IMG/VR virus record: IMGVR_UViG_2724679134_000002
Strand: one strand, 5' to 3'
DNA length: 64,000 nt
From: an uncultured virus (IMG/VR IMGVR_UViG_2724679134_000002)
Lineage: Duplodnaviria; Heunggongvirae; Uroviricota; Caudoviricetes
Part shown: piece after piece, positions 1-64,000 of the stretch
Position numbering within the stretch: position 1 is the stretch's first letter
Layout of the letters: each line of letters begins with the position of its first letter
Notes under the pieces: generated by a model
The model's input: only the letters and a program-made list of their open reading frames with translations
What the model was told of the DNA's origin: nothing
The model's database searches: none
Position numbers and translations under genes: made by a program

Positions 1-333
1 TTGCTTAGAGATCGAGGGACAATCAAATGGACATCAATGATGCTCCCAGAACATTTAACACAGCTTAAACAAGACTTACTTGATGTATCAAAAATTGAAA
101 AGCCATCATTAGATAATCAACAAATTGAGGAGATGGATATTCTCGTCTCTGAAGCAATGTCACTGAACAAAGAGCTAAAATTTCAACTGTATGAAGATGG
201 GTATGTTAATGAAATGATCGGAAGAGTTCAGTACCTTAACTACGAACAAAAAAAGCTGCATGTGAAAGATCAGAACGACCTTAAAATTTACATCACCATG
301 AATGACATCATAGGAGTTGCGTACAATGATTAA
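1..333 (+). CDS. yolD: YolD-like protein (accessory partner of UvrX)
   Basis: 110 aa, RDRGTIKWTSMMLPEH N-terminal motif of the YolD family; overlaps uvrX start. Confidence 0.9.
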   Translation: MLRDRGTIKWTSMMLPEHLTQLKQDLLDVSKIEKPSLDNQQIEEMDILVSEAMSLNKELKFQLYEDGYVNEMIGRVQYLNYEQKKLHVKDQNDLKIYITMNDIIGVAYND

Positions 334-1576
334 TTACTCACAATTTCCACGTAAAAATATTCTCTGTGTTGATATGAAGTCGTTTTATGCTTCTGTATCG
401 GCCGTAACTATGGGATTAAATCCAATGACATGCTACTTGGCTGTAGCAGGAAATACGGAGAGACAGGGAAGTGTAGTGTTAGCTGCATCTCCTGCACTTA
501 AAAAAGATTTTGGGATTAAAACTGGATCAAGATTATTTGAAATCCCAGACGATCCAAGAATCCATGTTGTAAATCCACAAATGAGACTTTTCATCAGAGT
601 TTCAACTGAAATTACTAAATTGTTTTACAGGTTTGTGCCTGAGAAGTGCGTACATACGTACTCAATTGATGAATCTTTTTTAGATGCAGGAAAAGAAAAT
701 CCTGAAGAAATTGCGGAAGCAATACAAAGCAGCATGTGGAGAGAGTTCGGTCTTATGTGCACAGTAGGTATTGGTGACAATATGTTGTTAAGTAAGTTAG
801 CTCTTGATCTAGAGAGTAAGAAAGCAAAGAATGGGATTGCACGATGGAGGTATGAAGATGTGTCAAATAAACTTTGGAAGGTTCATCCGTTGTCTGAAAT
901 GTGGGGAATAGGAGGGAGGATGGAGAGGAATTTAAACCGGATGGGGATTTCAACTGTTGGCCAATTAGCCAAATATCCATTAGAGTTGCTTGAAAAACGT
1001 TTCGGCATAATGGGTAATCAGATTTATTATCATGCACATGGAATTGATCTTTCTGAAATTGGAGCTCCCTTAATGCAGGGACAAATAAGCTACGGGAAAA
1101 GCCAGATCTTACTTAGGGATTATACGAAAAAAGAGGATATAAAGGCGGTTCTCTTGGAGATATGCGAAGAGGTTGCACGAAGAGCGCGGACACATAATAA
1201 AGTAGGACGTACCATTAGCTTAGGAATCGGTTACAGTAAAGATGAGTTCGGTGGCGGCTTTCATAGAGCCAAAACGATTGATTTACCTACAAATATCACG
1301 ATGGATATTTATCGATATTGCTTGGTGTTGTTTGATAAGTTCTATACAGGCAAAACAGTGAGGAGTATCTCAGTTACTTTATCCAATATCGAAGATGATG
1401 TAAATCAACAATTAAGCCTGTTTGAAAAAGACAATGAAAAGAGAAGAAAACTTGGATTTGTAATGGACGGGATAAGAAATAAATACGGATCAAAAGCGAT
1501 CTTGCGAGCTGTTTCTTATACACCTGGAGGCACAGCTTTGTATAGAGCAGGTTTGACAGGTGGGCACAAATCATAA
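326..1576 (+). CDS. uvrX: Y-family (UmuC/DinB-like) translesion DNA polymerase UvrX
   Basis: CVDMKSFYAS, YSIDESFLD and C-terminal GGH motifs; ATG at 326 after GGAG gives 416 aa. Confidence 0.93.
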   Translation: MINYSQFPRKNILCVDMKSFYASVSAVTMGLNPMTCYLAVAGNTERQGSVVLAASPALKKDFGIKTGSRLFEIPDDPRIHVVNPQMRLFIRVSTEITKLFYRFVPEKCVHTYSIDESFLDAGKENPEEIAEAIQSSMWREFGLMCTVGIGDNMLLSKLALDLESKKAKNGIARWRYEDVSNKLWKVHPLSEMWGIGGRMERNLNRMGISTVGQLAKYPLELLEKRFGIMGNQIYYHAHGIDLSEIGAPLMQGQISYGKSQILLRDYTKKEDIKAVLLEICEEVARRARTHNKVGRTISLGIGYSKDEFGGGFHRAKTIDLPTNITMDIYRYCLVLFDKFYTGKTVRSISVTLSNIEDDVNQQLSLFEKDNEKRRKLGFVMDGIRNKYGSKAILRAVSYTPGGTALYRAGLTGGHKS

Positions 1577-1605
1577 AAAATACCCCCTATATGGGGGTGA
1601 AAAAA
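1577..1605. terminator. Bidirectional intrinsic terminator between convergent uvrX and phr
   Basis: ACCCCC-TATAT-GGGGGT hairpin flanked by A tracts. Confidence 0.6.
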
Positions 1606-1608
1606 CAT

Positions 1609-1788
1609 TTATGCGGTTTGCCCTCTACGTTCCACTGAGAAGTCATGGTGATCAAGAGCGATTTGGATACTGGCTGTGTGGCCTCTTCGAGCTTCTTTTA
1701 AAACTTTGTGGTCGTTAAGAAGATAATGTCCGACAAGCCCAAGTAAGATAACTAAAAAAATAAAAGAAGATGCAAGTTTAAATTTCAT
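1609..1788 (-). CDS. phr: Phr-type secreted signalling pre-peptide (59 aa) with two related candidate peptides, RRGHTA and RRGQTA
   Basis: ATG 1788 overlaps the rap stop; signal peptide MKFKLASSFIFLVILLGLVG; internal ARRGHTAS and terminal ERRGQTA. Confidence 0.85.
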   Translation of the reverse strand: MKFKLASSFIFLVILLGLVGHYLLNDHKVLKEARRGHTASIQIALDHHDFSVERRGQTA

Positions 1789-2914
1789 AAAGACAATCCC
1801 CTCTCTGAATTTGTTTTCGGGCATAAAGCACTTTCTCATAAAAGGTAGTAGCTACTTTATGGTCTTCATTTACATTATAATACATTGCTGCATCAGTCGC
1901 TAGGTCTTCCACGTCTGAAAGCATAGCTTTTGACTCCAAGTAACTAAGAATTTTAAAGAGTTGGTCTTTGTCATTGTCAACGAATAAAATCATAAGAAAA
2001 TTAAACATTTTTCCTAATACTTCGTCATTTAATTCCTTCGACAGTATTACACCTTGTTCACAAACCTGCTTTCCTTCAACGGTGTTGGATAATTTAAAAT
2101 GTGTTTTTGCCAACATCAGAAGTATGTCTAGTAGTCGGTTAGAATATTGAAGAGCCTTACTTTGGTAAATTAAGGCGCCTTCTTTGAAATACTCCAAAGC
2201 CTTTTCCATATTTCCTGTTGCAAATGAGCATAAACCGAGATTATACAAAGAAGATCCTATTAACCGAGGCAAATTAATTTCTTGTGCTTGTTTTAAAGCA
2301 TTCATAAAATGTGGTACTGCTTTTTCTGGATATTCCATGTCTAAATAATTCAGACCGATGACAAATGAACATTGAATGACTTTTACTGAATACGTCTCGT
2401 GAGCTTTATAGGTTTCTATTGCTTGAACTATATGGTGCATAGACATGTGAGTCTGTTTCATATGGTAATATACTTCAGCGACTTTGTAATGAAATTCTGC
2501 ACGTTCTATTTCATCTGGAACAATAGATATCATCTTTTCTGCTCGGTTGTAAAAACTTATTGCTTTAAGAAATTCGTACTGTTCAAATTCATACATTCCA
2601 TGAAAAAAGTTAAAATAATATTCAAGAATTCCTTTTAGATCAGTTTGATTACTTTCGATCTTTTCTAATAAGTCTGAAATTTTAGGTCGTTCCTCATTCA
2701 TTGATTTTGGCTCAAGGTAATCAAGCATTAATTGATGTCTAAAACACATGAGCGAATAGTATAACAATAAATCTTGATCTTCTTCCATGTACTCTATTTC
2801 TTGTTCCACTTCGGTTTTTAAAATTTCTGCATCTGCAACACTGAACAATCTTATGTATTTATACCATTCATTGATTTTTAAACCAACTTTTGAAGAAGAG
2901 ATCACTTGCTGCAA
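1778..2914 (-). CDS. rap: Rap-family response regulator aspartate phosphatase / TPR peptide receptor
   Basis: SSKVGLKINEWYKYI, MEEDQDLLLYYSLMCFRHQLMLDYLEP and AEFHYKVAEVYYHMKQT are Rap signatures; TTG start at 2914 behind GGAGG (ORF track starts at 2923). Confidence 0.93.
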   Translation of the reverse strand: MQQVISSSKVGLKINEWYKYIRLFSVADAEILKTEVEQEIEYMEEDQDLLLYYSLMCFRHQLMLDYLEPKSMNEERPKISDLLEKIESNQTDLKGILEYYFNFFHGMYEFEQYEFLKAISFYNRAEKMISIVPDEIERAEFHYKVAEVYYHMKQTHMSMHHIVQAIETYKAHETYSVKVIQCSFVIGLNYLDMEYPEKAVPHFMNALKQAQEINLPRLIGSSLYNLGLCSFATGNMEKALEYFKEGALIYQSKALQYSNRLLDILLMLAKTHFKLSNTVEGKQVCEQGVILSKELNDEVLGKMFNFLMILFVDNDKDQLFKILSYLESKAMLSDVEDLATDAAMYYNVNEDHKVATTFYEKVLYARKQIQRGDCLYEI

Positions 2915-3024
2915 AATAATCACCCTCCCGATATTTCGTCTAATATGTAATATTTTATCATAACTTAAGATGTGAGGAAGATTATCTTTTCCTTAATTTT
3001 TCAATTCAGGAAGTGAGTTGCGAA

Positions 3025-3058
3025 AAAATACCCTCCTCGAAATTGATTGAGAAGGGTA
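3025..3058 (-). terminator. Intrinsic terminator at the end of the lysis/late transcript
   Basis: TACCCT..AGGGTA hairpin followed by a T-run on the minus strand. Confidence 0.55.
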
Positions 3059-3065
3059 AGGTTTG

Positions 3066-3386
3066 TTAACTTGTTGCTTTTAAAGAAGCTAACCATTCAT
3101 CTAATGTTCCTGTAAAACCTTGTTGAACAGCTAATTCGTATGCAGATAAACCATCTTTTCCATCTTTCCCGGTAGCACCTGTGGCACCTTTGGATCCAGT
3201 TGCACCAGTATCGCCTTTGTCTCCTTTAGCACCTATTGCTCCGGTACTACCTTTATCGCCTTTTTCACCTTTTAACGAAGCCAACCATTCTTCTTCAGTT
3301 CCAGAAAATCCTTTATCAACTGCAATATCATAAGCAGACTTACCAGTTACTATCGAGACATTTACCATTGGATTAAAGAAACTCAT
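3066..3386 (-). CDS. Small collagen-like (Gly-X-Y) protein bounded by two GxSAY..WLASLK repeats
   Basis: GKSAYDIAVDKGFSGTEEEWLASLK, a run of G-X-Y triplets, then GLSAYELAVQQGFTGTLDEWLASLK. Confidence 0.8.
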   Translation of the reverse strand: MSFFNPMVNVSIVTGKSAYDIAVDKGFSGTEEEWLASLKGEKGDKGSTGAIGAKGDKGDTGATGSKGATGATGKDGKDGLSAYELAVQQGFTGTLDEWLASLKATS

Positions 3387-3670
3387 TTATGCGCCCCCAA
3401 AAAGTTATATGTTATCCCTGCTTCAGATATCTTAAAGCTAGTGATAGGTGAATCTTGAGCATCCATTTGAAATCCTTGCCCAGCTCTTAAATAAATAGGA
3501 TTGATACCATTGATTGATACATGACACTCTTGATCATTTGAGAAACTGAATTTGTAAAGAGAATATTTCATTGTCCAGGTAGGTGGTGGGGAGGGGATTA
3601 CCTCTTGATTTGGTGTTGATTTTTCGAGGTTTGAGCTGCCGATATAACCTGACCCTATTTGTACACTCAC
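3383..3670 (-). CDS. Hypothetical protein, translationally coupled to the collagen-like gene
   Basis: 95 aa ORF, RBS AAAGGA, 4-nt overlap with the downstream gene. Confidence 0.7.
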   Translation of the reverse strand: MSVQIGSGYIGSSNLEKSTPNQEVIPSPPPTWTMKYSLYKFSFSNDQECHVSINGINPIYLRAGQGFQMDAQDSPITSFKISEAGITYNFLGAHK

Positions 3671-3724
3671 GTAACCATTCCTTTCATGTTCAAAATCGAA
3701 AAAAGGGGGAGATAACTCCCCGAA

Positions 3725-3976
3725 TTATTTAGGTTCTGTATATTCCATTGCTTGATCACTGTCAGAAATACCTGGGGTAGTTGGATCCACTACAATTCCC
3801 ATAGCAGTTAAAAAGGTCAGCAAAGCATTGAATTTCTCAGTGAGGTCATCACTAAACACAGAGATGTCATATCCAAATGCACTTGCGATTGATTGAGCAA
3901 ATAGAAGTGTTGCAGAGAAGATTGCCACAAGGAATGTTTTCTTTTTAAGTCGTACTTTCCAGTTGATTTTAGTCAT
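3725..3976 (-). CDS. Phage holin, phi LC3 family
   Basis: INWKVRLK..F N-terminus and GIVVDPTTPGISDS motif; two hydrophobic segments. Confidence 0.88.
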   Translation of the reverse strand: MTKINWKVRLKKKTFLVAIFSATLLFAQSIASAFGYDISVFSDDLTEKFNALLTFLTAMGIVVDPTTPGISDSDQAMEYTEPK

Positions 3977-3988
3977 TAGATCGTCTCC

Positions 3989-4360
3989 TTACAAATTAGC
4001 CAATTTAGTGATATCAATCCCAGCGATTTCAGCGCCGAGTAAAATAAGAATAATCAAGACCAATATTTTTAACGTTTTTCCAAAGGTGCCTTCTAATAAG
4101 TTTTGAAGCCATTTTGTTTGCGACTGGTTAACCTGTTGAAATTCATTTCTTAGCCCAGCTATCTCAGTTGAGAAAAGATCTTTTGTTTCAGCAAGCGTCT
4201 TTTCTTGATTTTCAACAACAGTGGTAAGCCTAATAAGCGATTCACTCGTTGTTTTTTGTGTTTCTAACATTATTTTTCTGTCTTCTGCTTGTTCTTTAAG
4301 ACGTTCTTTTATATGAGCGACTTCAGTCTTTAAAACTTGATAATTTTCATTTTCAGCCAC
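3989..4360 (-). CDS. Lysis accessory membrane protein (coiled coil plus C-terminal TM, XhlA/BhlA-like architecture)
   Basis: Lies between endolysin and holin; GTG start after GGAGG; C-terminal hydrophobic helix. Confidence 0.65.
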   Translation of the reverse strand: MAENENYQVLKTEVAHIKERLKEQAEDRKIMLETQKTTSESLIRLTTVVENQEKTLAETKDLFSTEIAGLRNEFQQVNQSQTKWLQNLLEGTFGKTLKILVLIILILLGAEIAGIDITKLANL

Positions 4361-4476
4361 AATACAATCATCCTCCATAAAAAATAAGAGGCAATTTCAC
4401 ATCACCTCCTAAAAATTAAGAGGATATTCATTGATATACCTTATCAACAAATATCCTTAAAGATTTTTAAATATAT

Positions 4477-5502
4477 TTAGAGTTTTGATCCAAACTGCCC
4501 TGAAATGTAACCACGTTCACCTTTGTAGATAACTTCCCAGTAGCCTTTAGCATTATTTGAACCTTTTACTGAGCCAGAAATACTGATCGTATCACCGAGC
4601 TTTACTGTGCCAAGGTTCTTTGCTTTGTTCTTATCAGGTCTATCCATAACAATTGCTGAGCTTTTTACACCAACAATTTTGATTTTCCCTACAGATTTAA
4701 TATCGCTGTTGGACTTGGTAGAGGACTTTGCAGGTGCAGAGGTTTTAACATTGCCTGAAACAGTTACATACTCATCTGCAGCAGTGATGTAATAAGTGGC
4801 TCCCTTAGAATTTTTAACTTTGTATTGATAAGCATTTCCAACTTTAACTTTCTCAACAACAGTAGGGAATCCAATACCTTTATTTACTGTGCCGACAACA
4901 TCTTTATCTTCCCATGATGGTTTTGAGTAGAATCGGAGTTCATCAACTTTTGATTTAAGGGAACCACTTGCTGTCGATGTTTTAGAAGTTTCTTTAGCTG
5001 TTGTCTTTGATGGAGTAGAAGAAGAGGCATCGCTAATTCCTTTTTTAAAAGAATCCCAGCGATCAAGTAATTTACGAGGGCAGTATTTACCAGACCAATG
5101 TTGATGAGGAACAACATTGGTAAATGAAATTCCTTGTTCTTTCATCAGCTTTTTGATTAGCCACTGAGCATTGCTTACGGCTTTTTCAAAATCTCCATCG
5201 CTATTCTCACAGATTTCAATTCCAATTGATTTTCGGTTACCTGTTCCGTTACCGTCACCAGCGTGCCAGCCGTTTTCATTTAGCGGAAGATGCTGATAAA
5301 TTTCTTTCTCATCGACTGTGAAGTGCCAACTTGTAGCTGTATTAGGATTTTTCTCATAGCGCGCGTGCATTTTTGCATTAGCTCCGGCTGCTGTATTGGC
5401 TGTGTTATGAACTGTAATGTATGTCGGATTCATTGAGTATCCAGGTCTATTGTTGTTTCCTTTAGGGATAATATCTTGAATAATTTGTGTCATATTAAAC
5501 AT
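4477..5502 (-). CDS. blyA: Endolysin, N-acetylmuramoyl-L-alanine amidase (Amidase_2) with C-terminal cell-wall-binding domains
   Basis: YITVHNTAN, SWHFTVD, WHAGDG, SIGIEICEN, PHQHWSGKYCP; BlyA-like C-terminal half; position in the lysis cassette. Confidence 0.88.
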   Translation of the reverse strand: MFNMTQIIQDIIPKGNNNRPGYSMNPTYITVHNTANTAAGANAKMHARYEKNPNTATSWHFTVDEKEIYQHLPLNENGWHAGDGNGTGNRKSIGIEICENSDGDFEKAVSNAQWLIKKLMKEQGISFTNVVPHQHWSGKYCPRKLLDRWDSFKKGISDASSSTPSKTTAKETSKTSTASGSLKSKVDELRFYSKPSWEDKDVVGTVNKGIGFPTVVEKVKVGNAYQYKVKNSKGATYYITAADEYVTVSGNVKTSAPAKSSTKSNSDIKSVGKIKIVGVKSSAIVMDRPDKNKAKNLGTVKLGDTISISGSVKGSNNAKGYWEVIYKGERGYISGQFGSKL

Positions 5503-5666
5503 CTCTCCTAAATTTTAATTTGAACACAAAAAAGAGAGAAGGGGGTTAAATCCATCTCTCTCAATCTCGTGTATACTCTTGTTTACTCTGTTTTTCAACT
5601 ATGTATTTTGAATAAAATCTATATTTTAACTAGAAGTTAACCACCCCCTTAAATAATAGAGGATAT

Positions 5667-8246
5667 CTACATCATTGGTGCAACAAGACACACAGCGATA
5701 CCGAATCCACGTTCTTTTGTATAAGGAGTAGTTACCTTCATTACTGGATAACCTGTACCGTCAGTTGATTTTGATCCTTTACCTGCTTTAGGAATAATTC
5801 GATCACCGTCTTGAACTGTTTCATCAACTCTTACATAAATCTGTCCAAACATACCTACGATATTCCATTCTGGTCGTTCGGATCTTGGCACGTATTCCTC
5901 ATCAGAATTAAATTCAGGATTCTCCTTAGGCAAGCGTCTAGTTTCAGTTACTTGTGCTCCTTCTGAATTAATAAACGTTACATCAACGTCTTCATATATT
6001 AATCCTCCAAACTCATTTCTTAAATATTTACCTTGCCAATTGAATAGGGACTCGCCAAGAACAACACCTGCTGTTTCAGAAATAACACCTAAAACTTTTT
6101 CACCTAAATTAGCTTTTCTGATTTTGTCTCCTTCTAAAGTAACCATATATCCAGTAGCAATAGCTCTACCGTCAGCAGATTCGAAGTACTCTGCATAGTC
6201 AGCGAAAGTGGAAGCACCTTTAACTTGTCCAGTTAGAGTGATATTCCCGTCTTTTGCATGGAGTTGGATTTTAGTATTTGCCGTGGAAGGAGTAGAACTA
6301 GTTCCGTATCCCAGTGCTACAGTGTAACCTGTTTTATTTACCACACCTTGGGAAGCAAGTACAGCTCTTGATGAACCAGCTCCTTCTATTCTTGAGTTAT
6401 TTGATGCTCCAATTAAAGAGCGACTTCCTTCAGAGGTTGTCTTTGACCCACCGGAAGATGCAATAACAGCATTACGTGGGCCTTCTGCTTTGGAACCACC
6501 AGTTGTAGCAATGATAGCAGAAGCGTCACCAGTTGCTTGTCCGCCACCTGATGATGCCATTACAACACTAGTTTTTGTTTTAGCATAGCCAGAAGTCGTT
6601 GCAATCCTCGTTCCACCTTTGAAATTATTCGGGATAAACGAGTAAGTTTTTCCGGCAATCTTACTGGGAGTAGAGTATTTTTCACTCATAACAGAATTGA
6701 TATTAACTTGTGAGTTTGTGCAATATACACCGGTAGAGCCAGTTTTACTTGTCCCGATTAGATTTGCATTGTTGATGTTCACCGATCCAACTTTACTTCC
6801 TACAGCAATACCAACTAAAGCAGATTCATTGATTGTGACATTTGAGATATTTACATTGTCGGACTTTTGAGATCCACCGATAACATAAATATCGTTTCCA
6901 GCTGTGCTAAATCCAGAAACGGATATATTGTTTAAGTTGATATTTCTACTCTTATATTGCAAAGCAATAACAGCATTATTTTTATAATCGTAGGAAGGAT
7001 CGCCAATGGCCGTGAAGTTTGAGATGTTTACATTTCTATAGGCGGATACTACAAGCGCACGGGGATTTAAACCAGTATAGAGGTTACTGAAGATTGGATG
7101 TTTTGCAGTGCAATTCACTGCGTTTATATTATAAGCACTTGTTGAGATCGGTTCAGAAGCAAGGTGGAAACCGATATGCCTAAAATCAAATGCTCTAATA
7201 TCATTTTCAGAGTAGCAGTTGATTAAATTAACGTTTCTTGCTGCAGGTGCTCGATTATGTGCTTTAACCTCAAATCCTCTACAGTTTTTGTAACTGTAGC
7301 AGTTAACAAGCCATACATTTTTAGACCCATCATCAATTTCAAACCCATTGGAGTTCTGAGAACCATTGGGGTGAGCTGAACCATTTCCTTCATAAGCATA
7401 GCAATTTGTAATGAAAATATATTCAGAGTAATGGGTTGTAAAACCGTCATCTCCATAGTTGGTTGCAGTGCAGTTTTCAATCCAAACATATTTACTTCCT
7501 TTTGGCTGATAGTAATCTGCACCGTCTGATGAAGAGTTCCAAATAGGGGAGCTGACATCGAAGCCATGAACACCTGCATTGCGAGCGTTAACGTTCTTAA
7601 TGCGAACGAATTTAGAATTCACGATACCAATACAGTTAGCATTAGTTCCATTTGAAATTTTATTGTCTGCCTTTGATCTGTTCCAATCAAGATCTAGGTC
7701 TTCAATTGAAATATATTCGTTTCCATTAGAGTAGTCGCTATTAGTGATAACACAAGCTGTTCCTGCTGCTGTAGAATGAAGCTTGATTATAGACTGGAAT
7801 CCCACACCATAAATCTTTGTGTAAGATGGTATTTTTAATCCTTGCACCATGTAAGTTCCAGGTGGTACGAAAACTTCTCGTTTCCCACTTGCAAATGCGT
7901 CATTAAAAGCTTTAGTGTCATCTGTAACTCCGTCACCTTTTGCACCAAAGTCTTTAACATTAACACTTCTTCTAATGAATTCATTCAATGTCTTTTCAAC
8001 TAGATTGGCACCGGAAGCGGGGATTTTTGTGATGTCACCGATTAAATTTGTAACATTGTCTATGCTTTGATCTACATTCTCAAGTTTTGAATCAACAGTT
8101 CTTAATGCAGTTGAAATTTCTTTAGAAGCATCATCAAATGCTTTCTTTATCTCTGGAGCTGTATATTTAACTCCGTCAGACTTTAGTAATTCAATCGACA
8201 TGGGTACATATTGACCAGTATTCTTGTCGTAATATTTAAATCCCAT
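5667..8246 (-). CDS. yomE: Tail spike / pre-neck appendage-like beta-helix protein with C-terminal peptidase G2 autocleaving chaperone
   Basis: VNVKDFGAKGDGVTDDT (pectate lyase 3-like start), beta-helix repeats, ADYAEYFES and YVPRSERPEW..VGMFGQ chaperone motifs as in phi29 gp12. Confidence 0.85.
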   Translation of the reverse strand: MGFKYYDKNTGQYVPMSIELLKSDGVKYTAPEIKKAFDDASKEISTALRTVDSKLENVDQSIDNVTNLIGDITKIPASGANLVEKTLNEFIRRSVNVKDFGAKGDGVTDDTKAFNDAFASGKREVFVPPGTYMVQGLKIPSYTKIYGVGFQSIIKLHSTAAGTACVITNSDYSNGNEYISIEDLDLDWNRSKADNKISNGTNANCIGIVNSKFVRIKNVNARNAGVHGFDVSSPIWNSSSDGADYYQPKGSKYVWIENCTATNYGDDGFTTHYSEYIFITNCYAYEGNGSAHPNGSQNSNGFEIDDGSKNVWLVNCYSYKNCRGFEVKAHNRAPAARNVNLINCYSENDIRAFDFRHIGFHLASEPISTSAYNINAVNCTAKHPIFSNLYTGLNPRALVVSAYRNVNISNFTAIGDPSYDYKNNAVIALQYKSRNINLNNISVSGFSTAGNDIYVIGGSQKSDNVNISNVTINESALVGIAVGSKVGSVNINNANLIGTSKTGSTGVYCTNSQVNINSVMSEKYSTPSKIAGKTYSFIPNNFKGGTRIATTSGYAKTKTSVVMASSGGGQATGDASAIIATTGGSKAEGPRNAVIASSGGSKTTSEGSRSLIGASNNSRIEGAGSSRAVLASQGVVNKTGYTVALGYGTSSTPSTANTKIQLHAKDGNITLTGQVKGASTFADYAEYFESADGRAIATGYMVTLEGDKIRKANLGEKVLGVISETAGVVLGESLFNWQGKYLRNEFGGLIYEDVDVTFINSEGAQVTETRRLPKENPEFNSDEEYVPRSERPEWNIVGMFGQIYVRVDETVQDGDRIIPKAGKGSKSTDGTGYPVMKVTTPYTKERGFGIAVCLVAPMM

Positions 8247-8261
8247 CTATTAACCTCCAAA

Positions 8262-8293
8262 TAAAAAAGAGACCCGATCGAAGTCTCTTTTTT
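8262..8293 (-). terminator. Intrinsic terminator / hairpin
   Basis: AAAAAAGAGAC-CCGATCGAA-GTCTCTTTTTT. Confidence 0.6.
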
Positions 8294-9114
8294 TAATCAA
8301 TTTCATACCAAACTCCACCTGATTCTGGTGTAGTATTGGATATCACAACTTTTTGTTTTTCAGGTGCGAGATTTTCATCTTGATACCACACATAATTGGT
8401 ATTAAATGGTTCAACAGCGCTTAATAATATATCGAATCCTTCATATACTTCAGATGTCCCAATATCAATCCAATCAAAACCATCCCATCTATATACAGTT
8501 TTTGTTTCTTTTACTGCAACAGTCCACCCAATAAGGGGATTAGGGTAGGTTGATAAAATATCTGCATACGTATAAACTGATGGCTTATAAATTTTTCTTG
8601 TGTTTTCAACTACGTATTCATAATCAGAAGTAGCTTCACGACACCATTGTGTTATTTCTGCACAACGTTTAGTAACACGTTCACATTCAGCTATCCGTTC
8701 GTTCATTCTTATAATGGCATCTTCAGCTTCGTCAACTATGCCTTGAAGTGTCTCGATGACCATATTTCCTTGTCGTTTAACCCATATACGAGAAGCAGGG
8801 AAGAAGGAAGCACCTTCACCTTGATATGTAAGAGTTAGCGATTTGCCCTCATTTGTGGCATTAAAAAAGACAACTCCCATAAGGTAGTCAACCTTAAAGT
8901 AATTGTCCTGTAATTCACCGTCTTCGATTTCTCGCCACTCTTTGTTATCACCGTTTATTTCAATCCGATACTCTCGATTAGGAACTTCAGTTAATAAAAC
9001 ACGCCCATTGTACACTGTCAGTGTCTCATTGTAAGTTAAATAGGGATCATCAATTGAACCCTTTCTTTTCTGGGAAAGAGTAGGGTCATTATAAAGTTTA
9101 GGAAAATCAGTCAG
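8293..9114 (-). CDS. yomF: YomF-like tail/baseplate protein (probable CTG start)
   Basis: GGAGGTG RBS precedes an in-frame CTG at 9114 overlapping the yomG stop; 273 aa; syntenic. Confidence 0.75.
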   Translation of the reverse strand: MTDFPKLYNDPTLSQKRKGSIDDPYLTYNETLTVYNGRVLLTEVPNREYRIEINGDNKEWREIEDGELQDNYFKVDYLMGVVFFNATNEGKSLTLTYQGEGASFFPASRIWVKRQGNMVIETLQGIVDEAEDAIIRMNERIAECERVTKRCAEITQWCREATSDYEYVVENTRKIYKPSVYTYADILSTYPNPLIGWTVAVKETKTVYRWDGFDWIDIGTSEVYEGFDILLSAVEPFNTNYVWYQDENLAPEKQKVVISNTTPESGGVWYEID

Positions 9115-11746
9115 ATTGCTCACCTCCGTTTGTTTGCTGGTATGCCTCCCAAATATATTTGACATTTAATTTGTTGCCTCTACAGTTGACATCAGTTCCT
9201 GTGATAAATGAACTATCGGATAAAAAACCGTATGTTAAATCTCCTCCTACTAGAGAAAGCCCAGCATTCGTGACTTGGTATGTAAAACCACCTGTGGAAT
9301 TTTCAATAATTAGTTGCGAATCGTTTGTAGATATAGGAGATATCTTTACAAGGCTCGGGGTAAAAGGGAGGGGGAATTGTTTGCTTGGTGTACCATCACC
9401 AATATAAGTTCCTTTAGTAAACTTCGAAATTGAAGATTCTAAAGCATATTCTTCTGCGGTTTTACCACCTAGCATCTCAGCATTACCATCAATTGAACCA
9501 GAAATCACACCTGACTCGTTGCGAACCGGGATTGAATTTGGAGATGAAAGGGTCGAAGCTGAATAACCATTTAAAGACTCTGCTGTGCCTGCTGAAGATA
9601 CGATCCATTTTTCGCCATCGTAAAGTTCCTGCTTATTTGTTTTAGGATCAATCCATATTGTTCCGGCTTCTGGGGACTCAGGTTTTGTTTCTGAGGAAAT
9701 GGTGTAAAGGTCATTTACCTTGCCACTTAGATTGCCTTTTACTTCAATAGAAGAAGAGGGTAGATATGGATTTTCAGAAGGATGCTCCGGTTGGATTATG
9801 TCAGAGAGTATCCGTCCGCTGCTTTCAATAGAAGTTTCTACTGTGCGATATGCTTGTACTCCAAATGTATAATATTTATTTGACACTTGACCTGTAAGTG
9901 TAACAATTCGCTTATCAAAGCTAACCGATAAATATTGCTCGGCTGACATCTTTGATCCGAATAGGTAGGTATCTGACGATGTATCTGAATAGCAATGAAC
10001 AAGAAATCCATCAATATTGTATTTATCCTCTTCAGAAGTAGGAAACTTCCATTCAATGGAGATATCCACAGTTCCGTTATCGTTGACAACATGGGTTATT
10101 GCAGTGCCGTCATTACGAATAGTTGGATTTGCGACAGGAGATGAGATACGGTCATTCCGTGCATTGTAATTGGTCAGTAGGGTATCATAATCAATCTTTT
10201 TCTTGTTGAATTCAGTTGATGCCTTCTTAGCAGTATACAATGAGCGTGCGAAGTCTTGTTCTAATGTACTGGCTCTTTTTCCATTCGAAAGTGTAACCTG
10301 AATACTTTGTTGTTCAAAATCAAAATTCATTCCTGTAAGCGTTGCTTTGACATCAGTTCTAAATTTGTCATTTACTATTCTTATTATGTCTCCAAGGTAT
10401 ATCCTATCCCAATATTCTTTTTCTTTGTTGACAGTAAACAGGTTTATAATGTTTGTTTTAATATCCACTGGGGGGGAGTTTACTTCACCAAGTTCCTTTA
10501 GTCCTTTTTCATACAACTCTGTTTCATCAAAAATATTGTCATTAGTCCAATCATCTTCATGGATAAAATAAGATAACTTCTTCATAAGTTCTTTGCCAAT
10601 AAACTTATCCATAGACAAACGGTCTTTTAACATTGCTATTTCTTCAGTTATCTTTGATATTTGAGTTGCAATTGCAGATATTTCGGCTTTCTTTGATGTA
10701 ACTTCTAATTGTTTTGCGTCTCTTTGTTTAATAAGGTCTTTTGTATCGTCTCCAGCTTTTTTTGCTACAGTGATCTTATCTAGAATCTGTTGCAGTTCTA
10801 TCTTCTCAAGAGTAAAAAGAGCATTTTCTTGGGTTGTTTTAGATGCTTCCAGATCTTTTTTCTGACTTAAAAGAAGATAAAATGAAGACCCTTCTTTATT
10901 AACAAGCTCATTGTAATCTAAAATTGCATGACATAAATCATCATCCATGTAATCACTGTGCTTGATTACATTTCTTTTTTCATCACGTTCAAAAGGATAT
11001 AGGAAATAAGAAAAATCATCTAAATAACTCTGTCCAGTTGGATTTACTGAATTAATTACAATGCCATCTTTACCTGTAATGTTTAACCGTGTTACTACTT
11101 CATCAATATCAATGGTATCTTCCATATCAATCATAAATCGTTCAGGAGAGAATTGGATTCCTTTGTACTTTGACACAGTTTCTTTTTTATAAAAAGACAC
11201 TGTATTATTCACGGTATCAAATATAGGCACAGCTTCAAAAGTTTCCCCAATGGTTTTTAAAAACTCATATCGTGTAGAAGTAACATCAAATGAGCGGCGT
11301 TTTTCATTAAATGAGGGATCAATAAAATCTATAGTAAAACAAGTTCCTTTAAGACAATCAGTAGCAGCTTCTAACAGATTTTTTGAAATACCTTCATAGG
11401 ATTTTATTTTGTTTTTATGAAGGATGTAGGGGAGTCCTTGAGCTCTAACTTGTATTGTTTGATCTTCATTCTCTGACTTTGTCAACCCAGTTATTACAAA
11501 CCATTCAACTCTGTTTAAGAACTCTGCTTTAATGAGATACCAATCTCTTATAAGCTCTGCCACGTGGTTTGGTCTCATCCTAAAATTATATCTCGCTTTA
11601 AGTGGAATATTAAAAGTGAGATCGTGCAATTCTGCAAAGTTTAAATTTAGTGAAACGTTTGAGAAGTCTACTATATTGGCGATTTTCTTTTTGTTTGGTT
11701 TTGCTAAAGAAAGGATGATTTCACCTGGTTTAAACTCGTTTATCAA
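9107..11746 (-). CDS. yomG: YomG-like tail tip / prophage tail endopeptidase-family protein
   Basis: VVTRLNITGKDG..NSVNPTGQSYLDDFSYF motif, LGDIIRI; follows the distal tail gene; TTG start after GGAGG. Confidence 0.8.
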   Translation of the reverse strand: MINEFKPGEIILSLAKPNKKKIANIVDFSNVSLNLNFAELHDLTFNIPLKARYNFRMRPNHVAELIRDWYLIKAEFLNRVEWFVITGLTKSENEDQTIQVRAQGLPYILHKNKIKSYEGISKNLLEAATDCLKGTCFTIDFIDPSFNEKRRSFDVTSTRYEFLKTIGETFEAVPIFDTVNNTVSFYKKETVSKYKGIQFSPERFMIDMEDTIDIDEVVTRLNITGKDGIVINSVNPTGQSYLDDFSYFLYPFERDEKRNVIKHSDYMDDDLCHAILDYNELVNKEGSSFYLLLSQKKDLEASKTTQENALFTLEKIELQQILDKITVAKKAGDDTKDLIKQRDAKQLEVTSKKAEISAIATQISKITEEIAMLKDRLSMDKFIGKELMKKLSYFIHEDDWTNDNIFDETELYEKGLKELGEVNSPPVDIKTNIINLFTVNKEKEYWDRIYLGDIIRIVNDKFRTDVKATLTGMNFDFEQQSIQVTLSNGKRASTLEQDFARSLYTAKKASTEFNKKKIDYDTLLTNYNARNDRISSPVANPTIRNDGTAITHVVNDNGTVDISIEWKFPTSEEDKYNIDGFLVHCYSDTSSDTYLFGSKMSAEQYLSVSFDKRIVTLTGQVSNKYYTFGVQAYRTVETSIESSGRILSDIIQPEHPSENPYLPSSSIEVKGNLSGKVNDLYTISSETKPESPEAGTIWIDPKTNKQELYDGEKWIVSSAGTAESLNGYSASTLSSPNSIPVRNESGVISGSIDGNAEMLGGKTAEEYALESSISKFTKGTYIGDGTPSKQFPLPFTPSLVKISPISTNDSQLIIENSTGGFTYQVTNAGLSLVGGDLTYGFLSDSSFITGTDVNCRGNKLNVKYIWEAYQQTNGGEQSD

Positions 11747-11757
11747 AACACATCCTC

Positions 11758-12516
11758 CTACAAATATTTGTATCTGTATATTAATCGAATATGGCATTCA
11801 CCAGTTATTTTAATTCTGTTTTTTCCTCTTGATAAAATAACATACTGCTCATTTACATGATCGTAGCATTCATATCCAGTAACACTTGAAGTAATTAACC
11901 TTTTATTAGCATTAACATTCATAATTTCCTGATGTTTAATCGCTGTAAATTTTAAAGGTTCTTTATATGCAGTCAGGTTTTCAATTGTAATGTCTCCATC
12001 ACCTATCTTTTTAAATTCAAGAGACAGCGGAATGTTCAAATCACCTATATTATCAATTTCAATATTTTTAGTACCTGACGATACATCATGCCAATGTGTA
12101 GTTATTTCTCGTCCATATTTATAAGGGAATACCTTCATTGTAAGTTTCACATAACCGTCATTGGAACAGTTGTGTACTAAATCTGTTGCGTTTACTGGCA
12201 AAGCAAAATAAATAATGTCTAAATTGCTACTAAATGCAAGTGGCTTGTAATCATCTACATCTAACCATCGTGCAACTCTGCGAATGTTTTCCTCATCCAA
12301 ATGATTTTCTATGTAAAAGTTTAGGGGGATTTCATATGACTCACGTTTCACACTGTCTACATATGGTTCTGAAGCTAATCGAGCGTAAGTTTCATTTACT
12401 GTTCTATTTGCAATAAACGTCTCTTCTAGTAGTCCGCCCTCTGTATTTACATTCACTGCCCCAATTTCATAAGAGGGGATATCATTAAACATAAAATATT
12501 GGCTTTCTCTAATCAT
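11758..12516 (-). CDS. yomH: YomH-like distal tail (Dit) protein
   Basis: 252 aa directly downstream of the tape measure; C-terminal ILSRGKNRIKITG typical of Dit. Confidence 0.78.
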   Translation of the reverse strand: MIRESQYFMFNDIPSYEIGAVNVNTEGGLLEETFIANRTVNETYARLASEPYVDSVKRESYEIPLNFYIENHLDEENIRRVARWLDVDDYKPLAFSSNLDIIYFALPVNATDLVHNCSNDGYVKLTMKVFPYKYGREITTHWHDVSSGTKNIEIDNIGDLNIPLSLEFKKIGDGDITIENLTAYKEPLKFTAIKHQEIMNVNANKRLITSSVTGYECYDHVNEQYVILSRGKNRIKITGECHIRLIYRYKYL

Positions 12517-12569
12517 GAAATACCACCTTAATCAAAAAGCAAGCTAAAGAGCCTGCATTATACAGGCTC

Positions 12570-15500
12570 TTACATGCTTCCATTTAATTTTACAACTTCT
12601 TTTTTTATGGTTTCGAACATAGTTCTAGCTCCAGTTTCACCACCCGTAAGCTTATCGATGTGGAAGTTGTTTGTTAAATTAACTGTTTTATCACCAGTAG
12701 AGTTAACTGTAGTAGGGGGAAGACTGGTCGTCTTGACACTTGGTATTAGACTGTTTGATAAACTCGCCTGATTAATATTCGGAATTATTGATGGAATAGA
12801 GGTAATTCCTTTGTTAATCAAGGCTGCTAATTTCCCACCTTGACCCCATTTAGGAGTGAAACTTTCGCTTTCAGCGGCAGTTTCTCTAACCGTTTTCACA
12901 GCCTCAAGCATATTCGCAGTGTCCGTCTTGTTTAAGATTAGCTCTTTGTCATGGAGAAAAGCGAGTTTACCAGCACCTAATCCGGTTCCTGTGTAACCGC
13001 CAGACGCGAAAGAAGATACCTTTTTACCAGTAGTATTGCCTTTGGTCACAGTATTCAGGGCATTAGAAGCTTCTTTAAGCTTATCAATTAGGTTATTGGA
13101 AATACTCTTTCCGATAGACTCCATATTGCTATTAATGAACTTAGAGAACTCGTTCAGTTGTTTAGCAATATCGGTAATCTTCCCATCCATTAATTTATCC
13201 TCAAGATCTTTAAACGCACGTTCATCATTAACAAGGTCATCGTACTTGTTGTTAATTGATTCTTCATCTTTTTCAAGCTGATCTTGGAGAGCTTCTTTGC
13301 GTTTGCTGTTTTCTCGATCTTTAAGAAATTCATCTAAATCTAGCTGCTCTTTCTGAAGTTGTTCAGTTAATTCTTTAACCTTAGATTTACCGAATTCAGA
13401 ATCATCAAGCGAGTACTGATTGATTTGATCAGATAGCTTTTGAATGCTTTCTTGTTTCTCTTTTAATTCCTTCTGAAACTTAGCTTCATCATCGGTTTTA
13501 TCAATCTCATCAATCAAATCCTGTGTAGCTTTTTGATGCGCTTTTAATTCAATGTCCCGCATCTTTTCGTACATCTCTTTGTAGATGGAGACAACTTCAT
13601 CAGCAAGGGATTTATAGATGTCCTTGATCGACTTTTTGGTGTTATAAAGCTCAAGATTAAAATCTTTCTGCTTATCTTTCCAATTTTCGATCTCATCTGC
13701 AATTTGTTTCTGGATGTCCGGAAAGCCCTTTGCTGCTTTTTTCTGTGCTTCTAGTTGCTTGATGTATTTTTTAGCCTCAGATTGTTGTTGTTGGATAAGC
13801 TTAATCTGTTTACTATAATGCTTAACCTTATCTTCGTCTTCTTCAGTCATTGAAATCTTATTATCAACGTCTTTAAGTTTTGATTCTGTTTTCTTAGAGG
13901 ACTTTTCAATATTGTTAAGTGTTTCATCAACTTTTGACTGGATTAACTGACCTTGAAGCTCTCTAACTTCTTCTTGGAAATTAATCAAATCAATCTTAGC
14001 TTGTTTTAGTTCTTCTTTAAGCTGTGCTTTCTGAGCATAGTTAAGATTTTTATTTGCTTTAATTTCTTTTTGGATCCAAGAAACCTTTTGACTCTGAATC
14101 TTTTGTTGCTCAGATAAAGCCTTTTTCTGTTCATTGGTGTATTTTCTAAATTGTTTACTGTCAGATAAATAATGGCTAGCCAATGCCTGGCTTTTTGCAA
14201 TTTTAACGTCATAATCACCAATACGCTTATCAAATTCATCAAGTTTAGATTGAACGAGTTCGTATCGAAGTTCTTGAATCTGATCATCAACTGAACTGAG
14301 GTCTCCTTGAAGAGAGATGAGGTCTGATTTAGCTTGAGCAATCGCTTGTTGTCTTTCAGCTTCGGCAGAAGAGGCATCAGAAACAGAGGTTCCTAATCCT
14401 TGTAAGTACTTTTCAGGGTCAATGGTTTTGCCGTTCTGTTCAATTTGAAGGTGAAGGTGGTTACCTGTGGAATTACCAGTGCTACCAACTTTGCCAATTG
14501 TTTGCCCGGCTTGAACTGTTTGGCCACTCTTAACGGATGGAGTGCTTTGCATATGCATATACTTAGCAACTGTTCCGTCATCTTGTTGGATAACCACCCA
14601 GTTACCTGCAGTTTTACTGTAGCCGGCAATTTGAACCTTACCATTCTGAAGTGATTTAATTGCTGTTCCAGCTTTTGCTGCATAGTCTGTTCCTTTATGA
14701 GGAGTAGAGCGGTAAGCACCATCTTGAGCACCGTATTTGGAACTCACTCTAAATGCACTATTGCTAGTATAATAACTCGCAATTGAAGAATTAGCAGAGG
14801 TCATGGACTTAGTGTAGTTGGTCATGATCTTTTTAACGTAGTTTTGTGTTTCTTTGAAAGGAGGAATTCCTCCATATTTAACTACATTACCAGGACCAGC
14901 GTTATAAGCAGCTAAAGCTTTCTCAACATTGCCTCCGAATTTTTCTAATTGCTGAGCGATGTATTTTGTACCGCCCATGATATTTTGGTAAGGATCATAC
15001 GCATTGGAAACTCCCAGGCTTTTAGCAGTAGAAGGCATCAGTTGCATGAGTCCCATTGCGCCAGCACCAGAGCGAGCTTTTGAATTAAAGTTGGACTCTT
15101 GTTTAATTATGGCTGCAATAAGGGAAGGGTCAACACCGTATTTACTTGCGGCTGAATTAATGTAGCTGGAATACTTTCCTGAATAAGAACCACCGGAGGA
15201 TGAGTATGAGCCGCCCGATGAGACAGAAGATGGGGAAGAGGAGGTGACAATGCCATATTGGGTGACATTGCCGGATTTAATCTGCTCTTTTAAAAGTTTA
15301 GCTTGTTCTTGCATAAGCTTTTTCTTTTGTTGAAGAGCTTTAATTTCCTTCTTAATTGCATCTCTGTATTTCTGAGAATACTTAGGGTAATCATTAACCT
15401 GTTTGTTGTATTTATCTATTTCAGCGTTAACTTTCTCTAATGATTCCTTATATTTATCAGCTACGTACATTGATGTCTTTATTTCTTCAGATGCTTTTTC

Positions 15501-18500
15501 GGAGGAGGAAGACATATCCTCCATTGATGTTCCGGTTTCAGAGAGGGAAGAGGAGGCTAGATCAGCCAATTTATCAAGTTCCTCTAGTTGACTGGTAATG
15601 TCAGATACTTGGTTTAAATCTTCTTGAGTCTTAGGAAGATATTGAATTGCTCCTCCATTTCCTTTTTTCATTTCCTCAAGAATTTTTTGCTTTTGCTTCT
15701 CTAGGTCAGACTTCAAATTATAAGCATCTTGCACAGTCTTAATGGCTTTAACTTCAGATTTATACATGTTAATCTTTTTGTTAAGAGCGTTAGCCTGATT
15801 AATCAGGTCTTGTTTAACAGACTGTTGCATATCATTGTATGCTTTTAGCTTTATATCTCGGAGTTTAACAACAGCATCTCTGTTGATTTTAACAACGCCA
15901 TTTTCAACTGAAATTGCATCGGCAAGATCGCTTTCTTTTTGAATTAACTTCATAGCTTCAGTTGCTGATAAACTCTTACCCTCTGCCATTTTCTCAAGTA
16001 GCTCATTTAAAGGGGAGATATTATCAGCCATAGCATCATAAGCATCGTTTTGCATTGCAGAAATTGCTAACTCATTCTGCTTAGAATCAACCAATTCATT
16101 AATAATGGAACTAATTGCTTCAAAGTCACCTTTAGCGTCTTTAAGTTTGTCAGATAATGTTCCAACTGAATCCCCTAAGGCATCAATGCCTTCACCATTT
16201 TCATCCCATGTTACTTTAGCTGTTTCAGCAGAATTGTTTGTAGAATCAATAGCATCCTTAAGATCCCCATAAGATAAAACAAGCCCATTTGCTTTATCAG
16301 AACCATCAACATATTGATTAACCAGGTTTTCAAGACCTTGAGAAGCTTTAGAAAAGTCTGTTTGATTTCCTGACTGTAGAGCCTTTTGAATCTTATCCAT
16401 ATATTGAGATACATTGATGGAAAAGGACTCTAACTCAGATGCATCCATTTTGCTGAAATCTATTTTATTAAATGTATCATTGATTTCCTTGGTGAGTTGA
16501 GGATTAATTTTTATGGAGTTAAATGCCTCAACTGTTTTGGAAACTTGCTCTCGTATTTTGGACTGTGAGCTAGATAAAGATTGTTCAACACGCAGAGCTT
16601 CCTGTTCAGCTTTAACACCTTGATTTTTAATCGAGCTTTCATCTGCAAAAGGGTTCTCGAAAAATGACCAAAAGCCTTTTCCTTTTGAGTAGGTATCAGC
16701 CATTTTTTTATATTGATCAATCTCTTGCTGGAGATCCTTAATTTCTTTTAAACTGTCAGAAAAAGTGTTCTTGGCGCCGGTTTTAATGTCTTTTTTGTTA
16801 AGGTCGGCCAGTTCTTGAGTATATTTAATGGCATCTTGCAGTGCATCATTGTTTTTAATTATTGCTTGCCCTTGTGAGTCATAGCCAGCAATTAAATTTG
16901 GGAATGTTTGCGCCAGTTGTTGTGTGACTTGAAGGTATTCTTGTTCTTTGTCAGCACTTAACGTACCTGATTCTTTTGCTTTCTGGAGCTCTTTATATTG
17001 AGCAATTAACTGGTCAGTTGTGTCCTTATTAGTTGTAATGGCTTCAATACTTGTGATTTTAGCTTGTTCAAAGTCTTCACGGGCTTGTTTTAATTTCGAA
17101 TATGAGGATATCAATTTCTCAATTACAACACCAAAAGCCATCATTGCTGCCATAGGAAGGAAGCTTCCCGCTAAGAACGCACCTGTAGTCATTGCGGCTT
17201 TTTTTAATCTGCCAATTGCAATAGTTGAGGCAGAAACAACTTTGTTCCAGATAGCAGTTCTAGCAGAAGCTGCAGTAACACCAACAGTTAATGAATTGAA
17301 ATTTAGAACTAAGTTCTTAATAGCTGCACCCATTGCTGTTCCAGTGGCCAACGTTCCTGCACGGAGAGAAGAATTGAAGAGTAAGACAGCTGCAGTTGCA
17401 GCCCCAAATACTTGAGGTAGAAGACCAACTGTTTTTGTAACTTGAGCACTTGTTTGCATTAAATTTTTTAATGCATCAGCAAATACTACAATACTATCAG
17501 AGATTAATGCTTCCCCAGATGCAATTGACATCTCTGTGAAAGAATTCGATAAACGATTAATCCTTGCTTGCAAGCTATCAGCATACTTTTGTTGTTCTTT
17601 CCATGAGCTACCGACAGAATTAGAAGCTGTGTTTGCAGCACTTTGGGCAATGGAGAAGTTATTCATCATTGCGTTAAAACGAGACAATTGATAAATACCT
17701 GCCACGCCTATTGATGTATTTTGTTTCTGGGCATCGCTCAGTGTGTCCCATTTTCCAGCGAGTTCCTCAATTAATTCACTTGAAGTTTTTGCTTCTCCAC
17801 TAGCCGTTTTAACTGAAATTCCAATTTGTTCTAATGCTTTAATCGAACTATTGTTATTTCCAATACGTGCAAATATTGTTTTAAGTGAGTTACCAACAAT
17901 ATTCCCACTCTCACGAGTCGTACTTGCAATGGCAGTTGTATAACCAATTAAATCATTTAATTCAACACCGAAAGTAGATGCAGTTGAACCGGCTTTTCTG
18001 ATCGAGTTCGCAAGATCAAGTGTGCTAACTGCATAGTTGTTATCAACTTCATTCAGTTTATCAGCAATGGAAATTGAATCTCCTGCAGCAACATTAAAAT
18101 TCAGCATTGCAGCAGTTAAAGTGTTAACAGTATCAGTTGGATTCAAGTCAGAAATATTCTGAAGAACTTGTGCTGTCTTTGTAACATCTCCAAGCTCCGC
18201 TTCATCAAAGCCCATTCTCCCGAACGATCCTGTTATTTCAAGGATATCCGATATCTTATTTGAAAGCTGATCACTCAAATCGATAGAAGATTGAAGCAAT
18301 TCATTAAATTTATAGTCAGGTATATCCATTACACGGCGAATATTTGTCAACAATGTATCAATTTCAATGACTTGCTGTACCATTGACTTTAAAGCCTGAA
18401 CACCTGAATAAAAGGCTGTTCCAGTAAGTAAGTATGCAGGCATTCTGCTAAATGACTGTGTGAGTTGATCTCCAAAGCTTGTAACTCTGGTTGTAGCAGA

Positions 18501-19451
18501 GCTAACATTTGCAGTAATTTCTCTGAACTGCATATTTAAATTTTGCATTTGAGCTCTAAGGTTAGGTGTTTTAGTACTCAGTTGATTTACTGAATTTAAA
18601 TAACTCTGAAGAGCAGCAGTATTAGTGCCACTCATTGACCCACTGTATCTGGCATTTAAATTCTGTGCATTAACTTGTGCTTGTCGTTGATATAATTGTA
18701 ATTGACGTTCAAGTTCTTTTGTTTTTGCTTTAGCAGTAGAGGAGTCATCAATGCGATTAATTCGATTAGCTATTTGATCTATTTGAGAAGATGTTTTTGC
18801 GCCATTAATAGAAGTGGAAAGGCGAGAGAGGACTTCTGATGAGACTAATCCTTTTTGTCTTAAGATCTCAAGTTTTTGGTTTAGTTGATCAACAGCTTTT
18901 CTTTGTTGGTCATAATTTGTTGTTATCTTGGAAGAAGTAGCATTAGTTTTAGGATCAGTAGCATAAGTAATATCATCAAAACCATTGCGATTTTTCTGAA
19001 TTACTCTTGTTGTTTGTCCTTGGCTATTTTTCTGTTCAGTTTTCTTTTGAACCTGTCCAAGTTTTTCAGTAGCTGAAGCAAGCTTGTTTACTTCTTGGGT
19101 TTGCACTTTTAGTGACTTATTGCGATTATCGATTATCTTAGTTTCACGTTGAAGTATTTCACCATTTTTCTTATATTGCTGTGTTAGTTTATCAACGGTA
19201 CCGTCAGCATTTTTAACAACTTTAGAGGATTCTCTAACGGTTTGATTATACGACTTAAGATTTTTCTGATAAGTTTCAACTGCAGATGAGAATTCTTTTA
19301 GAGTCTTTAAAGTAGATGAATCAATATCGGTGTTTAATTTAAGTGAGTTTAATTTTCCTTGGAGAGTTTTTATCTGTTTATTAAGCTGTTCAACGGTAGA
19401 AGAGGAGGTGTCAGCTTGGGGAGTTAATATTATTTTGAGGTTTTGACTCAA
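12570..19451 (-). CDS. cwlP: Tape measure protein CwlP/YomI with lytic transglycosylase (SLT) and M23 peptidase domains
   Basis: 2293 aa; TMP core ([32 protein letters not shown]); SLT motifs IKQESNF, GLMQLMP, AAYNAG; M23 motifs HKGTD, YMH, HLH. Confidence 0.95.
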
Positions 19452-19512
19452 GTATTAGTCACATCCTTTCAAATGAGGGGAAATAAGAGGACAAAATAAA
19501 AAAAGCCACTCA

Positions 19513-20136
19513 TTATGGAGCGACTTTACTTGCTTTACGTATTGCTATTTCCATGATCCCTTGCCAAACTTCAACATTCGATAAAGCTTCTTTAACTTTT
19601 TGATCATCTTGTTTAAATCCTTTTACATTTTCTAATCCAAAATCATTCTTACTGGGGAGAAAATCAAATCTGAAAATAGGAGTAGAAAAGTCTTCGAGTT
19701 TTAGTTTCAAATCAATTTTCTTAAAGTGTTTAGACTCAGTTTTATTGGATGACAATCCCCCGACTAGGGCACCGATTCCGCCAGCTGCGAGACCTCCAAC
19801 AACAGCTCCAGTCATCTGACTTCCTCTGCTAACTTTGGTTATTATGTTATCATCAATCGATATTTCAGCTTCAATAATCTGATTAAAAGGAACAGTCTTT
19901 TCTTCTAAGGAACCTCTATTAAATTGGTGTATAACAAATTTATTTTCTGGTTCCACTAGAGTTATTTTCTTGTTTTTATCAGGATTTATAAAGAACTTAT
20001 ACGAAGAGGGGAATTTCCCAGCTAACTCAATCTCTTTTAAATCATTATTGCCATCACTTTTCTGCTTATCTGAAACAAATTCACCGACTATAAAGAAAGC
20101 AGCAATGATCAATAAAACAATAACAGCCCAGATCAT
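19513..20136 (-). CDS. yomJ: YomJ-position membrane protein with a glycine zipper; own sigA-like promoter
   Basis: N-terminal TM, GAVVGGLAAGGIGALVGG; TGGTATAAT extended -10 about 30 nt upstream; name is positional. Confidence 0.6.
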   Translation of the reverse strand: MIWAVIVLLIIAAFFIVGEFVSDKQKSDGNNDLKEIELAGKFPSSYKFFINPDKNKKITLVEPENKFVIHQFNRGSLEEKTVPFNQIIEAEISIDDNIITKVSRGSQMTGAVVGGLAAGGIGALVGGLSSNKTESKHFKKIDLKLKLEDFSTPIFRFDFLPSKNDFGLENVKGFKQDDQKVKEALSNVEVWQGIMEIAIRKASKVAP

Positions 20137-20480
20137 CCAACCACCACCAGTATTATTTTCCTACATTATACCATGATTTCCAGAAGCATAGAACAGAATT
20201 AAGGGGAAGGGGAGGATTAAGTGAATTATTCCCTCTCTTCCTTATCATCTTTCTGTGTTTAGCTGCTTTTGCCTTTTCCAGCAATGTCTTGAAATATGTT
20301 GCAGTTGTTAAACTTCCTTTTCAGGCTTTTTCTATTAAGTGAACTATATTCTGATATATCCCATTTGGCTTCGCTGTTCTTTTTGAAGATTCACTATCCA
20401 TAAGAAGACATATGTATTTTTCAAGAGAGAATCATAATCCTTATGATATAATTACCATTAAAAAGACAGGGGTGCATAAA

Positions 20481-21077
20481 ATGAATTCTGAATATCTCAA
20501 TCCTGCACTAAAAGCATTGAGAGATATACAAGATTGGGAAAATAGGTTGCAAGATACTGTGAATTTACCATATAAACAATTGTCTTTGATGTTGGATCAA
20601 ATAGCTCAACAACAAGAAGCATTGAGCAAGAGCTTGGACTTAACACAAAATATAAAAGCTCATGTGAACTATATTCCAAATTTAACTGCCTCAATACAAG
20701 AACAATTAAAACAGGTTCGTTCTTTGAATTTGGATATTAATATGATTGATTTCTCTTGTGCAAATGAGGTAAGAACTCCAGATAGAGGCGAGGCAGAGGA
20801 CATTAAGTATTTACAAGAAGCGGAAGATTTTATTAATAAACAAGATTGGGAAGACAGAGAAATAACTTCTGAAGATATTAATAATACAATAATTGAATCC
20901 AAAGAACTCAATCCATTTACGAGATTTTACGTTATAAATGCAATTATATTTACAATAATGATGATTGTGTACACTCAGTTGGGTGGTCAAGACACACTGG
21001 GAATTGATTTTCAACAGTTTGTTGAATCCTACATGAGTATAACAGCTGTCGGGGCAATTGCATCAAAAGATAAATAA
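20481..21077 (+). CDS. Hypothetical accessory protein with C-terminal TM segment, opposite strand to the late operon
   Basis: Long ORF; AGGGG RBS before ATG 20481 (ORF track starts at 20412). Confidence 0.65.
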   Translation: MNSEYLNPALKALRDIQDWENRLQDTVNLPYKQLSLMLDQIAQQQEALSKSLDLTQNIKAHVNYIPNLTASIQEQLKQVRSLNLDINMIDFSCANEVRTPDRGEAEDIKYLQEAEDFINKQDWEDREITSEDINNTIIESKELNPFTRFYVINAIIFTIMMIVYTQLGGQDTLGIDFQQFVESYMSITAVGAIASKDK

Positions 21078-21141
21078 TTTTATTCAAAAGCAAAATCCCT
21101 CTATTGAGGAATCTTGATTCTGCATAAAAGAGGGATTTTAT

Positions 21142-22143
21142 CTAAATAAAGATTTGATTCTTTTCTTCCTCGAAATCACGCAAATCATAATGCTTAATAG
21201 TTGTTGAAACGTCTTCATGGTGGGCTACATATTTACTGATAAGTTCAATTTTGATTTTCTTCACTTCAAGCAAATATGTAATACATGAGGCTTTAAAGAG
21301 GTGAGGGTTGATGCGGCGGCCGAGGATATCAGAGAGTACATCTGAACAGAAATAGTCCGCCCATGATTCTGACATTTGTTTTGGTTGTCCGCCATACTGA
21401 GTGGTGAAGAGGTATTCATGTTCATAGCCGCGTTTTTCATGCCAAAGCTTCAGATATTCCAAGCTTTCTGTATTAATCATATACTCCAATGGTTTTCCTT
21501 CGCCTTTTCCTTTTCCAAACACCTTATGACTCATAACATAAGATTGTCCTTCAGGAATAGGGTAGTCCAATATCTCAGTTTTAAATTGAATTAATTCTGC
21601 TCTTCTGCCACCAACATTAAATGCAGTAGCGAGCCATGCCATACCAAGGTAATTCTCATCTTCCTTAAGAGTATCCATCATTAGCTTGTAATCATCATAT
21701 GTAACCTTCAGCTTTTCATATGTGATCGTTTTAGGGATTGCAGGCAATCCACGTGTGAAATTCCTAAACTTTTCATAGTTTTCGTCATCTTCTGCAACAA
21801 CATTTTCAATGTAATTGTTTAATGATGACACACCTGCTTTTTTGAGAGCAATTCCACTTGACGACATACCTCGGTTCTTTAGAAAGCTTTGATATCGGAT
21901 AAAGTCACGTTTCGTTATTTTATATAGCTTCTTACCATTTAGAGAAGTATGAACCCACCAAAAGAATTGGCGAAGGGAGGAGTGGTATTGTTTTCGTGTT
22001 TTATCACGAAATGAATGAGCATCTAAAAACTCTTGTACTAAGTTTTTATGTTCCTCGTCTACTTGATCCCACATCTCCTGGGTCACTTCAGGAAGCTTTT
22101 TTGCTCTTGTGCGGAGCATATTCTTTTCAATTGGATTGGTCAT
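21142..22143 (-). CDS. yomM: YomM tyrosine recombinase (XerD/integrase family)
   Basis: GGRRAEL (R), GKG (K), PHLFK (HxxK), AHHEDVSTTIKHY (H, Y); 333 aa from ATG 22143. Confidence 0.9.
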   Translation of the reverse strand: MTNPIEKNMLRTRAKKLPEVTQEMWDQVDEEHKNLVQEFLDAHSFRDKTRKQYHSSLRQFFWWVHTSLNGKKLYKITKRDFIRYQSFLKNRGMSSSGIALKKAGVSSLNNYIENVVAEDDENYEKFRNFTRGLPAIPKTITYEKLKVTYDDYKLMMDTLKEDENYLGMAWLATAFNVGGRRAELIQFKTEILDYPIPEGQSYVMSHKVFGKGKGEGKPLEYMINTESLEYLKLWHEKRGYEHEYLFTTQYGGQPKQMSESWADYFCSDVLSDILGRRINPHLFKASCITYLLEVKKIKIELISKYVAHHEDVSTTIKHYDLRDFEEEKNQIFI

Positions 22144-22156
22144 TAATACACCACCG

Positions 22157-22573
22157 TTATTCTGTTTTAATACCACTTGCATGTAAATCTTTTTTCGCAG
22201 CGGCAATTAATCGTCCATCCTTTAAGGATTCAGATGTATTCTTCATAAACGCACGAGGTTTCCCATAACCGTAACCATATTTATCAGGATAAGTATAGCC
22301 TTGTCCAGTCTCTACGACTGTAGCAACATCTTTACCGCTGTCTTCACGGGTGTTGTCTAAGAAAATTCCATTGGCGTGGTTTTCAATTACAAAGGAATTC
22401 TTTAAAAGAGTTGTACGTTCATACACGAGCGGGTCATAGGAGTCATACACATCAGATTGAACATGATCCTGACCCGTTTTAATCATTGACTGCTTTGTGT
22501 TTGATTGTTTTTGAATTGCCTGTTTTGCAGCGAATTCAATCATTGCTGCTATTTCTTGCATGTTCTTGGCCAT
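22157..22573 (-). CDS. yomN: YomN-like tail morphogenesis protein
   Basis: 138 aa, YERT and PRAFM motifs seen in HK97 gp10-like proteins; synteny. Confidence 0.7.
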   Translation of the reverse strand: MAKNMQEIAAMIEFAAKQAIQKQSNTKQSMIKTGQDHVQSDVYDSYDPLVYERTTLLKNSFVIENHANGIFLDNTREDSGKDVATVVETGQGYTYPDKYGYGYGKPRAFMKNTSESLKDGRLIAAAKKDLHASGIKTE

Positions 22574-23058
22574 TATTCAGTCTCTTTTTCACTTTCAATA
22601 TCTTCGACCTTTTTAAGAATGAGGTCATTCACTTCTTCCAGAGATACATTTGAAAGTTTGTCTAAGTTTTCCTGTAACATCTTTGTGGCTTCTCCAAATT
22701 TCGTCATACTTTCTTCAGGGAAGCTATTAATAATCATTGGGAAAAATTCAGAATCGATAAGTTTTAGGTACCACTTAACTTTGTTCTTAATATCATCTGG
22801 AATTCCCAAGTCTGTAAATTCTTTAATGAGTGAAAAGAATGCCCATTGAACAGGATTAATACTCTTGAAATCAATGTTCTTTTCTTCGGCTTTTTGTGGA
22901 TCTGAAATCAATTCAGTAAGCATGTTGGTTAGTCGGGTAGGGGAGAAGTAAGGGTAAATAAAAACATGAACGTCATTAGTGAGCTGTACTTTTTCCTTCT
23001 TGTCGTATTTGCTTACACTTTCTTCAAGCAATGCTAAATTTAATTTTTTCGATGCCAT
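22573..23058 (-). CDS. yomO: YomO-like protein (possible tail assembly chaperone)
   Basis: 161 aa, strong AGGAGG RBS, synteny. Confidence 0.7.
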   Translation of the reverse strand: MASKKLNLALLEESVSKYDKKEKVQLTNDVHVFIYPYFSPTRLTNMLTELISDPQKAEEKNIDFKSINPVQWAFFSLIKEFTDLGIPDDIKNKVKWYLKLIDSEFFPMIINSFPEESMTKFGEATKMLQENLDKLSNVSLEEVNDLILKKVEDIESEKETE

Positions 23059-23137
23059 TTCATTTCCTCCTTATATATCCTCTGATCTTTAAAAAAGACA
23101 CCTCAAAGGGGAGAGGTGTCTAAATAAAACTTGTATT

Positions 23138-23293
23138 TTATTTTGTGGGTGGTTCTGATGTATATGGTTCTCCTGTGATTTCCTGATATTGTTCAGGTGT
23201 GATACGGCCTACAGCTACAACATCATGAACCATTTCTTTTGTCCAAAGACCTTCATCATAGAACTTTTTAATTCGACTAAACCAGTCAATCAT
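23138..23293 (-). CDS. yomP: XkdX-family small protein (51 aa; not in ORF track)
   Basis: MIDWFSRIKKFYDEGLWTKEMVHDVVAVGRITPEQYQEITGEPY..; ITPEQYQEITG is the XkdX motif; GGAGGTG RBS. Confidence 0.85.
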   Translation of the reverse strand: MIDWFSRIKKFYDEGLWTKEMVHDVVAVGRITPEQYQEITGEPYTSEPPTK

Positions 23294-23584
23294 TTATTCA
23301 CCTCCCATTGCAATCAGATAGTAAAGCTCTGCAACCTGATCTTTAAGTTCTTGAACCTCTGATGGTGTTGGCGGATCAGGTTTAATGCTATCTTTGTATT
23401 CCTCCGATGCCGACTCAACCCAATCATCTATCTTTGGATTAAACAAAGGTGAAATAATACCATCTTTAGGTACTTTAAGTGTACTGTTGGGCGGTAATAC
23501 CTCAGATACAATATCTTCTTCACCGGCATATTTAAAGTCTTTATCATAATATAAAACGTGTATGCTGTTCCCCTCCTCTACCAT
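23294..23584 (-). CDS. yomQ: Tail fibre assembly-type small protein (YomQ position)
   Basis: Acidic 96 aa ORF ending ELKDQVAELYYLIAMGG, lying between the fibre gene and xkdX. Confidence 0.65.
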   Translation of the reverse strand: MVEEGNSIHVLYYDKDFKYAGEEDIVSEVLPPNSTLKVPKDGIISPLFNPKIDDWVESASEEYKDSIKPDPPTPSEVQELKDQVAELYYLIAMGGE

Positions 23585-25083
23585 AAAGGAATCCCAATAT
23601 TAAATGACACTCTTGAAACATTTGCGGTGTCAGTTGCTTGAATACCATCGAATCTCAAGTCACCGTCTGTTGTAAATCCAAATCTCGCTGTTCCGTAAGA
23701 ACCTATTGTAGGCACAACAAGATCAACTAGTTGTGTAGGCTTGTTAGTGAATTTTGCTACAACTGTCCCAATAGCTGGAAGCGAACCAAATGTGCCTCGT
23801 AGCCATAATACATTACTCACAACAGAAAACTTGAATGGATATGTTGTATTCTGTTGTGCTCCATTGATTAGCGTGACAGCGTTCCATGTTCCACTCAGTT
23901 CCGCATCAGTTAAAAGTCTTTCCCATGATGACCATACGCCGTTGTTATAAGATTTTCTATACGTTTTATTATCATTAGAAAAAACTATGATATGGCCAAC
24001 AGTTTTTCCTGAATTACCTGTCCAAAATCCTCTACCTGAACTGTTGGGCGAATTGGGTGGTGAACCGGTAAAAGAGAAATACGTAAATGATGTCAAATTA
24101 AGCAATGTCGTATGGAAATCAGTCGTAATATTTATAATAGGTTGCCCGTCATCACTTGATATTTTTGATATTTGTGCGCCGTTCCACTTATCCTTATCAG
24201 ATTGAGTTACATGGATATCTGTATTATTAGCATGAGCATCTACTTTTGATTGTGAGCCTTCCACTGATTCTATTTCACGCCAAGTTGTCCAAGCATCAGA
24301 ACTGGCTACTTTGTTTCTCATAAACTTTCTTCTACCTGATGATGATGTGTCACTGCTACTATATGATGTGAATTCTTGATATGTATATGTGCCGTAGTTA
24401 TATACCATTAAGTATCCATTATTATTGACAGGAGCGTTTAATGCTGTTGACGCACTACTTATGTAATAAAATCCAGTATCGGTAACAGTATTGAAATCTG
24501 CACCAGATAGATACTTTGCTAGTCCGTTATCCTGAGTTATTTTATAGAGCTGTGAGCCGTTCCACTTATCCTTATCAGCCTGAGATGTGTGACGAATTCC
24601 GTTTGAATCGTGTGTCAGTAACTGAGCGTATGTAGCTTGCTTCTCGTTAATTACGTTACCCAGACCTATTTGTTCTTTCGTTACATAATGAGGATTAGAG
24701 AGATCATTTACGTGATTATCAAACTCCGTTTTAGCTGCTTGTTGGATATCATCAACTTTCCCTAAACCAACCTGATCTTTTGTTACTGAATGTGGATTGG
24801 ACTTGTCGTCAACATGTTTATCGAATTCAGTCTTTGTTGCTTGTTGTTCATTGGTAACTTTTGACAATCCGACCTGCGCTTTGGTGACTTGATGGGGATT
24901 GTTATTGTTTTCCGTATGCTGTTTTAATTCGTAATTTTGCTGTTCCATAAAGTCGTTCACTTTTTCAGTTAACGCTTGTTCATGGTCGATCATGTGCTTT
25001 TCGGTTTTAGTGTAATCATTTCTAAGATTATTGATCTGAATATTGTTTTGTTTAAGTTGGCCTACGAATTTGCTGCTACTCAT
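23578..25083 (-). CDS. yomR: YomR-like tail fibre / receptor-binding protein with internal repeats
   Basis: Three NPHxVTKxQ(V/I)GL repeats, two QxDKDKWNG repeats, knob-like DFNTVTDTGFYY..WTTWRE domain. Confidence 0.8.
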   Translation of the reverse strand: MSSSKFVGQLKQNNIQINNLRNDYTKTEKHMIDHEQALTEKVNDFMEQQNYELKQHTENNNNPHQVTKAQVGLSKVTNEQQATKTEFDKHVDDKSNPHSVTKDQVGLGKVDDIQQAAKTEFDNHVNDLSNPHYVTKEQIGLGNVINEKQATYAQLLTHDSNGIRHTSQADKDKWNGSQLYKITQDNGLAKYLSGADFNTVTDTGFYYISSASTALNAPVNNNGYLMVYNYGTYTYQEFTSYSSSDTSSSGRRKFMRNKVASSDAWTTWREIESVEGSQSKVDAHANNTDIHVTQSDKDKWNGAQISKISSDDGQPIINITTDFHTTLLNLTSFTYFSFTGSPPNSPNSSGRGFWTGNSGKTVGHIIVFSNDNKTYRKSYNNGVWSSWERLLTDAELSGTWNAVTLINGAQQNTTYPFKFSVVSNVLWLRGTFGSLPAIGTVVAKFTNKPTQLVDLVVPTIGSYGTARFGFTTDGDLRFDGIQATDTANVSRVSFNIGIPLW

Positions 25084-25442
25084 TAACTCACCGCAATTCC
25101 TTTTACAGTAACATCACCATTAATTGAAATTACTTCAACCATAAATTTAAACAAGCCGGCTATTTCAAAATCCCAATTCTCATTAGTATTTAATGTTCCT
25201 GTGCCTAATTGAAAGTCTGTTTTGTTTGTTCCAGCAAGCTCCGTTTTTTCACCATTTTCATCTATCGCAAAGAATTTTAATTCTCTTGTAGTTGAGGAAC
25301 CAGAGATCTTAACAGTAATATCCCGAAAATGTGATACTAAAAATTCTTCACCTTCAGACGGGGCAGTTGTTGCTTCGTGAAATGTAAAGGTTGTCTTATC
25401 TGGTATGGTTCTAAAAATATTGTCATCGGTTTCTGGCAACAT
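25083..25442 (-). CDS. yomS: YomS-like structural protein
   Basis: 119 aa, AAGGAGG RBS, coupled to yomR; synteny. Confidence 0.7.
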   Translation of the reverse strand: MLPETDDNIFRTIPDKTTFTFHEATTAPSEGEEFLVSHFRDITVKISGSSTTRELKFFAIDENGEKTELAGTNKTDFQLGTGTLNTNENWDFEIAGLFKFMVEVISINGDVTVKGIAVS

Positions 25443-25514
25443 CTCTACCTCCTTAATTTGTATAAAAACTGTCTTTTATTTAAATAAAGAAGAGGGGAGA
25501 GACCCCCTCAAAAA

Positions 25515-25982
25515 TTATTTAGCTTCAAATACTCTTACATCTCTGTCAGTACCGTCATTAATCACATAGACATAAAGTGTTTTGCCAGCAGCAACAGGTA
25601 CTGAAAAAGGTTTGTCACCGGCTGTCAATGGTATACCTGTATCAGCAGTCACAATAGAGTTTCCAATGTAAATCGTACCTTCTGTCGGAGGGTAAATAGT
25701 AAGTGCAGTTCTGTCAGTAATACCTGCGGTAACTTTTTGGGCTGTTGAAGTAACAGTGAATTTATCCGTCTTAAAAGAGAAGAATCCTAGATCTCTTTCA
25801 TTCAATGTTACGGAAGGAGATTGTACCTGGATACCTTTGATAGCATCCAAGCCAGTTTGAGGGAAGTCAACTTGCAGAGGCTTTTCTTGTGATTTGAGAT
25901 GAATGTCAGTTACTAAACCACCGTTTCCATCATCTCTAGCTGAAGATTTTACACCATCGAAATCATTAAGTTTTGCTACCAT
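25515..25982 (-). CDS. Hypothetical beta-rich virion protein (possible tail decoration)
   Basis: 155 aa downstream of the tail tube gene; AGGAG RBS; followed by a hairpin. Confidence 0.65.
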   Translation of the reverse strand: MVAKLNDFDGVKSSARDDGNGGLVTDIHLKSQEKPLQVDFPQTGLDAIKGIQVQSPSVTLNERDLGFFSFKTDKFTVTSTAQKVTAGITDRTALTIYPPTEGTIYIGNSIVTADTGIPLTAGDKPFSVPVAAGKTLYVYVINDGTDRDVRVFEAK

Positions 25983-26002
25983 TAAAAATCACTCCTGTAA
26001 AA

Positions 26003-26794
26003 TTAATTGCCAACGTCTACGGATTTAGTTTGAGTTTCTGTATCAGAGCCAGGATCTGGAGCGGCTGCATTATCATCTCTGCTCGCTTCAATAACCACAG
26101 CCATCTCATCTGTGTCCGTATCGGCCAGTGCTTCGAATTTAATTTCTGGAGCTAATGCATTACCGTTTTCGAGCGACATTTCAAACTCACCTGAAGGGGA
26201 TACATTAGGGAATTGAATGTAAATATCGCTATAGACCTCTTCGGTATCAGGATTATAGGCAATTGTACGGTATTCAACTTCATATCGCTCAGAGAATTTA
26301 CTTGCTTTAATAGCGAGCCGTCTGCCGATTTTGTTAATCTGATATACAGCTGTCAACTTCTCTTTTGTACCAGCAAATCCAGTAGGGATTAAACAAGTGC
26401 CATCAGTAGACACAGGTGTCTTGTAAGTTAATCCTTTTTTGTTGAAGAAGGTTACATCACTTACCGGTTTACCTTTTAGAGTGACCGCATTTTTGTCATC
26501 AACAATTAGACCATGTTCCCGGTCAAAAACCTGAACTTTGGCTTCTTCCTCAATTGTTTCACCTTGTGTCATCGCTAACCACTCTAGGTCGAAAAATGCA
26601 TTCTTGACAGTAAGATTGATTTCTTTTTCAGATTTCAAAATATACAGTGGCTTATTCCCGATACCACCACGAAGCTTTTCTTCGGAGATGGCTTGGGAGA
26701 ATGAAGCTGTTTGTGCTTCTGCTGTGAATACAAGCTGACCATCAGATTTTCTTCTGAAATAAACATCAGCTGTATCTTGAATAACTGTTTTCAT
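26003..26794 (-). CDS. yomU: YomU-like major tail (tube) protein
   Basis: 263 aa, AAGGAGG RBS, IQFPNVSPSGEFEMSL..EIKFEAL tube-like C-terminal strands; synteny. Confidence 0.72.
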   Translation of the reverse strand: MKTVIQDTADVYFRRKSDGQLVFTAEAQTASFSQAISEEKLRGGIGNKPLYILKSEKEINLTVKNAFFDLEWLAMTQGETIEEEAKVQVFDREHGLIVDDKNAVTLKGKPVSDVTFFNKKGLTYKTPVSTDGTCLIPTGFAGTKEKLTAVYQINKIGRRLAIKASKFSERYEVEYRTIAYNPDTEEVYSDIYIQFPNVSPSGEFEMSLENGNALAPEIKFEALADTDTDEMAVVIEASRDDNAAAPDPGSDTETQTKSVDVGN

Positions 26795-26831
26795 CTATAA
26801 ATTTCCTCCTTAAAATAAAAAGGAACAGCTA

Positions 26832-27557
26832 TTAGCTGCCCTTAGAAAAGTCTTTGGTCTCATTCATAAATTTATCTCGGCTTATGTAATGTTTCTCTTC
26901 CTCAAATAAGTCAATGTGTTTATCCCAGTTCACAATGTTTTTACCTGCTTCTGGTGATACTGTGGCAAAGAGGGTGGAAGTATCATATTGCTTGAATTGA
27001 GCAATCCGGTGATAAGTCATATACAGTTGAAACAGGGTCATGTCATTAATGTCTTTATAAAGATATCCAGTATAAGTCGACACTGTGCTAATGATATCTG
27101 CCATATCAACAGGATCAACTTCTTGACTTTTGACTCTTTTGCTTCGCTCATTAGCTTTTTGAATCTCAGGATTGGAGCTTATTTTTTCTTCCTTCAAACA
27201 ACACATTTTTAATACAAGTTCTCTAATGGAATCGAAGTTGTCTGGAGTAAGCTTATCCAGTATTTCTTCTCCGTTGAACATTTTAGAAAACACAACACTA
27301 TATGCTTCTTGAAAATTTGGAAGGGTGTCCGATATTTCATAAAGGGTCATTTTTTTCAATTCAGAAATAAGTTCATCTAGTTCCCCAAAACGATTAACAT
27401 CTTCTTTGCTATAAACGTAAATGATCTCTTTTTTGGACATTTTTATTAACCTTAAGTAATTGGCTAACTGAGCATACTCTTTAACTTTAATGAATCTGCA
27501 TTCACCAAGTTCTGTAGAGATTGGTTCTCCAGTAATGAAAAACTCAATATCAATCAT
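26832..27557 (-). CDS. yomV: YomV-like tail morphogenesis protein
   Basis: 241 aa, synteny, coupled to yomW. Confidence 0.7.
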   Translation of the reverse strand: MIDIEFFITGEPISTELGECRFIKVKEYAQLANYLRLIKMSKKEIIYVYSKEDVNRFGELDELISELKKMTLYEISDTLPNFQEAYSVVFSKMFNGEEILDKLTPDNFDSIRELVLKMCCLKEEKISSNPEIQKANERSKRVKSQEVDPVDMADIISTVSTYTGYLYKDINDMTLFQLYMTYHRIAQFKQYDTSTLFATVSPEAGKNIVNWDKHIDLFEEEKHYISRDKFMNETKDFSKGS

Positions 27558-28060
27558 TTCATAGCTCCGAAAGTGAATATCAATTTGTATCCCAGATACC
27601 CGTCAGGCGCATTAGATATGAGCAGCCTTGTATATTTAACACTTTTACCGATACCCGCAAAGTTTTGATTGAAAAGTATCTCACATATCCTATCAGTAAT
27701 TTTTAAATTCCTGAATTCAGTCTCTTCATAAGTGTTAATGTGTGTATAAACATCAATCATTAAATCCTGATCGAGCAGCATCACACTTTGGGTAGAGGGT
27801 TTAGGAATCGCGTTACCAAGATAAACACAAAGTCTGCAAATTGGTAGATCGGGTAAATCATCTGTTTTGGGAGCACGTTTAATTATTGAGCTTAATATTG
27901 ATGGAGAATCATCAGCAGGGTCGAAGTAATTTTCCAACGTCTGAACGTCAGGAAGAGAAGAGGAGAGAGGGTCATCTTTATAATATAAAAGACGGTTCAA
28001 TTCTGTATCATTTATAATGGTTCTGAATACAGTTGTCATATGTTCAACCATCATACTCAT
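27554..28060 (-). CDS. yomW: YomW-like tail terminator/completion protein
   Basis: 168 aa, LNRLLYYKDDPL and IDVYTH motifs; synteny. Confidence 0.7.
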   Translation of the reverse strand: MSMMVEHMTTVFRTIINDTELNRLLYYKDDPLSSSLPDVQTLENYFDPADDSPSILSSIIKRAPKTDDLPDLPICRLCVYLGNAIPKPSTQSVMLLDQDLMIDVYTHINTYEETEFRNLKITDRICEILFNQNFAGIGKSVKYTRLLISNAPDGYLGYKLIFTFGAMK

Positions 28061-28722
28061 TCGCTATCACCTACAACTTTCTTCTTGGCTATTAGTTTAA
28101 TTATTCCGGTGTCTCCATATATCTTCGAATAGTCTATATCATCGACACGGTATTCTTCGCCATAAAAAGACAGAAAAAGACCCTTTTTTAATTTTTCATG
28201 CCTTACAAACGGGATAGTAATATGAGCTTGTCCTTCAGGAATGTTTATCGCCAATTCTGACCCAATTACTGAAGACGTTCGTTCTAAAATACATGGGATG
28301 TCAACCTTCTCACCAGGTACTTTAATCTTTATCGGTCTCCCGGTAATTTCATCAATCTTCCCGGAATCGATTAGTTTATCAGATGATGTTAGACTAATCG
28401 ATGAATTACAAAGCCGCATTGTAGCACTGTCATTCATTTTGTTATCGGTAGGACGTGAATTAACTAACCAATAGCTGCTGTCATAAAGGATTAAGTCTCC
28501 ACGATTTAATAGCCCTAATACTGTAAGGACTTTTTTTGTTTCGCTATCCTGGGTGGTTTGGATAATTACCTGCTCAGGCTTACCGTTCAATTCAATATCG
28601 TATGTTTCAGGTGAGTTAGCTAAGATTTCTTTAAAGACTTCGTATTTGTTTGAGTTAAACTCTTCATTTTCCCATCCACTTAAATAATTTGAGGAAGAGG
28701 TTAGATACCAATCTTTAGACAT
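28057..28722 (-). CDS. yomX: YomX-position head closure / head-tail joining protein
   Basis: 221 aa, LNRGDLI..YWLV..MRLCN pattern; synteny. Confidence 0.62.
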   Translation of the reverse strand: MSKDWYLTSSSNYLSGWENEEFNSNKYEVFKEILANSPETYDIELNGKPEQVIIQTTQDSETKKVLTVLGLLNRGDLILYDSSYWLVNSRPTDNKMNDSATMRLCNSSISLTSSDKLIDSGKIDEITGRPIKIKVPGEKVDIPCILERTSSVIGSELAINIPEGQAHITIPFVRHEKLKKGLFLSFYGEEYRVDDIDYSKIYGDTGIIKLIAKKKVVGDSE

Positions 28723-28731
28723 CTAATCACC

Positions 28732-29118
28732 TCAATCAAAGTTATTTACCTTTAACTTGCTCATCTTTTTTTCAATGTCATCAACGAGATCTTCATAAGC
28801 TCTGTTAACTTGAGCTTTAGTATTCGCTAAACCTGTCAATTGAATATCTCTGCCCACAACGTTGTTTAATTTAAGCGCTCTGTCTCTGTATCTTCCAAGA
28901 TAACCTTTATACATCAGCATTCCTAATATTTGAATTTGAGAAGGGGTAGGAGGTTCTTTAAAAGTGTTTGTTTCTTCATCATAATCAAGCTCTGTCAACT
29001 CACCTTCATACTCGCCAATAGCGTTCGTGAAAAATTGCTGCTCTAAACCATCAGGAAGAATCTCATTTGATTGAAACATTGAATGGAAAACGTTTATGAC
29101 TTTATCATAAGGAGTCAT
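28732..29118 (-). CDS. yomZ: Head-tail adaptor-like protein (YomZ position)
   Basis: 128 aa starting MTPYDKV; synteny. Confidence 0.6.
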   Translation of the reverse strand: MTPYDKVINVFHSMFQSNEILPDGLEQQFFTNAIGEYEGELTELDYDEETNTFKEPPTPSQIQILGMLMYKGYLGRYRDRALKLNNVVGRDIQLTGLANTKAQVNRAYEDLVDDIEKKMSKLKVNNFD

Positions 29119-29131
29119 CGTTCATCACTCC

Positions 29132-29605
29132 TTATGTTTGAGCGTCAAATTTAAATCCAGTGTAATCTTCAATGAACTTAATTTTGTTGTAGTCATTGAT
29201 TTTTTCTTTCTTAGCAACTTCAAACAATTGAGCTTTTTCAGATTCTAATACGATTTCTTTTTGAACATTTTCTTCAAAGGCTTTTTGTGTTTTGTAGCCT
29301 AAAATTTGTTTGATTCGTTCAACGGTAATAACTTCTTGTTTGCCGTCTTTGTCTTCAGTCTCAAACCCTAGATGTACACGGGTTTCTTTATCATCAATGT
29401 AGATCTTAGCATGAGTACCTTGACCGTCAGTCCCAGTAAATAATGAAGTATTATCATACACCTGAGATTGAACTTCACCAGCTGCGATTTGTCTAATCCC
29501 ATTAGCAGGTAACCTGAAGTCACCGTGACTATCAATCTTTTTGAAATATAAATCCCATGGACATAAATTTTTAATTGCTATTTTCTTATCTAAATTAAAA
29601 GACAT
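29132..29605 (-). CDS. yonA: YonA-position head protein
   Basis: GGAGG RBS before ATG 29605; directly after the capsid gene. Confidence 0.6.
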   Translation of the reverse strand: MSFNLDKKIAIKNLCPWDLYFKKIDSHGDFRLPANGIRQIAAGEVQSQVYDNTSLFTGTDGQGTHAKIYIDDKETRVHLGFETEDKDGKQEVITVERIKQILGYKTQKAFEENVQKEIVLESEKAQLFEVAKKEKINDYNKIKFIEDYTGFKFDAQT

Positions 29606-29658
29606 GTAATCCCTCCAAATAAAAAGGAGGGACACAGCCCTCCTAAATTTTTAATGAT

Positions 29659-30765
29659 TTAAACTTGTGGTAATTCATATTTAGTGTCTCTAATGAGACC
29701 GATTTGATGTTCTTGTCCCTTAGCAACACCTGCACCAATTTCCATATCAAAACGAGTGATTTCAGTTCCAGTGATAATATCGTTACCGTTCATTGAAGTC
29801 AATCCGCCTTTTTGGAATACTTGAAGTGGGGACTTTTTACCTTGAGGAATGAAGAAGAGAAGACCTTCAGGCAGGTATGTTTTGAAGTTGTCACCGGCTT
29901 TATTTAATTCAGTACGATTGTACGAGTTAGGCAATTCAACAACAGAAGAGCCTTTATAAGTGTTTAATAATCCTGTTCTACGGATCTCATCCATTACAGA
30001 TTGAGGAAGCTTAGTGCTTGTAGCATCTCCTGCAACAGCTTGGAATCCCGCAAAATCATTTAACTGAGAAACAACAGAAAAATCACCAACAATAGACGGT
30101 TGTCCAAATCGGCGAATCTTTGTGACTGTCTCATCAACTGAAGATTTAGTGATGCCTTCAGTTTCAGCGAAGTATTTTACTCCTGTTGCGTTTTTGATCG
30201 CATTAAACATTTCATTTACGACATAATACATTGCTTTATTCATCATGTCTATTTGAACTTGTTCCATACCTTCAGCAACTTTATCGAGGTTTCCACTTTG
30301 AATCTCACGATAGTTAACTGCGTAACCAGAAGAAATGGTTTGTGTCCCGATCGGATATTCGCTCCAAGTTGTAGTAGCGAACGGTACGTCACCACGGGCA
30401 GCTTGGAATTGGCTTCGGATTGATTCATGTGCGTAAGTTGTCATCATTGGTTGTTGGTCATATCCAATAGTTTTAAAAGTGCCCATAAAATCAAATAGCT
30501 TAATTGCTGAAATGAGTTTAGGCTCAATAGCATAACGAACAATTGTATTGATTTCGGCTTTTGCTACAGGGTTACCCATAACTGCTTGTGAAGCTAGTTC
30601 CTTCACACGGTTCATTGCTACGTCTGCTTTTGCTCCAAATTTAGAAAGGTCTTGCCCTGTTGCTACTGCAGAAAAGATTTCTACAATAGGTGATTTAGCA
30701 TTCAATTTTGCATTTGCATAATGATGTGAGTCTTTTTGAACATTATTTAATTCAACTGTATACAT
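29659..30765 (-). CDS. yonB: Major capsid protein
   Basis: 368 aa, strong RBS, highly-expressed codon bias, position after protease and decoration genes, followed by a hairpin. Confidence 0.78.
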   Translation of the reverse strand: MYTVELNNVQKDSHHYANAKLNAKSPIVEIFSAVATGQDLSKFGAKADVAMNRVKELASQAVMGNPVAKAEINTIVRYAIEPKLISAIKLFDFMGTFKTIGYDQQPMMTTYAHESIRSQFQAARGDVPFATTTWSEYPIGTQTISSGYAVNYREIQSGNLDKVAEGMEQVQIDMMNKAMYYVVNEMFNAIKNATGVKYFAETEGITKSSVDETVTKIRRFGQPSIVGDFSVVSQLNDFAGFQAVAGDATSTKLPQSVMDEIRRTGLLNTYKGSSVVELPNSYNRTELNKAGDNFKTYLPEGLLFFIPQGKKSPLQVFQKGGLTSMNGNDIITGTEITRFDMEIGAGVAKGQEHQIGLIRDTKYELPQV

Positions 30766-30789
30766 TAATAGTTACCTCCAGAATTATAA

Positions 30790-31254
30790 TTAAGCCTGTA
30801 CTGTTAGGTACAAACCTTTACCGCCGAATGAAGTTTTCTCTACTACTTTTAAAGACACTTTGAATTCTGCAACATCGTCTCCAGCTTTAACCCATTTACC
30901 TGTTTTGTCTGCAGCAGGAACTAATACATCATCTTTAACAAGAGCATCGTAATCAACTACACAATCTGAACTAAGCTCGATAGGCAATCCTTTTAAATCA
31001 GCTACATTAAAAGCAAGAACGTACTCACCTTTCAGGATTTTGAAGTCTGCTTTATTGCGGATTTCAGGCTTGTCAATAATATTCCCAACAACATAGACAT
31101 CACCTTTTGCAGATGATGTAGCTCCTGGAGGGAATGCATTTTTTGATGAATCGTTAGGGATTACAACGAGACCAGGGACTAGATCTACAGTTGCTTTGCA
31201 ACGAGGGTTGTTTCGCACTTGTTTATAAGCGCCAATAGTGCCAAATTTGAACAT
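30790..31254 (-). CDS. yonC: Probable capsid decoration/cement protein
   Basis: 154 aa beta-rich protein between scaffold and capsid genes. Confidence 0.62.
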   Translation of the reverse strand: MFKFGTIGAYKQVRNNPRCKATVDLVPGLVVIPNDSSKNAFPPGATSSAKGDVYVVGNIIDKPEIRNKADFKILKGEYVLAFNVADLKGLPIELSSDCVVDYDALVKDDVLVPAADKTGKWVKAGDDVAEFKVSLKVVEKTSFGGKGLYLTVQA

Positions 31255-31294
31255 TAAATATTCCTCCTAATTTCTATAAAAGTGTTATTTTATC

Positions 31295-32452
31295 TTAATA
31301 AAGATCTGCAACCGTCACTGAACCTTCTTGTCCAGATTCGTTAACTTCTGAATAAATATCGAAGTCTTTATTGCTATTAGTCTCAGAGGTTTGTTTCTTA
31401 AGTCTTTCAGCGATGAAGGATTGAGCGATTGCAGAGTTAATTTCAGAAATAATCTCAGTTTTAAGCTCAGTAGAAGGGGATTTAGCGAACATTTCAATTT
31501 TCTCTTTAACAACTTCTTTTTCTTCAGTTGTATAACTCGCTAAAGCTTGGTTGAGTTCTCCATGCATCTTTTCGGCTTCGGCCTTGTTTTTATATTCTTT
31601 TAAAGAGTTAAGCTCTTCATTGGCTTTGGCTTTTTCATCCTTAGCTTTTTGAACTTCTTTCTCTTTTGCTTCCGCCTTTGCTTTTTCATCCTTTGCAGCT
31701 TTAACTGCGGCATTCAACTCTTCAGTTTTTTGTTTTAAATCCTCTGCAAGTTTTTCAGCTTTTTGATTCAACTCACCAATTTCTTTGTTTTTATTATCGA
31801 GTTTATTGTTTAATTCCAATACTACTTCTTCTTGGGATTTGGCCATGGAATTGTCCTCCTTTTGTTTACTGTTTAATTCGAGTAAAATTGCGGCATCGTC
31901 AGCAGGGTCGATTCCTAAAATTGCATCACCTGTAAAGTCAAATTTCATAGGCACACGCCCTTGCTCTTTCCAACCGCCGTCATACTCAATTACATCCGAA
32001 CCTTCGACAGCTGCTATTTCAACCGAAGTCTCAGGAAAATCACCATCAAACATCTTTGACTTTAACCACTGAACAAATTTAGGGTAGCGCTGATTGTAAA
32101 GGTATCCTTCGCCGATTAACACTCTTTTTTGCTCACCGTTTACATCAATGGTGTCGATGTAACCATTGGTAGTAGTGCCAACCACTGCACTGTTTTCAAA
32201 AAGTGGAATGCCGTCCTTGACTTCAGTTAAACCGTGACCAAATGGCTCACTATTTTCATAGTTCAAGAACTCTACACAAAGTGGCATTAGCTTGATTGAT
32301 TCAAGGTTTGCGTTTATGTATTTTTCAAGCCAAGTGATACCGTTCTTATTGAATCGAGTGTTGTTCTCATGAATTTCTAGAACAACCCACTTGATGTATG
32401 TTCGACCACTAGTTTTTTTCTGATTGTTGATTTCTAAAATTGTACTTTTCAA
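31295..32452 (-). CDS. yonD: Prohead protease fused to a coiled-coil scaffold
   Basis: N-terminal domain with NKNG, GHG and ETSVEI; C-terminal K/E/A coiled coil; TTG start after GAGGAGGTG. Confidence 0.75.
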   Translation of the reverse strand: MKSTILEINNQKKTSGRTYIKWVVLEIHENNTRFNKNGITWLEKYINANLESIKLMPLCVEFLNYENSEPFGHGLTEVKDGIPLFENSAVVGTTTNGYIDTIDVNGEQKRVLIGEGYLYNQRYPKFVQWLKSKMFDGDFPETSVEIAAVEGSDVIEYDGGWKEQGRVPMKFDFTGDAILGIDPADDAAILLELNSKQKEDNSMAKSQEEVVLELNNKLDNKNKEIGELNQKAEKLAEDLKQKTEELNAAVKAAKDEKAKAEAKEKEVQKAKDEKAKANEELNSLKEYKNKAEAEKMHGELNQALASYTTEEKEVVKEKIEMFAKSPSTELKTEIISEINSAIAQSFIAERLKKQTSETNSNKDFDIYSEVNESGQEGSVTVADLY

Positions 32453-32469
32453 ATACTGATCACCTCCTC

Positions 32470-34011
32470 TCAAGAACCAGAAGGCGTTCCATTGCTGTTA
32501 TTTGTTTTCGACTTAATTGTGTTTTCGTTTTTTGGGTTATCAACCTCAGGAGCACCAGCTGATTTATCGCTATTCTTACTCATAGTGAAAGAGGTTGCAT
32601 GAACAGGGAACTTATCATCAAAACCTTCTTCTTTTTCATATTCCATTAACGATAAGTAAGCATCAGGATTCCATCCAGTGGCGGCTATCCAAGCAATGAG
32701 ACTACCTCGACCACTGGTGTAGAGATCTTTCATGTTTTGGACTTTTTCTTTCCTGTTAACGTGGGTAAGAGGGAGGTAGTAAACCTCAATATATGAACGG
32801 GGGTCTTTGATAATATTGGCGTTAATCACCTTGTTAAACTCACTTTGAATTTGTTCTAGCCAGGAAAATATCTGAGAAGATACCATTTCGATGTTTGTTT
32901 GTTGAGAGGAGTAGTTACCGTCTTGACCATTAAGAGCAGAGCCTGCAAAGCCCAAGTTTGTGGTGATTCGTTTAATTAGTTCGTCTTCACCTTTAATCTT
33001 CAAGAAATCAACATTAGTTTCTAACTTGTCTAATTTTGTTCCTGAAGCAAGTGAGAAGAATTTAACTCCTTTAACACTTCCTTTAGCAACCAATGCTTTT
33101 TTAATATTTTCGTGCTGCTGTTCCTGTTGTTTTTGGGAGAGCGCAGATTTGCCTTTTTGATCTCCTTCAGGAAAAGTTTGATAAATAAGAGTGCTATTTA
33201 ACTCGTCTAATATGTTCCGTTTAGTGTCAACAAAGTATTCATCATAAACCATATCAATAAAAGCAGATAAGCCAATTGGGCGACCCCATTGATCTTCAAT
33301 ATCACTGCTTCCTTTAACTGCAATGGTCTTATTGTTGTCAAGAACTAGCCATTTGCGATTTTGATCCTTCTTATAAGCCACATATCCTTGCCTGATTTCT
33401 TTTGGCCATCGTCTAAGCTTAAGTGATCTTCCGTTACTCGTGAATTTGTCAAAATAGGAGACATCAAAGGCGAGTTGATATGAAGAGTTTTTCCTTCCGA
33501 TAATTTTGCAATAATCGAGAGGGAGGGGGAGAATGGAACAGTTAAAATCATCAATGGTATTTGTTTCAGTTATTGATCCAACCTCATTATCGCTTAAAGT
33601 AGCGGGGAAGGAGTCGTTGACCACAGAATCAAAATAAAAGAAACCTGTACCATATTTGCTTAATTTCCCAAGTGAATCTCTAACAACACTTTTATCATTA
33701 ATTTTTCTTAAAGCCAGACTGAATTTTTGTTTATTAGTATTGAAATTAACTGCTTTACTTGACCCCAAAATAACTCTATCTAAAGTAGGGAGGGCAACCA
33801 TATAGTCAATTACATTTCTGTATACTCCATTAGAGTTATAAAGCAATTTAGAGGCATCTCTAATTTGTTTATTGTACGTGTTGTGGTCTTTAAGCCATGA
33901 CTTAACTCTGTCATAAGAAATTCCATTAAAGAAATCGTTGAAAAATAATGAATCAAGCGGCGCTAAATTTGTATTAAACTCATATGATGACTGTGGTTCA
34001 GGTGTAGTCAT
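32470..34011 (-). CDS. yonE: Portal protein
   Basis: 513 aa directly after the terminase; LYNSNGVYRNVIDY motif. Confidence 0.78.
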   Translation of the reverse strand: MTTPEPQSSYEFNTNLAPLDSLFFNDFFNGISYDRVKSWLKDHNTYNKQIRDASKLLYNSNGVYRNVIDYMVALPTLDRVILGSSKAVNFNTNKQKFSLALRKINDKSVVRDSLGKLSKYGTGFFYFDSVVNDSFPATLSDNEVGSITETNTIDDFNCSILPLPLDYCKIIGRKNSSYQLAFDVSYFDKFTSNGRSLKLRRWPKEIRQGYVAYKKDQNRKWLVLDNNKTIAVKGSSDIEDQWGRPIGLSAFIDMVYDEYFVDTKRNILDELNSTLIYQTFPEGDQKGKSALSQKQQEQQHENIKKALVAKGSVKGVKFFSLASGTKLDKLETNVDFLKIKGEDELIKRITTNLGFAGSALNGQDGNYSSQQTNIEMVSSQIFSWLEQIQSEFNKVINANIIKDPRSYIEVYYLPLTHVNRKEKVQNMKDLYTSGRGSLIAWIAATGWNPDAYLSLMEYEKEEGFDDKFPVHATSFTMSKNSDKSAGAPEVDNPKNENTIKSKTNNSNGTPSGS

Positions 34012-34028
34012 TATTCACCTCCTATTTT

Positions 34029-35777
34029 CTAATTAAAAAAGAATCCAAATGAATACTCATCATCGGATTCTTCCTTTTCTAAAAATAAAGCTATGTAATA
34101 CAGTGCATAAGCAATTGCACTGTACCTATCCTTATCAATTCGTTTTACAACTTGCTCAACAGTGAAAGAATTCTGTGTTTTTTTAATTCTAAGGTTTGCA
34201 ACTTCATCAATGAACAGTTGAGTTTGAATACAAGCTGCTTCAATCATTACATCGTCAGTTATGCTTTTTTGGTTCTTGATGTCATCATAGGACTTAAGCA
34301 ACTTCAACTTTCCAGACTCTACATAATCCAAGAATTGAGTAATAATGTCTTGGTTAATACCTTGTGATTTTAAGTTATAAACAATTTCCGGTGAATTCGG
34401 AACATCTGGTTTTTGATCCGTGTTAATTGTAGCCCAGCAGCCAAGTTCTTCATTGGTCTCCGGATCCGTAACATCCTCTAACAATCTATCGATTAATCCG
34501 CCACCAACTCCGTTTCCATCGACAATGACAGCTTTAACTCTTGAGAGGGAAATATCTTGATTTCCTCCATAGTTTTTGAAGACTCTTTTAACCATGATTG
34601 ATTGTTCTTTAAAACTTAATCCGTTTGGCGGTTCTATAATATTAACCACTTGAACTTGTCTAATAAGGTTATTGCTGTTCCTAATAATCTTTAAAACGAC
34701 AATAGCTGTTTTATTGTTTGATTCAGCTGCAGAGCGGGCTACGTCAACACCGATTACATATTCATACAGCAAGAAGTTCTTATTTTTATCTTTAGTACAA
34801 GAAAGTTCAGGATGGGTAATTGTCCGAGCTTTGATCAATTTGCTGATATTAATTAGAGCACCGTCACTTGCACCAATCCAATCGCAAAGGTAATTCTGAC
34901 GGAATCGAGTTACATTACCTTGCCGTGCTTTATTAATAACAGACATTTTTTGACGACCAAAGTGAATAGGAATGCGCCAATCAGATCCGAATACAAAAGA
35001 TCCCTTAAGATCACCAGTTTCCTTAACCATTGTAAGGATTTTTTCGTACTCATCTGAGTTTTTATATCCCGATGTAGAAAACCGGTTAATCTGACCATTT
35101 AATTCAGCAGGATCTATTTCACCAGTCATAGTTGTGCGAGGGATGTTAAAGATTGGCTCAATAGCATCATCGTATAAATCTTTATCAATCAAGGCTGATT
35201 CCTCTAGAGAGCCACGTCTTCTCCGTAAGCCCTTAGAAGATTGAGCGTTTGCCAGGTTATCAATGATTGCACCGTTTTGAAATTCGACGCGCCCACTGTC
35301 CTTTGAAAAGTTTTCACTCTTGATTTCATCTTTGATGGAAGGGTAAAACCTTAAAATTTCCTCGTGTTTTTCTTTCCATATTTTCACTGCCGATTCCTTT
35401 GTGGAAGCGGTAATGGCTAACGTTACATTAGGGAAGCAAATAGCTGTATGATAAGCCACCATAATTTGTGTGAGGGTTTTAGATCCACCGCGAGGGATAC
35501 AGAAGTAGTTCTGTGGGAAGCGACTGAGGGTTCTCATCATAACTCTTTGGTATAGATCCAATTCAATACCGCCGACTTCTGGTTTCAACATATCATAAAA
35601 AATATCTGGGTAAAAACGAATAAATGAGGTGAACTCAGCCCACTTGGAGATATTCTTGCCAATGAGGTTTGAATTGTCATCTGGATTCAGAGGAGTTTCA
35701 AAAGCTGCGTCGTAAATATCTGATCTATTTTTTGAGTGCTTCTTGTTTTTTGAGGTGAAGTTTTTATAACTAGCCAT
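34029..35777 (-). CDS. yonF: Terminase large subunit
   Basis: PRGGSKT Walker A, GLRRRRGSLEES Walker B, IGVDVAR, VDGNGVG and KDRYSA nuclease motifs. Confidence 0.92.
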   Translation of the reverse strand: MASYKNFTSKNKKHSKNRSDIYDAAFETPLNPDDNSNLIGKNISKWAEFTSFIRFYPDIFYDMLKPEVGGIELDLYQRVMMRTLSRFPQNYFCIPRGGSKTLTQIMVAYHTAICFPNVTLAITASTKESAVKIWKEKHEEILRFYPSIKDEIKSENFSKDSGRVEFQNGAIIDNLANAQSSKGLRRRRGSLEESALIDKDLYDDAIEPIFNIPRTTMTGEIDPAELNGQINRFSTSGYKNSDEYEKILTMVKETGDLKGSFVFGSDWRIPIHFGRQKMSVINKARQGNVTRFRQNYLCDWIGASDGALINISKLIKARTITHPELSCTKDKNKNFLLYEYVIGVDVARSAAESNNKTAIVVLKIIRNSNNLIRQVQVVNIIEPPNGLSFKEQSIMVKRVFKNYGGNQDISLSRVKAVIVDGNGVGGGLIDRLLEDVTDPETNEELGCWATINTDQKPDVPNSPEIVYNLKSQGINQDIITQFLDYVESGKLKLLKSYDDIKNQKSITDDVMIEAACIQTQLFIDEVANLRIKKTQNSFTVEQVVKRIDKDRYSAIAYALYYIALFLEKEESDDEYSFGFFFN

Positions 35778-36784
35778 TAGTCTTCATCACCTGGGTCATA
35801 AAGAGGTTCTTTGTACACGTTCTCTAAGTCTCTAAAAACATTGTTGCGAGCACTTTTCAATTTATCAATTTCTTCAGACGACAATCCTTTTGATTTGAAG
35901 TCCTCTTCGAGCATTTCATCATAAAAGTGGTAAATGTCTTTGTAGTCGACTTTTTCCTTATCTTCGAGCCTTCTGTAATAATTTATAATCGCCCAAATGA
36001 TTAAATCAGCGTCATCGTATGGTTGAGCTGCTAATCGGGGGAGAAGGGGAATAATGCCCAATTCTGTTTCAACGGCTTCAAATAATTGAGAAAGTACATC
36101 GACTCCGCCACTGATATCACTCTTACTCAACTGAGACACATTAATTTTTGCATCTGTAGCTGCCTTTGAAGCTAATGAACCCCATTCTTTAGCTTCTTTT
36201 ACATCACCCTTAGCAGTCGCTAATTCCTCTTTTACGCGAAAACGAATATATGAAAGTAAGCCTTCAGTATGAAGTGTGGTTTTTTCTCCGTAATTTCGAA
36301 TGAGTTTATTGTATTTTCTTTCAAACTGACGGTATTCATCAGGTGTATAGCCAATTCCCCACTTATCAATCAGGTCATCTGAGATTTCAGGTCGGCTAAC
36401 ACCAGAATTGTTTGTTGGTGCGGATTCCTCTATAAATGGCTTCTCTGGCTGTCTTTCAAAAACACTGTCTTTGTAACCAGTACCGTTAAATTGCTTCAAT
36501 GAGTTAGCCATTGTCATATAAGCGCTAAATGTATCTGTTTTTCTCTGTTCGGCTTGATCCCAATACAAAGGATCAAATTTAACGTCAATTTGTTGTAACA
36601 CTGCATATATTGATTCCATATTGTTGTAATCAATGTTTTTCTTCAGGCAAGTCTTACAAATAGGGACTTTTCCAGTTTTCTCATATAGCCTGCTGCGTGA
36701 ATTGTAGAACCCTGACTCTTTGTCCTTTTCTTTTTGACAAGCTGCACAAAGCAATTTTTCCTTTTCCTTGACTTTTCTTGGCAT
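35777..36784 (-). CDS. yonG: YonG-like Zn-finger protein (probable terminase small subunit)
   Basis: CAAC..FY..ICKTC zinc finger, DKWGIGY motif, coupled to terL; start re-set to ATG 36784 behind GGAGG. Confidence 0.72.
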   Translation of the reverse strand: MPRKVKEKEKLLCAACQKEKDKESGFYNSRSRLYEKTGKVPICKTCLKKNIDYNNMESIYAVLQQIDVKFDPLYWDQAEQRKTDTFSAYMTMANSLKQFNGTGYKDSVFERQPEKPFIEESAPTNNSGVSRPEISDDLIDKWGIGYTPDEYRQFERKYNKLIRNYGEKTTLHTEGLLSYIRFRVKEELATAKGDVKEAKEWGSLASKAATDAKINVSQLSKSDISGGVDVLSQLFEAVETELGIIPLLPRLAAQPYDDADLIIWAIINYYRRLEDKEKVDYKDIYHFYDEMLEEDFKSKGLSSEEIDKLKSARNNVFRDLENVYKEPLYDPGDED

Positions 36785-36887
36785 CACCACACCTCCAATA
36801 TAATTTGTAAAAACACATTTTACAAAACGCCCAGCGATAGAGAGGAGGGGGAACCTCAAGTCATCACTAGGCGTTCTAAAAAGGTGT

Positions 36888-37160
36888 TTATTTATTTGTT
36901 TTTTCGTAACCTATGGCTGTCGTATAATTCTTAGGATCAAATGTTTTCGATTTAAAATTGCCTGATGTTGTTGCCCACTTACCTGAAAGAGACATGTTTC
37001 CGTTAGAAGTAAAAGCAACATTGCTTTTCTTATCAAAACCAAATGAGCTATGCAGAGCATTCAAGGCTTCGTTGATCTCACGATTACATACAAACCCGGA
37101 GTTACTTAATTCTTTTAAAAGCTTTACATATTCCAATAAATTTCCTGTTTCTTTATTCAT
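36888..37160 (-). CDS. Hypothetical protein
   Basis: 90 aa ORF with GAGG RBS, same strand as neighbours. Confidence 0.6.
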   Translation of the reverse strand: MNKETGNLLEYVKLLKELSNSGFVCNREINEALNALHSSFGFDKKSNVAFTSNGNMSLSGKWATTSGNFKSKTFDPKNYTTAIGYEKTNK

Positions 37161-37192
37161 TCTTCTTCATCCTCATCGTATTGTTAATTATT

Positions 37193-37390
37193 TTAACAGT
37201 TAGTCCAAACAGCCTCTTTAATTTCGTCTTTGGTTAAATGACTGAATTTATCCCAGTCTTTTTCGCGAACATTAAAGTTAAATTTGCTAAGTAAAAGCTT
37301 GATGTCATCAACGTTTTTCACTTTGTCAAAATCAATTTCTTTATACTTATATCTTTTAGAGCTGGCTACTGAAGGCAAAATCATGCTCAT
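37193..37390 (-). CDS. Hypothetical protein
   Basis: 65 aa ORF with AAGGAG RBS. Confidence 0.6.
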   Translation of the reverse strand: MSMILPSVASSKRYKYKEIDFDKVKNVDDIKLLLSKFNFNVREKDWDKFSHLTKDEIKEAVWTNC

Positions 37391-37426
37391 ATAGTTCTCC
37401 TTTTGTTTCTGGATAAAATTAAAGTT

Positions 37427-37576
37427 TTAATCTAATTCGTCATTGCACTTATAGCAACCAGGACAGTCACAGCCGTCACAGTCGCTATGTGGCATTCCGC
37501 ATTCATTACAACATTCACACCACGACATTCCGCATCGGTCGCACATCCATACTGATACGCCATCATCTATCCACAT
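37427..37576 (-). CDS. Cysteine-rich 49-aa mini-protein (not in ORF track)
   Basis: MWIDDGVSVWMCDRCGMSWCECCNECGMPHSDCDGCDCPGCYKCNDELD; GGAGG RBS; 11 Cys. Confidence 0.7.
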   Translation of the reverse strand: MWIDDGVSVWMCDRCGMSWCECCNECGMPHSDCDGCDCPGCYKCNDELD

Positions 37577-37730
37577 ATTTTAACCTCCGATAACTTTTGA
37601 GATTTGAGTTTAAAATGGGATGAAAAGTCGTTCCAATGATTAATTAGATACTCAATAAATAAAGTTAATAGGAGTCTTCACCGAGACTCCCGTAGTTGGG
37701 TTCAAAAATGTCCTAATACTCTAACTAGGC

Positions 37731-38936
37731 TCAGTTGTATGTGCCATTCTTAAATCTAATTATGTATGTAGCCTCTATACCTGCATCATCAAAAACCATA
37801 AACTTTTGGGACGGTTTCGTACCAAAGCGACCCTGCATCGCATAATCATCAGCGCCTACAAGCGCTCCGTTTACAACAACTGTTGTGCTGCCATACTCTT
37901 TTTCATAGTTGTGATGAATATGACCACCGAATATGTAAGAAGGGATATAGCCAAGTAATTGAGGTAGGCGGGTTACGCATTGATCAACACGATCATAGTG
38001 ACCGTGGACAAACACGACTTCTTGATTGTTGATTTTAGCGGGGATAAAACCATCTTGTTCCGGTTCAATTGAAATGTTTTTAATATCTCTTAATCTAGCT
38101 TCGAGATACCAATTAATTAGGTATTCAAAGTTTTCTTTTATTCCCACATCATTCTTAGAAGGGGAGAGACGACCGTGATTACCAGCTACATTGTAAAACT
38201 TAATTTCTTGAAACTCGCTGGCCAACATAGCTAACACCTCAGCAAGTGTTTCCGATACATACTTAATTTGTTCAACAGCATCTTCATTAGCTTGGACTCT
38301 TGTAGAAACATGAATAAGCCCACCAATTAAATCGCCGAGATTAGCAACATGCAAAGTAGAAACATGATTTTGCTTACCATATTCAATTACTTTGTTTGTG
38401 AGATGTTCTACACGCTCATTGAAAATTTCTTTATTGAATTTATTGATGCGGTTGTTAATTTCCATTCCGAAGTGCCAGTCGCTGAATAGAGCAAGTCCAT
38501 GCTTTTCGGTGACAGCAGGAGAAGGGAAGGTGAAGCGAAGAGGGCGTTTAGATTCTAAATTAGCAATAGCATGTACAATATCATCTTTAATTTTCTCAAA
38601 GCGAGCTTGATTGGCGATAAATTTCCGATATTCTCTTTTTTGATCCCGAGCTTTGATTGTTTGTTTTTCAGATTCAATGCGGGTTTCTTCATGTTTTTGT
38701 TGAACTTCTTTATCCACATTCTTTGAAACTATGTAATCATACCAACGTTCATATTGCTTAAAGTCCTTACGCCATTTGCTTTCATCATAGTTGGTTCCCT
38801 GATCCTTATTTAAAAGGGTAGTAATTGTTTTTGTATCAATGTGATAAGTATCTTTGTTTTTGAAAAGTCTAATATGATAATCAGTGAATGATTCGTCTTT
38901 TTCTCGTTGTAGCACAGGGTTTAAAATAGCTGTCAT
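37731..38936 (-). CDS. yonJ: YonJ calcineurin-like metallophosphoesterase
   Basis: SDWH, GDLI, GNHGR, HGH and GHIHH motifs. Confidence 0.85.
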   Translation of the reverse strand: MTAILNPVLQREKDESFTDYHIRLFKNKDTYHIDTKTITTLLNKDQGTNYDESKWRKDFKQYERWYDYIVSKNVDKEVQQKHEETRIESEKQTIKARDQKREYRKFIANQARFEKIKDDIVHAIANLESKRPLRFTFPSPAVTEKHGLALFSDWHFGMEINNRINKFNKEIFNERVEHLTNKVIEYGKQNHVSTLHVANLGDLIGGLIHVSTRVQANEDAVEQIKYVSETLAEVLAMLASEFQEIKFYNVAGNHGRLSPSKNDVGIKENFEYLINWYLEARLRDIKNISIEPEQDGFIPAKINNQEVVFVHGHYDRVDQCVTRLPQLLGYIPSYIFGGHIHHNYEKEYGSTTVVVNGALVGADDYAMQGRFGTKPSQKFMVFDDAGIEATYIIRFKNGTYN

Positions 38937-38947
38937 TCAATCACCAC

Positions 38948-39157
38948 CTAATCAGAAAGTCCTTCAGTTTCTTGAGGAACAACTTCACTGTCACTTTTTA
39001 ACGTGAAATCAATTGGCTCCGTTTTGCTTTCAATCTCCCTTAGATATTTAGAAAGTGAGTGAATATGTATGCCATCACTTTTACGCTCAATAATTTGATC
39101 TTCATCAACGTTTACAGTGCATTTTTTAAAAGAATATTCTTTCTTACCTTTAGCCAA
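38948..39157 (-). CDS. yonK: YonK-family small protein
   Basis: 69 aa, GGAGG RBS plus TTG, synteny upstream of yonJ. Confidence 0.7.
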   Translation of the reverse strand: MAKGKKEYSFKKCTVNVDEDQIIERKSDGIHIHSLSKYLREIESKTEPIDFTLKSDSEVVPQETEGLSD

Positions 39158-39736
39158 ATCGATTCCTCCAATAATTTTCTATTTACGTACAATAAGCTCC
39201 TTCGGAAGCCCGATGATCCGAAGCATCGGTGACATCCGAGAAGGGGATATAAAGGAGATGAAAAAAATAAGTCGGATAGGCGTTGGGGAAACGCCCGAAG
39301 GAGGTTATTGATTGAGATACTTGCATACCGGAAGGATTGTAAGCACTTCTCGGATGATCGGTAAGATAAAATGCAAGCACAAAAAGACCCTCTAATGATA
39401 TAGAAGATCTTATTCTGATTACATTCCAACCCCGTTTCACCTACATAAGTAGCTCACGTAGGGACGGAAGCTTCGGTTAGACAGGGAATACGCTGATTAC
39501 GGGTTCAGCAATGAAACCTTTGTAATCGACAAACTATAAGTAAGTCGAAAATACAAAAGACACCTCATATAACGTCTTCAGGAACTCCTTGTACATCATG
39601 GTACATGAGCATAAAAACAGGTATTCGCTGTACGAAAACCTGATTCTCCTTCTGCACATGGCAGATGAGCTATAACAACAAATAATACACGCTTTCTGGA
39701 ATGTGTTTAAAGTTTCTATTACCTTTACATCTTATA

Positions 39737-39838
39737 TATCAAGTTTTTAAGTTGCTTGCCAACGTCCGGCTCTCGTAGTCCGGAAAATGTATCAAGTTTT
39801 TATGTTGCTTGCCAACTGCTCAGCCCTTAGAGTCTGAG
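39737..39838 (-). repeat. Two tandem structured repeats with a 53-nt period
   Basis: TATCAAGTTTTTAWGTTGCTTGCCAAC at 39737 and 39790 (26/27 identical), each beside a 5-bp hairpin of different sequence. Confidence 0.85.
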
Positions 39839-40550
39839 AGCCAAGGAAAAAATAATATGAGAAGGAAAGACCCATTATAAGCCTTCTCAATGGCATTTTC
39901 AGTCTCTCTTGTCAGGTTATACGCCTTATTGAGAAACAAAGCGTCTCAAACGCTCGCCATTTATTTTGCACAGTTTTCTCTGACCCGTGTAAGGAGGTAT
40001 GTGCATGGGAAAGGTAAGTCTCCATTCAGAACATTGAAGGAGACGTAGCGAATAAAATAGTGAATGTGTTTTCTAGTGAAATTGAAAAGGCAAGACCGAA
40101 AATAATCCTTTTCTGTGAAATGGGAGCGGTGATCAAGCGCTCAAAAACCATTCCACTTATTTTACGAGTATAGAAGACCCGCTAACCCGGAAAAATTTTT
40201 GGTGACCGCATAATAAGCATCAAAGCTTATAAGGACATTATTTAAAGGGAAGGGAGACGCTTCCACCCTACCTAAGTGTAAGCTGAAGCTATACACCGCA
40301 ATTAATATTTAGGTTACATGCCACCCATAATAAGACCCTGAAGGGATTCAGTCGCAATTTAAATTGATGCGTTAAGTCTTATCGAGATGTTTAGCCCGAG
40401 AATAGCCATTTACCTATCTCTTAAAGATACATATCCGAGATAGGCTCGAACTGGCTAAGAACTGATATCTCACATACCAGCAATCAACTTTTTAATTGAC
40501 GACACCCCCCATGCCATCAATTAAAGAACCTCTAATAAATAACTCGGAGT

Positions 40551-40689
40551 TAATGCGGGCGAGGATTTGCACCTCGCATGGATGACAATTCGCCGACTAT
40601 TAGTCTTCTGTTGAAGGTCTGCCCCGAGATTCCCAAAGGTTAGTCATACCACCTCGGTCTACGCGTTTACCTTTTCCGCCACCGCATTA
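40551..40689 (-). ncRNA. tRNA-like RNA (acceptor, D and T arms) with about 84 nt in place of the anticodon/variable arms
   Basis: TAATGCGG/CCGCATTA closing stem; TG-GCG-GAAAAGGTAAA-CGC D arm; GCGAGG-TGCAAAT-CCTCGC T arm; no anticodon arm, no encoded CCA. Confidence 0.6.
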
Positions 40690-40735
40690 TTTTGCAAGAA
40701 AAGAGGGAGGGAGGTGCTAACCTCCTCTTATAATA

Positions 40736-41011
40736 TTAAGCTTTCACTGCATCTTTAAGAGCCTTAGCAGCCTTAAATGCAGGAGCTTTTGTAGCTGGGA
40801 TATCAATTTCCTCACCTGACTGGGGATTTCTCCCTTTACGTGCTGCACGTTCACGAACTTCAAATGTACCAAAACCAGAAACCTTAATTTCTTCACCTTT
40901 TGACAGTGTTTCTGCAAGGACTTCAAATACTGCTTCCACTTTAGGTGTAGCTTCTTTCTTAGTAACTCCTAATTTATCTGCAACTGCTCCAACTAATTCT
41001 GATTTATTCAT
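40736..41011 (-). CDS. yonN: HU-family histone-like DNA-binding protein
   Basis: MNKSELV..GFGTFEVRERAARKGRNPQSGEEIDIPA..PAFKAAKALKDAVK. Confidence 0.95.
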   Translation of the reverse strand: MNKSELVGAVADKLGVTKKEATPKVEAVFEVLAETLSKGEEIKVSGFGTFEVRERAARKGRNPQSGEEIDIPATKAPAFKAAKALKDAVKA

Positions 41012-41239
41012 GTTTAAATTCCTCCTAGTGATTTTGTTTATTTTTGTGTTAAAGTATAATTACGGTAACGTTTGTACTTTTTTTGAAAAACGGGAGACTT
41101 ACTCGCCCTTTTATGTGGAAATTAGCTTTCTTTCTCCCTTATGACGATTATCTCTTTTTCTATTAAAAATCGCTAAATTCCTTGTCCCGCAAGGGTTTGA
41201 GGTACCTTAGTTTCTGTTGAATTTTATTCATAGGGCCAG

Positions 41240-41261
41240 AAACCCTTATGTACCAAGGGTT
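41240..41261 (-). repeat. 22-bp AACCCTT-N8-AAGGGTT site, exact inverted copy of 47749-47770
   Basis: Reverse complement AACCCTTGGTACATAAGGGTTT is identical to 47749-47770. Confidence 0.85.
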
Positions 41262-41277
41262 CAAGGCACTTTCTAAA

Positions 41278-43794
41278 TTAGGACAGTCTCTGTTTCCTTT
41301 TATTTTCCCTCCATGTTTCTTTAAGTTTTTCTTTAAAACACTTTTCACAAAACTTTTGTCTATTAGAAGTAGGTTTAAACAAAAGAGAACATTCACATCT
41401 CTTCATACCCTTTAAACTAACCTTTAGATTACTAAGCATAACATCACCAAAGCACTCCCATAGTGTGGCTTTAAACTTGCTTTTCTTCATGTAAAGGTGC
41501 TTAACTAACACATCAACTATGTATTGCTCATTATTGTGTACTTTCAGTAAACGATCCTTAATGATCTTATAAACATAAAGCTTTTGACCAGGTTTCATCT
41601 CTTCATCACTATTCATTAACCACTTTTTGTTGCGGTCTAGCCTGGTGTACTCTTTAATTATTGATTCATCTAATCTAGCATTTTTGTTTTTCAACAATAA
41701 CTGATAATCAAAACGACCAGCTACAGACCTGAAGTTAATTCTGTCGGAGGGAATGATTGTTTCTAACCTGTTTACTGTACTGTCATTAAGCTTTTCAACA
41801 TTGTTTTCTTCCTTGTCTTTAGCATTAATGAAGAAATAAGGAACTTTATCCTTTATATAATTCTTGATTGTTTCATCAACATGCTGAGGTCTAGTTGGCA
41901 TGAATAAGGTTTTGGCAAAGTCGATTGTAAAGTTGTTCTCCATACAGAGCCATTTGATAACATCTAAATTCACATTGCCACTGTTCCATATTTTAGTGAT
42001 ATTATTGCTGTATTCACCGATATTAACTCCATAAGCAAGAGTCAAGCTGTCATAAATGTTCTTGCTGTTTATTTCTTGTTTTTGCGCTACAGACATTTCA
42101 TAGTAAAGTGGCACAATGTTCTCCATGTTCCGTTTAGCGATACTCACAATAAGCTCATCCGATATGATTAAAGCTTTGTCACCGTCATTATCAAACTGTA
42201 GAAGCTTTGAGATTGGGTCATGAATACTAGTGTAAACCCCTCTTGTAATGAACCACTTAGCTTTTTCGTCATCTTTTGTATTTGTTCTAACCCCGTGTTC
42301 TCTAAAAAGGTGAGGGGAGCGAAGAATATCAATATCTCCCTTGTCGTATAGGTTACAATAAACATCCATTCCAGTTAATAATCCCTTAGGATTATCGGTT
42401 TTTAAGAAAAGCTTTTCACAAAAAGCGTATAAATCTGGACATAAGTATGTATATTTCGCTCCATCAACACTTAATTTTCCTGAGCGAGCGTCTTTAATCA
42501 TGCTTTTTTTCTTATTCTTGATGGTTTCCTTAGCGTGATCGTCATTTAGTAGCTCTGGATACATCAATAGTGCTTGCTGAAAGGGGGATTTTCGTTTATT
42601 TTCTTCTTTAGCTCCCAATACTTTTAGCATCACTTCTTTGCTTTTTCCTAGTGAAGTAATATCATCAATTGTATTTTGACAAATCTGCTTTAATTCATCC
42701 TCGGAGATATCAACTAATGTCTGAAGCATTTGATAAGTCAGTTTGCCTTCGACAGAAGTATCTTCTTCGTTAAGTTTCGCTCCTGAGCATCCATATTTTT
42801 TATACTTGTCCTGATATTCTTCCCATGAATAATAATACTTCCACATTTTGAACTGACTCTTAGTAAAGATTATTTGAATATCGTCATTTACTACGTCCCA
42901 TTCCTTACCGTAGACATCAGTGACCTTAAAAGAGTTGTTTTCTTCAGCAAATTTACGAAAATCAAACGGAACTAACAATCCTTTGACCCAAGGGAGCCTG
43001 ACCATAAAACTTTTACGGCTTAGGCTTGGAAGAATCATGCCGCAGCCGTCTGTATGTTCAATAGGGATGTCCATTGTTTTACGGGTAATCTCATAAGAAT
43101 CACGGTCAATATAGTCGACAAGACTAGACACATTAGTTTCTAAATCATTAACAACAATTGTTTTATCAATGTCGACTTGCCAAGGGCTACTGGCACTGTT
43201 GGACAAAGCCATATAGCTATTCCATTTGTTTATGCTGCTACCACCTAGAGAGTTGATTTTTTCAACACTTAGTCCGCATGTTAGAGCATTTTGATATTTG
43301 TCATAAGTACTTTTTTTTATAAAGCACGACTTTTTTGTTCTGATTTGGCCGGCACTGCTAGTGAAATAAACATACTTCTCATTGTTATGTATAAAACCTT
43401 TGTCAATTATGTCCTCTAAAACTTGAAAGTGATATGTCTGAACAACCATAATGTCTAGAGAAAGTGTATTTTCTTTGATTCCTAAAGTACGTGTGAGGAC
43501 TGAATCGAATAAAGAAATCACATTATTATCTTTTAAGCAGTCTGACCTGAGTGTTCTTGTTTGATTGTGCTCTTTAAAAGCAAGATAAAGATGTTCTCTA
43601 AGATTGGCTATACGTTGGGTTATGTATTTTTTATGTTTTTTTTGATTGCCTTCAAGTTTTTTGAGGTAATCTCTGTATCTATAAGACTTTAATATCTTGT
43701 TATGTAAGGCGTTTTCTTTATCATTATAAAAAGCTGATGTGTCTACACTGTAAATATGAACTTGTTTTGACAAGCTTTCATTTTTTCCTCTCAA
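41278..43794 (-). CDS. yonO: YonO single-subunit DNA-dependent RNA polymerase
   Basis: 838 aa; HTDGCG, RLPWVKG, RSPH and catalytic QFDNDGD (DxDGD); C-terminal Cys cluster. Confidence 0.95.
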
Positions 43795-43846
43795 TAAATT
43801 TCCCCCTGACCACCACTGTCGAAATACTTATATTTCATTTTTATTA

Positions 43847-44026
43847 TTAATAGTTGCTCTTTAAATATTTATAAACGAGCAGTTTGTAAGTACCATTGTC
43901 CTTATTAATTGTGCCAAACAATTTGTAGTCCTCATAAAGCTCTTTTTCATTTTGAGTAGCACTGTTATCATGGACAAGAGTTTCCAAAAATTCAATCACA
44001 TGACTAGTCATATAAGTTTTTCTCAT
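43847..44026 (-). CDS. yonP: Small protein upstream of yonO (59 aa; not in ORF track)
   Basis: MRKTYMTSHVIEFLETLVHDNSATQNEKELYEDYKLFG..; GAGGAGGTG RBS; name is positional. Confidence 0.6.
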   Translation of the reverse strand: MRKTYMTSHVIEFLETLVHDNSATQNEKELYEDYKLFGTINKDNGTYKLLVYKYLKSNY

Positions 44027-44303
44027 TTTACACCTCCTCTATCAATCTGTATTTTTATTATATACTTATATTTTACTTTTGTCTATGGATTTTTGAGCTG
44101 ATTTTAATCCAGCTTAACTAATACAAATATCTCTTTGATATCACACTTCAATATTTCTGCGATTAAGAAGGAAAAAGGGAACACAGAAATTAAAGTGGTG
44201 ATTTTTCAAGAGAGCTACCTATATTGGCTGCTTTTTTATTTTTATCAATATTAATGTAACTTTCCAAATATTTAAACGTTCTAAATTATGAAGGTGGGAT
44301 TCA

Positions 44304-44783
44304 ATGAATAATTTTAAGGTTATTAAAACATTGCTAATAATCATCGCTGCTCTCACTGTAGTGGCTGGATTTGCAATGTACTCTCTAATATCAGGTGAAA
44401 AAGTCAAATATATAGGTTATAGTCAGAAGGAAATTTGGGAAGCTTCAATAGAAAAATCAGACAAGACCTCAATTGGGCCTAATTATTTTTTGAATTTGTA
44501 CTATAAGGGAAACAAAGCAGATGAAAAGAATACGGTAATCAAAAAGTTAACATTATTTATAGATAGTCAAAAATATGACGAAAATGAAGATTATGAGCTT
44601 TCAGAATACACCGGTGAGAAATTAGAAGGTGGAGGAGTAGGAGAAGACCATATACTGACCTTTGAATATATGCCAGAAAATGAAGTGATTGGGCATGAAA
44701 TAACTGTTGAAGTAACATGGAAAACCAATAATAAATCCTATAGAGAGAAATTTAATCTAAAAAGGACGCACTGGTATTTGTGA
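44304..44783 (+). CDS. Hypothetical membrane-anchored or exported protein
   Basis: 159 aa with N-terminal hydrophobic helix; followed by a terminator at about 44789-44818. Confidence 0.7.
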   Translation: MNNFKVIKTLLIIIAALTVVAGFAMYSLISGEKVKYIGYSQKEIWEASIEKSDKTSIGPNYFLNLYYKGNKADEKNTVIKKLTLFIDSQKYDENEDYELSEYTGEKLEGGGVGEDHILTFEYMPENEVIGHEITVEVTWKTNNKSYREKFNLKRTHWYL

Positions 44784-45729
44784 TAATTCAGGGTTACTAA
44801 ATGGTAACTCTTTTTTTATTTTGATTTAAAACAACCCCCGGTAATCGTAATTGGAAAAAGTGCTTATCGTAAATGTGCTTTAGACATGGTTATTTCATTG
44901 ATTTAACAGGGTTTTATGGATGTCTATGGGAATGAAAGGGGATGTGTGATCGTAAAACGTAGATAGGAGAAGGGGAAAGTGTGTGTATTAAGCAAAATCT
45001 GATGAAATAGGGGAGAATGAGGAGTGAAAAAACATTGGTAATATAGGCTTTTACGATAGCGGTTACGATGTGGAGATAGACTGAAATCGAGTAAAGTGAA
45101 AAAATAAGTTGAGTGTGGAAATGGAAGTGCTAGGGGCACATTTGTTCCTGTTTTTTGGCCTTTAGATGTTAATATACCCCCTATATATTGGTAATGAAAT
45201 ACATAGATAATGTACGTTATACCTGCATTTGAGAATTTAGCATGTATTTCAACAGCTTTAACACGATTCCGAATGAAAAACAAGATTTATTTTTAAAATA
45301 TTAATTTGATTTCTAATTTAAAACTGAATAACTATTCATTAAAAAGGGTTCGTATTTATAACAGAAGCGCAGAGTTCGAAGTCTTATCTATAATTTTATC
45401 CTTCTCATCTACACCTATCCCTTTACCTTATCTATTCCTTAACATATATTCTTCCTCGTCTTCTCATGCTTCCCATTCACCCTAATCCTTCATTCAATCC
45501 AATCTCATTCCTCATATCATTCACAGAAGCAATCTAATACCTCTTCACAGTGTCTTATCCTTATCCAAGTATCATAAGTATCATTCAATTTAAATTGTCA
45601 CACAAAGCAACTAAACATCCAATACACTAGCCTATAACCACATACACAAATATAAAAAATAAGTATATTTTATATATACTTATACACTGGAAAATGTTAT
45701 AATAGATATATAGGAAAGGAGGTGCAACA

Positions 45730-45906
45730 GTGCTTGAGAAGATGGGTATAATCGTTGCTAGTCTCATATCATTATCGGTTCTTACAATCAATTGCCTCAC
45801 AATAATTGAGAAGATAAGAAACCTAATGAGTGGGACAAGTAAAAAGAAAAAGCGTACACGCAAGCGTCTCCGACCAAAGAGACAACGCAAACGTATACGC
45901 CGATAA
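45730..45906 (+). CDS. yonT: Type I toxin YonT (58 aa; not in ORF track)
   Basis: GTG after AAAGGAGGTG; MLEKMGIIVASLISLSVLTINCLTIIEKIRNLMSGTSKKKKRTRKRLRPKRQRKRIRR (TM plus basic tail). Confidence 0.9.
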   Translation: MLEKMGIIVASLISLSVLTINCLTIIEKIRNLMSGTSKKKKRTRKRLRPKRQRKRIRR

Positions 45907-45945
45907 TCAAACGCTAAAGGGGAATCAACTTCTCCTTTAGTTACT
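45841..45945 (-). ncRNA. SR6-like antisense antitoxin RNA (ends approximate)
   Basis: Minus-strand TGATATAAT extended -10 at 45952-45960; hairpin 45914-45940; terminator-like hairpin plus T-run inside the yonT 3' end; same layout as SPbeta yonT/SR6/yoyJ. Confidence 0.65.
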
Positions 45946-45959
45946 ACCCATATTATATC

Positions 45960-46175
45960 ATGATCAAGCACAATGTAAACATGAAACGATTCTCGTTATG
46001 GTTCACACATATTGGATTCATTGGCTTATTCTTAATGTTTCAACTCATTAAGGATTATTTCAGCAGCGGAACACAGACACTAATCACGACAACCTTTATA
46101 GTCACATGTATCATTATCATTCTGTTATGGTTCATGTATTTTGTATTCCTTAAGATAAGTAACAAGTCACACTAA
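45960..46175 (+). CDS. yoyJ: YoyJ-like small membrane protein (SR6-regulated in SPbeta)
   Basis: Two TM helices directly downstream of yonT. Confidence 0.7.
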   Translation: MIKHNVNMKRFSLWFTHIGFIGLFLMFQLIKDYFSSGTQTLITTTFIVTCIIIILLWFMYFVFLKISNKSH

Positions 46176-46219
46176 TCATATATGCCTCATGATATACTAA
46201 TTTTATTGAGGTGAGGTGA

Positions 46220-46381
46220 GTGGAGAAAAAGTTCCTGGATGCTATCGAACAGCTTGCCAAGGAATTGGACATGCTCAATAAAGATATTGATTCAATTAAT
46301 GAAACAACTGTTAAGATTGATAAATATCTTTTAAGATTCAAGGAAGAGATAAGTTAAGTTAAACAGGATGATTCTAAATAA
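46220..46381 (+). pseudogene. yonU: yonU-like gene cut short by a TAA at 46355-46357
   Basis: MEKKFLDAIEQLAKELDMLNKDIDSINETTVKIDKYLLRFKEEIS*VKQDDSK*; YonU-like sequence appears to continue past the first stop. Confidence 0.6.
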
Positions 46382-46474
46382 CGAGTTATAACAGTTAAAT
46401 ATCGAATTCTAGATAAGGAGCGGTAAACAGTTATCGTTCCTTTATTTTAAATATAAATAATAAGGGGATAATAA

Positions 46475-47707
46475 GTGAATAAAATTAAAGTTATTGATTC
46501 CATTATGGGATCTGGCAAAACAACATACATTATTAATATGATGAATGAAGCACCAGAACACGAGCATTTTATTTTTATAACACCATATCTAGATGAGGTT
46601 GCACGAATAAAAAAATCCTGCGTGAATAGAAAATTTTACGAACCGAAGATACATAGTGAAGAAGGGGAGACTTTATACAAACTGGATTCATTACATAAGC
46701 ACTTAGCAGAGAATAAGGACATTGTCACAACTCACGCATTATTTAGTATGGCAAACGAGACTACAAAGGAATTAATTTACTCTGGTAACTATACATTAAT
46801 ACTCGATGAAGCTATGGAGGTTGTTAAGAAGTTAAATATATCTAAAGATGATTTAGATATGCTGTTCAAAAATAAATGGATTAAGAATAATAACGGTACA
46901 ATTATTTGGAACGATGAACATGAGGAGAAGCTTAACAGAGAATATAAAGGAGAATTTCAAACGCTTAAGCATTTGGCTAAGAGTAAAAACTTAATCTTGC
47001 ATAATGACTCTGTACTCTTCTGGCAATTTCCATCAGACATATTTACTCAATTTAAAGAAGTCTACAATCTTACATACTTATTTGATGCACAAATACAGAA
47101 GTATTATTATGACATTAATGATATTGATTATGATCTATATGCCGTATTGAAAGATAAAGACAGTTATAAAATTACGCAGCACAGTAGGCATTATGACAAA
47201 GAAACGAAAGACAGAATCAAACACAAAATTAAAATATATGAAGGTGATTTAAATCGAATAGGTGATGATTATTACGCTTTGTCAAAATCTTGGTTTGAAA
47301 AGCGTTCAGTATTACATAAAAGACTGAAGAACAATATTCTAAACTACTATCAAAATATCATTAAGTCTAAATCAAAAGACAATCTATGGACAACATTTAA
47401 ATCTCATAAGAGTAAGTTAAGTGGTAAAGGATATACAAAAGGATTCTTAGCTTGCAATATTAAAGCAACAAATGAATACAGTCATAAAAAATCATTGGTT
47501 TATTCAATTAACAGATTTGTGAACCCTGCTGTAGATGATTATTTCAGATCAAAAGGTGTAAGCATTAATGAAGACAGTTTCGCACTATCTGAGATGATTC
47601 AATGGATATGGAGATCAGCCATTAGAAATAACCAAGCTATCAATATATACGTTCCTTCTTCCCGAATGAGAAATTTATTAAAAGATTGGCTAGAAAATGA
47701 GAGATGA
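46475..47707 (+). CDS. yonV: YonV, superfamily 2 helicase-like P-loop protein
   Basis: 410 aa; DSIMGSGKT Walker A, ILDEA Walker B, EMIQWIWRSAIR motif VI-like. Confidence 0.85.
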   Translation: MNKIKVIDSIMGSGKTTYIINMMNEAPEHEHFIFITPYLDEVARIKKSCVNRKFYEPKIHSEEGETLYKLDSLHKHLAENKDIVTTHALFSMANETTKELIYSGNYTLILDEAMEVVKKLNISKDDLDMLFKNKWIKNNNGTIIWNDEHEEKLNREYKGEFQTLKHLAKSKNLILHNDSVLFWQFPSDIFTQFKEVYNLTYLFDAQIQKYYYDINDIDYDLYAVLKDKDSYKITQHSRHYDKETKDRIKHKIKIYEGDLNRIGDDYYALSKSWFEKRSVLHKRLKNNILNYYQNIIKSKSKDNLWTTFKSHKSKLSGKGYTKGFLACNIKATNEYSHKKSLVYSINRFVNPAVDDYFRSKGVSINEDSFALSEMIQWIWRSAIRNNQAINIYVPSSRMRNLLKDWLENER

Positions 47708-47748
47708 AAACAATATGTATGAAAACAAAAGCAATAAACCGATTTTAA

Positions 47749-47770
47749 AACCCTTGGTACATAAGGGTTT
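47749..47770 (+). repeat. 22-bp AACCCTT-N8-AAGGGTT site, exact inverted copy of 41240-41261
   Basis: AACCCTTGGTACATAAGGGTTT. Confidence 0.85.
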
Positions 47771-47930
47771 AAGAGATGTCTCTCGTAGAAGGAAAGGTGT
47801 TAATTATTTAATAAATAAAATAAGAAAATGGGGGTGCTGCTAATTGTTCAAAACGGTTCGTTCCTCACCTGAACAATTTTTGCTCACACCACCCCCAAAC
47901 CCCCTCATGAGCAACTTATATTCATTGTTC

Positions 47931-48014
47931 AAAAATAAAAAATAAGTATAAATAATGGTTGATTATTTAAACTAATCATGTATAATGAAATTAACAAATA
48001 CAAAATATAAGTAT
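47931..48014 (+). promoter_or_regulatory. sigA-like promoter bracketed by two AAAWAYAAAAWATAAGTAT boxes
   Basis: TTGATT at 47959, TATAAT at 47981; boxes at 47931-47949 and 47996-48014. Confidence 0.7.
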
Positions 48015-48043
48015 ATAAAAACAAGTGAATGGAGAGGTTGAAA

Positions 48044-49915
48044 ATGGCAGCTGTTTTAAGAGTTAATGAAGAGTTAAACGGGATTGAGCTTTATTTTGAA
48101 AGCAAACCAGAACAAGAGGTGTTAACTCATCTTAAATCAAACGGTTTTCGATACTCCGGATTCAAAAAATGCTGGTGGAGCAAGCGGACAGAAAAATCAA
48201 TGCAGGTCGCTAATGGTGTTACTGAACAAGAAATCTCATCTTCTAAAACAATCACTAAAACCAAAAAGAAAGATAAAAGTGTAAAAATGAGTCTGTGGGA
48301 TGCAACACAATGGAGTGAGTTAGAAGTCAATAAAGAACAAGAAGTGAAAGAAATGGCAAAGGAAATAAGAAAGCATTTGAGACAACGTTTCCCACAATGC
48401 AAATTCTCTGTTACTACTGGGGGAAGCTATTTACATAGCACTATTAACATCAAAATCAAATCAAGTCCTTATGAAAAAGGCTCAGCTTATTTGACTGCGA
48501 TTTATGATTATTGCAACAGTCTTTTAAACAATTATCGCCATTGCTACAGCCCAGCAGATCCATACACTGATTACGCAGGCAGTTACAACTTTTATGGTCA
48601 TGTTTCATTAGACTGGGAATACATAGTGACAGAACAAACAGAAGAAATTAAAGAAGATATGACACTGTTTGATTCAAAGATGGAAGAATTCGAAGAAGCC
48701 GAGAAAGCGAGAAAAGAAAAAGAACTTCAGGAATATTTAAAAGAGCAAGAGCTCAAAAATGCTGAATATAAGAGACAGCAACAAGAAGAAAAGAAACAAG
48801 TCGAAAATATCTATAGTAGCATTGTAGTAAAACAATTGAACGAAGATCAGCAGTATTTTGTTATTGATGCACAGTTTGCCAACTTAAACAAACATCAAAC
48901 ACTTGATCAATATGAAGACGAGGTTACTAAAGGTGACTACAGACTTGAAAATGTAAAAATTACAAAAGAAGTGCATTTCAATACTGAAGAAGCGTTAAAC
49001 AACTTTTCTAACATGCTTTTAAATGATTTTGATTTTCTTGCGGAAACCGGTGGAAGCTTTACGGAAGACAACAGAATCAACTCAATGATTGATTATTACA
49101 ATATGGACGATTTAGAAAAGAACACAGTTAAATGGAATTTATATGGCGTAGGAGTGTACTACGGCGGGAAATTGCAATTTATTGTAGACGCTCAAGGCTA
49201 TTCTTATGCGAGATATGTTGGCTTAGTGGATAATGCCAAAATTGAAAAGTCGATTTCTCATAAACAAGCGTTAAAGGAAGGAGAATTAGAGGAGTTAAAA
49301 TATCAAGCAGACGTGTTAGAAGATATTTCAACTTCGGTCATTGAAGAATTAAATATATTTGAGACTTGGAAAAAGGCAGACTGGAACAAATACAAATCTT
49401 TATTTAAAGAAAAGTTAAAAATAAAAAGTTTGAAGTTGAAGAAAGAAATTATCCAACAGGTATATCTGGAAGAATTGAAAATTTCTTTATACAGAATTCT
49501 CCATGAAGTTGACAGCATTCAAGAACAATTTAAAAATACTGATTTTGAAAAAGGTGAAAAATATACTCTGTTTTACATATCTGATCTTGGATCTTTAATT
49601 ACTGAAAGAATAACGTATGACAGTTACCGGCCCACTAAATATGCTCAATACGATAATGCAGTCAAGTTGACATACCGGCCTGAAAATAAAAGAAAGCTAT
49701 ATTACAGACACTTCTATTCAGAATTGCTGATGTTCAAAGGCTGGCACTCGCTGCCGGAAACAGTATTGAATAATGTAGAGGTTACACCAGGTGGGGTGAA
49801 AATAATTCACAGTAAGTACCACTCTTGTGACAAAAGACAATTTGATGAGGTTTTAGGTTACTTAAATAAAAAAAGCTTCAAACCAATAATCAACACATAC
49901 AAGCCTAATTTATAA
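48044..49915 (+). CDS. Multidomain protein with an LPD29-like (large polyvalent protein) domain, YonX position
   Basis: NEELNGIELYFESKP..LKSNGFRYS..WW domain and AKEIRKHLRQRFPQCKFSV motif; ATG 48044 after GGAGAGG. Confidence 0.72.
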   Translation: MAAVLRVNEELNGIELYFESKPEQEVLTHLKSNGFRYSGFKKCWWSKRTEKSMQVANGVTEQEISSSKTITKTKKKDKSVKMSLWDATQWSELEVNKEQEVKEMAKEIRKHLRQRFPQCKFSVTTGGSYLHSTINIKIKSSPYEKGSAYLTAIYDYCNSLLNNYRHCYSPADPYTDYAGSYNFYGHVSLDWEYIVTEQTEEIKEDMTLFDSKMEEFEEAEKARKEKELQEYLKEQELKNAEYKRQQQEEKKQVENIYSSIVVKQLNEDQQYFVIDAQFANLNKHQTLDQYEDEVTKGDYRLENVKITKEVHFNTEEALNNFSNMLLNDFDFLAETGGSFTEDNRINSMIDYYNMDDLEKNTVKWNLYGVGVYYGGKLQFIVDAQGYSYARYVGLVDNAKIEKSISHKQALKEGELEELKYQADVLEDISTSVIEELNIFETWKKADWNKYKSLFKEKLKIKSLKLKKEIIQQVYLEELKISLYRILHEVDSIQEQFKNTDFEKGEKYTLFYISDLGSLITERITYDSYRPTKYAQYDNAVKLTYRPENKRKLYYRHFYSELLMFKGWHSLPETVLNNVEVTPGGVKIIHSKYHSCDKRQFDEVLGYLNKKSFKPIINTYKPNL

Positions 49916-49971
49916 ACTAATAGGGGATGGGAAAACATCTCATTCCCTAAGCCAAAAAGGGGGAACAAAAA

Positions 49972-51609
49972 ATGTTTAAAGATAATTCGGATTTTTATCC
50001 AACACCACCACAGATAATCCGAAAAATGACATCTAAAGTAGAATGGAAGTACATAAACTCTGTTCTGGAGCCGTCAGCAGGCAAAGGGAACTTAGCAGAA
50101 GCCATTTACACTCAATTTAAAAACACCAGCAACTATAGAAGGAATTCGAAATATGACATTGATACAATTGAACAAGATGAAAACTTACGGCACATACTTA
50201 AAGGCAAAGATTACAGAGTGATAGCAGATGACTTTTTAACGTTCAGCACTTACAAGAAATACGATTTGATTTTTATGAATCCACCTTTTAGCAGCGGTGT
50301 TAAACACTTATTGAAGGCGATTGAATTAATTGAGAAGCAACAAAGATCCGGCCAGATTGTTTGCTTGCTAAATGCCGAAACATTAAAAAATCCGTATTCA
50401 AATGCCAGGAAATTTCTCATACGTAAACTAGAAGAAATAAATGCAGAAGTCGAATACATTCATAACGGTTTCCAGGGTTCAGAGCGAAGCACAGAAGTTG
50501 AAACAGCACTAATTTACATAAGCATTGAAAAACAAGAATATGACAGTGTTCTAATAGAAGAATTGAAAAAAGATGAGTCCCATAAAATCAGTGCCGATTA
50601 TAAAGCAACACAGTTAGTGAATGCAGACTTTATAAAAGGGATTGTAGAACAGTTCAATTATGAAATTAAAGCGGGTTTAAAATTAATCAATGAATATAAC
50701 AGTTTAAAACCATTAATGCTGCATAGTTTCAATGATGACAGTACTCCAATATTGAAGCTGCAAATTGATAAGAATACCGAAGAAAATGACATAGAGAATG
50801 CATATTTAAAACAAATTAGGGCGAAGTATTGGAATACGTTATTTAACAATGATCAGTTTATGGGGCTCTTTACAAGCAACCTGAAACAAAAGTATTTGCA
50901 GCACGTTGAGGAATTAAAAGATTATGACTTTTCTTTGTTCAATATCTATACATTAAGAATTCAGATGAGCAAAGAGATGACGCAGGGCGTAGAAGATACA
51001 ATACTTAATCTTTTTGAAGAATTTAGCCACAAGCATTACTATGATGAATCCTCAAAAAATGTGCATTTATATAATGGGTGGAAAACAAATAAATCATATA
51101 AAATTAATAAAAAAATAATTATTCCATTGAACGTGTATAGCTGGCTAGATGGTCGGTATAATCCAACAGACTATAAGGTCTTAGAAAAGTTGAAAGATAT
51201 CGAAAAAGTTTTCAATTATCTTGACAATGGATTGACAGAAGACATCAATATTGTTGAAACTTTAAAATTAGCTGAGCATTATGGGGAGACGAAAAAAATA
51301 GAGTTAAAGTACTTCTATGTAACTTTTTATAAAAAAGGGACATGTCACATCGAGTTCAAAGATATGGAAATTCTAAAGAAATTTAATATCTTTGGCAGCC
51401 AAAAGAAAAACTGGCTTCCTCCTTCGTATGGCAAGGTAAAATATCAGGATATGACGGCAGAAGAAAAAGACGTAATCAATGATTTTGAGGGTGCGCAATC
51501 TTACAGTGATACGGTAAATAACGCTTCTTATTATATCTTGGATACATCGAAGCTTCTCATGCTTACATCGAACTCTAGTGCGGGGCAAGCAATGCTGTAT
51601 TTTAAGTGA
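49972..51609 (+). CDS. SAM-dependent amino-(N6-adenine-type) DNA methyltransferase, DUF4942-like
   Basis: DFYPTP, VLEPSAGKG (SAM binding), MNPPF (catalytic), FYKKGTCHIEF C-terminal motif. Confidence 0.85.
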   Translation: MFKDNSDFYPTPPQIIRKMTSKVEWKYINSVLEPSAGKGNLAEAIYTQFKNTSNYRRNSKYDIDTIEQDENLRHILKGKDYRVIADDFLTFSTYKKYDLIFMNPPFSSGVKHLLKAIELIEKQQRSGQIVCLLNAETLKNPYSNARKFLIRKLEEINAEVEYIHNGFQGSERSTEVETALIYISIEKQEYDSVLIEELKKDESHKISADYKATQLVNADFIKGIVEQFNYEIKAGLKLINEYNSLKPLMLHSFNDDSTPILKLQIDKNTEENDIENAYLKQIRAKYWNTLFNNDQFMGLFTSNLKQKYLQHVEELKDYDFSLFNIYTLRIQMSKEMTQGVEDTILNLFEEFSHKHYYDESSKNVHLYNGWKTNKSYKINKKIIIPLNVYSWLDGRYNPTDYKVLEKLKDIEKVFNYLDNGLTEDINIVETLKLAEHYGETKKIELKYFYVTFYKKGTCHIEFKDMEILKKFNIFGSQKKNWLPPSYGKVKYQDMTAEEKDVINDFEGAQSYSDTVNNASYYILDTSKLLMLTSNSSAGQAMLYFK

Positions 51610-51655
51610 AAAAATAAAATAAAATGCATATTTTAAACAGAATGGAGAGATTAAA

Positions 51656-51898
51656 ATGAATCAAAACACAATGGGCAACTTAGGAGAGATTAGGCAGTTA
51701 CAAAATAAATTAGCATTAAAAAGAGTTAAATTATCGTCTGTTGAGTTAAATGATGAGGAATTAAACAAAATTGATGAAATGCTATCAGATTTTGATACCG
51801 TACTTAGAAATTTGTCTTTAAATAAAAATGCATTAAGAGATTATCAATTTGGCGGTTTATTGAGTGTTTTAGAAGACATGAAGAAAAAGAATTATTGA
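51656..51898 (+). CDS. Hypothetical protein
   Basis: 80 aa, GGAGAG RBS, bounded by two 28-bp sites. Confidence 0.7.
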   Translation: MNQNTMGNLGEIRQLQNKLALKRVKLSSVELNDEELNKIDEMLSDFDTVLRNLSLNKNALRDYQFGGLLSVLEDMKKKNY

Positions 51899-51935
51899 TA
51901 AAACAACAATTTTACATATACAGGAGAGGAACTTT

Positions 51936-52322
51936 ATGGAGGAAAAGGATAAAAGGGATTATTGGGCTTCACTAAACAAAAAAGAGAAGTTAATCGTCAC
52001 TCAGTTATTGAAAAAGCGCCCATATACAAGAAAAGGGAACAGATCATACACGAGGTTATACGATTTTGATGGAAATTACTACTGCCCTATCAGTGACATA
52101 TGGATAAGCAAGGACTTCCTTGAAGATATTTTCCGAGCGATGGAATCTGATGAAAGGTTCAAAACCTTTGGTTTCAATTATGACACTGATACAAAACTTT
52201 ATGAATTTGAAATAAACAATTATGAGGGCGATTATCTTAGTTCTTCCGATAAAAGGCTTGAAGATGCTGTTGTCAACACCACATACCAAATGTTGATTAA
52301 TATGAAGGAGGATCTCAAATAA
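51936..52322 (+). CDS. Hypothetical protein
   Basis: 128 aa, AGGAGAGG RBS. Confidence 0.7.
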   Translation: MEEKDKRDYWASLNKKEKLIVTQLLKKRPYTRKGNRSYTRLYDFDGNYYCPISDIWISKDFLEDIFRAMESDERFKTFGFNYDTDTKLYEFEINNYEGDYLSSSDKRLEDAVVNTTYQMLINMKEDLK

Positions 52323-52567
52323 TGGCTAAATGTAATGATTGTGGTAACGAACGTTTTTTCTACCTAGAGGTGTCGGTGTCAGCTAAACAACTCATTGATA
52401 CAACAGGTGGAGCAAGGAACGGAAAGATTTATGATGTAGACTATTCAGATTCAGGGATAGACAATATCTTCAATGAAGGTAGTTTCATTTGCAAAAAATG
52501 TGAATCAAGAAACGTTGAACATGAGGATGGAGAAGGTGACTATAGGTTATACAATAAATCTGAATAA
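52322..52567 (+). CDS. Small zinc-ribbon protein
   Basis: CNDC...CKKC; AGGAGG RBS; stop codon lies inside a 28-bp site. Confidence 0.72.
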   Translation: MAKCNDCGNERFFYLEVSVSAKQLIDTTGGARNGKIYDVDYSDSGIDNIFNEGSFICKKCESRNVEHEDGEGDYRLYNKSE

Positions 52568-52615
52568 AACAGCAGTTTCAAACAGACAAGGGGGATTGAA
52601 ATGAAAGCGTCAAAG

Positions 52616-53392
52616 TTATTCAAATCTAAATCCGATTCCGCCATCTACAATAATGTTTTGTCCCGTAACAAAAGATGCATCATCAGAAAGGAGCCATTTT
52701 ACTGCTTTTGCTGCTTCGAACGGATCACCAATTCTGCCTAGCGCATTTAACTTTTGATAGGATTCATTTAGCTTTAACTTTTCCTCTGAAGATAAGGTTA
52801 AGAATTTTTCTTCTAGCATAGACGTACGAAATGCACCTGGACAAAGAGAGTTAATCCTTATATTTTTATGACCATATTCTTGAGCAACTGATTTCGTCAA
52901 AGCAATAACACCGCTTTTTCCAGCAGCATACACGCCAGTTCCTGCCGAACATAAGAGAGCATCCATTGAAGATGTATTAACAATGACACCACTGTTTTGT
53001 TTTGTCATCACTTGTAGCTGATATTTCATACAAAGCCATACACTCTTCAAAGTAACATTAATTAAATGGTCAAAGTCTTCTTCCTTAAACTGATGTGTAG
53101 CATTAGAGGGAGCCTCCGCGTTCGCCGCGTTATTGAAGCCAATATCTATCTTCCCAAATGTAGAGTATGTTTGGTTAACAAGGTGTTTGACATCCTGACT
53201 ATTCGTTACATCTGTTTTAATAAAAGTGGATTTAGGTGACCACTTTCTTAATGTAGAAAGGGCTTCTTCTCCTTTTTCAACACTTCTAGAGGCAATAACA
53301 ACATACATGCCTTCTTTTGCTAATAATTCTGCTGTAGCAAAACCAATGCCCGATGTTCCACCTGTAATGATACCTACCTTTTCTTCAAACAT
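52616..53392 (-). CDS. Classical short-chain dehydrogenase/reductase (SDR)
   Basis: TGGTSGIG, NNA, NTSS, YAAGK, NSLCPG, VTGQNIIVDGG; ATG 53392 after AAGGGGAG. Confidence 0.92.
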   Translation of the reverse strand: MFEEKVGIITGGTSGIGFATAELLAKEGMYVVIASRSVEKGEEALSTLRKWSPKSTFIKTDVTNSQDVKHLVNQTYSTFGKIDIGFNNAANAEAPSNATHQFKEEDFDHLINVTLKSVWLCMKYQLQVMTKQNSGVIVNTSSMDALLCSAGTGVYAAGKSGVIALTKSVAQEYGHKNIRINSLCPGAFRTSMLEEKFLTLSSEEKLKLNESYQKLNALGRIGDPFEAAKAVKWLLSDDASFVTGQNIIVDGGIGFRFE

Positions 53393-53587
53393 ATATTTCT
53401 CCCCTTCTGAGTTCAATGAAATCCGAATAGATTAATTCTATCAAATTTTCGGAACTTTTTTTAGAGAAAAACAAGAAAATGAGGGTATGATGTGATGCTT
53501 TAGCACAGCAGGTTAAATAGGATGGTCTTAGTTGTATGCTTTGGTTGTATAATTAAGGTAAGATTACTTTGAAAAGGAGAAATAAAT

Positions 53588-53782
53588 ATGAAACAATTTC
53601 GATTTAAGGGTACAGTGGTGTTATTAGATAATGAATTGTGGTGTGTAAAAGATGAAAATAGCGTAATTCAAGATGCAGGTGAGTTATTAACCGGAATTGA
53701 TATATTAACGGAAAATAATGTGCCAGGCAGCTTTGAACTAATTGAAGGTGATGAAATTGAAGTCATTGTTAAAAGAAAATAA
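53588..53782 (+). CDS. Hypothetical protein
   Basis: 64 aa, AAAGGAG RBS, upstream TATAAT. Confidence 0.65.
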   Translation: MKQFRFKGTVVLLDNELWCVKDENSVIQDAGELLTGIDILTENNVPGSFELIEGDEIEVIVKRK

Positions 53783-53844
53783 ATTGAACATTTCACATTA
53801 ATAAAATAAAACAAGTCTTTTATTCTAAAAGAGAGATGTGAACA

Positions 53845-54543
53845 ATGGTAAATGTCTTAACTAATATCTTGAAAAATGACAGATTGGATGAATATCCATT
53901 ATTTAAAAAGTTTTGTTTTCTCAAAGAAAAAGGGTTACGTAAGGGATCCTTTAAAGCATTATCTTCCTTTATTGATGAAGCAAAGACGTGGGATAATAAT
54001 GCACAACAAGATTTCGCTTGTTGGCTATTTACTTTATTTGAAACATCAGATGATATTCACCATATACTCGTTCATCCTTTGGAAAAGGAACTTTTAAAGC
54101 CTTTACTTGAGGTATGGATGAAGAGTAATCCCGAAGATCCGAAGCCATATAGGTGGTATGGCGTGTTTTTAAATGCTGAAAAACCTGTCGATTACTTAAA
54201 CAATGCACTTAGACTTGGTGGCAGCAATGAACAATTATCCTTATTAACGCTAATCGATATAAATTTGAACGGCCTTTGGTATTCATTTCATCATATATCC
54301 GAAGATTTGTATCTTGGCGATATTAAAGAAGATACAGCACTTATTACTAAGTCACTGCAGTTAAACAACAAGGTAGAATGTCAACAAACAAGAAATAACA
54401 ATAGCGAAGCACTTAACTATTATCAAGATCTGTTGAATGACTGGGTGTTGTTTAAAGAAAAACAATCAAAGGGATTTATTGAATGGTGTGAAAATAAGGG
54501 TAGAAATTATCATTGGGTCAAAGCTTATTATTACGAAAAATAA
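53845..54543 (+). CDS. Hypothetical alpha-helical protein
   Basis: 232 aa ORF directly after a 28-bp site. Confidence 0.72.
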   Translation: MVNVLTNILKNDRLDEYPLFKKFCFLKEKGLRKGSFKALSSFIDEAKTWDNNAQQDFACWLFTLFETSDDIHHILVHPLEKELLKPLLEVWMKSNPEDPKPYRWYGVFLNAEKPVDYLNNALRLGGSNEQLSLLTLIDINLNGLWYSFHHISEDLYLGDIKEDTALITKSLQLNNKVECQQTRNNNSEALNYYQDLLNDWVLFKEKQSKGFIEWCENKGRNYHWVKAYYYEK

Positions 54544-54878
54544 CAATTGAGTGTAGCTTTTTTGTTAATTGCAAGCTTGTTTTAATTTTAAATAAAAACC
54601 ATTTGAATTAGACAGTTTAATCTTGAATTGATCTTGCTTTGGCGACTGTCAGAAAGCTATACAGAGACGAATTGGAGAGGTATCCAAGGTAGCTATTGGA
54701 TAAAGTATGCACATACCTAAACATCGAACTGCATGAGTTGTTGATATTTCAAAAAGACAAAATCGTATCGATCGTTCCGGATGAAAATGGTATACTAAAG
54801 TTACATAGTTAGGAAGGAATTACAAATTTTCTAGGTCTACATAAAATCATACTTTCACAGAGAATAGGAGAGGTTATA

Positions 54879-55115
54879 ATGCAAAATACAGTAAAAGTAA
54901 CTTTCAATGTAAACGGAGTAGAAATCAAAACAAAAGCGGGTGTACCACAAATGCCAAACGGTATTAATGCAGATAATATGATTGTTTTGCATGCCAAAAG
55001 AAATTTGGAGAAAAATCTCGGGATTGATATTTATGAGGTTATGAATGCAGAACATTATGATGATATTGAACATCTCGTTACTATTGACAAATCAGGCTAT
55101 CCTCAAGGTGTTTAA
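54879..55115 (+). CDS. Hypothetical protein
   Basis: 78 aa, AGGAGAGG RBS, flanked by two 28-bp sites. Confidence 0.72.
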   Translation: MQNTVKVTFNVNGVEIKTKAGVPQMPNGINADNMIVLHAKRNLEKNLGIDIYEVMNAEHYDDIEHLVTIDKSGYPQGV

Positions 55116-55172
55116 ATAAAATCATTCTTTTAAAGAGATTATCAGTCAAGAAATATACGGTTGGAGGGTTAT

Positions 55173-55733
55173 ATGAACATAGATTTTAAAATTACAGAAC
55201 TTCTTACATTACCTGCGGCGATTATGACAGCCATATCAATAGCAAGTGGTATCCTTCTTTTTTCGCCGCTAGCATTCTTAGACAAGTTGTTTATGCTTGG
55301 TTTTCGAGAAAAATATGGATTCATTATTGGGCTTGTATTTTTGCTTTCTGTTTCTATATTAATCGTTAATTTAATTATTCAAACATTCAAAACAATCTCT
55401 AAAAATAAAATTCAAAAGGAGTTTTATGCTACTGCTGAAAAACGTTTGCGTGAACTTACTATTTTACAAAAAGCGATAGTTTATGAATTATTTAAACAAG
55501 ATGATCGTACTTTGCCATTACCTATTCATAACGGTGCAGTTATTGAGCTTGAACAGAATCTGGTTATCGGTAAAGCAGCTTCGCAGTACTTTGTTGAAGA
55601 CCTGAATAATGCATCTATTCCCTATCATCTTCAGCCTTGGGTATCTGGTGAATTAAATAGTAAACCTGAGTTATTATATGATTTTGAGGAAGCTTGTAAA
55701 ATACAATATGATAAAGAAAATAGTTTTTGGTGA
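55173..55733 (+). CDS. Probable superinfection exclusion protein B (SieB) family membrane protein
   Basis: Two N-terminal TM helices (..SGILLFSP..KYGFIIGLVFLLS..) then RLRELTILQKAIVYEL..NGAVIELEQNLVI domain. Confidence 0.65.
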   Translation: MNIDFKITELLTLPAAIMTAISIASGILLFSPLAFLDKLFMLGFREKYGFIIGLVFLLSVSILIVNLIIQTFKTISKNKIQKEFYATAEKRLRELTILQKAIVYELFKQDDRTLPLPIHNGAVIELEQNLVIGKAASQYFVEDLNNASIPYHLQPWVSGELNSKPELLYDFEEACKIQYDKENSFW

Positions 55734-55801
55734 CAAAAATAAAATTAAGTCTGTTGTATTACCTATTTTTGTTCCGCATTTTAAAGGGAGGGTGAAGACT
55801 T

Positions 55802-56029
55802 ATGGCAGCCAAAATGATAACTGTCTGGTACAAATACGATGATAAAGGCAACAAAGCCAAACTGAATCATATTGAAGATGGATGGGCGAACGGAGAATAT
55901 CCAATGCCAATAGATACGTCGTTCACAAATCAAGAAGCGTGGAAGAAAAGTGATTGGGAAAGGAAACATGCTTACTTAGATGAACAATACCAAGTATTGA
56001 ACGTTCCACCAGCAAATTGGATTAAATAA
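55802..56029 (+). CDS. Hypothetical phage protein
   Basis: 75 aa, GGGAGGG RBS. Confidence 0.7.
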   Translation: MAAKMITVWYKYDDKGNKAKLNHIEDGWANGEYPMPIDTSFTNQEAWKKSDWERKHAYLDEQYQVLNVPPANWIK

Positions 56030-56041
56030 TGAATGGAGTGA

Positions 56042-56284
56042 ATGGTTTTGTCAGATCCAATTAGATTCTATCACATTAAAACTGATGAAATTTTCATGGT
56101 ACATATGAGAGAAGAAACATACATGAAAATCGCGGAAAAAGGAAGTAAATATTACGACCTGTGCAAGCACTTAGCTTACTACGGTTGGCGACCTGGAGAG
56201 GAAGAAGAATTAAACGAAATAAAATCGAAATATAAAAAAGTTGAATCATTTAACGAGTTTAGTGGATTAGCTGATCGAATCTAA
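56042..56284 (+). CDS. Hypothetical protein
   Basis: 80 aa, GGAG RBS. Confidence 0.65.
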   Translation: MVLSDPIRFYHIKTDEIFMVHMREETYMKIAEKGSKYYDLCKHLAYYGWRPGEEEELNEIKSKYKKVESFNEFSGLADRI

Positions 56285-56334
56285 AAATTTTTATAAAAGA
56301 AGTAATTTAAAGAGAAATAAAAAGAGCATTGATT

Positions 56335-56526
56335 TTAAATGCTCTTTTTCATCCCACATCGCCGACACTCACGTAAGAACTGACCACTCTTTACTGAGCT
56401 TTTGAACAACGCATAATCACAATTATCGCAGCGTCCAAACTTTACATCTGGATACTCCTTATAATCATAAATTACTGAGATATCATAACCGTTTGTCTCA
56501 TAATTTTCTTCCAAATGATCACCCAC
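56335..56526 (-). CDS. Small zinc-ribbon protein
   Basis: CDNC...CRRC; ends in a bidirectional terminator at 56319-56349. Confidence 0.6.
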   Translation of the reverse strand: MGDHLEENYETNGYDISVIYDYKEYPDVKFGRCDNCDYALFKSSVKSGQFLRECRRCGMKKSI

Positions 56527-56582
56527 ATAGTTTATTTACTTGTTAAGAATACCAAATCTCGTACGATAAAGGGAGGGGTACA

Positions 56583-56834
56583 ATGATTGGATTAGCTTAT
56601 TTTTTAATTATCTGGCTGGGATATGGTTAGCTCACAGGTATTAAGTTTATTTTTGTTGACCAGGTCTATGATGAAGAGTTTAAAGAACTCATGGATAAAG
56701 AAACAACAGCGGGCATGGAAAGGAATTTGGTCAGCCTGTTTTTCAAAAATAAGCTTAACGTTATTGCCTTTTTTATGTTAATTGGTTTGCTGCCATTAGC
56801 AATGAGAATTACAAAATTATTTAGAAGAGGTTGA
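56583..56834 (+). pseudogene. yopE: yopE-like membrane protein gene with an in-frame TAG at codon 16
   Basis: MIGLAYFLIIWLGYG*LTGIKFIFVDQVYDEEFKELMDKE..RITKLFRRG; strong RBS; frame continues to 56834. Confidence 0.75.
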
Positions 56835-56837
56835 TTT

Positions 56838-57053
56838 ATGCCTTTGCTTGATTATTTTTATGTGCTGCAATTTGAAAACAACGAATACTTCAAATCATTT
56901 AAGTTAGATGAGAGGGGTTATTTAACCTCTAATGACCTTCATGGAGCTTCTAAAATGCAAACAATGTTAGAGGTCATTGAGGTAGCAAGTGAGCTCAAAA
57001 CGAAGTGTAATGTGCAATGTGAGGTAAGGGAAATTCAAGTGGTGACCCGGTAA
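56838..57053 (+). CDS. yopF: YopF-like protein
   Basis: 71 aa, synteny between yopE and yopG. Confidence 0.7.
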   Translation: MPLLDYFYVLQFENNEYFKSFKLDERGYLTSNDLHGASKMQTMLEVIEVASELKTKCNVQCEVREIQVVTR

Positions 57054-57064
57054 GGGGTGTTCAG

Positions 57065-57196
57065 GTGTATTGGATAGAGTGGATTGAAGAAGGGAAAAAG
57101 AAAAGCATTGTTGCCGAAGGATGGATTGAATGGGCTGCTTTACTTGAAGACTTGTATCAAAAGCAACTGGATTACGTTGAATGGAAAAGACTTTGA
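57065..57196 (+). CDS. yopG: YopG-like Trp-rich 43-aa protein (not in ORF track)
   Basis: MYWIEWIEEGKKKSIVAEGWIEWAALLEDLYQKQLDYVEWKRL; AAGGGG RBS. Confidence 0.72.
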   Translation: MYWIEWIEEGKKKSIVAEGWIEWAALLEDLYQKQLDYVEWKRL

Positions 57197-57242
57197 AAAG
57201 AGGTGAAATGCGATTGGGAAATTAGTTGTATTATCAAGCTTC

Positions 57243-57509
57243 ATGGGAATTGTTTTATCAATTATTGGGCAATTATTTGGAATCTTAAGCGATTTCTTTA
57301 TCCCAGGTATTGCACGGTTAATAGGGGTTTTAGCGGGTTTACTGGTATTACTTAGTCTTAAGTCAAGAAGTAATGATGTGCAGGTATTTATAGTGGAATC
57401 AAGTACGGCTTTAGGAATAATGGGTGCAGGAGTTTTGTATTTTCCAGCTGCGATTATCAATGTCTTAATAGGCTTCAAGTTAAACAAAAAGATGAGAGAG
57501 GAACACTAA
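57243..57509 (+). CDS. Small multi-TM membrane protein
   Basis: Hydrophobic 88 aa ORF; true start uncertain. Confidence 0.55.
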   Translation: MGIVLSIIGQLFGILSDFFIPGIARLIGVLAGLLVLLSLKSRSNDVQVFIVESSTALGIMGAGVLYFPAAIINVLIGFKLNKKMREEH

Positions 57510-57538
57510 ATAGAGCGGATCTGAGAGGAACGTATAAA

Positions 57539-58333
57539 TTGAAAATAAATCAAACTTCAACTTCTTATCAAAAAGATACTGATTCATTTAGAGAATTCAT
57601 TAAGTATAATATAAACTCGATTAAGAGGACATTAATTGAAACAGAGCAATTATTAAACAAAGTAGGTTTTTTGAAGCTTCTTTTGCTTTTTTCTGTATCA
57701 TTATCATGGATAACCTATGTAATTTATTTTGAGCATGTTGGCAATTTTATACTGAGATTGTCTCAAGGGAATATTTTTATAGCAAATTTAGTGTTGCCTG
57801 TATTTCAGACGTTTCCCTTACTTCTATGTTTTCTCTATGTTTTTAAAGGCAATTACAGCGCATTGTTCTTTAAAGTAAAATCCTCAAGAATCTTGATATA
57901 CATTATTTTGGGAGTATTAACTGAGATTATACTTTCGCTTAACATAGTCCTCTTACTAAAAGGAATAAAGCCAAGTGCAAATCCTGCAATTGAGGATCCA
58001 ATCGGTATTACTATTTATAGTTTATCGATTAGTCTTATAGCAGAGCAAATTTTGTTCTTTTCAGTGTATTACTTTTTCTTTTTATTGTTTTTGAAACTGA
58101 AACTTAACAATAAAATTGCCGTAATTATATCTTTAATTCCAGCCATTTTAATTTTTGGTCTCGCGCATTTGTCAGTATATAACGGTAATATTCTTCAATG
58201 CGTTTTCTTAATCGGCTTACCTTTTACTTTAATGCAATTTTTTTTGTTTTTCCGGTCAGGAAACTTTTTTATTGGATACATAGTGCACTTGTCATTTGAT
58301 ATTACTATACTATTAATCGCTAAATTACCGTAG
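57539..58333 (+). CDS. CPBP/Abi (CAAX protease-like) intramembrane protein
   Basis: Multiple TMs; AEQILF (degenerate EExxxR), FGLAH, HLSFD motifs. Confidence 0.75.
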   Translation: MKINQTSTSYQKDTDSFREFIKYNINSIKRTLIETEQLLNKVGFLKLLLLFSVSLSWITYVIYFEHVGNFILRLSQGNIFIANLVLPVFQTFPLLLCFLYVFKGNYSALFFKVKSSRILIYIILGVLTEIILSLNIVLLLKGIKPSANPAIEDPIGITIYSLSISLIAEQILFFSVYYFFFLLFLKLKLNNKIAVIISLIPAILIFGLAHLSVYNGNILQCVFLIGLPFTLMQFFLFFRSGNFFIGYIVHLSFDITILLIAKLP

Positions 58334-58401
58334 TTGCCATAATGGTAAGCTGCATTGTTTATTGTGCTACGTTTTAAAAATTAAAAATGAAGGTGAAAAG
58401 T

Positions 58402-58941
58402 ATGAGCAATAACAAAGACCAAGCCATTAATAAACTTCTTTCTTTTATTGAATCGGATGAAAAAGTTGCTTTAATGACTGGAACAAACATGTTTAAGAAA
58501 CATGATCTTGTTTTTAAAACGATAACCGAGAATTTCGTTGGATCAAGAATTTTGCTTCGAACGAGCAGCTTAAATGATGCTAAGGAGTTTATGAAGGCAA
58601 CCGGAACTTTAAAAACAGGAGTTCCTTATAATTTGAACGGAAGTACCATTTATATTGACACTGTTACTAGAAGCACATGGGATAAGGCACCAAATGATTT
58701 AGATTTTGCAATTGTTTACCCTCTTATGCCTCTGACAAAACAAAAGCTTAGAGAAGAGTTATTGAAGGATATTACTTTCTTCAAAAATGTTAAAAAAATA
58801 TTATTAGTGAGTTCGCAAGATACATTTGATATGTCTTGGGCAGATGATTTCATCAAAACAAAAATCATTTATGATGTTTTAGAAGAGGATCCTGATTATC
58901 ATTATAGAGTCTTAGAAAATTTAAAAAGATATAATTTATAA
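58402..58941 (+). CDS. Hypothetical protein (possibly a degenerate P-loop fold)
   Basis: Long ORF; ALMTGTNMFKKH N-terminal loop. Confidence 0.65.
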   Translation: MSNNKDQAINKLLSFIESDEKVALMTGTNMFKKHDLVFKTITENFVGSRILLRTSSLNDAKEFMKATGTLKTGVPYNLNGSTIYIDTVTRSTWDKAPNDLDFAIVYPLMPLTKQKLREELLKDITFFKNVKKILLVSSQDTFDMSWADDFIKTKIIYDVLEEDPDYHYRVLENLKRYNL

Positions 58942-58959
58942 TAGCAGAAGAGGTTAAAA

Positions 58960-59622
58960 ATGATTGAAAAAATGTTGCATCATAATTTACGTATTTGTTT
59001 TCCAAACAAAAGAATTTTTATTTCTAGAGACCATAATTTCGCATTTGCAGCTTGGGAAATAGGAAGATTAAGGGGATACATACAGCCTGGGGCGTCACTA
59101 ATTCATATTGATTCGCATTTAGATTATTGTGACAATCCAATAGATGTTTCGAATATAAAAGAGGAAAGTCAGGCAGTTGAGATCGCAAATCAATTAGATA
59201 TTACAGAATTTATCATACCAGCACAAAAAAATGGCACATTAAAAGGTTGTTTTACAATTAGCGATGATACGGTATACGTTGAACAATCTAAAATTTTTCA
59301 AAGAGCATATACATACAATCATTATGAACAAGTTTTGAGAGAAGATTGGTACAAGGAAACAGAGGGTACAAGTTTGATTCTTGATCTGGACTTAGATTAT
59401 TTTAATAAAAATTACTTAGATTATAACTCTAATGCTTTGTTATTACCTGAAGAAGCCATAAGGACTCAATTATTAAACATGAAAGAGAAAATGTGGAATT
59501 GGGATATGATAACTGTAGCTTTATCACCAGAATTTTGTGGTGGTGAAAAGGAGTGTGACTACTTATTAAACCTCTTTTTAGACGTGTTCGATTTAAAACT
59601 TGAAGATGGAGCGCTATGGTGA
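58960..59622 (+). CDS. UPF0489-family (arginase/deacetylase-like) metallohydrolase
   Basis: DHN..FAAWE, IHIDSHLD, LDLDLDYF and TVALSPEFC motifs. Confidence 0.75.
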   Translation: MIEKMLHHNLRICFPNKRIFISRDHNFAFAAWEIGRLRGYIQPGASLIHIDSHLDYCDNPIDVSNIKEESQAVEIANQLDITEFIIPAQKNGTLKGCFTISDDTVYVEQSKIFQRAYTYNHYEQVLREDWYKETEGTSLILDLDLDYFNKNYLDYNSNALLLPEEAIRTQLLNMKEKMWNWDMITVALSPEFCGGEKECDYLLNLFLDVFDLKLEDGALW

Positions 59623-59652
59623 AATCAAAAACAATTGTTTTAAGGAGTTATT

Positions 59653-60078
59653 ATGAAAAACACATTTTTATATATTAGATGGGAAGACCTACATGGTGAA
59701 ATAGGTGTTGATTCTTTCAATCTTCTTAAAGCCAGTTACTCTAATTTGACTGTAAAAGAACTTGTGGAATTAATTAAAGAATTGATTTATGAAGAACGTG
59801 AGGATGTTGCTGCGAAATGCGACTTTATTTTAAGTGAAGATAATCCAGTGTTTAATGATCGTCAACATGTAATTTACAAAGGGATAGCAGGAAGCATAAA
59901 CTACAAAGACTTGTTGCTTTCTTTAGCAACTACACTGGACATGACTAATAGTTTTGATCACGCGCAAAATGTTCTTTACTTTGCTAAGTGTTTAAGAAGT
60001 TTTGATAGAGAGATCTGCGACAAATTTGTAAAAGATATCGCCGAAGAGGTTTATCACAATCTAAAACATGGTGCATAG
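59653..60078 (+). CDS. yopJ: YopJ-like protein
   Basis: 141 aa directly upstream of aimR; AAGGAG RBS. Confidence 0.65.
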   Translation: MKNTFLYIRWEDLHGEIGVDSFNLLKASYSNLTVKELVELIKELIYEEREDVAAKCDFILSEDNPVFNDRQHVIYKGIAGSINYKDLLLSLATTLDMTNSFDHAQNVLYFAKCLRSFDREICDKFVKDIAEEVYHNLKHGA

Positions 60079-60133
60079 ACGGAAATATGAAGAGGTAATA
60101 ACTACTGCACAATGAGGGTTAACCCTCATTGTG

Positions 60134-60161
60134 TCTAAATAAAATAAGAATTTTATTTAGA
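60134..60161. repeat. Perfect copy of the dispersed 28-bp 11-6-11 palindrome
   Basis: TCTAAATAAAA-TAAGAA-TTTTATTTAGA; at least 14 related copies elsewhere (see findings). Confidence 0.9.
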
Positions 60162-60165
60162 ATTC

Positions 60166-60220
60166 AAATATAAAAAATAAGTATATTTTCATTGACTGGA
60201 TTGGCCAAATCCTGTATTAT
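60166..60220 (+). promoter_or_regulatory. aimR sigA promoter with an upstream AAATATAAAAAATAAGTAT box
   Basis: TTGACT-N17-TATTAT (60192-60220); box 60166-60184 is identical to 45648-45666. Confidence 0.75.
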
Positions 60221-60266
60221 TAAGTTATCAAATAAAGAACATACATAAATGAAAAGAGGGGAAGTA

Positions 60267-61427
60267 ATGGAACTTATAAGAAAAGCTATGAGGAAAGACT
60301 TAGAAAATGATAAAACACTCATGAGTAAATGGGCTACGGTAGCTGGACTTAAAAATCCAAATCCTCTTTACGATTTTCTAAATCATGATGGAAAGACTTT
60401 TAGTGAGTTTTCCACGTTGGTGAATATTGTGAAGAGTCAGTACCCTGACCGAGAATATGAACTTATGGAAAATTATTGTCTGATGCTTGACCCCAAGACT
60501 AAAGCTGCAAGAAGTGCCTTGGAATACGCAGATGCCAACAGTTTTAATGATCTAACTGATAAGCTGGTTGATAAAATGAGTATTTCCTCAAATCTGAAAA
60601 GCAAAGAGTACGGAAAAATTTACGGGATACATAGGAAGCTATCAAAAGGAGAAATAGATGTTCTTGAAGCAACAAAAAATATTGGGAAACAGAGAATTAA
60701 AACTGATGAAATGAATATCTTTTCAAAAATGATTCCCATGTACGATTATTTAAGTAAAGGAAATTTCTCTCCGATGAAGCCTTTGCTTAAGCAAATTAAC
60801 CTTAATGAGATTAAAGAAAATAAGTATCTGAAAAAGTCGTTTGTAACTCGTATAAACGTTCTTTTATCTAATATGTACTTAAATGAAAATAAACTTGAAT
60901 TGTGCAGAGAATATGCAAAAAAAGCGATTCAATCAACTAGCACTAAACGATTTTTGGTTTTTAGTTATTTAACAATAGGGACGTCTTACATTTTTTCAGA
61001 CTACAATTTAAGTCGGCAGAATTATTTATCTGGCTACGAGATTTCTAAAGGTAACAATGTATTTGAAGAATTCTTTAAAAGGAATTTGAGTTTTTTAAAT
61101 AACTATTGGAATAAAGAAAATTCATGGATCAACTATGACTCAGACGCAGTGACTGATGTCCAAGAAGTTATTTTTGAACTAATCAACCAAAGAAAATTGG
61201 AGAAAGCTTTAACTTTGCTAAATGGTCTTGAAACAAAAAAGCAAAATGAAAATGAGCTAGGATTTCATTATTACTTAGAGGGTCTTATAACAAATGATAA
61301 AGAAGCATTCTACAAATCGATTGAATATTTTAAACTTTCACAAGACAAGCTATTTATTAAAATGCCACTCATTAAATTGGAGAATATGGGTGAGAATCCT
61401 AGGCTGTTAAAAATTATTTCTATGTAA
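60267..61427 (+). CDS. aimR: Arbitrium receptor AimR
   Basis: 386 aa from MELIRKAMRKDLENDKTLMSKWATVAGLKNPNPLYDFLNHDGKTF (HTH) plus TPRs; followed by the peptide gene. Confidence 0.95.
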   Translation: MELIRKAMRKDLENDKTLMSKWATVAGLKNPNPLYDFLNHDGKTFSEFSTLVNIVKSQYPDREYELMENYCLMLDPKTKAARSALEYADANSFNDLTDKLVDKMSISSNLKSKEYGKIYGIHRKLSKGEIDVLEATKNIGKQRIKTDEMNIFSKMIPMYDYLSKGNFSPMKPLLKQINLNEIKENKYLKKSFVTRINVLLSNMYLNENKLELCREYAKKAIQSTSTKRFLVFSYLTIGTSYIFSDYNLSRQNYLSGYEISKGNNVFEEFFKRNLSFLNNYWNKENSWINYDSDAVTDVQEVIFELINQRKLEKALTLLNGLETKKQNENELGFHYYLEGLITNDKEAFYKSIEYFKLSQDKLFIKMPLIKLENMGENPRLLKIISM

Positions 61428-61453
61428 TTCAATAACTGAAAGGAGGTGAGAAT

Positions 61454-61582
61454 ATGAAAAAAATCTTTATGGGAATCACAATCGCAGCGGTTCTAATGTT
61501 TTCTTACGCATCAGTCAAATTAGCTTCAAATGAACAAACTTTAGGCGATTATGAGGTTGCTGGTGTTGTACGTGGAGCATAG
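61454..61582 (+). CDS. aimP: Arbitrium pre-peptide AimP (42 aa; predicted mature peptide GVVRGA; not in ORF track)
   Basis: MKKIFMGITIAAVLMFSYASVKLASNEQTLGDYEVAGVVRGA; AAGGAGGTG RBS; C-terminal RGA. Confidence 0.93.
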   Translation: MKKIFMGITIAAVLMFSYASVKLASNEQTLGDYEVAGVVRGA

Positions 61583-61650
61583 TCATTGACACATATAATG
61601 ACATAGAGTATCATTTACTTAATTAAATTAACCAAAGGAACAAGTGGAAG

Positions 61651-61684
61651 AGACGTTTGGCTCATTGAGCTAAGCGTCTTTTGT
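61651..61684 (+). terminator. Intrinsic terminator downstream of aimP
   Basis: AGACGTTTGGCTC-ATT-GAGCTAAGCGTCT followed by a T-run. Confidence 0.75.
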
Positions 61685-61696
61685 AATTTAAAGACC

Positions 61697-61733
61697 ATCA
61701 CGAGATAAATCCATTTTCGCATAACTAAGGGAT
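61697..61733. promoter_or_regulatory. Putative AimR operator
   Basis: ATCACG-N25-AGGGAT, same geometry as the SPbeta AimR box ATCACT-N25-AGTGAT. Confidence 0.7.
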
Positions 61734-61929
61734 GGAAATAGAATAAGCATACTAACATCAATACATAACAGCCCTAGGACTAACTGAATAATGATTAAGC
61801 ACATTCGAAAAAAATTGAAAAAGAATGTGCTATTTGTCGTTAAAACATCTTTACTTATCCATCCTAATGGATTAAAATGAGTTTAGATATCAAATACAAA
61901 AAATAAGTATTAATTTAGGAGTGTGGAAT

Positions 61930-62130
61930 ATGTCAGCAATTCAATACTTGCAAAGCAGCATGACATTACATAAAAATATTTATCAGAAAAAAGTTAGTGC
62001 TATTGTGCAGGACGATTTCTTTGCTTACGAAAAGAAAATTGAAAAAGAAAATATAAAGAGAAGTAAGGGAATCAGAAAGGATCTCACTAAAGGATATATT
62101 AAGATGCTAAGTGCCCAAAAGGAGGACTAA
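61930..62130 (+). CDS. yopM: YopM-like protein (first gene of the repressor operon)
   Basis: 66 aa from ATG 61930; promoter TTTACT-N17-TAAAAT at 61850-61878 and a box at 61892-61910. Confidence 0.7.
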   Translation: MSAIQYLQSSMTLHKNIYQKKVSAIVQDDFFAYEKKIEKENIKRSKGIRKDLTKGYIKMLSAQKED

Positions 62131-62474
62131 TGGTAATGCAAGTAGTAAACTTTAAGTCTGCAAAGGAGAAGAAGAGCAGATATGAAGAGATTGATGAAAG
62201 CTTTGCTAATATGGCCAAGCAAACATATCTAGACAGTATCCTTAATATCAGAAAAATGATACTTAATGCAAAAACAGAAAATGATTTAAGATTAGCGAAG
62301 ATGGAAGTTAATGCATTGCAACGGGATATTGACCGAGTTCTTTTAGGCGGAGATGGATTATCCAGAAGTGCTGATTGTAATCCACATTTTAATTCATTGT
62401 TAATTTTCATTACTCAATTAAAAAAACATATTTCAAATGAATTTGAGCAGTTTATCTATAAACCACAACTGTAA
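62130..62474 (+). CDS. yopN: YopN-like protein (sro operon)
   Basis: AAGGAGG RBS, coupled to yopM; synteny. Confidence 0.65.
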   Translation: MVMQVVNFKSAKEKKSRYEEIDESFANMAKQTYLDSILNIRKMILNAKTENDLRLAKMEVNALQRDIDRVLLGGDGLSRSADCNPHFNSLLIFITQLKKHISNEFEQFIYKPQL

Positions 62475-62526
62475 GTTGAATTAGGCATTATCCTTATTAT
62501 ACATATTGCTATATAAGGGGGATTCT

Positions 62527-62733
62527 ATGTCAAAGCTGATAAAAAAGCTGATGGAGAAACGTAACATAACAATTGAACGGATGTCCGAGGAAACGATGAT
62601 TGATATTGTAAGTCTTAAAAGAATCATCGATGAACCAGATGAGGGAGATGTTGTTTCCATGAAGCTTATTGCTTTGGTATTGGATGTCTCTATTGATGAT
62701 TTATTAAACGATTCAAAACGAAGGGAGGAATAA
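62527..62733 (+). CDS. yopO: YopO-like XRE-family HTH regulator
   Basis: LMEKRNITIERMSEET..IALVLDVSIDDLL. Confidence 0.8.
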   Translation: MSKLIKKLMEKRNITIERMSEETMIDIVSLKRIIDEPDEGDVVSMKLIALVLDVSIDDLLNDSKRREE

Positions 62734-62737
62734 TCAA

Positions 62738-63820
62738 TTGAACGCAGAAGTTAAATCAATAAAGAATTATAAAGTATTTAATGACATTATGAGCTATCTC
62801 TACAGTAAGGATATAGCCAGCAGCTCAGGGAATTCAAAGTATCTTCCGCAAGATGCAACAAGTATATCCAACACAAGAAAGAATTATACTGGAGATATAA
62901 AAAACTTCTTTCGAACTCTAAAAGAAAAAGAAATAGAACATTTAACTGAAAATGATTTAGTAATTTCGAAAAGTGAATTGACTAGTTACATCAAACATCT
63001 TCAAAATGAAGGACTAGTAAACAAAACCATTAAAAGAAAACTAACTGCTGTTAAAATGCTTTACAAATACCTTAATCATGATTATAAAGAATATGTAGAT
63101 TTAAGTGTGTTTGATACTGTAGGAAAGTTGAAAACAATAGATAGAAACTGGGGCAGAACAAACAAAGAAGAGGCAGACTTAATAGCTGAAGATTTATTTA
63201 TAAATGAACGACAAAAACCTTTGATGAAAAAGCTTTTTGTAAAGGCAGCTACTAGAACTTCTTTTCGTTTAAATGCTCTTTTAAGAATTAGATGGTGTGA
63301 TCTTGAACATGATGCTCACACAGGGCATTATGTGGTAACAGTTATTGATAAAGGATCAAGAGTAGTTACAACGGGTATAAACCAGGTGTTTTACGAAGAG
63401 CTGTCACAGCTAAGAGAAGAGAACTCGCTCGAAACAGACTGTGTCTTTAAAGGACTTTCTGAACAATCAGTAAGAGACTCTTTAAAGCGTTCAAAAGAGA
63501 GGCTGGGCATCCCTCCAGAAAGAGACCTGAAATTTCATTCGTTTAAAGGCGTTGGTATTGATTATGTTTATGAGCATACTGGCCACGATCTATTAGCAGC
63601 AAGGGAACAGGGAAATCACAGCAATGTTTCAACTACCGAGAGGTATATGAGCAAAAGAAGCGATATTACAAACTCAGCTGGTGTAACTATGGATGAAGAA
63701 ATTGATATTAGACCCCTATACGAAGCAAGCAAAGAGGATTTTATCTCTTATTTTGAAAATATAGAACCGGTGGCACTAAAAAAATTCCTTAAATTCTTAT
63801 CGGAATCAAATGGAAATTGA
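62738..63820 (+). CDS. yopP: YopP tyrosine-recombinase-fold protein (sro operon)
   Basis: TSFRLNALL, DKG, FHSFK, GNHSNVSTTERY. Confidence 0.85.
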   Translation: MNAEVKSIKNYKVFNDIMSYLYSKDIASSSGNSKYLPQDATSISNTRKNYTGDIKNFFRTLKEKEIEHLTENDLVISKSELTSYIKHLQNEGLVNKTIKRKLTAVKMLYKYLNHDYKEYVDLSVFDTVGKLKTIDRNWGRTNKEEADLIAEDLFINERQKPLMKKLFVKAATRTSFRLNALLRIRWCDLEHDAHTGHYVVTVIDKGSRVVTTGINQVFYEELSQLREENSLETDCVFKGLSEQSVRDSLKRSKERLGIPPERDLKFHSFKGVGIDYVYEHTGHDLLAAREQGNHSNVSTTERYMSKRSDITNSAGVTMDEEIDIRPLYEASKEDFISYFENIEPVALKKFLKFLSESNGN

Positions 63821-63911
63821 TTAATAATGACTATTTTTTATATTTCTCTTGATAATAAAGTGTCCCTTTGGTAACTTTATTTTAGCAACATGACATGAGG
63901 TGAAAGCAATA

Positions 63912-64000
63912 ATGACAGTGATCTTTGACGAGGCAGCAAATGAGAAATTGCTCTCCGAAATGAGAGATGTGTTTTCTAAAAGAAAGCATATAAGATCTTT
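63912..64000 (+). CDS. yopQ: YopQ-like protein, 5' fragment (runs off the window)
   Basis: GAGGTG RBS, MTVIFDEAANEKLLSEMRDVFSKRKHIRS..; synteny. Confidence 0.65.
   Translation, partial: MTVIFDEAANEKLLSEMRDVFSKRKHIRS

Follow-up and report, generated by a model that had tools for sequence, protein, structure and literature searches.

The window, a 64,000-nucleotide stretch of DNA from an uncultured virus, carries the core TAAAA-N6-TTTTA eleven times, compared with a mean of 1.04 copies in 100 dinucleotide shuffles (largest 5; none reached 11). All eleven starts given in the original prediction were recovered, and its estimate of about one chance core per 64 kb agrees with the shuffles. Every perfect core lies outside our ORF-based gene calls, which make up 89% of the window: the 7,411 nt of intergenic DNA hold 11 cores where 0.21 are expected (no more than 3 in any of 1000 shuffles), and the coding DNA of the window holds none against 0.78 expected. 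The motif is thus not equally common inside genes or in shuffled intergenic DNA, the outcome that had been named as speaking against it. At 23138, 37427, 51898 and 55115 the core abuts or overlaps the stop codon of a neighbouring ORF, as described earlier.

Candidate copies were scored with a 28-bp matrix in which the arms are scored and the centre is ignored. In the late minus-strand cluster, dyad 5607..5634 (perfect core 5613-5628; 25.9 bits) lies between ORFs 5667-8246 and 4477-5502, and its core and centre recur in SPbeta at 24128. Dyad 21119..21146 (perfect core 21125-21140; 25.2 bits) lies between convergent ORFs, 1 nt from the stop (21142) of the yomM homologue, as predicted; SPbeta has about 400 bp of extra DNA that begins directly past the counterpart of this dyad. 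The dyads at 23119..23146 (perfect core 23125-23140; 22.7 bits), overlapping the stop of minus-strand ORF 23138-23293, and at 25457..25484 (perfect core 25463-25478; 25.5 bits), about 10 nt upstream on the minus strand of the ribosome-binding site of ORF 25083-25442, each have the left flank alone homologous in seven of seven relatives. At 31271..31298 (perfect core 31277-31292; 22.3 bits), between minus-strand ORFs 31295-32473 and 30790-31254, both flanks are common to three of seven relatives and neither flank is found in the other four. Dyad 37408..37435 (perfect core 37414-37429; 24.9 bits) lies upstream of minus-strand ORF 37193-37390, and its centre recurs in SPbeta at 57148.

Further along, dyad 51614..51641 (perfect core 51620-51635; 20.3 bits) lies 10 nt past the stop of ORF 49972-51609 and stands 20 nt ahead of the start of ORF 51656-51898, while 51893..51920 (perfect core 51899-51914; 10.0 bits, with weak outer arms) comes immediately after the stop at 51898. 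Dyad 52559..52586 (one-mismatch core 52565-52580; 19.5 bits) overlaps the stop of ORF 52322-52567, its SPbetaL3 counterpart having a perfect core with the same centre, and 53801..53828 (perfect core 53807-53822; 20.1 bits) lies 22 nt ahead of the start of ORF 53845-54543. Two conserved dyads then border a variable slot (54864..56287, plus strand; about 1.46 kb in the window). The left border, 54836..54863 (one-mismatch core 54842-54857; 12.2 bits), has a perfect-core counterpart in SPR and the left flank alone homologous in six of seven relatives; the right border, 56288..56315 (one-mismatch core 56294-56309; 12.7 bits), has a perfect-core counterpart in SPbeta at 73669 and the right flank alone homologous in five of seven, with SPbeta and SPR homology starting at 56293 and a terminator-like hairpin (56319-56349) beside it. 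Within the slot are ORFs 54879-55115, 55161-55733, 55802-56029 and 56042-56284 and a further dyad, 55111..55138 (perfect core 55117-55132; 23.7 bits), 1 nt past the stop at 55115 and 28 nt ahead of the start of ORF 55161-55733. The same two border dyads enclose unlike DNA of 942 bp in BUCT082 and 1011 bp in phi3T, and the matching slots of SPbeta (2.1 kb) and SPR (2.4 kb) are each unlike the BUCT082 and phi3T fills. Finally, upstream of aimR, the 28-mer 60134..60161 (27.4 bits) is the perfect palindrome it had been said to be; it is followed by an SPBRE-like operator (60170-60184) and then a promoter-like site (60192-60220), and among the relatives its flanks are both homologous in one, right only in three, left only in one and neither in two.

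Allowing one mismatch brings the count in the window to 28; as 21.7 are expected and 12 of 100 shuffles get as far as 28, one-mismatch cores by themselves are at chance level. Six degenerate copies had been proposed. Three of them (52565, 54842 and 56294) are credible, given their matrix scores and their perfect-core counterparts in relatives, and three (59627, 45274 and 53780) are at chance level, each scoring below 8 bits. Since these last are unsupported, the accessory run at 51.6-60.2 kb holds 8 credible copies, rather than the roughly 10 first counted, out of 14 over the whole window.

Family-wide occurrence and homology breakpoints

The full site, TYTRRATAAAA-N6-TTTTAWWYARA, is common to SPbeta, phi3T, SPR and four other relatives, and these seven complete genomes have 30-37 cores each, compared with 0-2 for a reversed, non-complemented control. 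Two inverted 11-bp half-sites (TYTRRATAAAA) flank a 6-bp centre, and the sites are positioned after a gene's stop and ahead of the ribosome-binding site of the gene that follows. The predicted 11-6-11 layout, two-fold symmetry and non-random position at gene and module boundaries are all upheld. The consensus is symmetric in 42 oriented sites. Among 65 distinct sites flank pairing is 187, compared with 191.6 in permuted arms (p 0.75), and positions -5/+5 are C-G in 17, C-A in 14, T-A in 15 and T-G in 14; the half-sites vary independently, which fits protein half-sites and not a hairpin. Most likely, the dyads form one class of double-stranded DNA sites found throughout the family of SPbeta-like phages. 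We found no published description of a 28-bp junction dyad in the literature.

Breakpoints were scored at co-directional short-gap junctions in eight genomes, a breakpoint being homology of one flank only in at least one of seven comparisons. They occur at 108 of 124 dyad junctions compared with 221 of 552 non-dyad junctions (odds ratio 10; 4.3-18.5 per genome), counts that are not independent, as the eight genomes are related, the same events appear in more than one pair and gene calling followed a simple ORF rule. Breakpoints coincide with the sites in a local control too, with a rate of 0.68 at dyads and 0.385 at the nearest non-dyad junctions; in the window by itself the test is small, the figures being 3 of 4 and 7 of 23 (p 0.13). 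Contrary to what had been anticipated, the breaks do not fall inside the 6-bp spacer, which the site retains; they fall exactly on either outer edge of the 16-bp core. In the 126 distinct pairs that have the left flank in common, identity is about 0.9-1.0 through core position 21 and falls at position 22; in the 121 pairs with a common right flank, it is near-random up to core position 6, where it jumps to about 1.0. More than half of the breaks are within 1-2 bases of the core edge. One-flank pairs have the same centre in 81 of 98 and in 88 of 104 cases, compared with 1.87 of 6 bases shared by random site pairs, and across 23 orthologous families the difference per site is 0.029 for the centre and 0.10 and 0.23 for the flanks (p 0.003). 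Independently, contigs of a relative from public runs cease to resemble the window at 51616, 52559 (the exact dyad start), 53822 (the final core base), 54855 and 60132, each of them at a dyad. The effect is modest where there is homology on both sides, jumps in divergence across dyads numbering 73 of 170, compared with 477 of 1525 elsewhere (odds ratio 1.65). Judged from these comparisons, the dyads are fixed joints of the genome: when DNA on one side is unlike, likeness stops exactly at the outer core edge of that side, and the core with its locus-specific centre remains in place while neighbouring DNA differs.

Candidate proteins and competing readings

We favor, at a probability of about 0.55, the view that the dyads are docking sites for a conserved symmetric phage protein and serve as fixed joints for gene replacement. 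The docked protein would most likely be two-fold symmetric (dimeric), and the joint could be made by an enzyme acting on the dyad or merely be kept by selection while its neighbours are replaced. Laboratory hybrids of phi3Ts and SPbeta are described as having crossovers somewhere inside long identical blocks, with 15 of 16 sites reported in homologous regions, so ordinary homologous recombination would be enough for reassortment.

The YomM homologue (21142..22206, minus strand, 354 aa), which is Cre/Xer-like and has a near-complete active site, may be the docked protein. Pfam gives a weak N-terminal SAM-like match and nothing else, but the best single-sequence PDB match is Cre (E 0.002, spanning the first arginine), and a family profile hits the catalytic domain of XerA (E 7e-7), an alignment that retains the tyrosine and places H-x-x-R opposite H-x-x-K. 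The pattern R-K-H-K-H-Y (R201, K238, H302, K305, H330, Y340) is invariant in 12 of 12 sequences; five of the six catalytic residues are kept, and a lysine occupies the family's second arginine position. YomM is present in seven of seven relatives, at 92-93% identity in five (including SPbeta and phi3T) and 63.5-63.8% in two. A dyad stands at the same place after YomM homologues in SPbeta, SPR, phi3T and several distant genera; speaking against YomM, homologues of 60-66% identity occur in four genomes without a strict-pattern dyad. By conservation and adjacency YomM is the best, if unproven, candidate for the dyad-binding protein. The YopP/SroD homologue (62738..63820, plus strand, 360 aa), which is encoded in the sro operon and belongs to the tyrosine recombinase family, matches Phage_integrase (35.1 bits) and SAM-like (39.4 bits) in Pfam and is likewise found in seven of seven relatives; of 12 distant YomM carriers, 10 have it as well. 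Its identity is 65% with the SPbeta type but only 32% with the phi3T type, and its box II reads H-S-F-K in the window and H-S-L-R in the phi3T type. YopP is probably a poor candidate, also unproven, because SPbeta-type and phi3T-type phages have the same dyad with proteins of 32% identity. The region next to the pac site holds no dyad, so a Cre-like circularisation of the infecting genome is unsupported.

The most serious alternative, which we nonetheless regard as unlikely, is a purely regulatory operator. A phage or host dimer would sit at each junction, for instance as a roadblock or silencer within operons, and breakpoints would coincide with the sites as selection keeps the marked expression units intact. 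Strictly intergenic sites about 20-30 nt ahead of start codons, independently varying half-sites and a centre that is conserved per locus and could tune affinity would all suit such a dimer, and a second repressor of unknown mode, SroE, is described for SPbeta-like phages. However, the ten peaks of the MrpR ChAP-seq, as reported, are every one at an SPBRE promoter, and only those few of SPbeta's 30-odd dyads that lie beside SPBRE promoters are near a peak; dyads also occur within the single YonO-driven late operon. Selection on expression units, moreover, poorly explains breaks at the core edge instead of anywhere in the 10-25 nt before the ribosome-binding site.

We consider the original proposal improbable, namely that YomM or YopP acts as a tyrosine recombinase cutting within the 6-bp spacer, so that single-gene cassettes are inserted, excised or swapped among different sites in an integron- or pdif-like manner. 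Such an enzyme would account for the layout, for recombinase-family genes in every relative examined, for the dyad adjoining yomM, for 30 replaced segments with dyads at both ends and for a few hybrid dyads that join the left arm of one site to the centre of another (e.g. SPbeta 87593 versus phi3T 80184). Yet of the 88 simple indels seen between relatives not one is bounded by dyads on both sides, and the 29 with one end at a dyad are at about the level of random gene boundaries, so cassette hopping is unsupported. Breaks at the outer core edges with retention of the spacer also argue against it, as do symmetric arms, and hence no pdif-like polarity, and the lack of an attC-like folded structure. 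Within a genome every dyad has a centre different from that of all others; a canonical enzyme that requires identical overlaps could not then recombine one dyad with another.

Far less probable is an RNA element, a hairpin in polycistronic mRNA for processing, stability or translation, even though on both strands, read along the transcript, the sites come after the stop codon and before the ribosome-binding site, and 11-bp pairing is possible for some copies (60134). The arms do not covary, pairing past the invariant 5 bp being at the permuted-arm level without compensatory changes, so a selected hairpin is rejected. Half of the sites have -1/+1 bases that are unable to pair (A-A in 28 and T-T in 6 of 65), and the DNA palindrome is kept regardless of the transcribed strand. 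By established thermodynamics, a stem of five A-U pairs closing a 6-nt loop has very little stability. Identity with the SPBRE operator of MrpR/SroF or with a YonO promoter can be practically dismissed, although all are dispersed intergenic SPbeta elements and dyad and SPBRE are adjacent upstream of aimR, yorE and yosX: the first is refuted at the level of sequence, the ChAP-seq promoter motif (approximately AAATACAAAWAATATGTATA) differing from the dyad, the window's own SPBRE variant lying at five promoter regions separate from dyads and the SroF boxes, as described, differing between phi3T and SPbeta while the dyad is identical, and the second is opposed by the single published late YonO start site, upstream of yonK (PMC5467207).

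Relation to known systems

Like integron attC sites, the dyads stand after the stop codon of promoterless small genes in arrays. The attC palindromes are longer and imperfect, and IntI, next to attI, recombines them in folded single-stranded form, whereas the dyads are 28 bp long, have arms without covariation and show no unit cassette indels, and we saw no array-adjacent integrase or attI. In Cre/loxP, inverted arms surround a short centre, and lox variants recombine only with the same centre. The dyads resemble lox variants in having inverted arms and centres that are unique within a genome and conserved per locus, but there are about 35 different sites compared with the single loxP of P1. 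YomM is like Cre in its best PDB match, and differs in the lysine at the second arginine position. The XerC and XerD arms of pdif sites are unlike each other, in contrast to the matching arms of the dyads. The pdif modules of Acinetobacter plasmids, as described by Mindlin et al. (2019, PMC6449649), share with the dyads the 28-bp 11-6-11 layout of Xer/dif and their abundance in accessory regions, where accessory genes lie between sites; pdif sites, however, flank mobile modules in many contexts, whereas dyad modules do not come and go as units.

The promoter-early stem-loops (PeSLs) of T4-type phages, each a sigma-70 promoter with a terminator hairpin, are also reported as short conserved intergenic repeats among small non-essential genes in plastic regions, and replacements between close relatives start and stop at them (Arbiol et al. 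2010, PMC2839356), as at the dyads. Exchange between PeSLs is described as giving deletions and mini-circles (PMC2839356), unlike the dyads with their indel record. The dyads also differ in having no promoter signal above chance (94 vs 93.5) and no G+C stem, and in their strict two-fold layout with a locus-specific conserved centre. A further known system is SPBRE, the MrpR/YopR/SroF operator, likewise a dispersed intergenic element of the same phages (Kohm et al. 2023, PMC10516654). According to the available accounts SPBRE is asymmetric and of another sequence, with about 10 sites at promoters, bound by a monomer through a box that differs between phi3T and SPbeta (PMC10516654; Chmielowska et al. 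2025 preprint), whereas the dyad is symmetric, present in 30-37 copies per genome at operon-internal junctions and the same across phages. The protein that binds SPBRE is described as having a recombinase fold with catalysis lost (Kohm et al. 2023, PMC10516654; Chmielowska et al. 2025 preprint), and thus provides a precedent for a recombinase-like protein that reads a dispersed site.

A symmetric site at gene junctions

The core TAAAA-N6-TTTTA, the inner 16 bp of a 28-bp dyad in which two 11-bp inverted arms enclose a 6-bp centre, occurs 11 times in the window. Pattern search reproduced exactly the 11 perfect core starts of the original prediction, whose estimate of about one chance core per 64 kb agrees with 100 dinucleotide-preserving shuffles of the window (mean 1.04, largest 5, 0/100 reaching 11). 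On a gene map made with a simple greedy ORF rule (79 ORFs, 89% of the window covered), all 11 perfect cores are intergenic or overlap nothing but a stop codon, as had been claimed of the copies. The expectation is 0.21 cores for the 7,411 nt of intergenic DNA (at most 3 in any of 1000 shuffles) and 0.78 for coding DNA, where 11 and 0, respectively, are observed; the core is thus not equally common inside CDSs or in shuffled intergenic DNA. Allowing up to one mismatch gives 28 cores where 21.7 are expected, a count equalled or passed in 12 of 100 shuffles. Since one-mismatch cores alone are at chance level, whole 28-mers were scored against a matrix derived from 42 window and SPbeta sites with perfect cores, its centre neutralised. 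Three of the degenerate copies proposed earlier survive this scoring, namely the one-mismatch cores at 52565 (19.5 bits), 54842 (12.2 bits) and 56294 (12.7 bits), each orthologous to a perfect core in relatives; those at 59627, 45274 and 53780 score below 8 bits each and were set aside. This brings the credible dyads of the window to 14: the late cluster on the minus strand has six of them and the early run on the plus strand (51.6-60.2 kb) eight. The longest gap without a dyad, 12-14 kb (window 37436-51613, SPbeta 57164-69423), takes in yonK-yonO, the pac/opening region and the yonR-yonX-like genes; elsewhere dyads dot the genome.

As an SPbeta-like prophage, the window matches SPR, phi3T, SPbeta and others in patches, at 84-90% DNA identity, and the dyad is family-wide. 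Core counts are 34 in SPbeta (AF020713), 35 in SPR, 30 in phi3T, 36 in Goe12, 31 in Goe14, 36 in SPbetaL3 and 37 in BUCT082, while a control pattern of the same letters reversed but uncomplemented gives 0-2 matches per genome in these seven relatives. According to the CDS table of its own record, 30 or 31 of the 34 cores of SPbeta are intergenic. A strict pattern of the dyad has 0-7 matches per strand in 12 other genomes, taken as host background, against 0-2 for the control, and a scan of viral contigs returned 48 stretches on about 43 contigs, most of them longer than 80 kb.

The consensus TYTRRATAAAA-N6-TTTTAWWYARA, drawn from 42 sites oriented by gene direction, bears out the 11-6-11 geometry that had been proposed, and the centre shows a weak symmetric preference for K as its first base and M as its last. 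On either transcribed strand, the dyad typically follows a stop codon and precedes, by about 8 nt, a ribosome-binding site with its start, and the TAA of the core doubles as the stop codon in at least nine SPbeta sites. An RNA or single-strand hairpin was rejected as the unit of function: across 65 distinct sites, Watson-Crick pairing between the outer arms scores 187 against 191.6 ± 7.5 with the right arms permuted (p 0.75), and at the Y/R position -5/+5 the combinations number C-G 17, C-A 14, T-A 15 and T-G 14. The arms vary independently, and therefore no hairpin is maintained. A two-fold symmetric protein on duplex DNA would give this pattern, with two half-sites a helical turn apart that are each read independently. 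The dyad is a real, symmetric duplex site at gene junctions throughout the family, distinct from SPBRE, the operator of MrpR/YopR/SroF. As a separate observation, a consensus dyad with a good ribosome-binding site lies at 111023-111050 of SPbeta AF020713, 150 nt within the annotated yorM CDS (110881-111597); yorM has a reported MrpR peak, yet has no SPBRE upstream of its annotated start. The yorM start may be mis-annotated, or two genes may be present.

Homology breaks and the locus-specific centre

The window and its seven complete relatives were compared pairwise by blastn at co-directional junctions with a gap of 0-120 nt, homology being scored as one-flank-only when the 150 nt on one side were more than 80% covered and those on the other less than 10%. 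The original prediction that accessory-gene breakpoints would coincide with the motif held: one-flank-only homology turns up at 108 of 124 dyad junctions in one or more of the seven comparisons, and at 221 of 552 junctions that lack a dyad (odds ratio 10.1; 4.3-18.5 per genome). The same events recur across related genomes, so that p-values for these breakpoints overstate independence; the distinct loci involved number at least 36-38. Counted per comparison, the breakpoints are 277/450 at dyad and 622/2228 at non-dyad junctions, and a regional control using the nearest non-dyad junctions gives 0.385 versus 0.68 at dyads (227 dyad junctions). For the window alone the figures are 3/4 dyad versus 7/23 non-dyad junctions (p 0.13), and at seven of its 14 dyads one or more relatives are homologous on a single flank only. 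At junctions with two homologous flanks, identity jumps by at least 5 points at 73/170 dyad versus 477/1525 other junctions, a modest excess. Contigs assembled from public RNA runs, in which they have small shares, were used solely for the points where a relative's contigs cease matching. Those of a related phage lose their likeness to the window at 51616, 52559, 53822, 54855 and 60132, all at dyads, and replace window 56268-56334, including the dyad at 56288; the same contigs also stop at the non-dyad points 55811, 56504, 56640, 57204 and 60479.

In the original prediction, a phage recombinase would insert and excise cassettes in an integron- or pdif-like way. Thirty replaced segments in the eight genomes do have a dyad at each end. 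One is the window slot 54864-56287, for which BUCT082 and phi3T have unlike DNA; in SPbeta and SPR, too, the matching slots differ from the BUCT082 and phi3T fills. Simple indels, contiguous in one genome and with at least 150 nt extra in the other, tell against it, since 0/88 among the eight genomes have dyads at both ends. One end falls at a dyad in 29/88, which is the chance level given that dyads stand at about 18% of junctions; a stricter run (n=83) gave 0 with both ends, 23 with one end and 60 with none. Since cassettes with a site on either side do not come and go, the classical integron/pdif picture fails to fit.

At base level, the breaks fall elsewhere than within the 6-bp spacer, where they had been expected. 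In 126 distinct left-flank-only pairs, identity stays near 0.9-1.0 until the core ends at position 21, falls to 0.53-0.81 across the right outer arm (random site pairs 0.31-0.84) and is about 0.4 further out. In 121 right-flank-only pairs it is about 0.35 ahead of the site, near-random across the left outer arm and about 1.0 from the core's first base onwards. The centre is identical in 81/98 and 88/104 distinct one-flank pairs, where random site pairs share 1.87 of 6 bases. Homology thus breaks at both outer edges of the core; what stays in place is the 16-bp core, centre included, and what changes runs outwards from the core's outer edge. The centre differs in about one-sixth of one-flank pairs. 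The clearest hybrid dyads have their join inside the left TAAAA and combine the left arm of one site with the centre of another (SPbeta 87593 versus phi3T 80184, SPR 115961 versus Goe14 105335 and BUCT082 78973 versus SPbetaL3 131530). Set beside SPbeta 87593 and 88394, phi3T 80184 has the left arm of the yoqG-side dyad and the centre of the yoqI/yoqJ dyad. Its right flank resembles neither SPbeta site, which means that the centre moved without either neighbour.

The centre itself is locus-specific and conserved. In 23 orthologous families with both flanks in common and three or more members, the pairwise difference per site is 0.029 in the 6-bp centre, against 0.10 in the left 30 nt, 0.23 in the right 30 nt, 0.06-0.10 in the outer arms and 0-0.006 in the 5-mers of the core. 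The centre varies in 3/23 families and the flanks in 21/23; it lies below the flanks in 18 of the 23 families and above them in 3 (p 0.003). No two dyads of one genome share a centre in either orientation, with 0 pairs against 6.9 simulated for the eight related genomes; a rough, kinship-aware hand estimate over 60 distinct centres/loci expects about 2.7 pairs (p about 0.07). Thus, what had been called a spacer differs between loci and is conserved within each locus, behaviour that a mere spacer would not be expected to show.

The laboratory phi3Ts x SPbeta hybrids Hyb1-3 switch parents somewhere inside identical blocks of 1.4, 4.8 and 18.2 kb, and with such long identical blocks the crossovers cannot be placed; in the authors' account, 15 of 16 sites lie in homologous regions. 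Four of the six block ends are at dyads (Hyb2 104626-106033 and 119039; Hyb1 31968; Hyb3 29369), which restates the natural pattern.

Candidate readers of the dyad

Two recombinase-family candidates had been named. The YomM homologue (21142-22206, minus strand) ends 1 nt from the dyad at 21125. The gene is oddly placed for a recombinase-like one, with tail and baseplate genes of the late operon around it. Pfam finds in the protein a weak N-terminal SAM-like domain only, and among solved structures the closest match to the single sequence is Cre (E 0.002, residues 48-210), in an alignment that covers Cre's first catalytic arginine. A profile of 12 YomM homologues matches the catalytic domain of the archaeal XerA (4a8e) with an E of 7e-7; the lysine hairpin, histidine and tyrosine line up, with H-x-x-R in XerA versus H-L-F-K in YomM. 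The protein is accordingly predicted to have the core-binding and catalytic domain architecture of tyrosine recombinases. R201, K238, H302, K305, H330 and Y340 are invariant in all 12 sequences, down to 61% identity; among the seven relatives, the protein is 92-93% identical in five and 63.5-63.8% in Goe12 and Goe14. All 12 have lysine (K305, H-x-x-K) in place of the second catalytic arginine and keep R, K, H, H and Y; this invariance indicates that selection maintains five of the six catalytic residues.

Among distant carriers, a recognisable dyad follows the yomM homologue in B. glycinifermentans, B. pseudomycoides and Nanhaiella, and degenerate ones follow it in B. pumilus and some Paenibacillus. 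Of the 5-6-5 inverted repeats at nine distant yomM loci, TAAAA-N6-TTTTA is the most frequent: it has 16 copies, where a rough hand estimate for these A+T-rich loci expects about 3. Counting against the link, the strict-pattern dyad is absent from 4 of 10 genomes with 60-66% YomM homologues. The YopP/SroD homologue (62738-63820, plus strand) has a Pfam Phage_integrase domain. YopP comes in two types, only 32% identical, in SPbeta-type (SPbeta, SPR, Goe12, Goe14) and phi3T-type phages (phi3T, SPbetaL3, BUCT082) that have the same dyad; its box II reads H-S-F-K in the window and the SPbeta type, with lysine where the second arginine would stand, versus H-S-L-R in the phi3T type. Since 10 of the 12 YomM carriers also have a YopP homologue, co-occurrence cannot tell the two proteins apart. 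By its conservation and its place next to a dyad, YomM (R-K-H-K-H-Y) is the best candidate for the putative dyad reader.

The known regulators of these phages were also considered, since the original prediction allowed that the motif might prove to be the SPBRE operator or a YonO promoter element. MrpR/YopR binds SPBRE at ten promoters (Kohm et al. 2023, PMC10516654), and the motif common to the upstream regions of nine of the ten listed MrpR-bound SPbeta genes, about AAATACAAAWAATATGTATA, is unrelated to the dyad. The window has a variant of this operator, about CAAATAYAAAAAATAAGTATA, at five promoter regions, including those upstream of aimR and the sro operon (45652-45666, 47935-47949, 48000-48014, 60170-60184 and 61896-61910), and 0/5 overlap a dyad. 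The SPbeta counterpart at the same kinds of promoters reads ...AATATGTAT..., which suggests that the MrpR/SroF homologue of the window phage has a slightly different box. A preprint describes the phi3T SroF box as different again and read by a monomer, SroF boxes being phage-specific (Chmielowska et al. 2025), whereas phi3T and SPbeta have one and the same dyad. Sequence comparison thus excludes SPBRE. A promoter for YonO, which drives the late operon, was rejected because a single late start site is reported as mapped (PMC5467207), and the late-cluster dyads therefore lie inside a transcription unit. As an aside, the yonO homologue is a single 838-aa ORF in the window (41278-43794) and is annotated as two ORFs about 350-415 nt apart in phi3T (phi3T_59/phi3T_60, 50903-53810) and SPR (spr_84/spr_85, 67148-70055); the split could reflect an intervening sequence or a frameshift. 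A sigma-A/sigma-70 promoter or a terminator was likewise rejected: promoter-like sigma-70 sites between 44 and 64 kb are at chance (94 versus 93.5 in shuffles), no best one is at a dyad, and a terminator-like hairpin adjoins one dyad only, 56288. Finally, Cre-like circularisation of a terminally redundant infecting genome was dismissed because the pac/opening point, reported between yonR and yonP, is far from the dyads, none of which lies within about 7 kb of it (SPbeta gap 57148 to 69424, window gap 37.4 to 51.6 kb).

A speculative address model and known systems

We infer that the dyad is read by a conserved, symmetric phage protein and is a fixed joint for gene replacement. The dyads could further be imagined as about 35 heterospecific lox-like joints, with arms for a Cre/Xer-like enzyme and the centre as a per-locus address, a speculative reading to which we give a probability of about 0.15. 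The common arms would bind a Cre/Xer-like phage enzyme, for which YomM is the best candidate, and recombination would take place only between joints with the same centre. Co-infecting or resident SPbeta-like phages could in this way swap modules at fixed points, leaving gene order and their own DNA intact. Such a model would explain why centres are unique per genome and conserved above their flanks, why homology breaks at the core edges, and why there are no dyad-to-dyad deletions. Against it stand the weak excess of identity jumps at dyads with two homologous flanks and doubt over the activity of an R-K-H-K-H-Y site.

SPbeta has been a model phage for 50 years, and its lysis-lysogeny circuitry is under intense study. 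In the papers covered on SPbeta repeats and mosaicism, our search found no description of a 30-37-copy dyad, though Lazarevic 1999 may mention one; a search for the written-out motif returned an unrelated archaeal regulator only, and the portion covered of the comparative SPbeta paper makes no mention of a palindrome or motif. The dyad provides a base-precise landmark for accessory and defence gene swaps in large temperate phages, and offers a candidate mechanism in a conserved dimeric reader, possibly YomM. If the address model were true, it would represent a natural multi-site, order-preserving recombination system, relevant to phage evolution and of interest as a toolbox of orthogonal sites.

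Several known systems resemble the dyads in part. Like Xer/dif and pdif sites, they are 28 bp long, with 11-bp arms around a 6-bp centre. In pdif modules, unlike XerC-side and XerD-side arms give polarity and the modules are flanked by oppositely oriented sites, whereas the dyad arms share one symmetric consensus and vary independently, and none of the 88 simple indels is a present-or-absent unit between two dyads. Integron attC sites are long, imperfect palindromes that recombine as folded single strands, and an IntI-type integrase with attI and a promoter stands at the head of their array; the dyad, in contrast, is 28 bp with arm pairing at the permuted level. Recombinase-family genes are present in the window, although none heads a dyad array, and Pfam does not tell IntI from other members. 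The promoter-early stem-loops (PeSL) of T4-type phages join a strong sigma-70 promoter to a terminator stem-loop; they bound replacements between relatives, and repeat-to-repeat exchange yields deletions and mini-circles (Arbiol et al. 2010, PMC2839356). Replacements between relatives also begin and end at dyads, but dyads have chance-level promoters and one adjoining hairpin, and none of the 88 indels runs from dyad to dyad. With heterospecific lox sites the dyads have in common the same arms and different centres, each centre being unique within its genome (on the simulated and the rougher estimates given) and kept at its locus.
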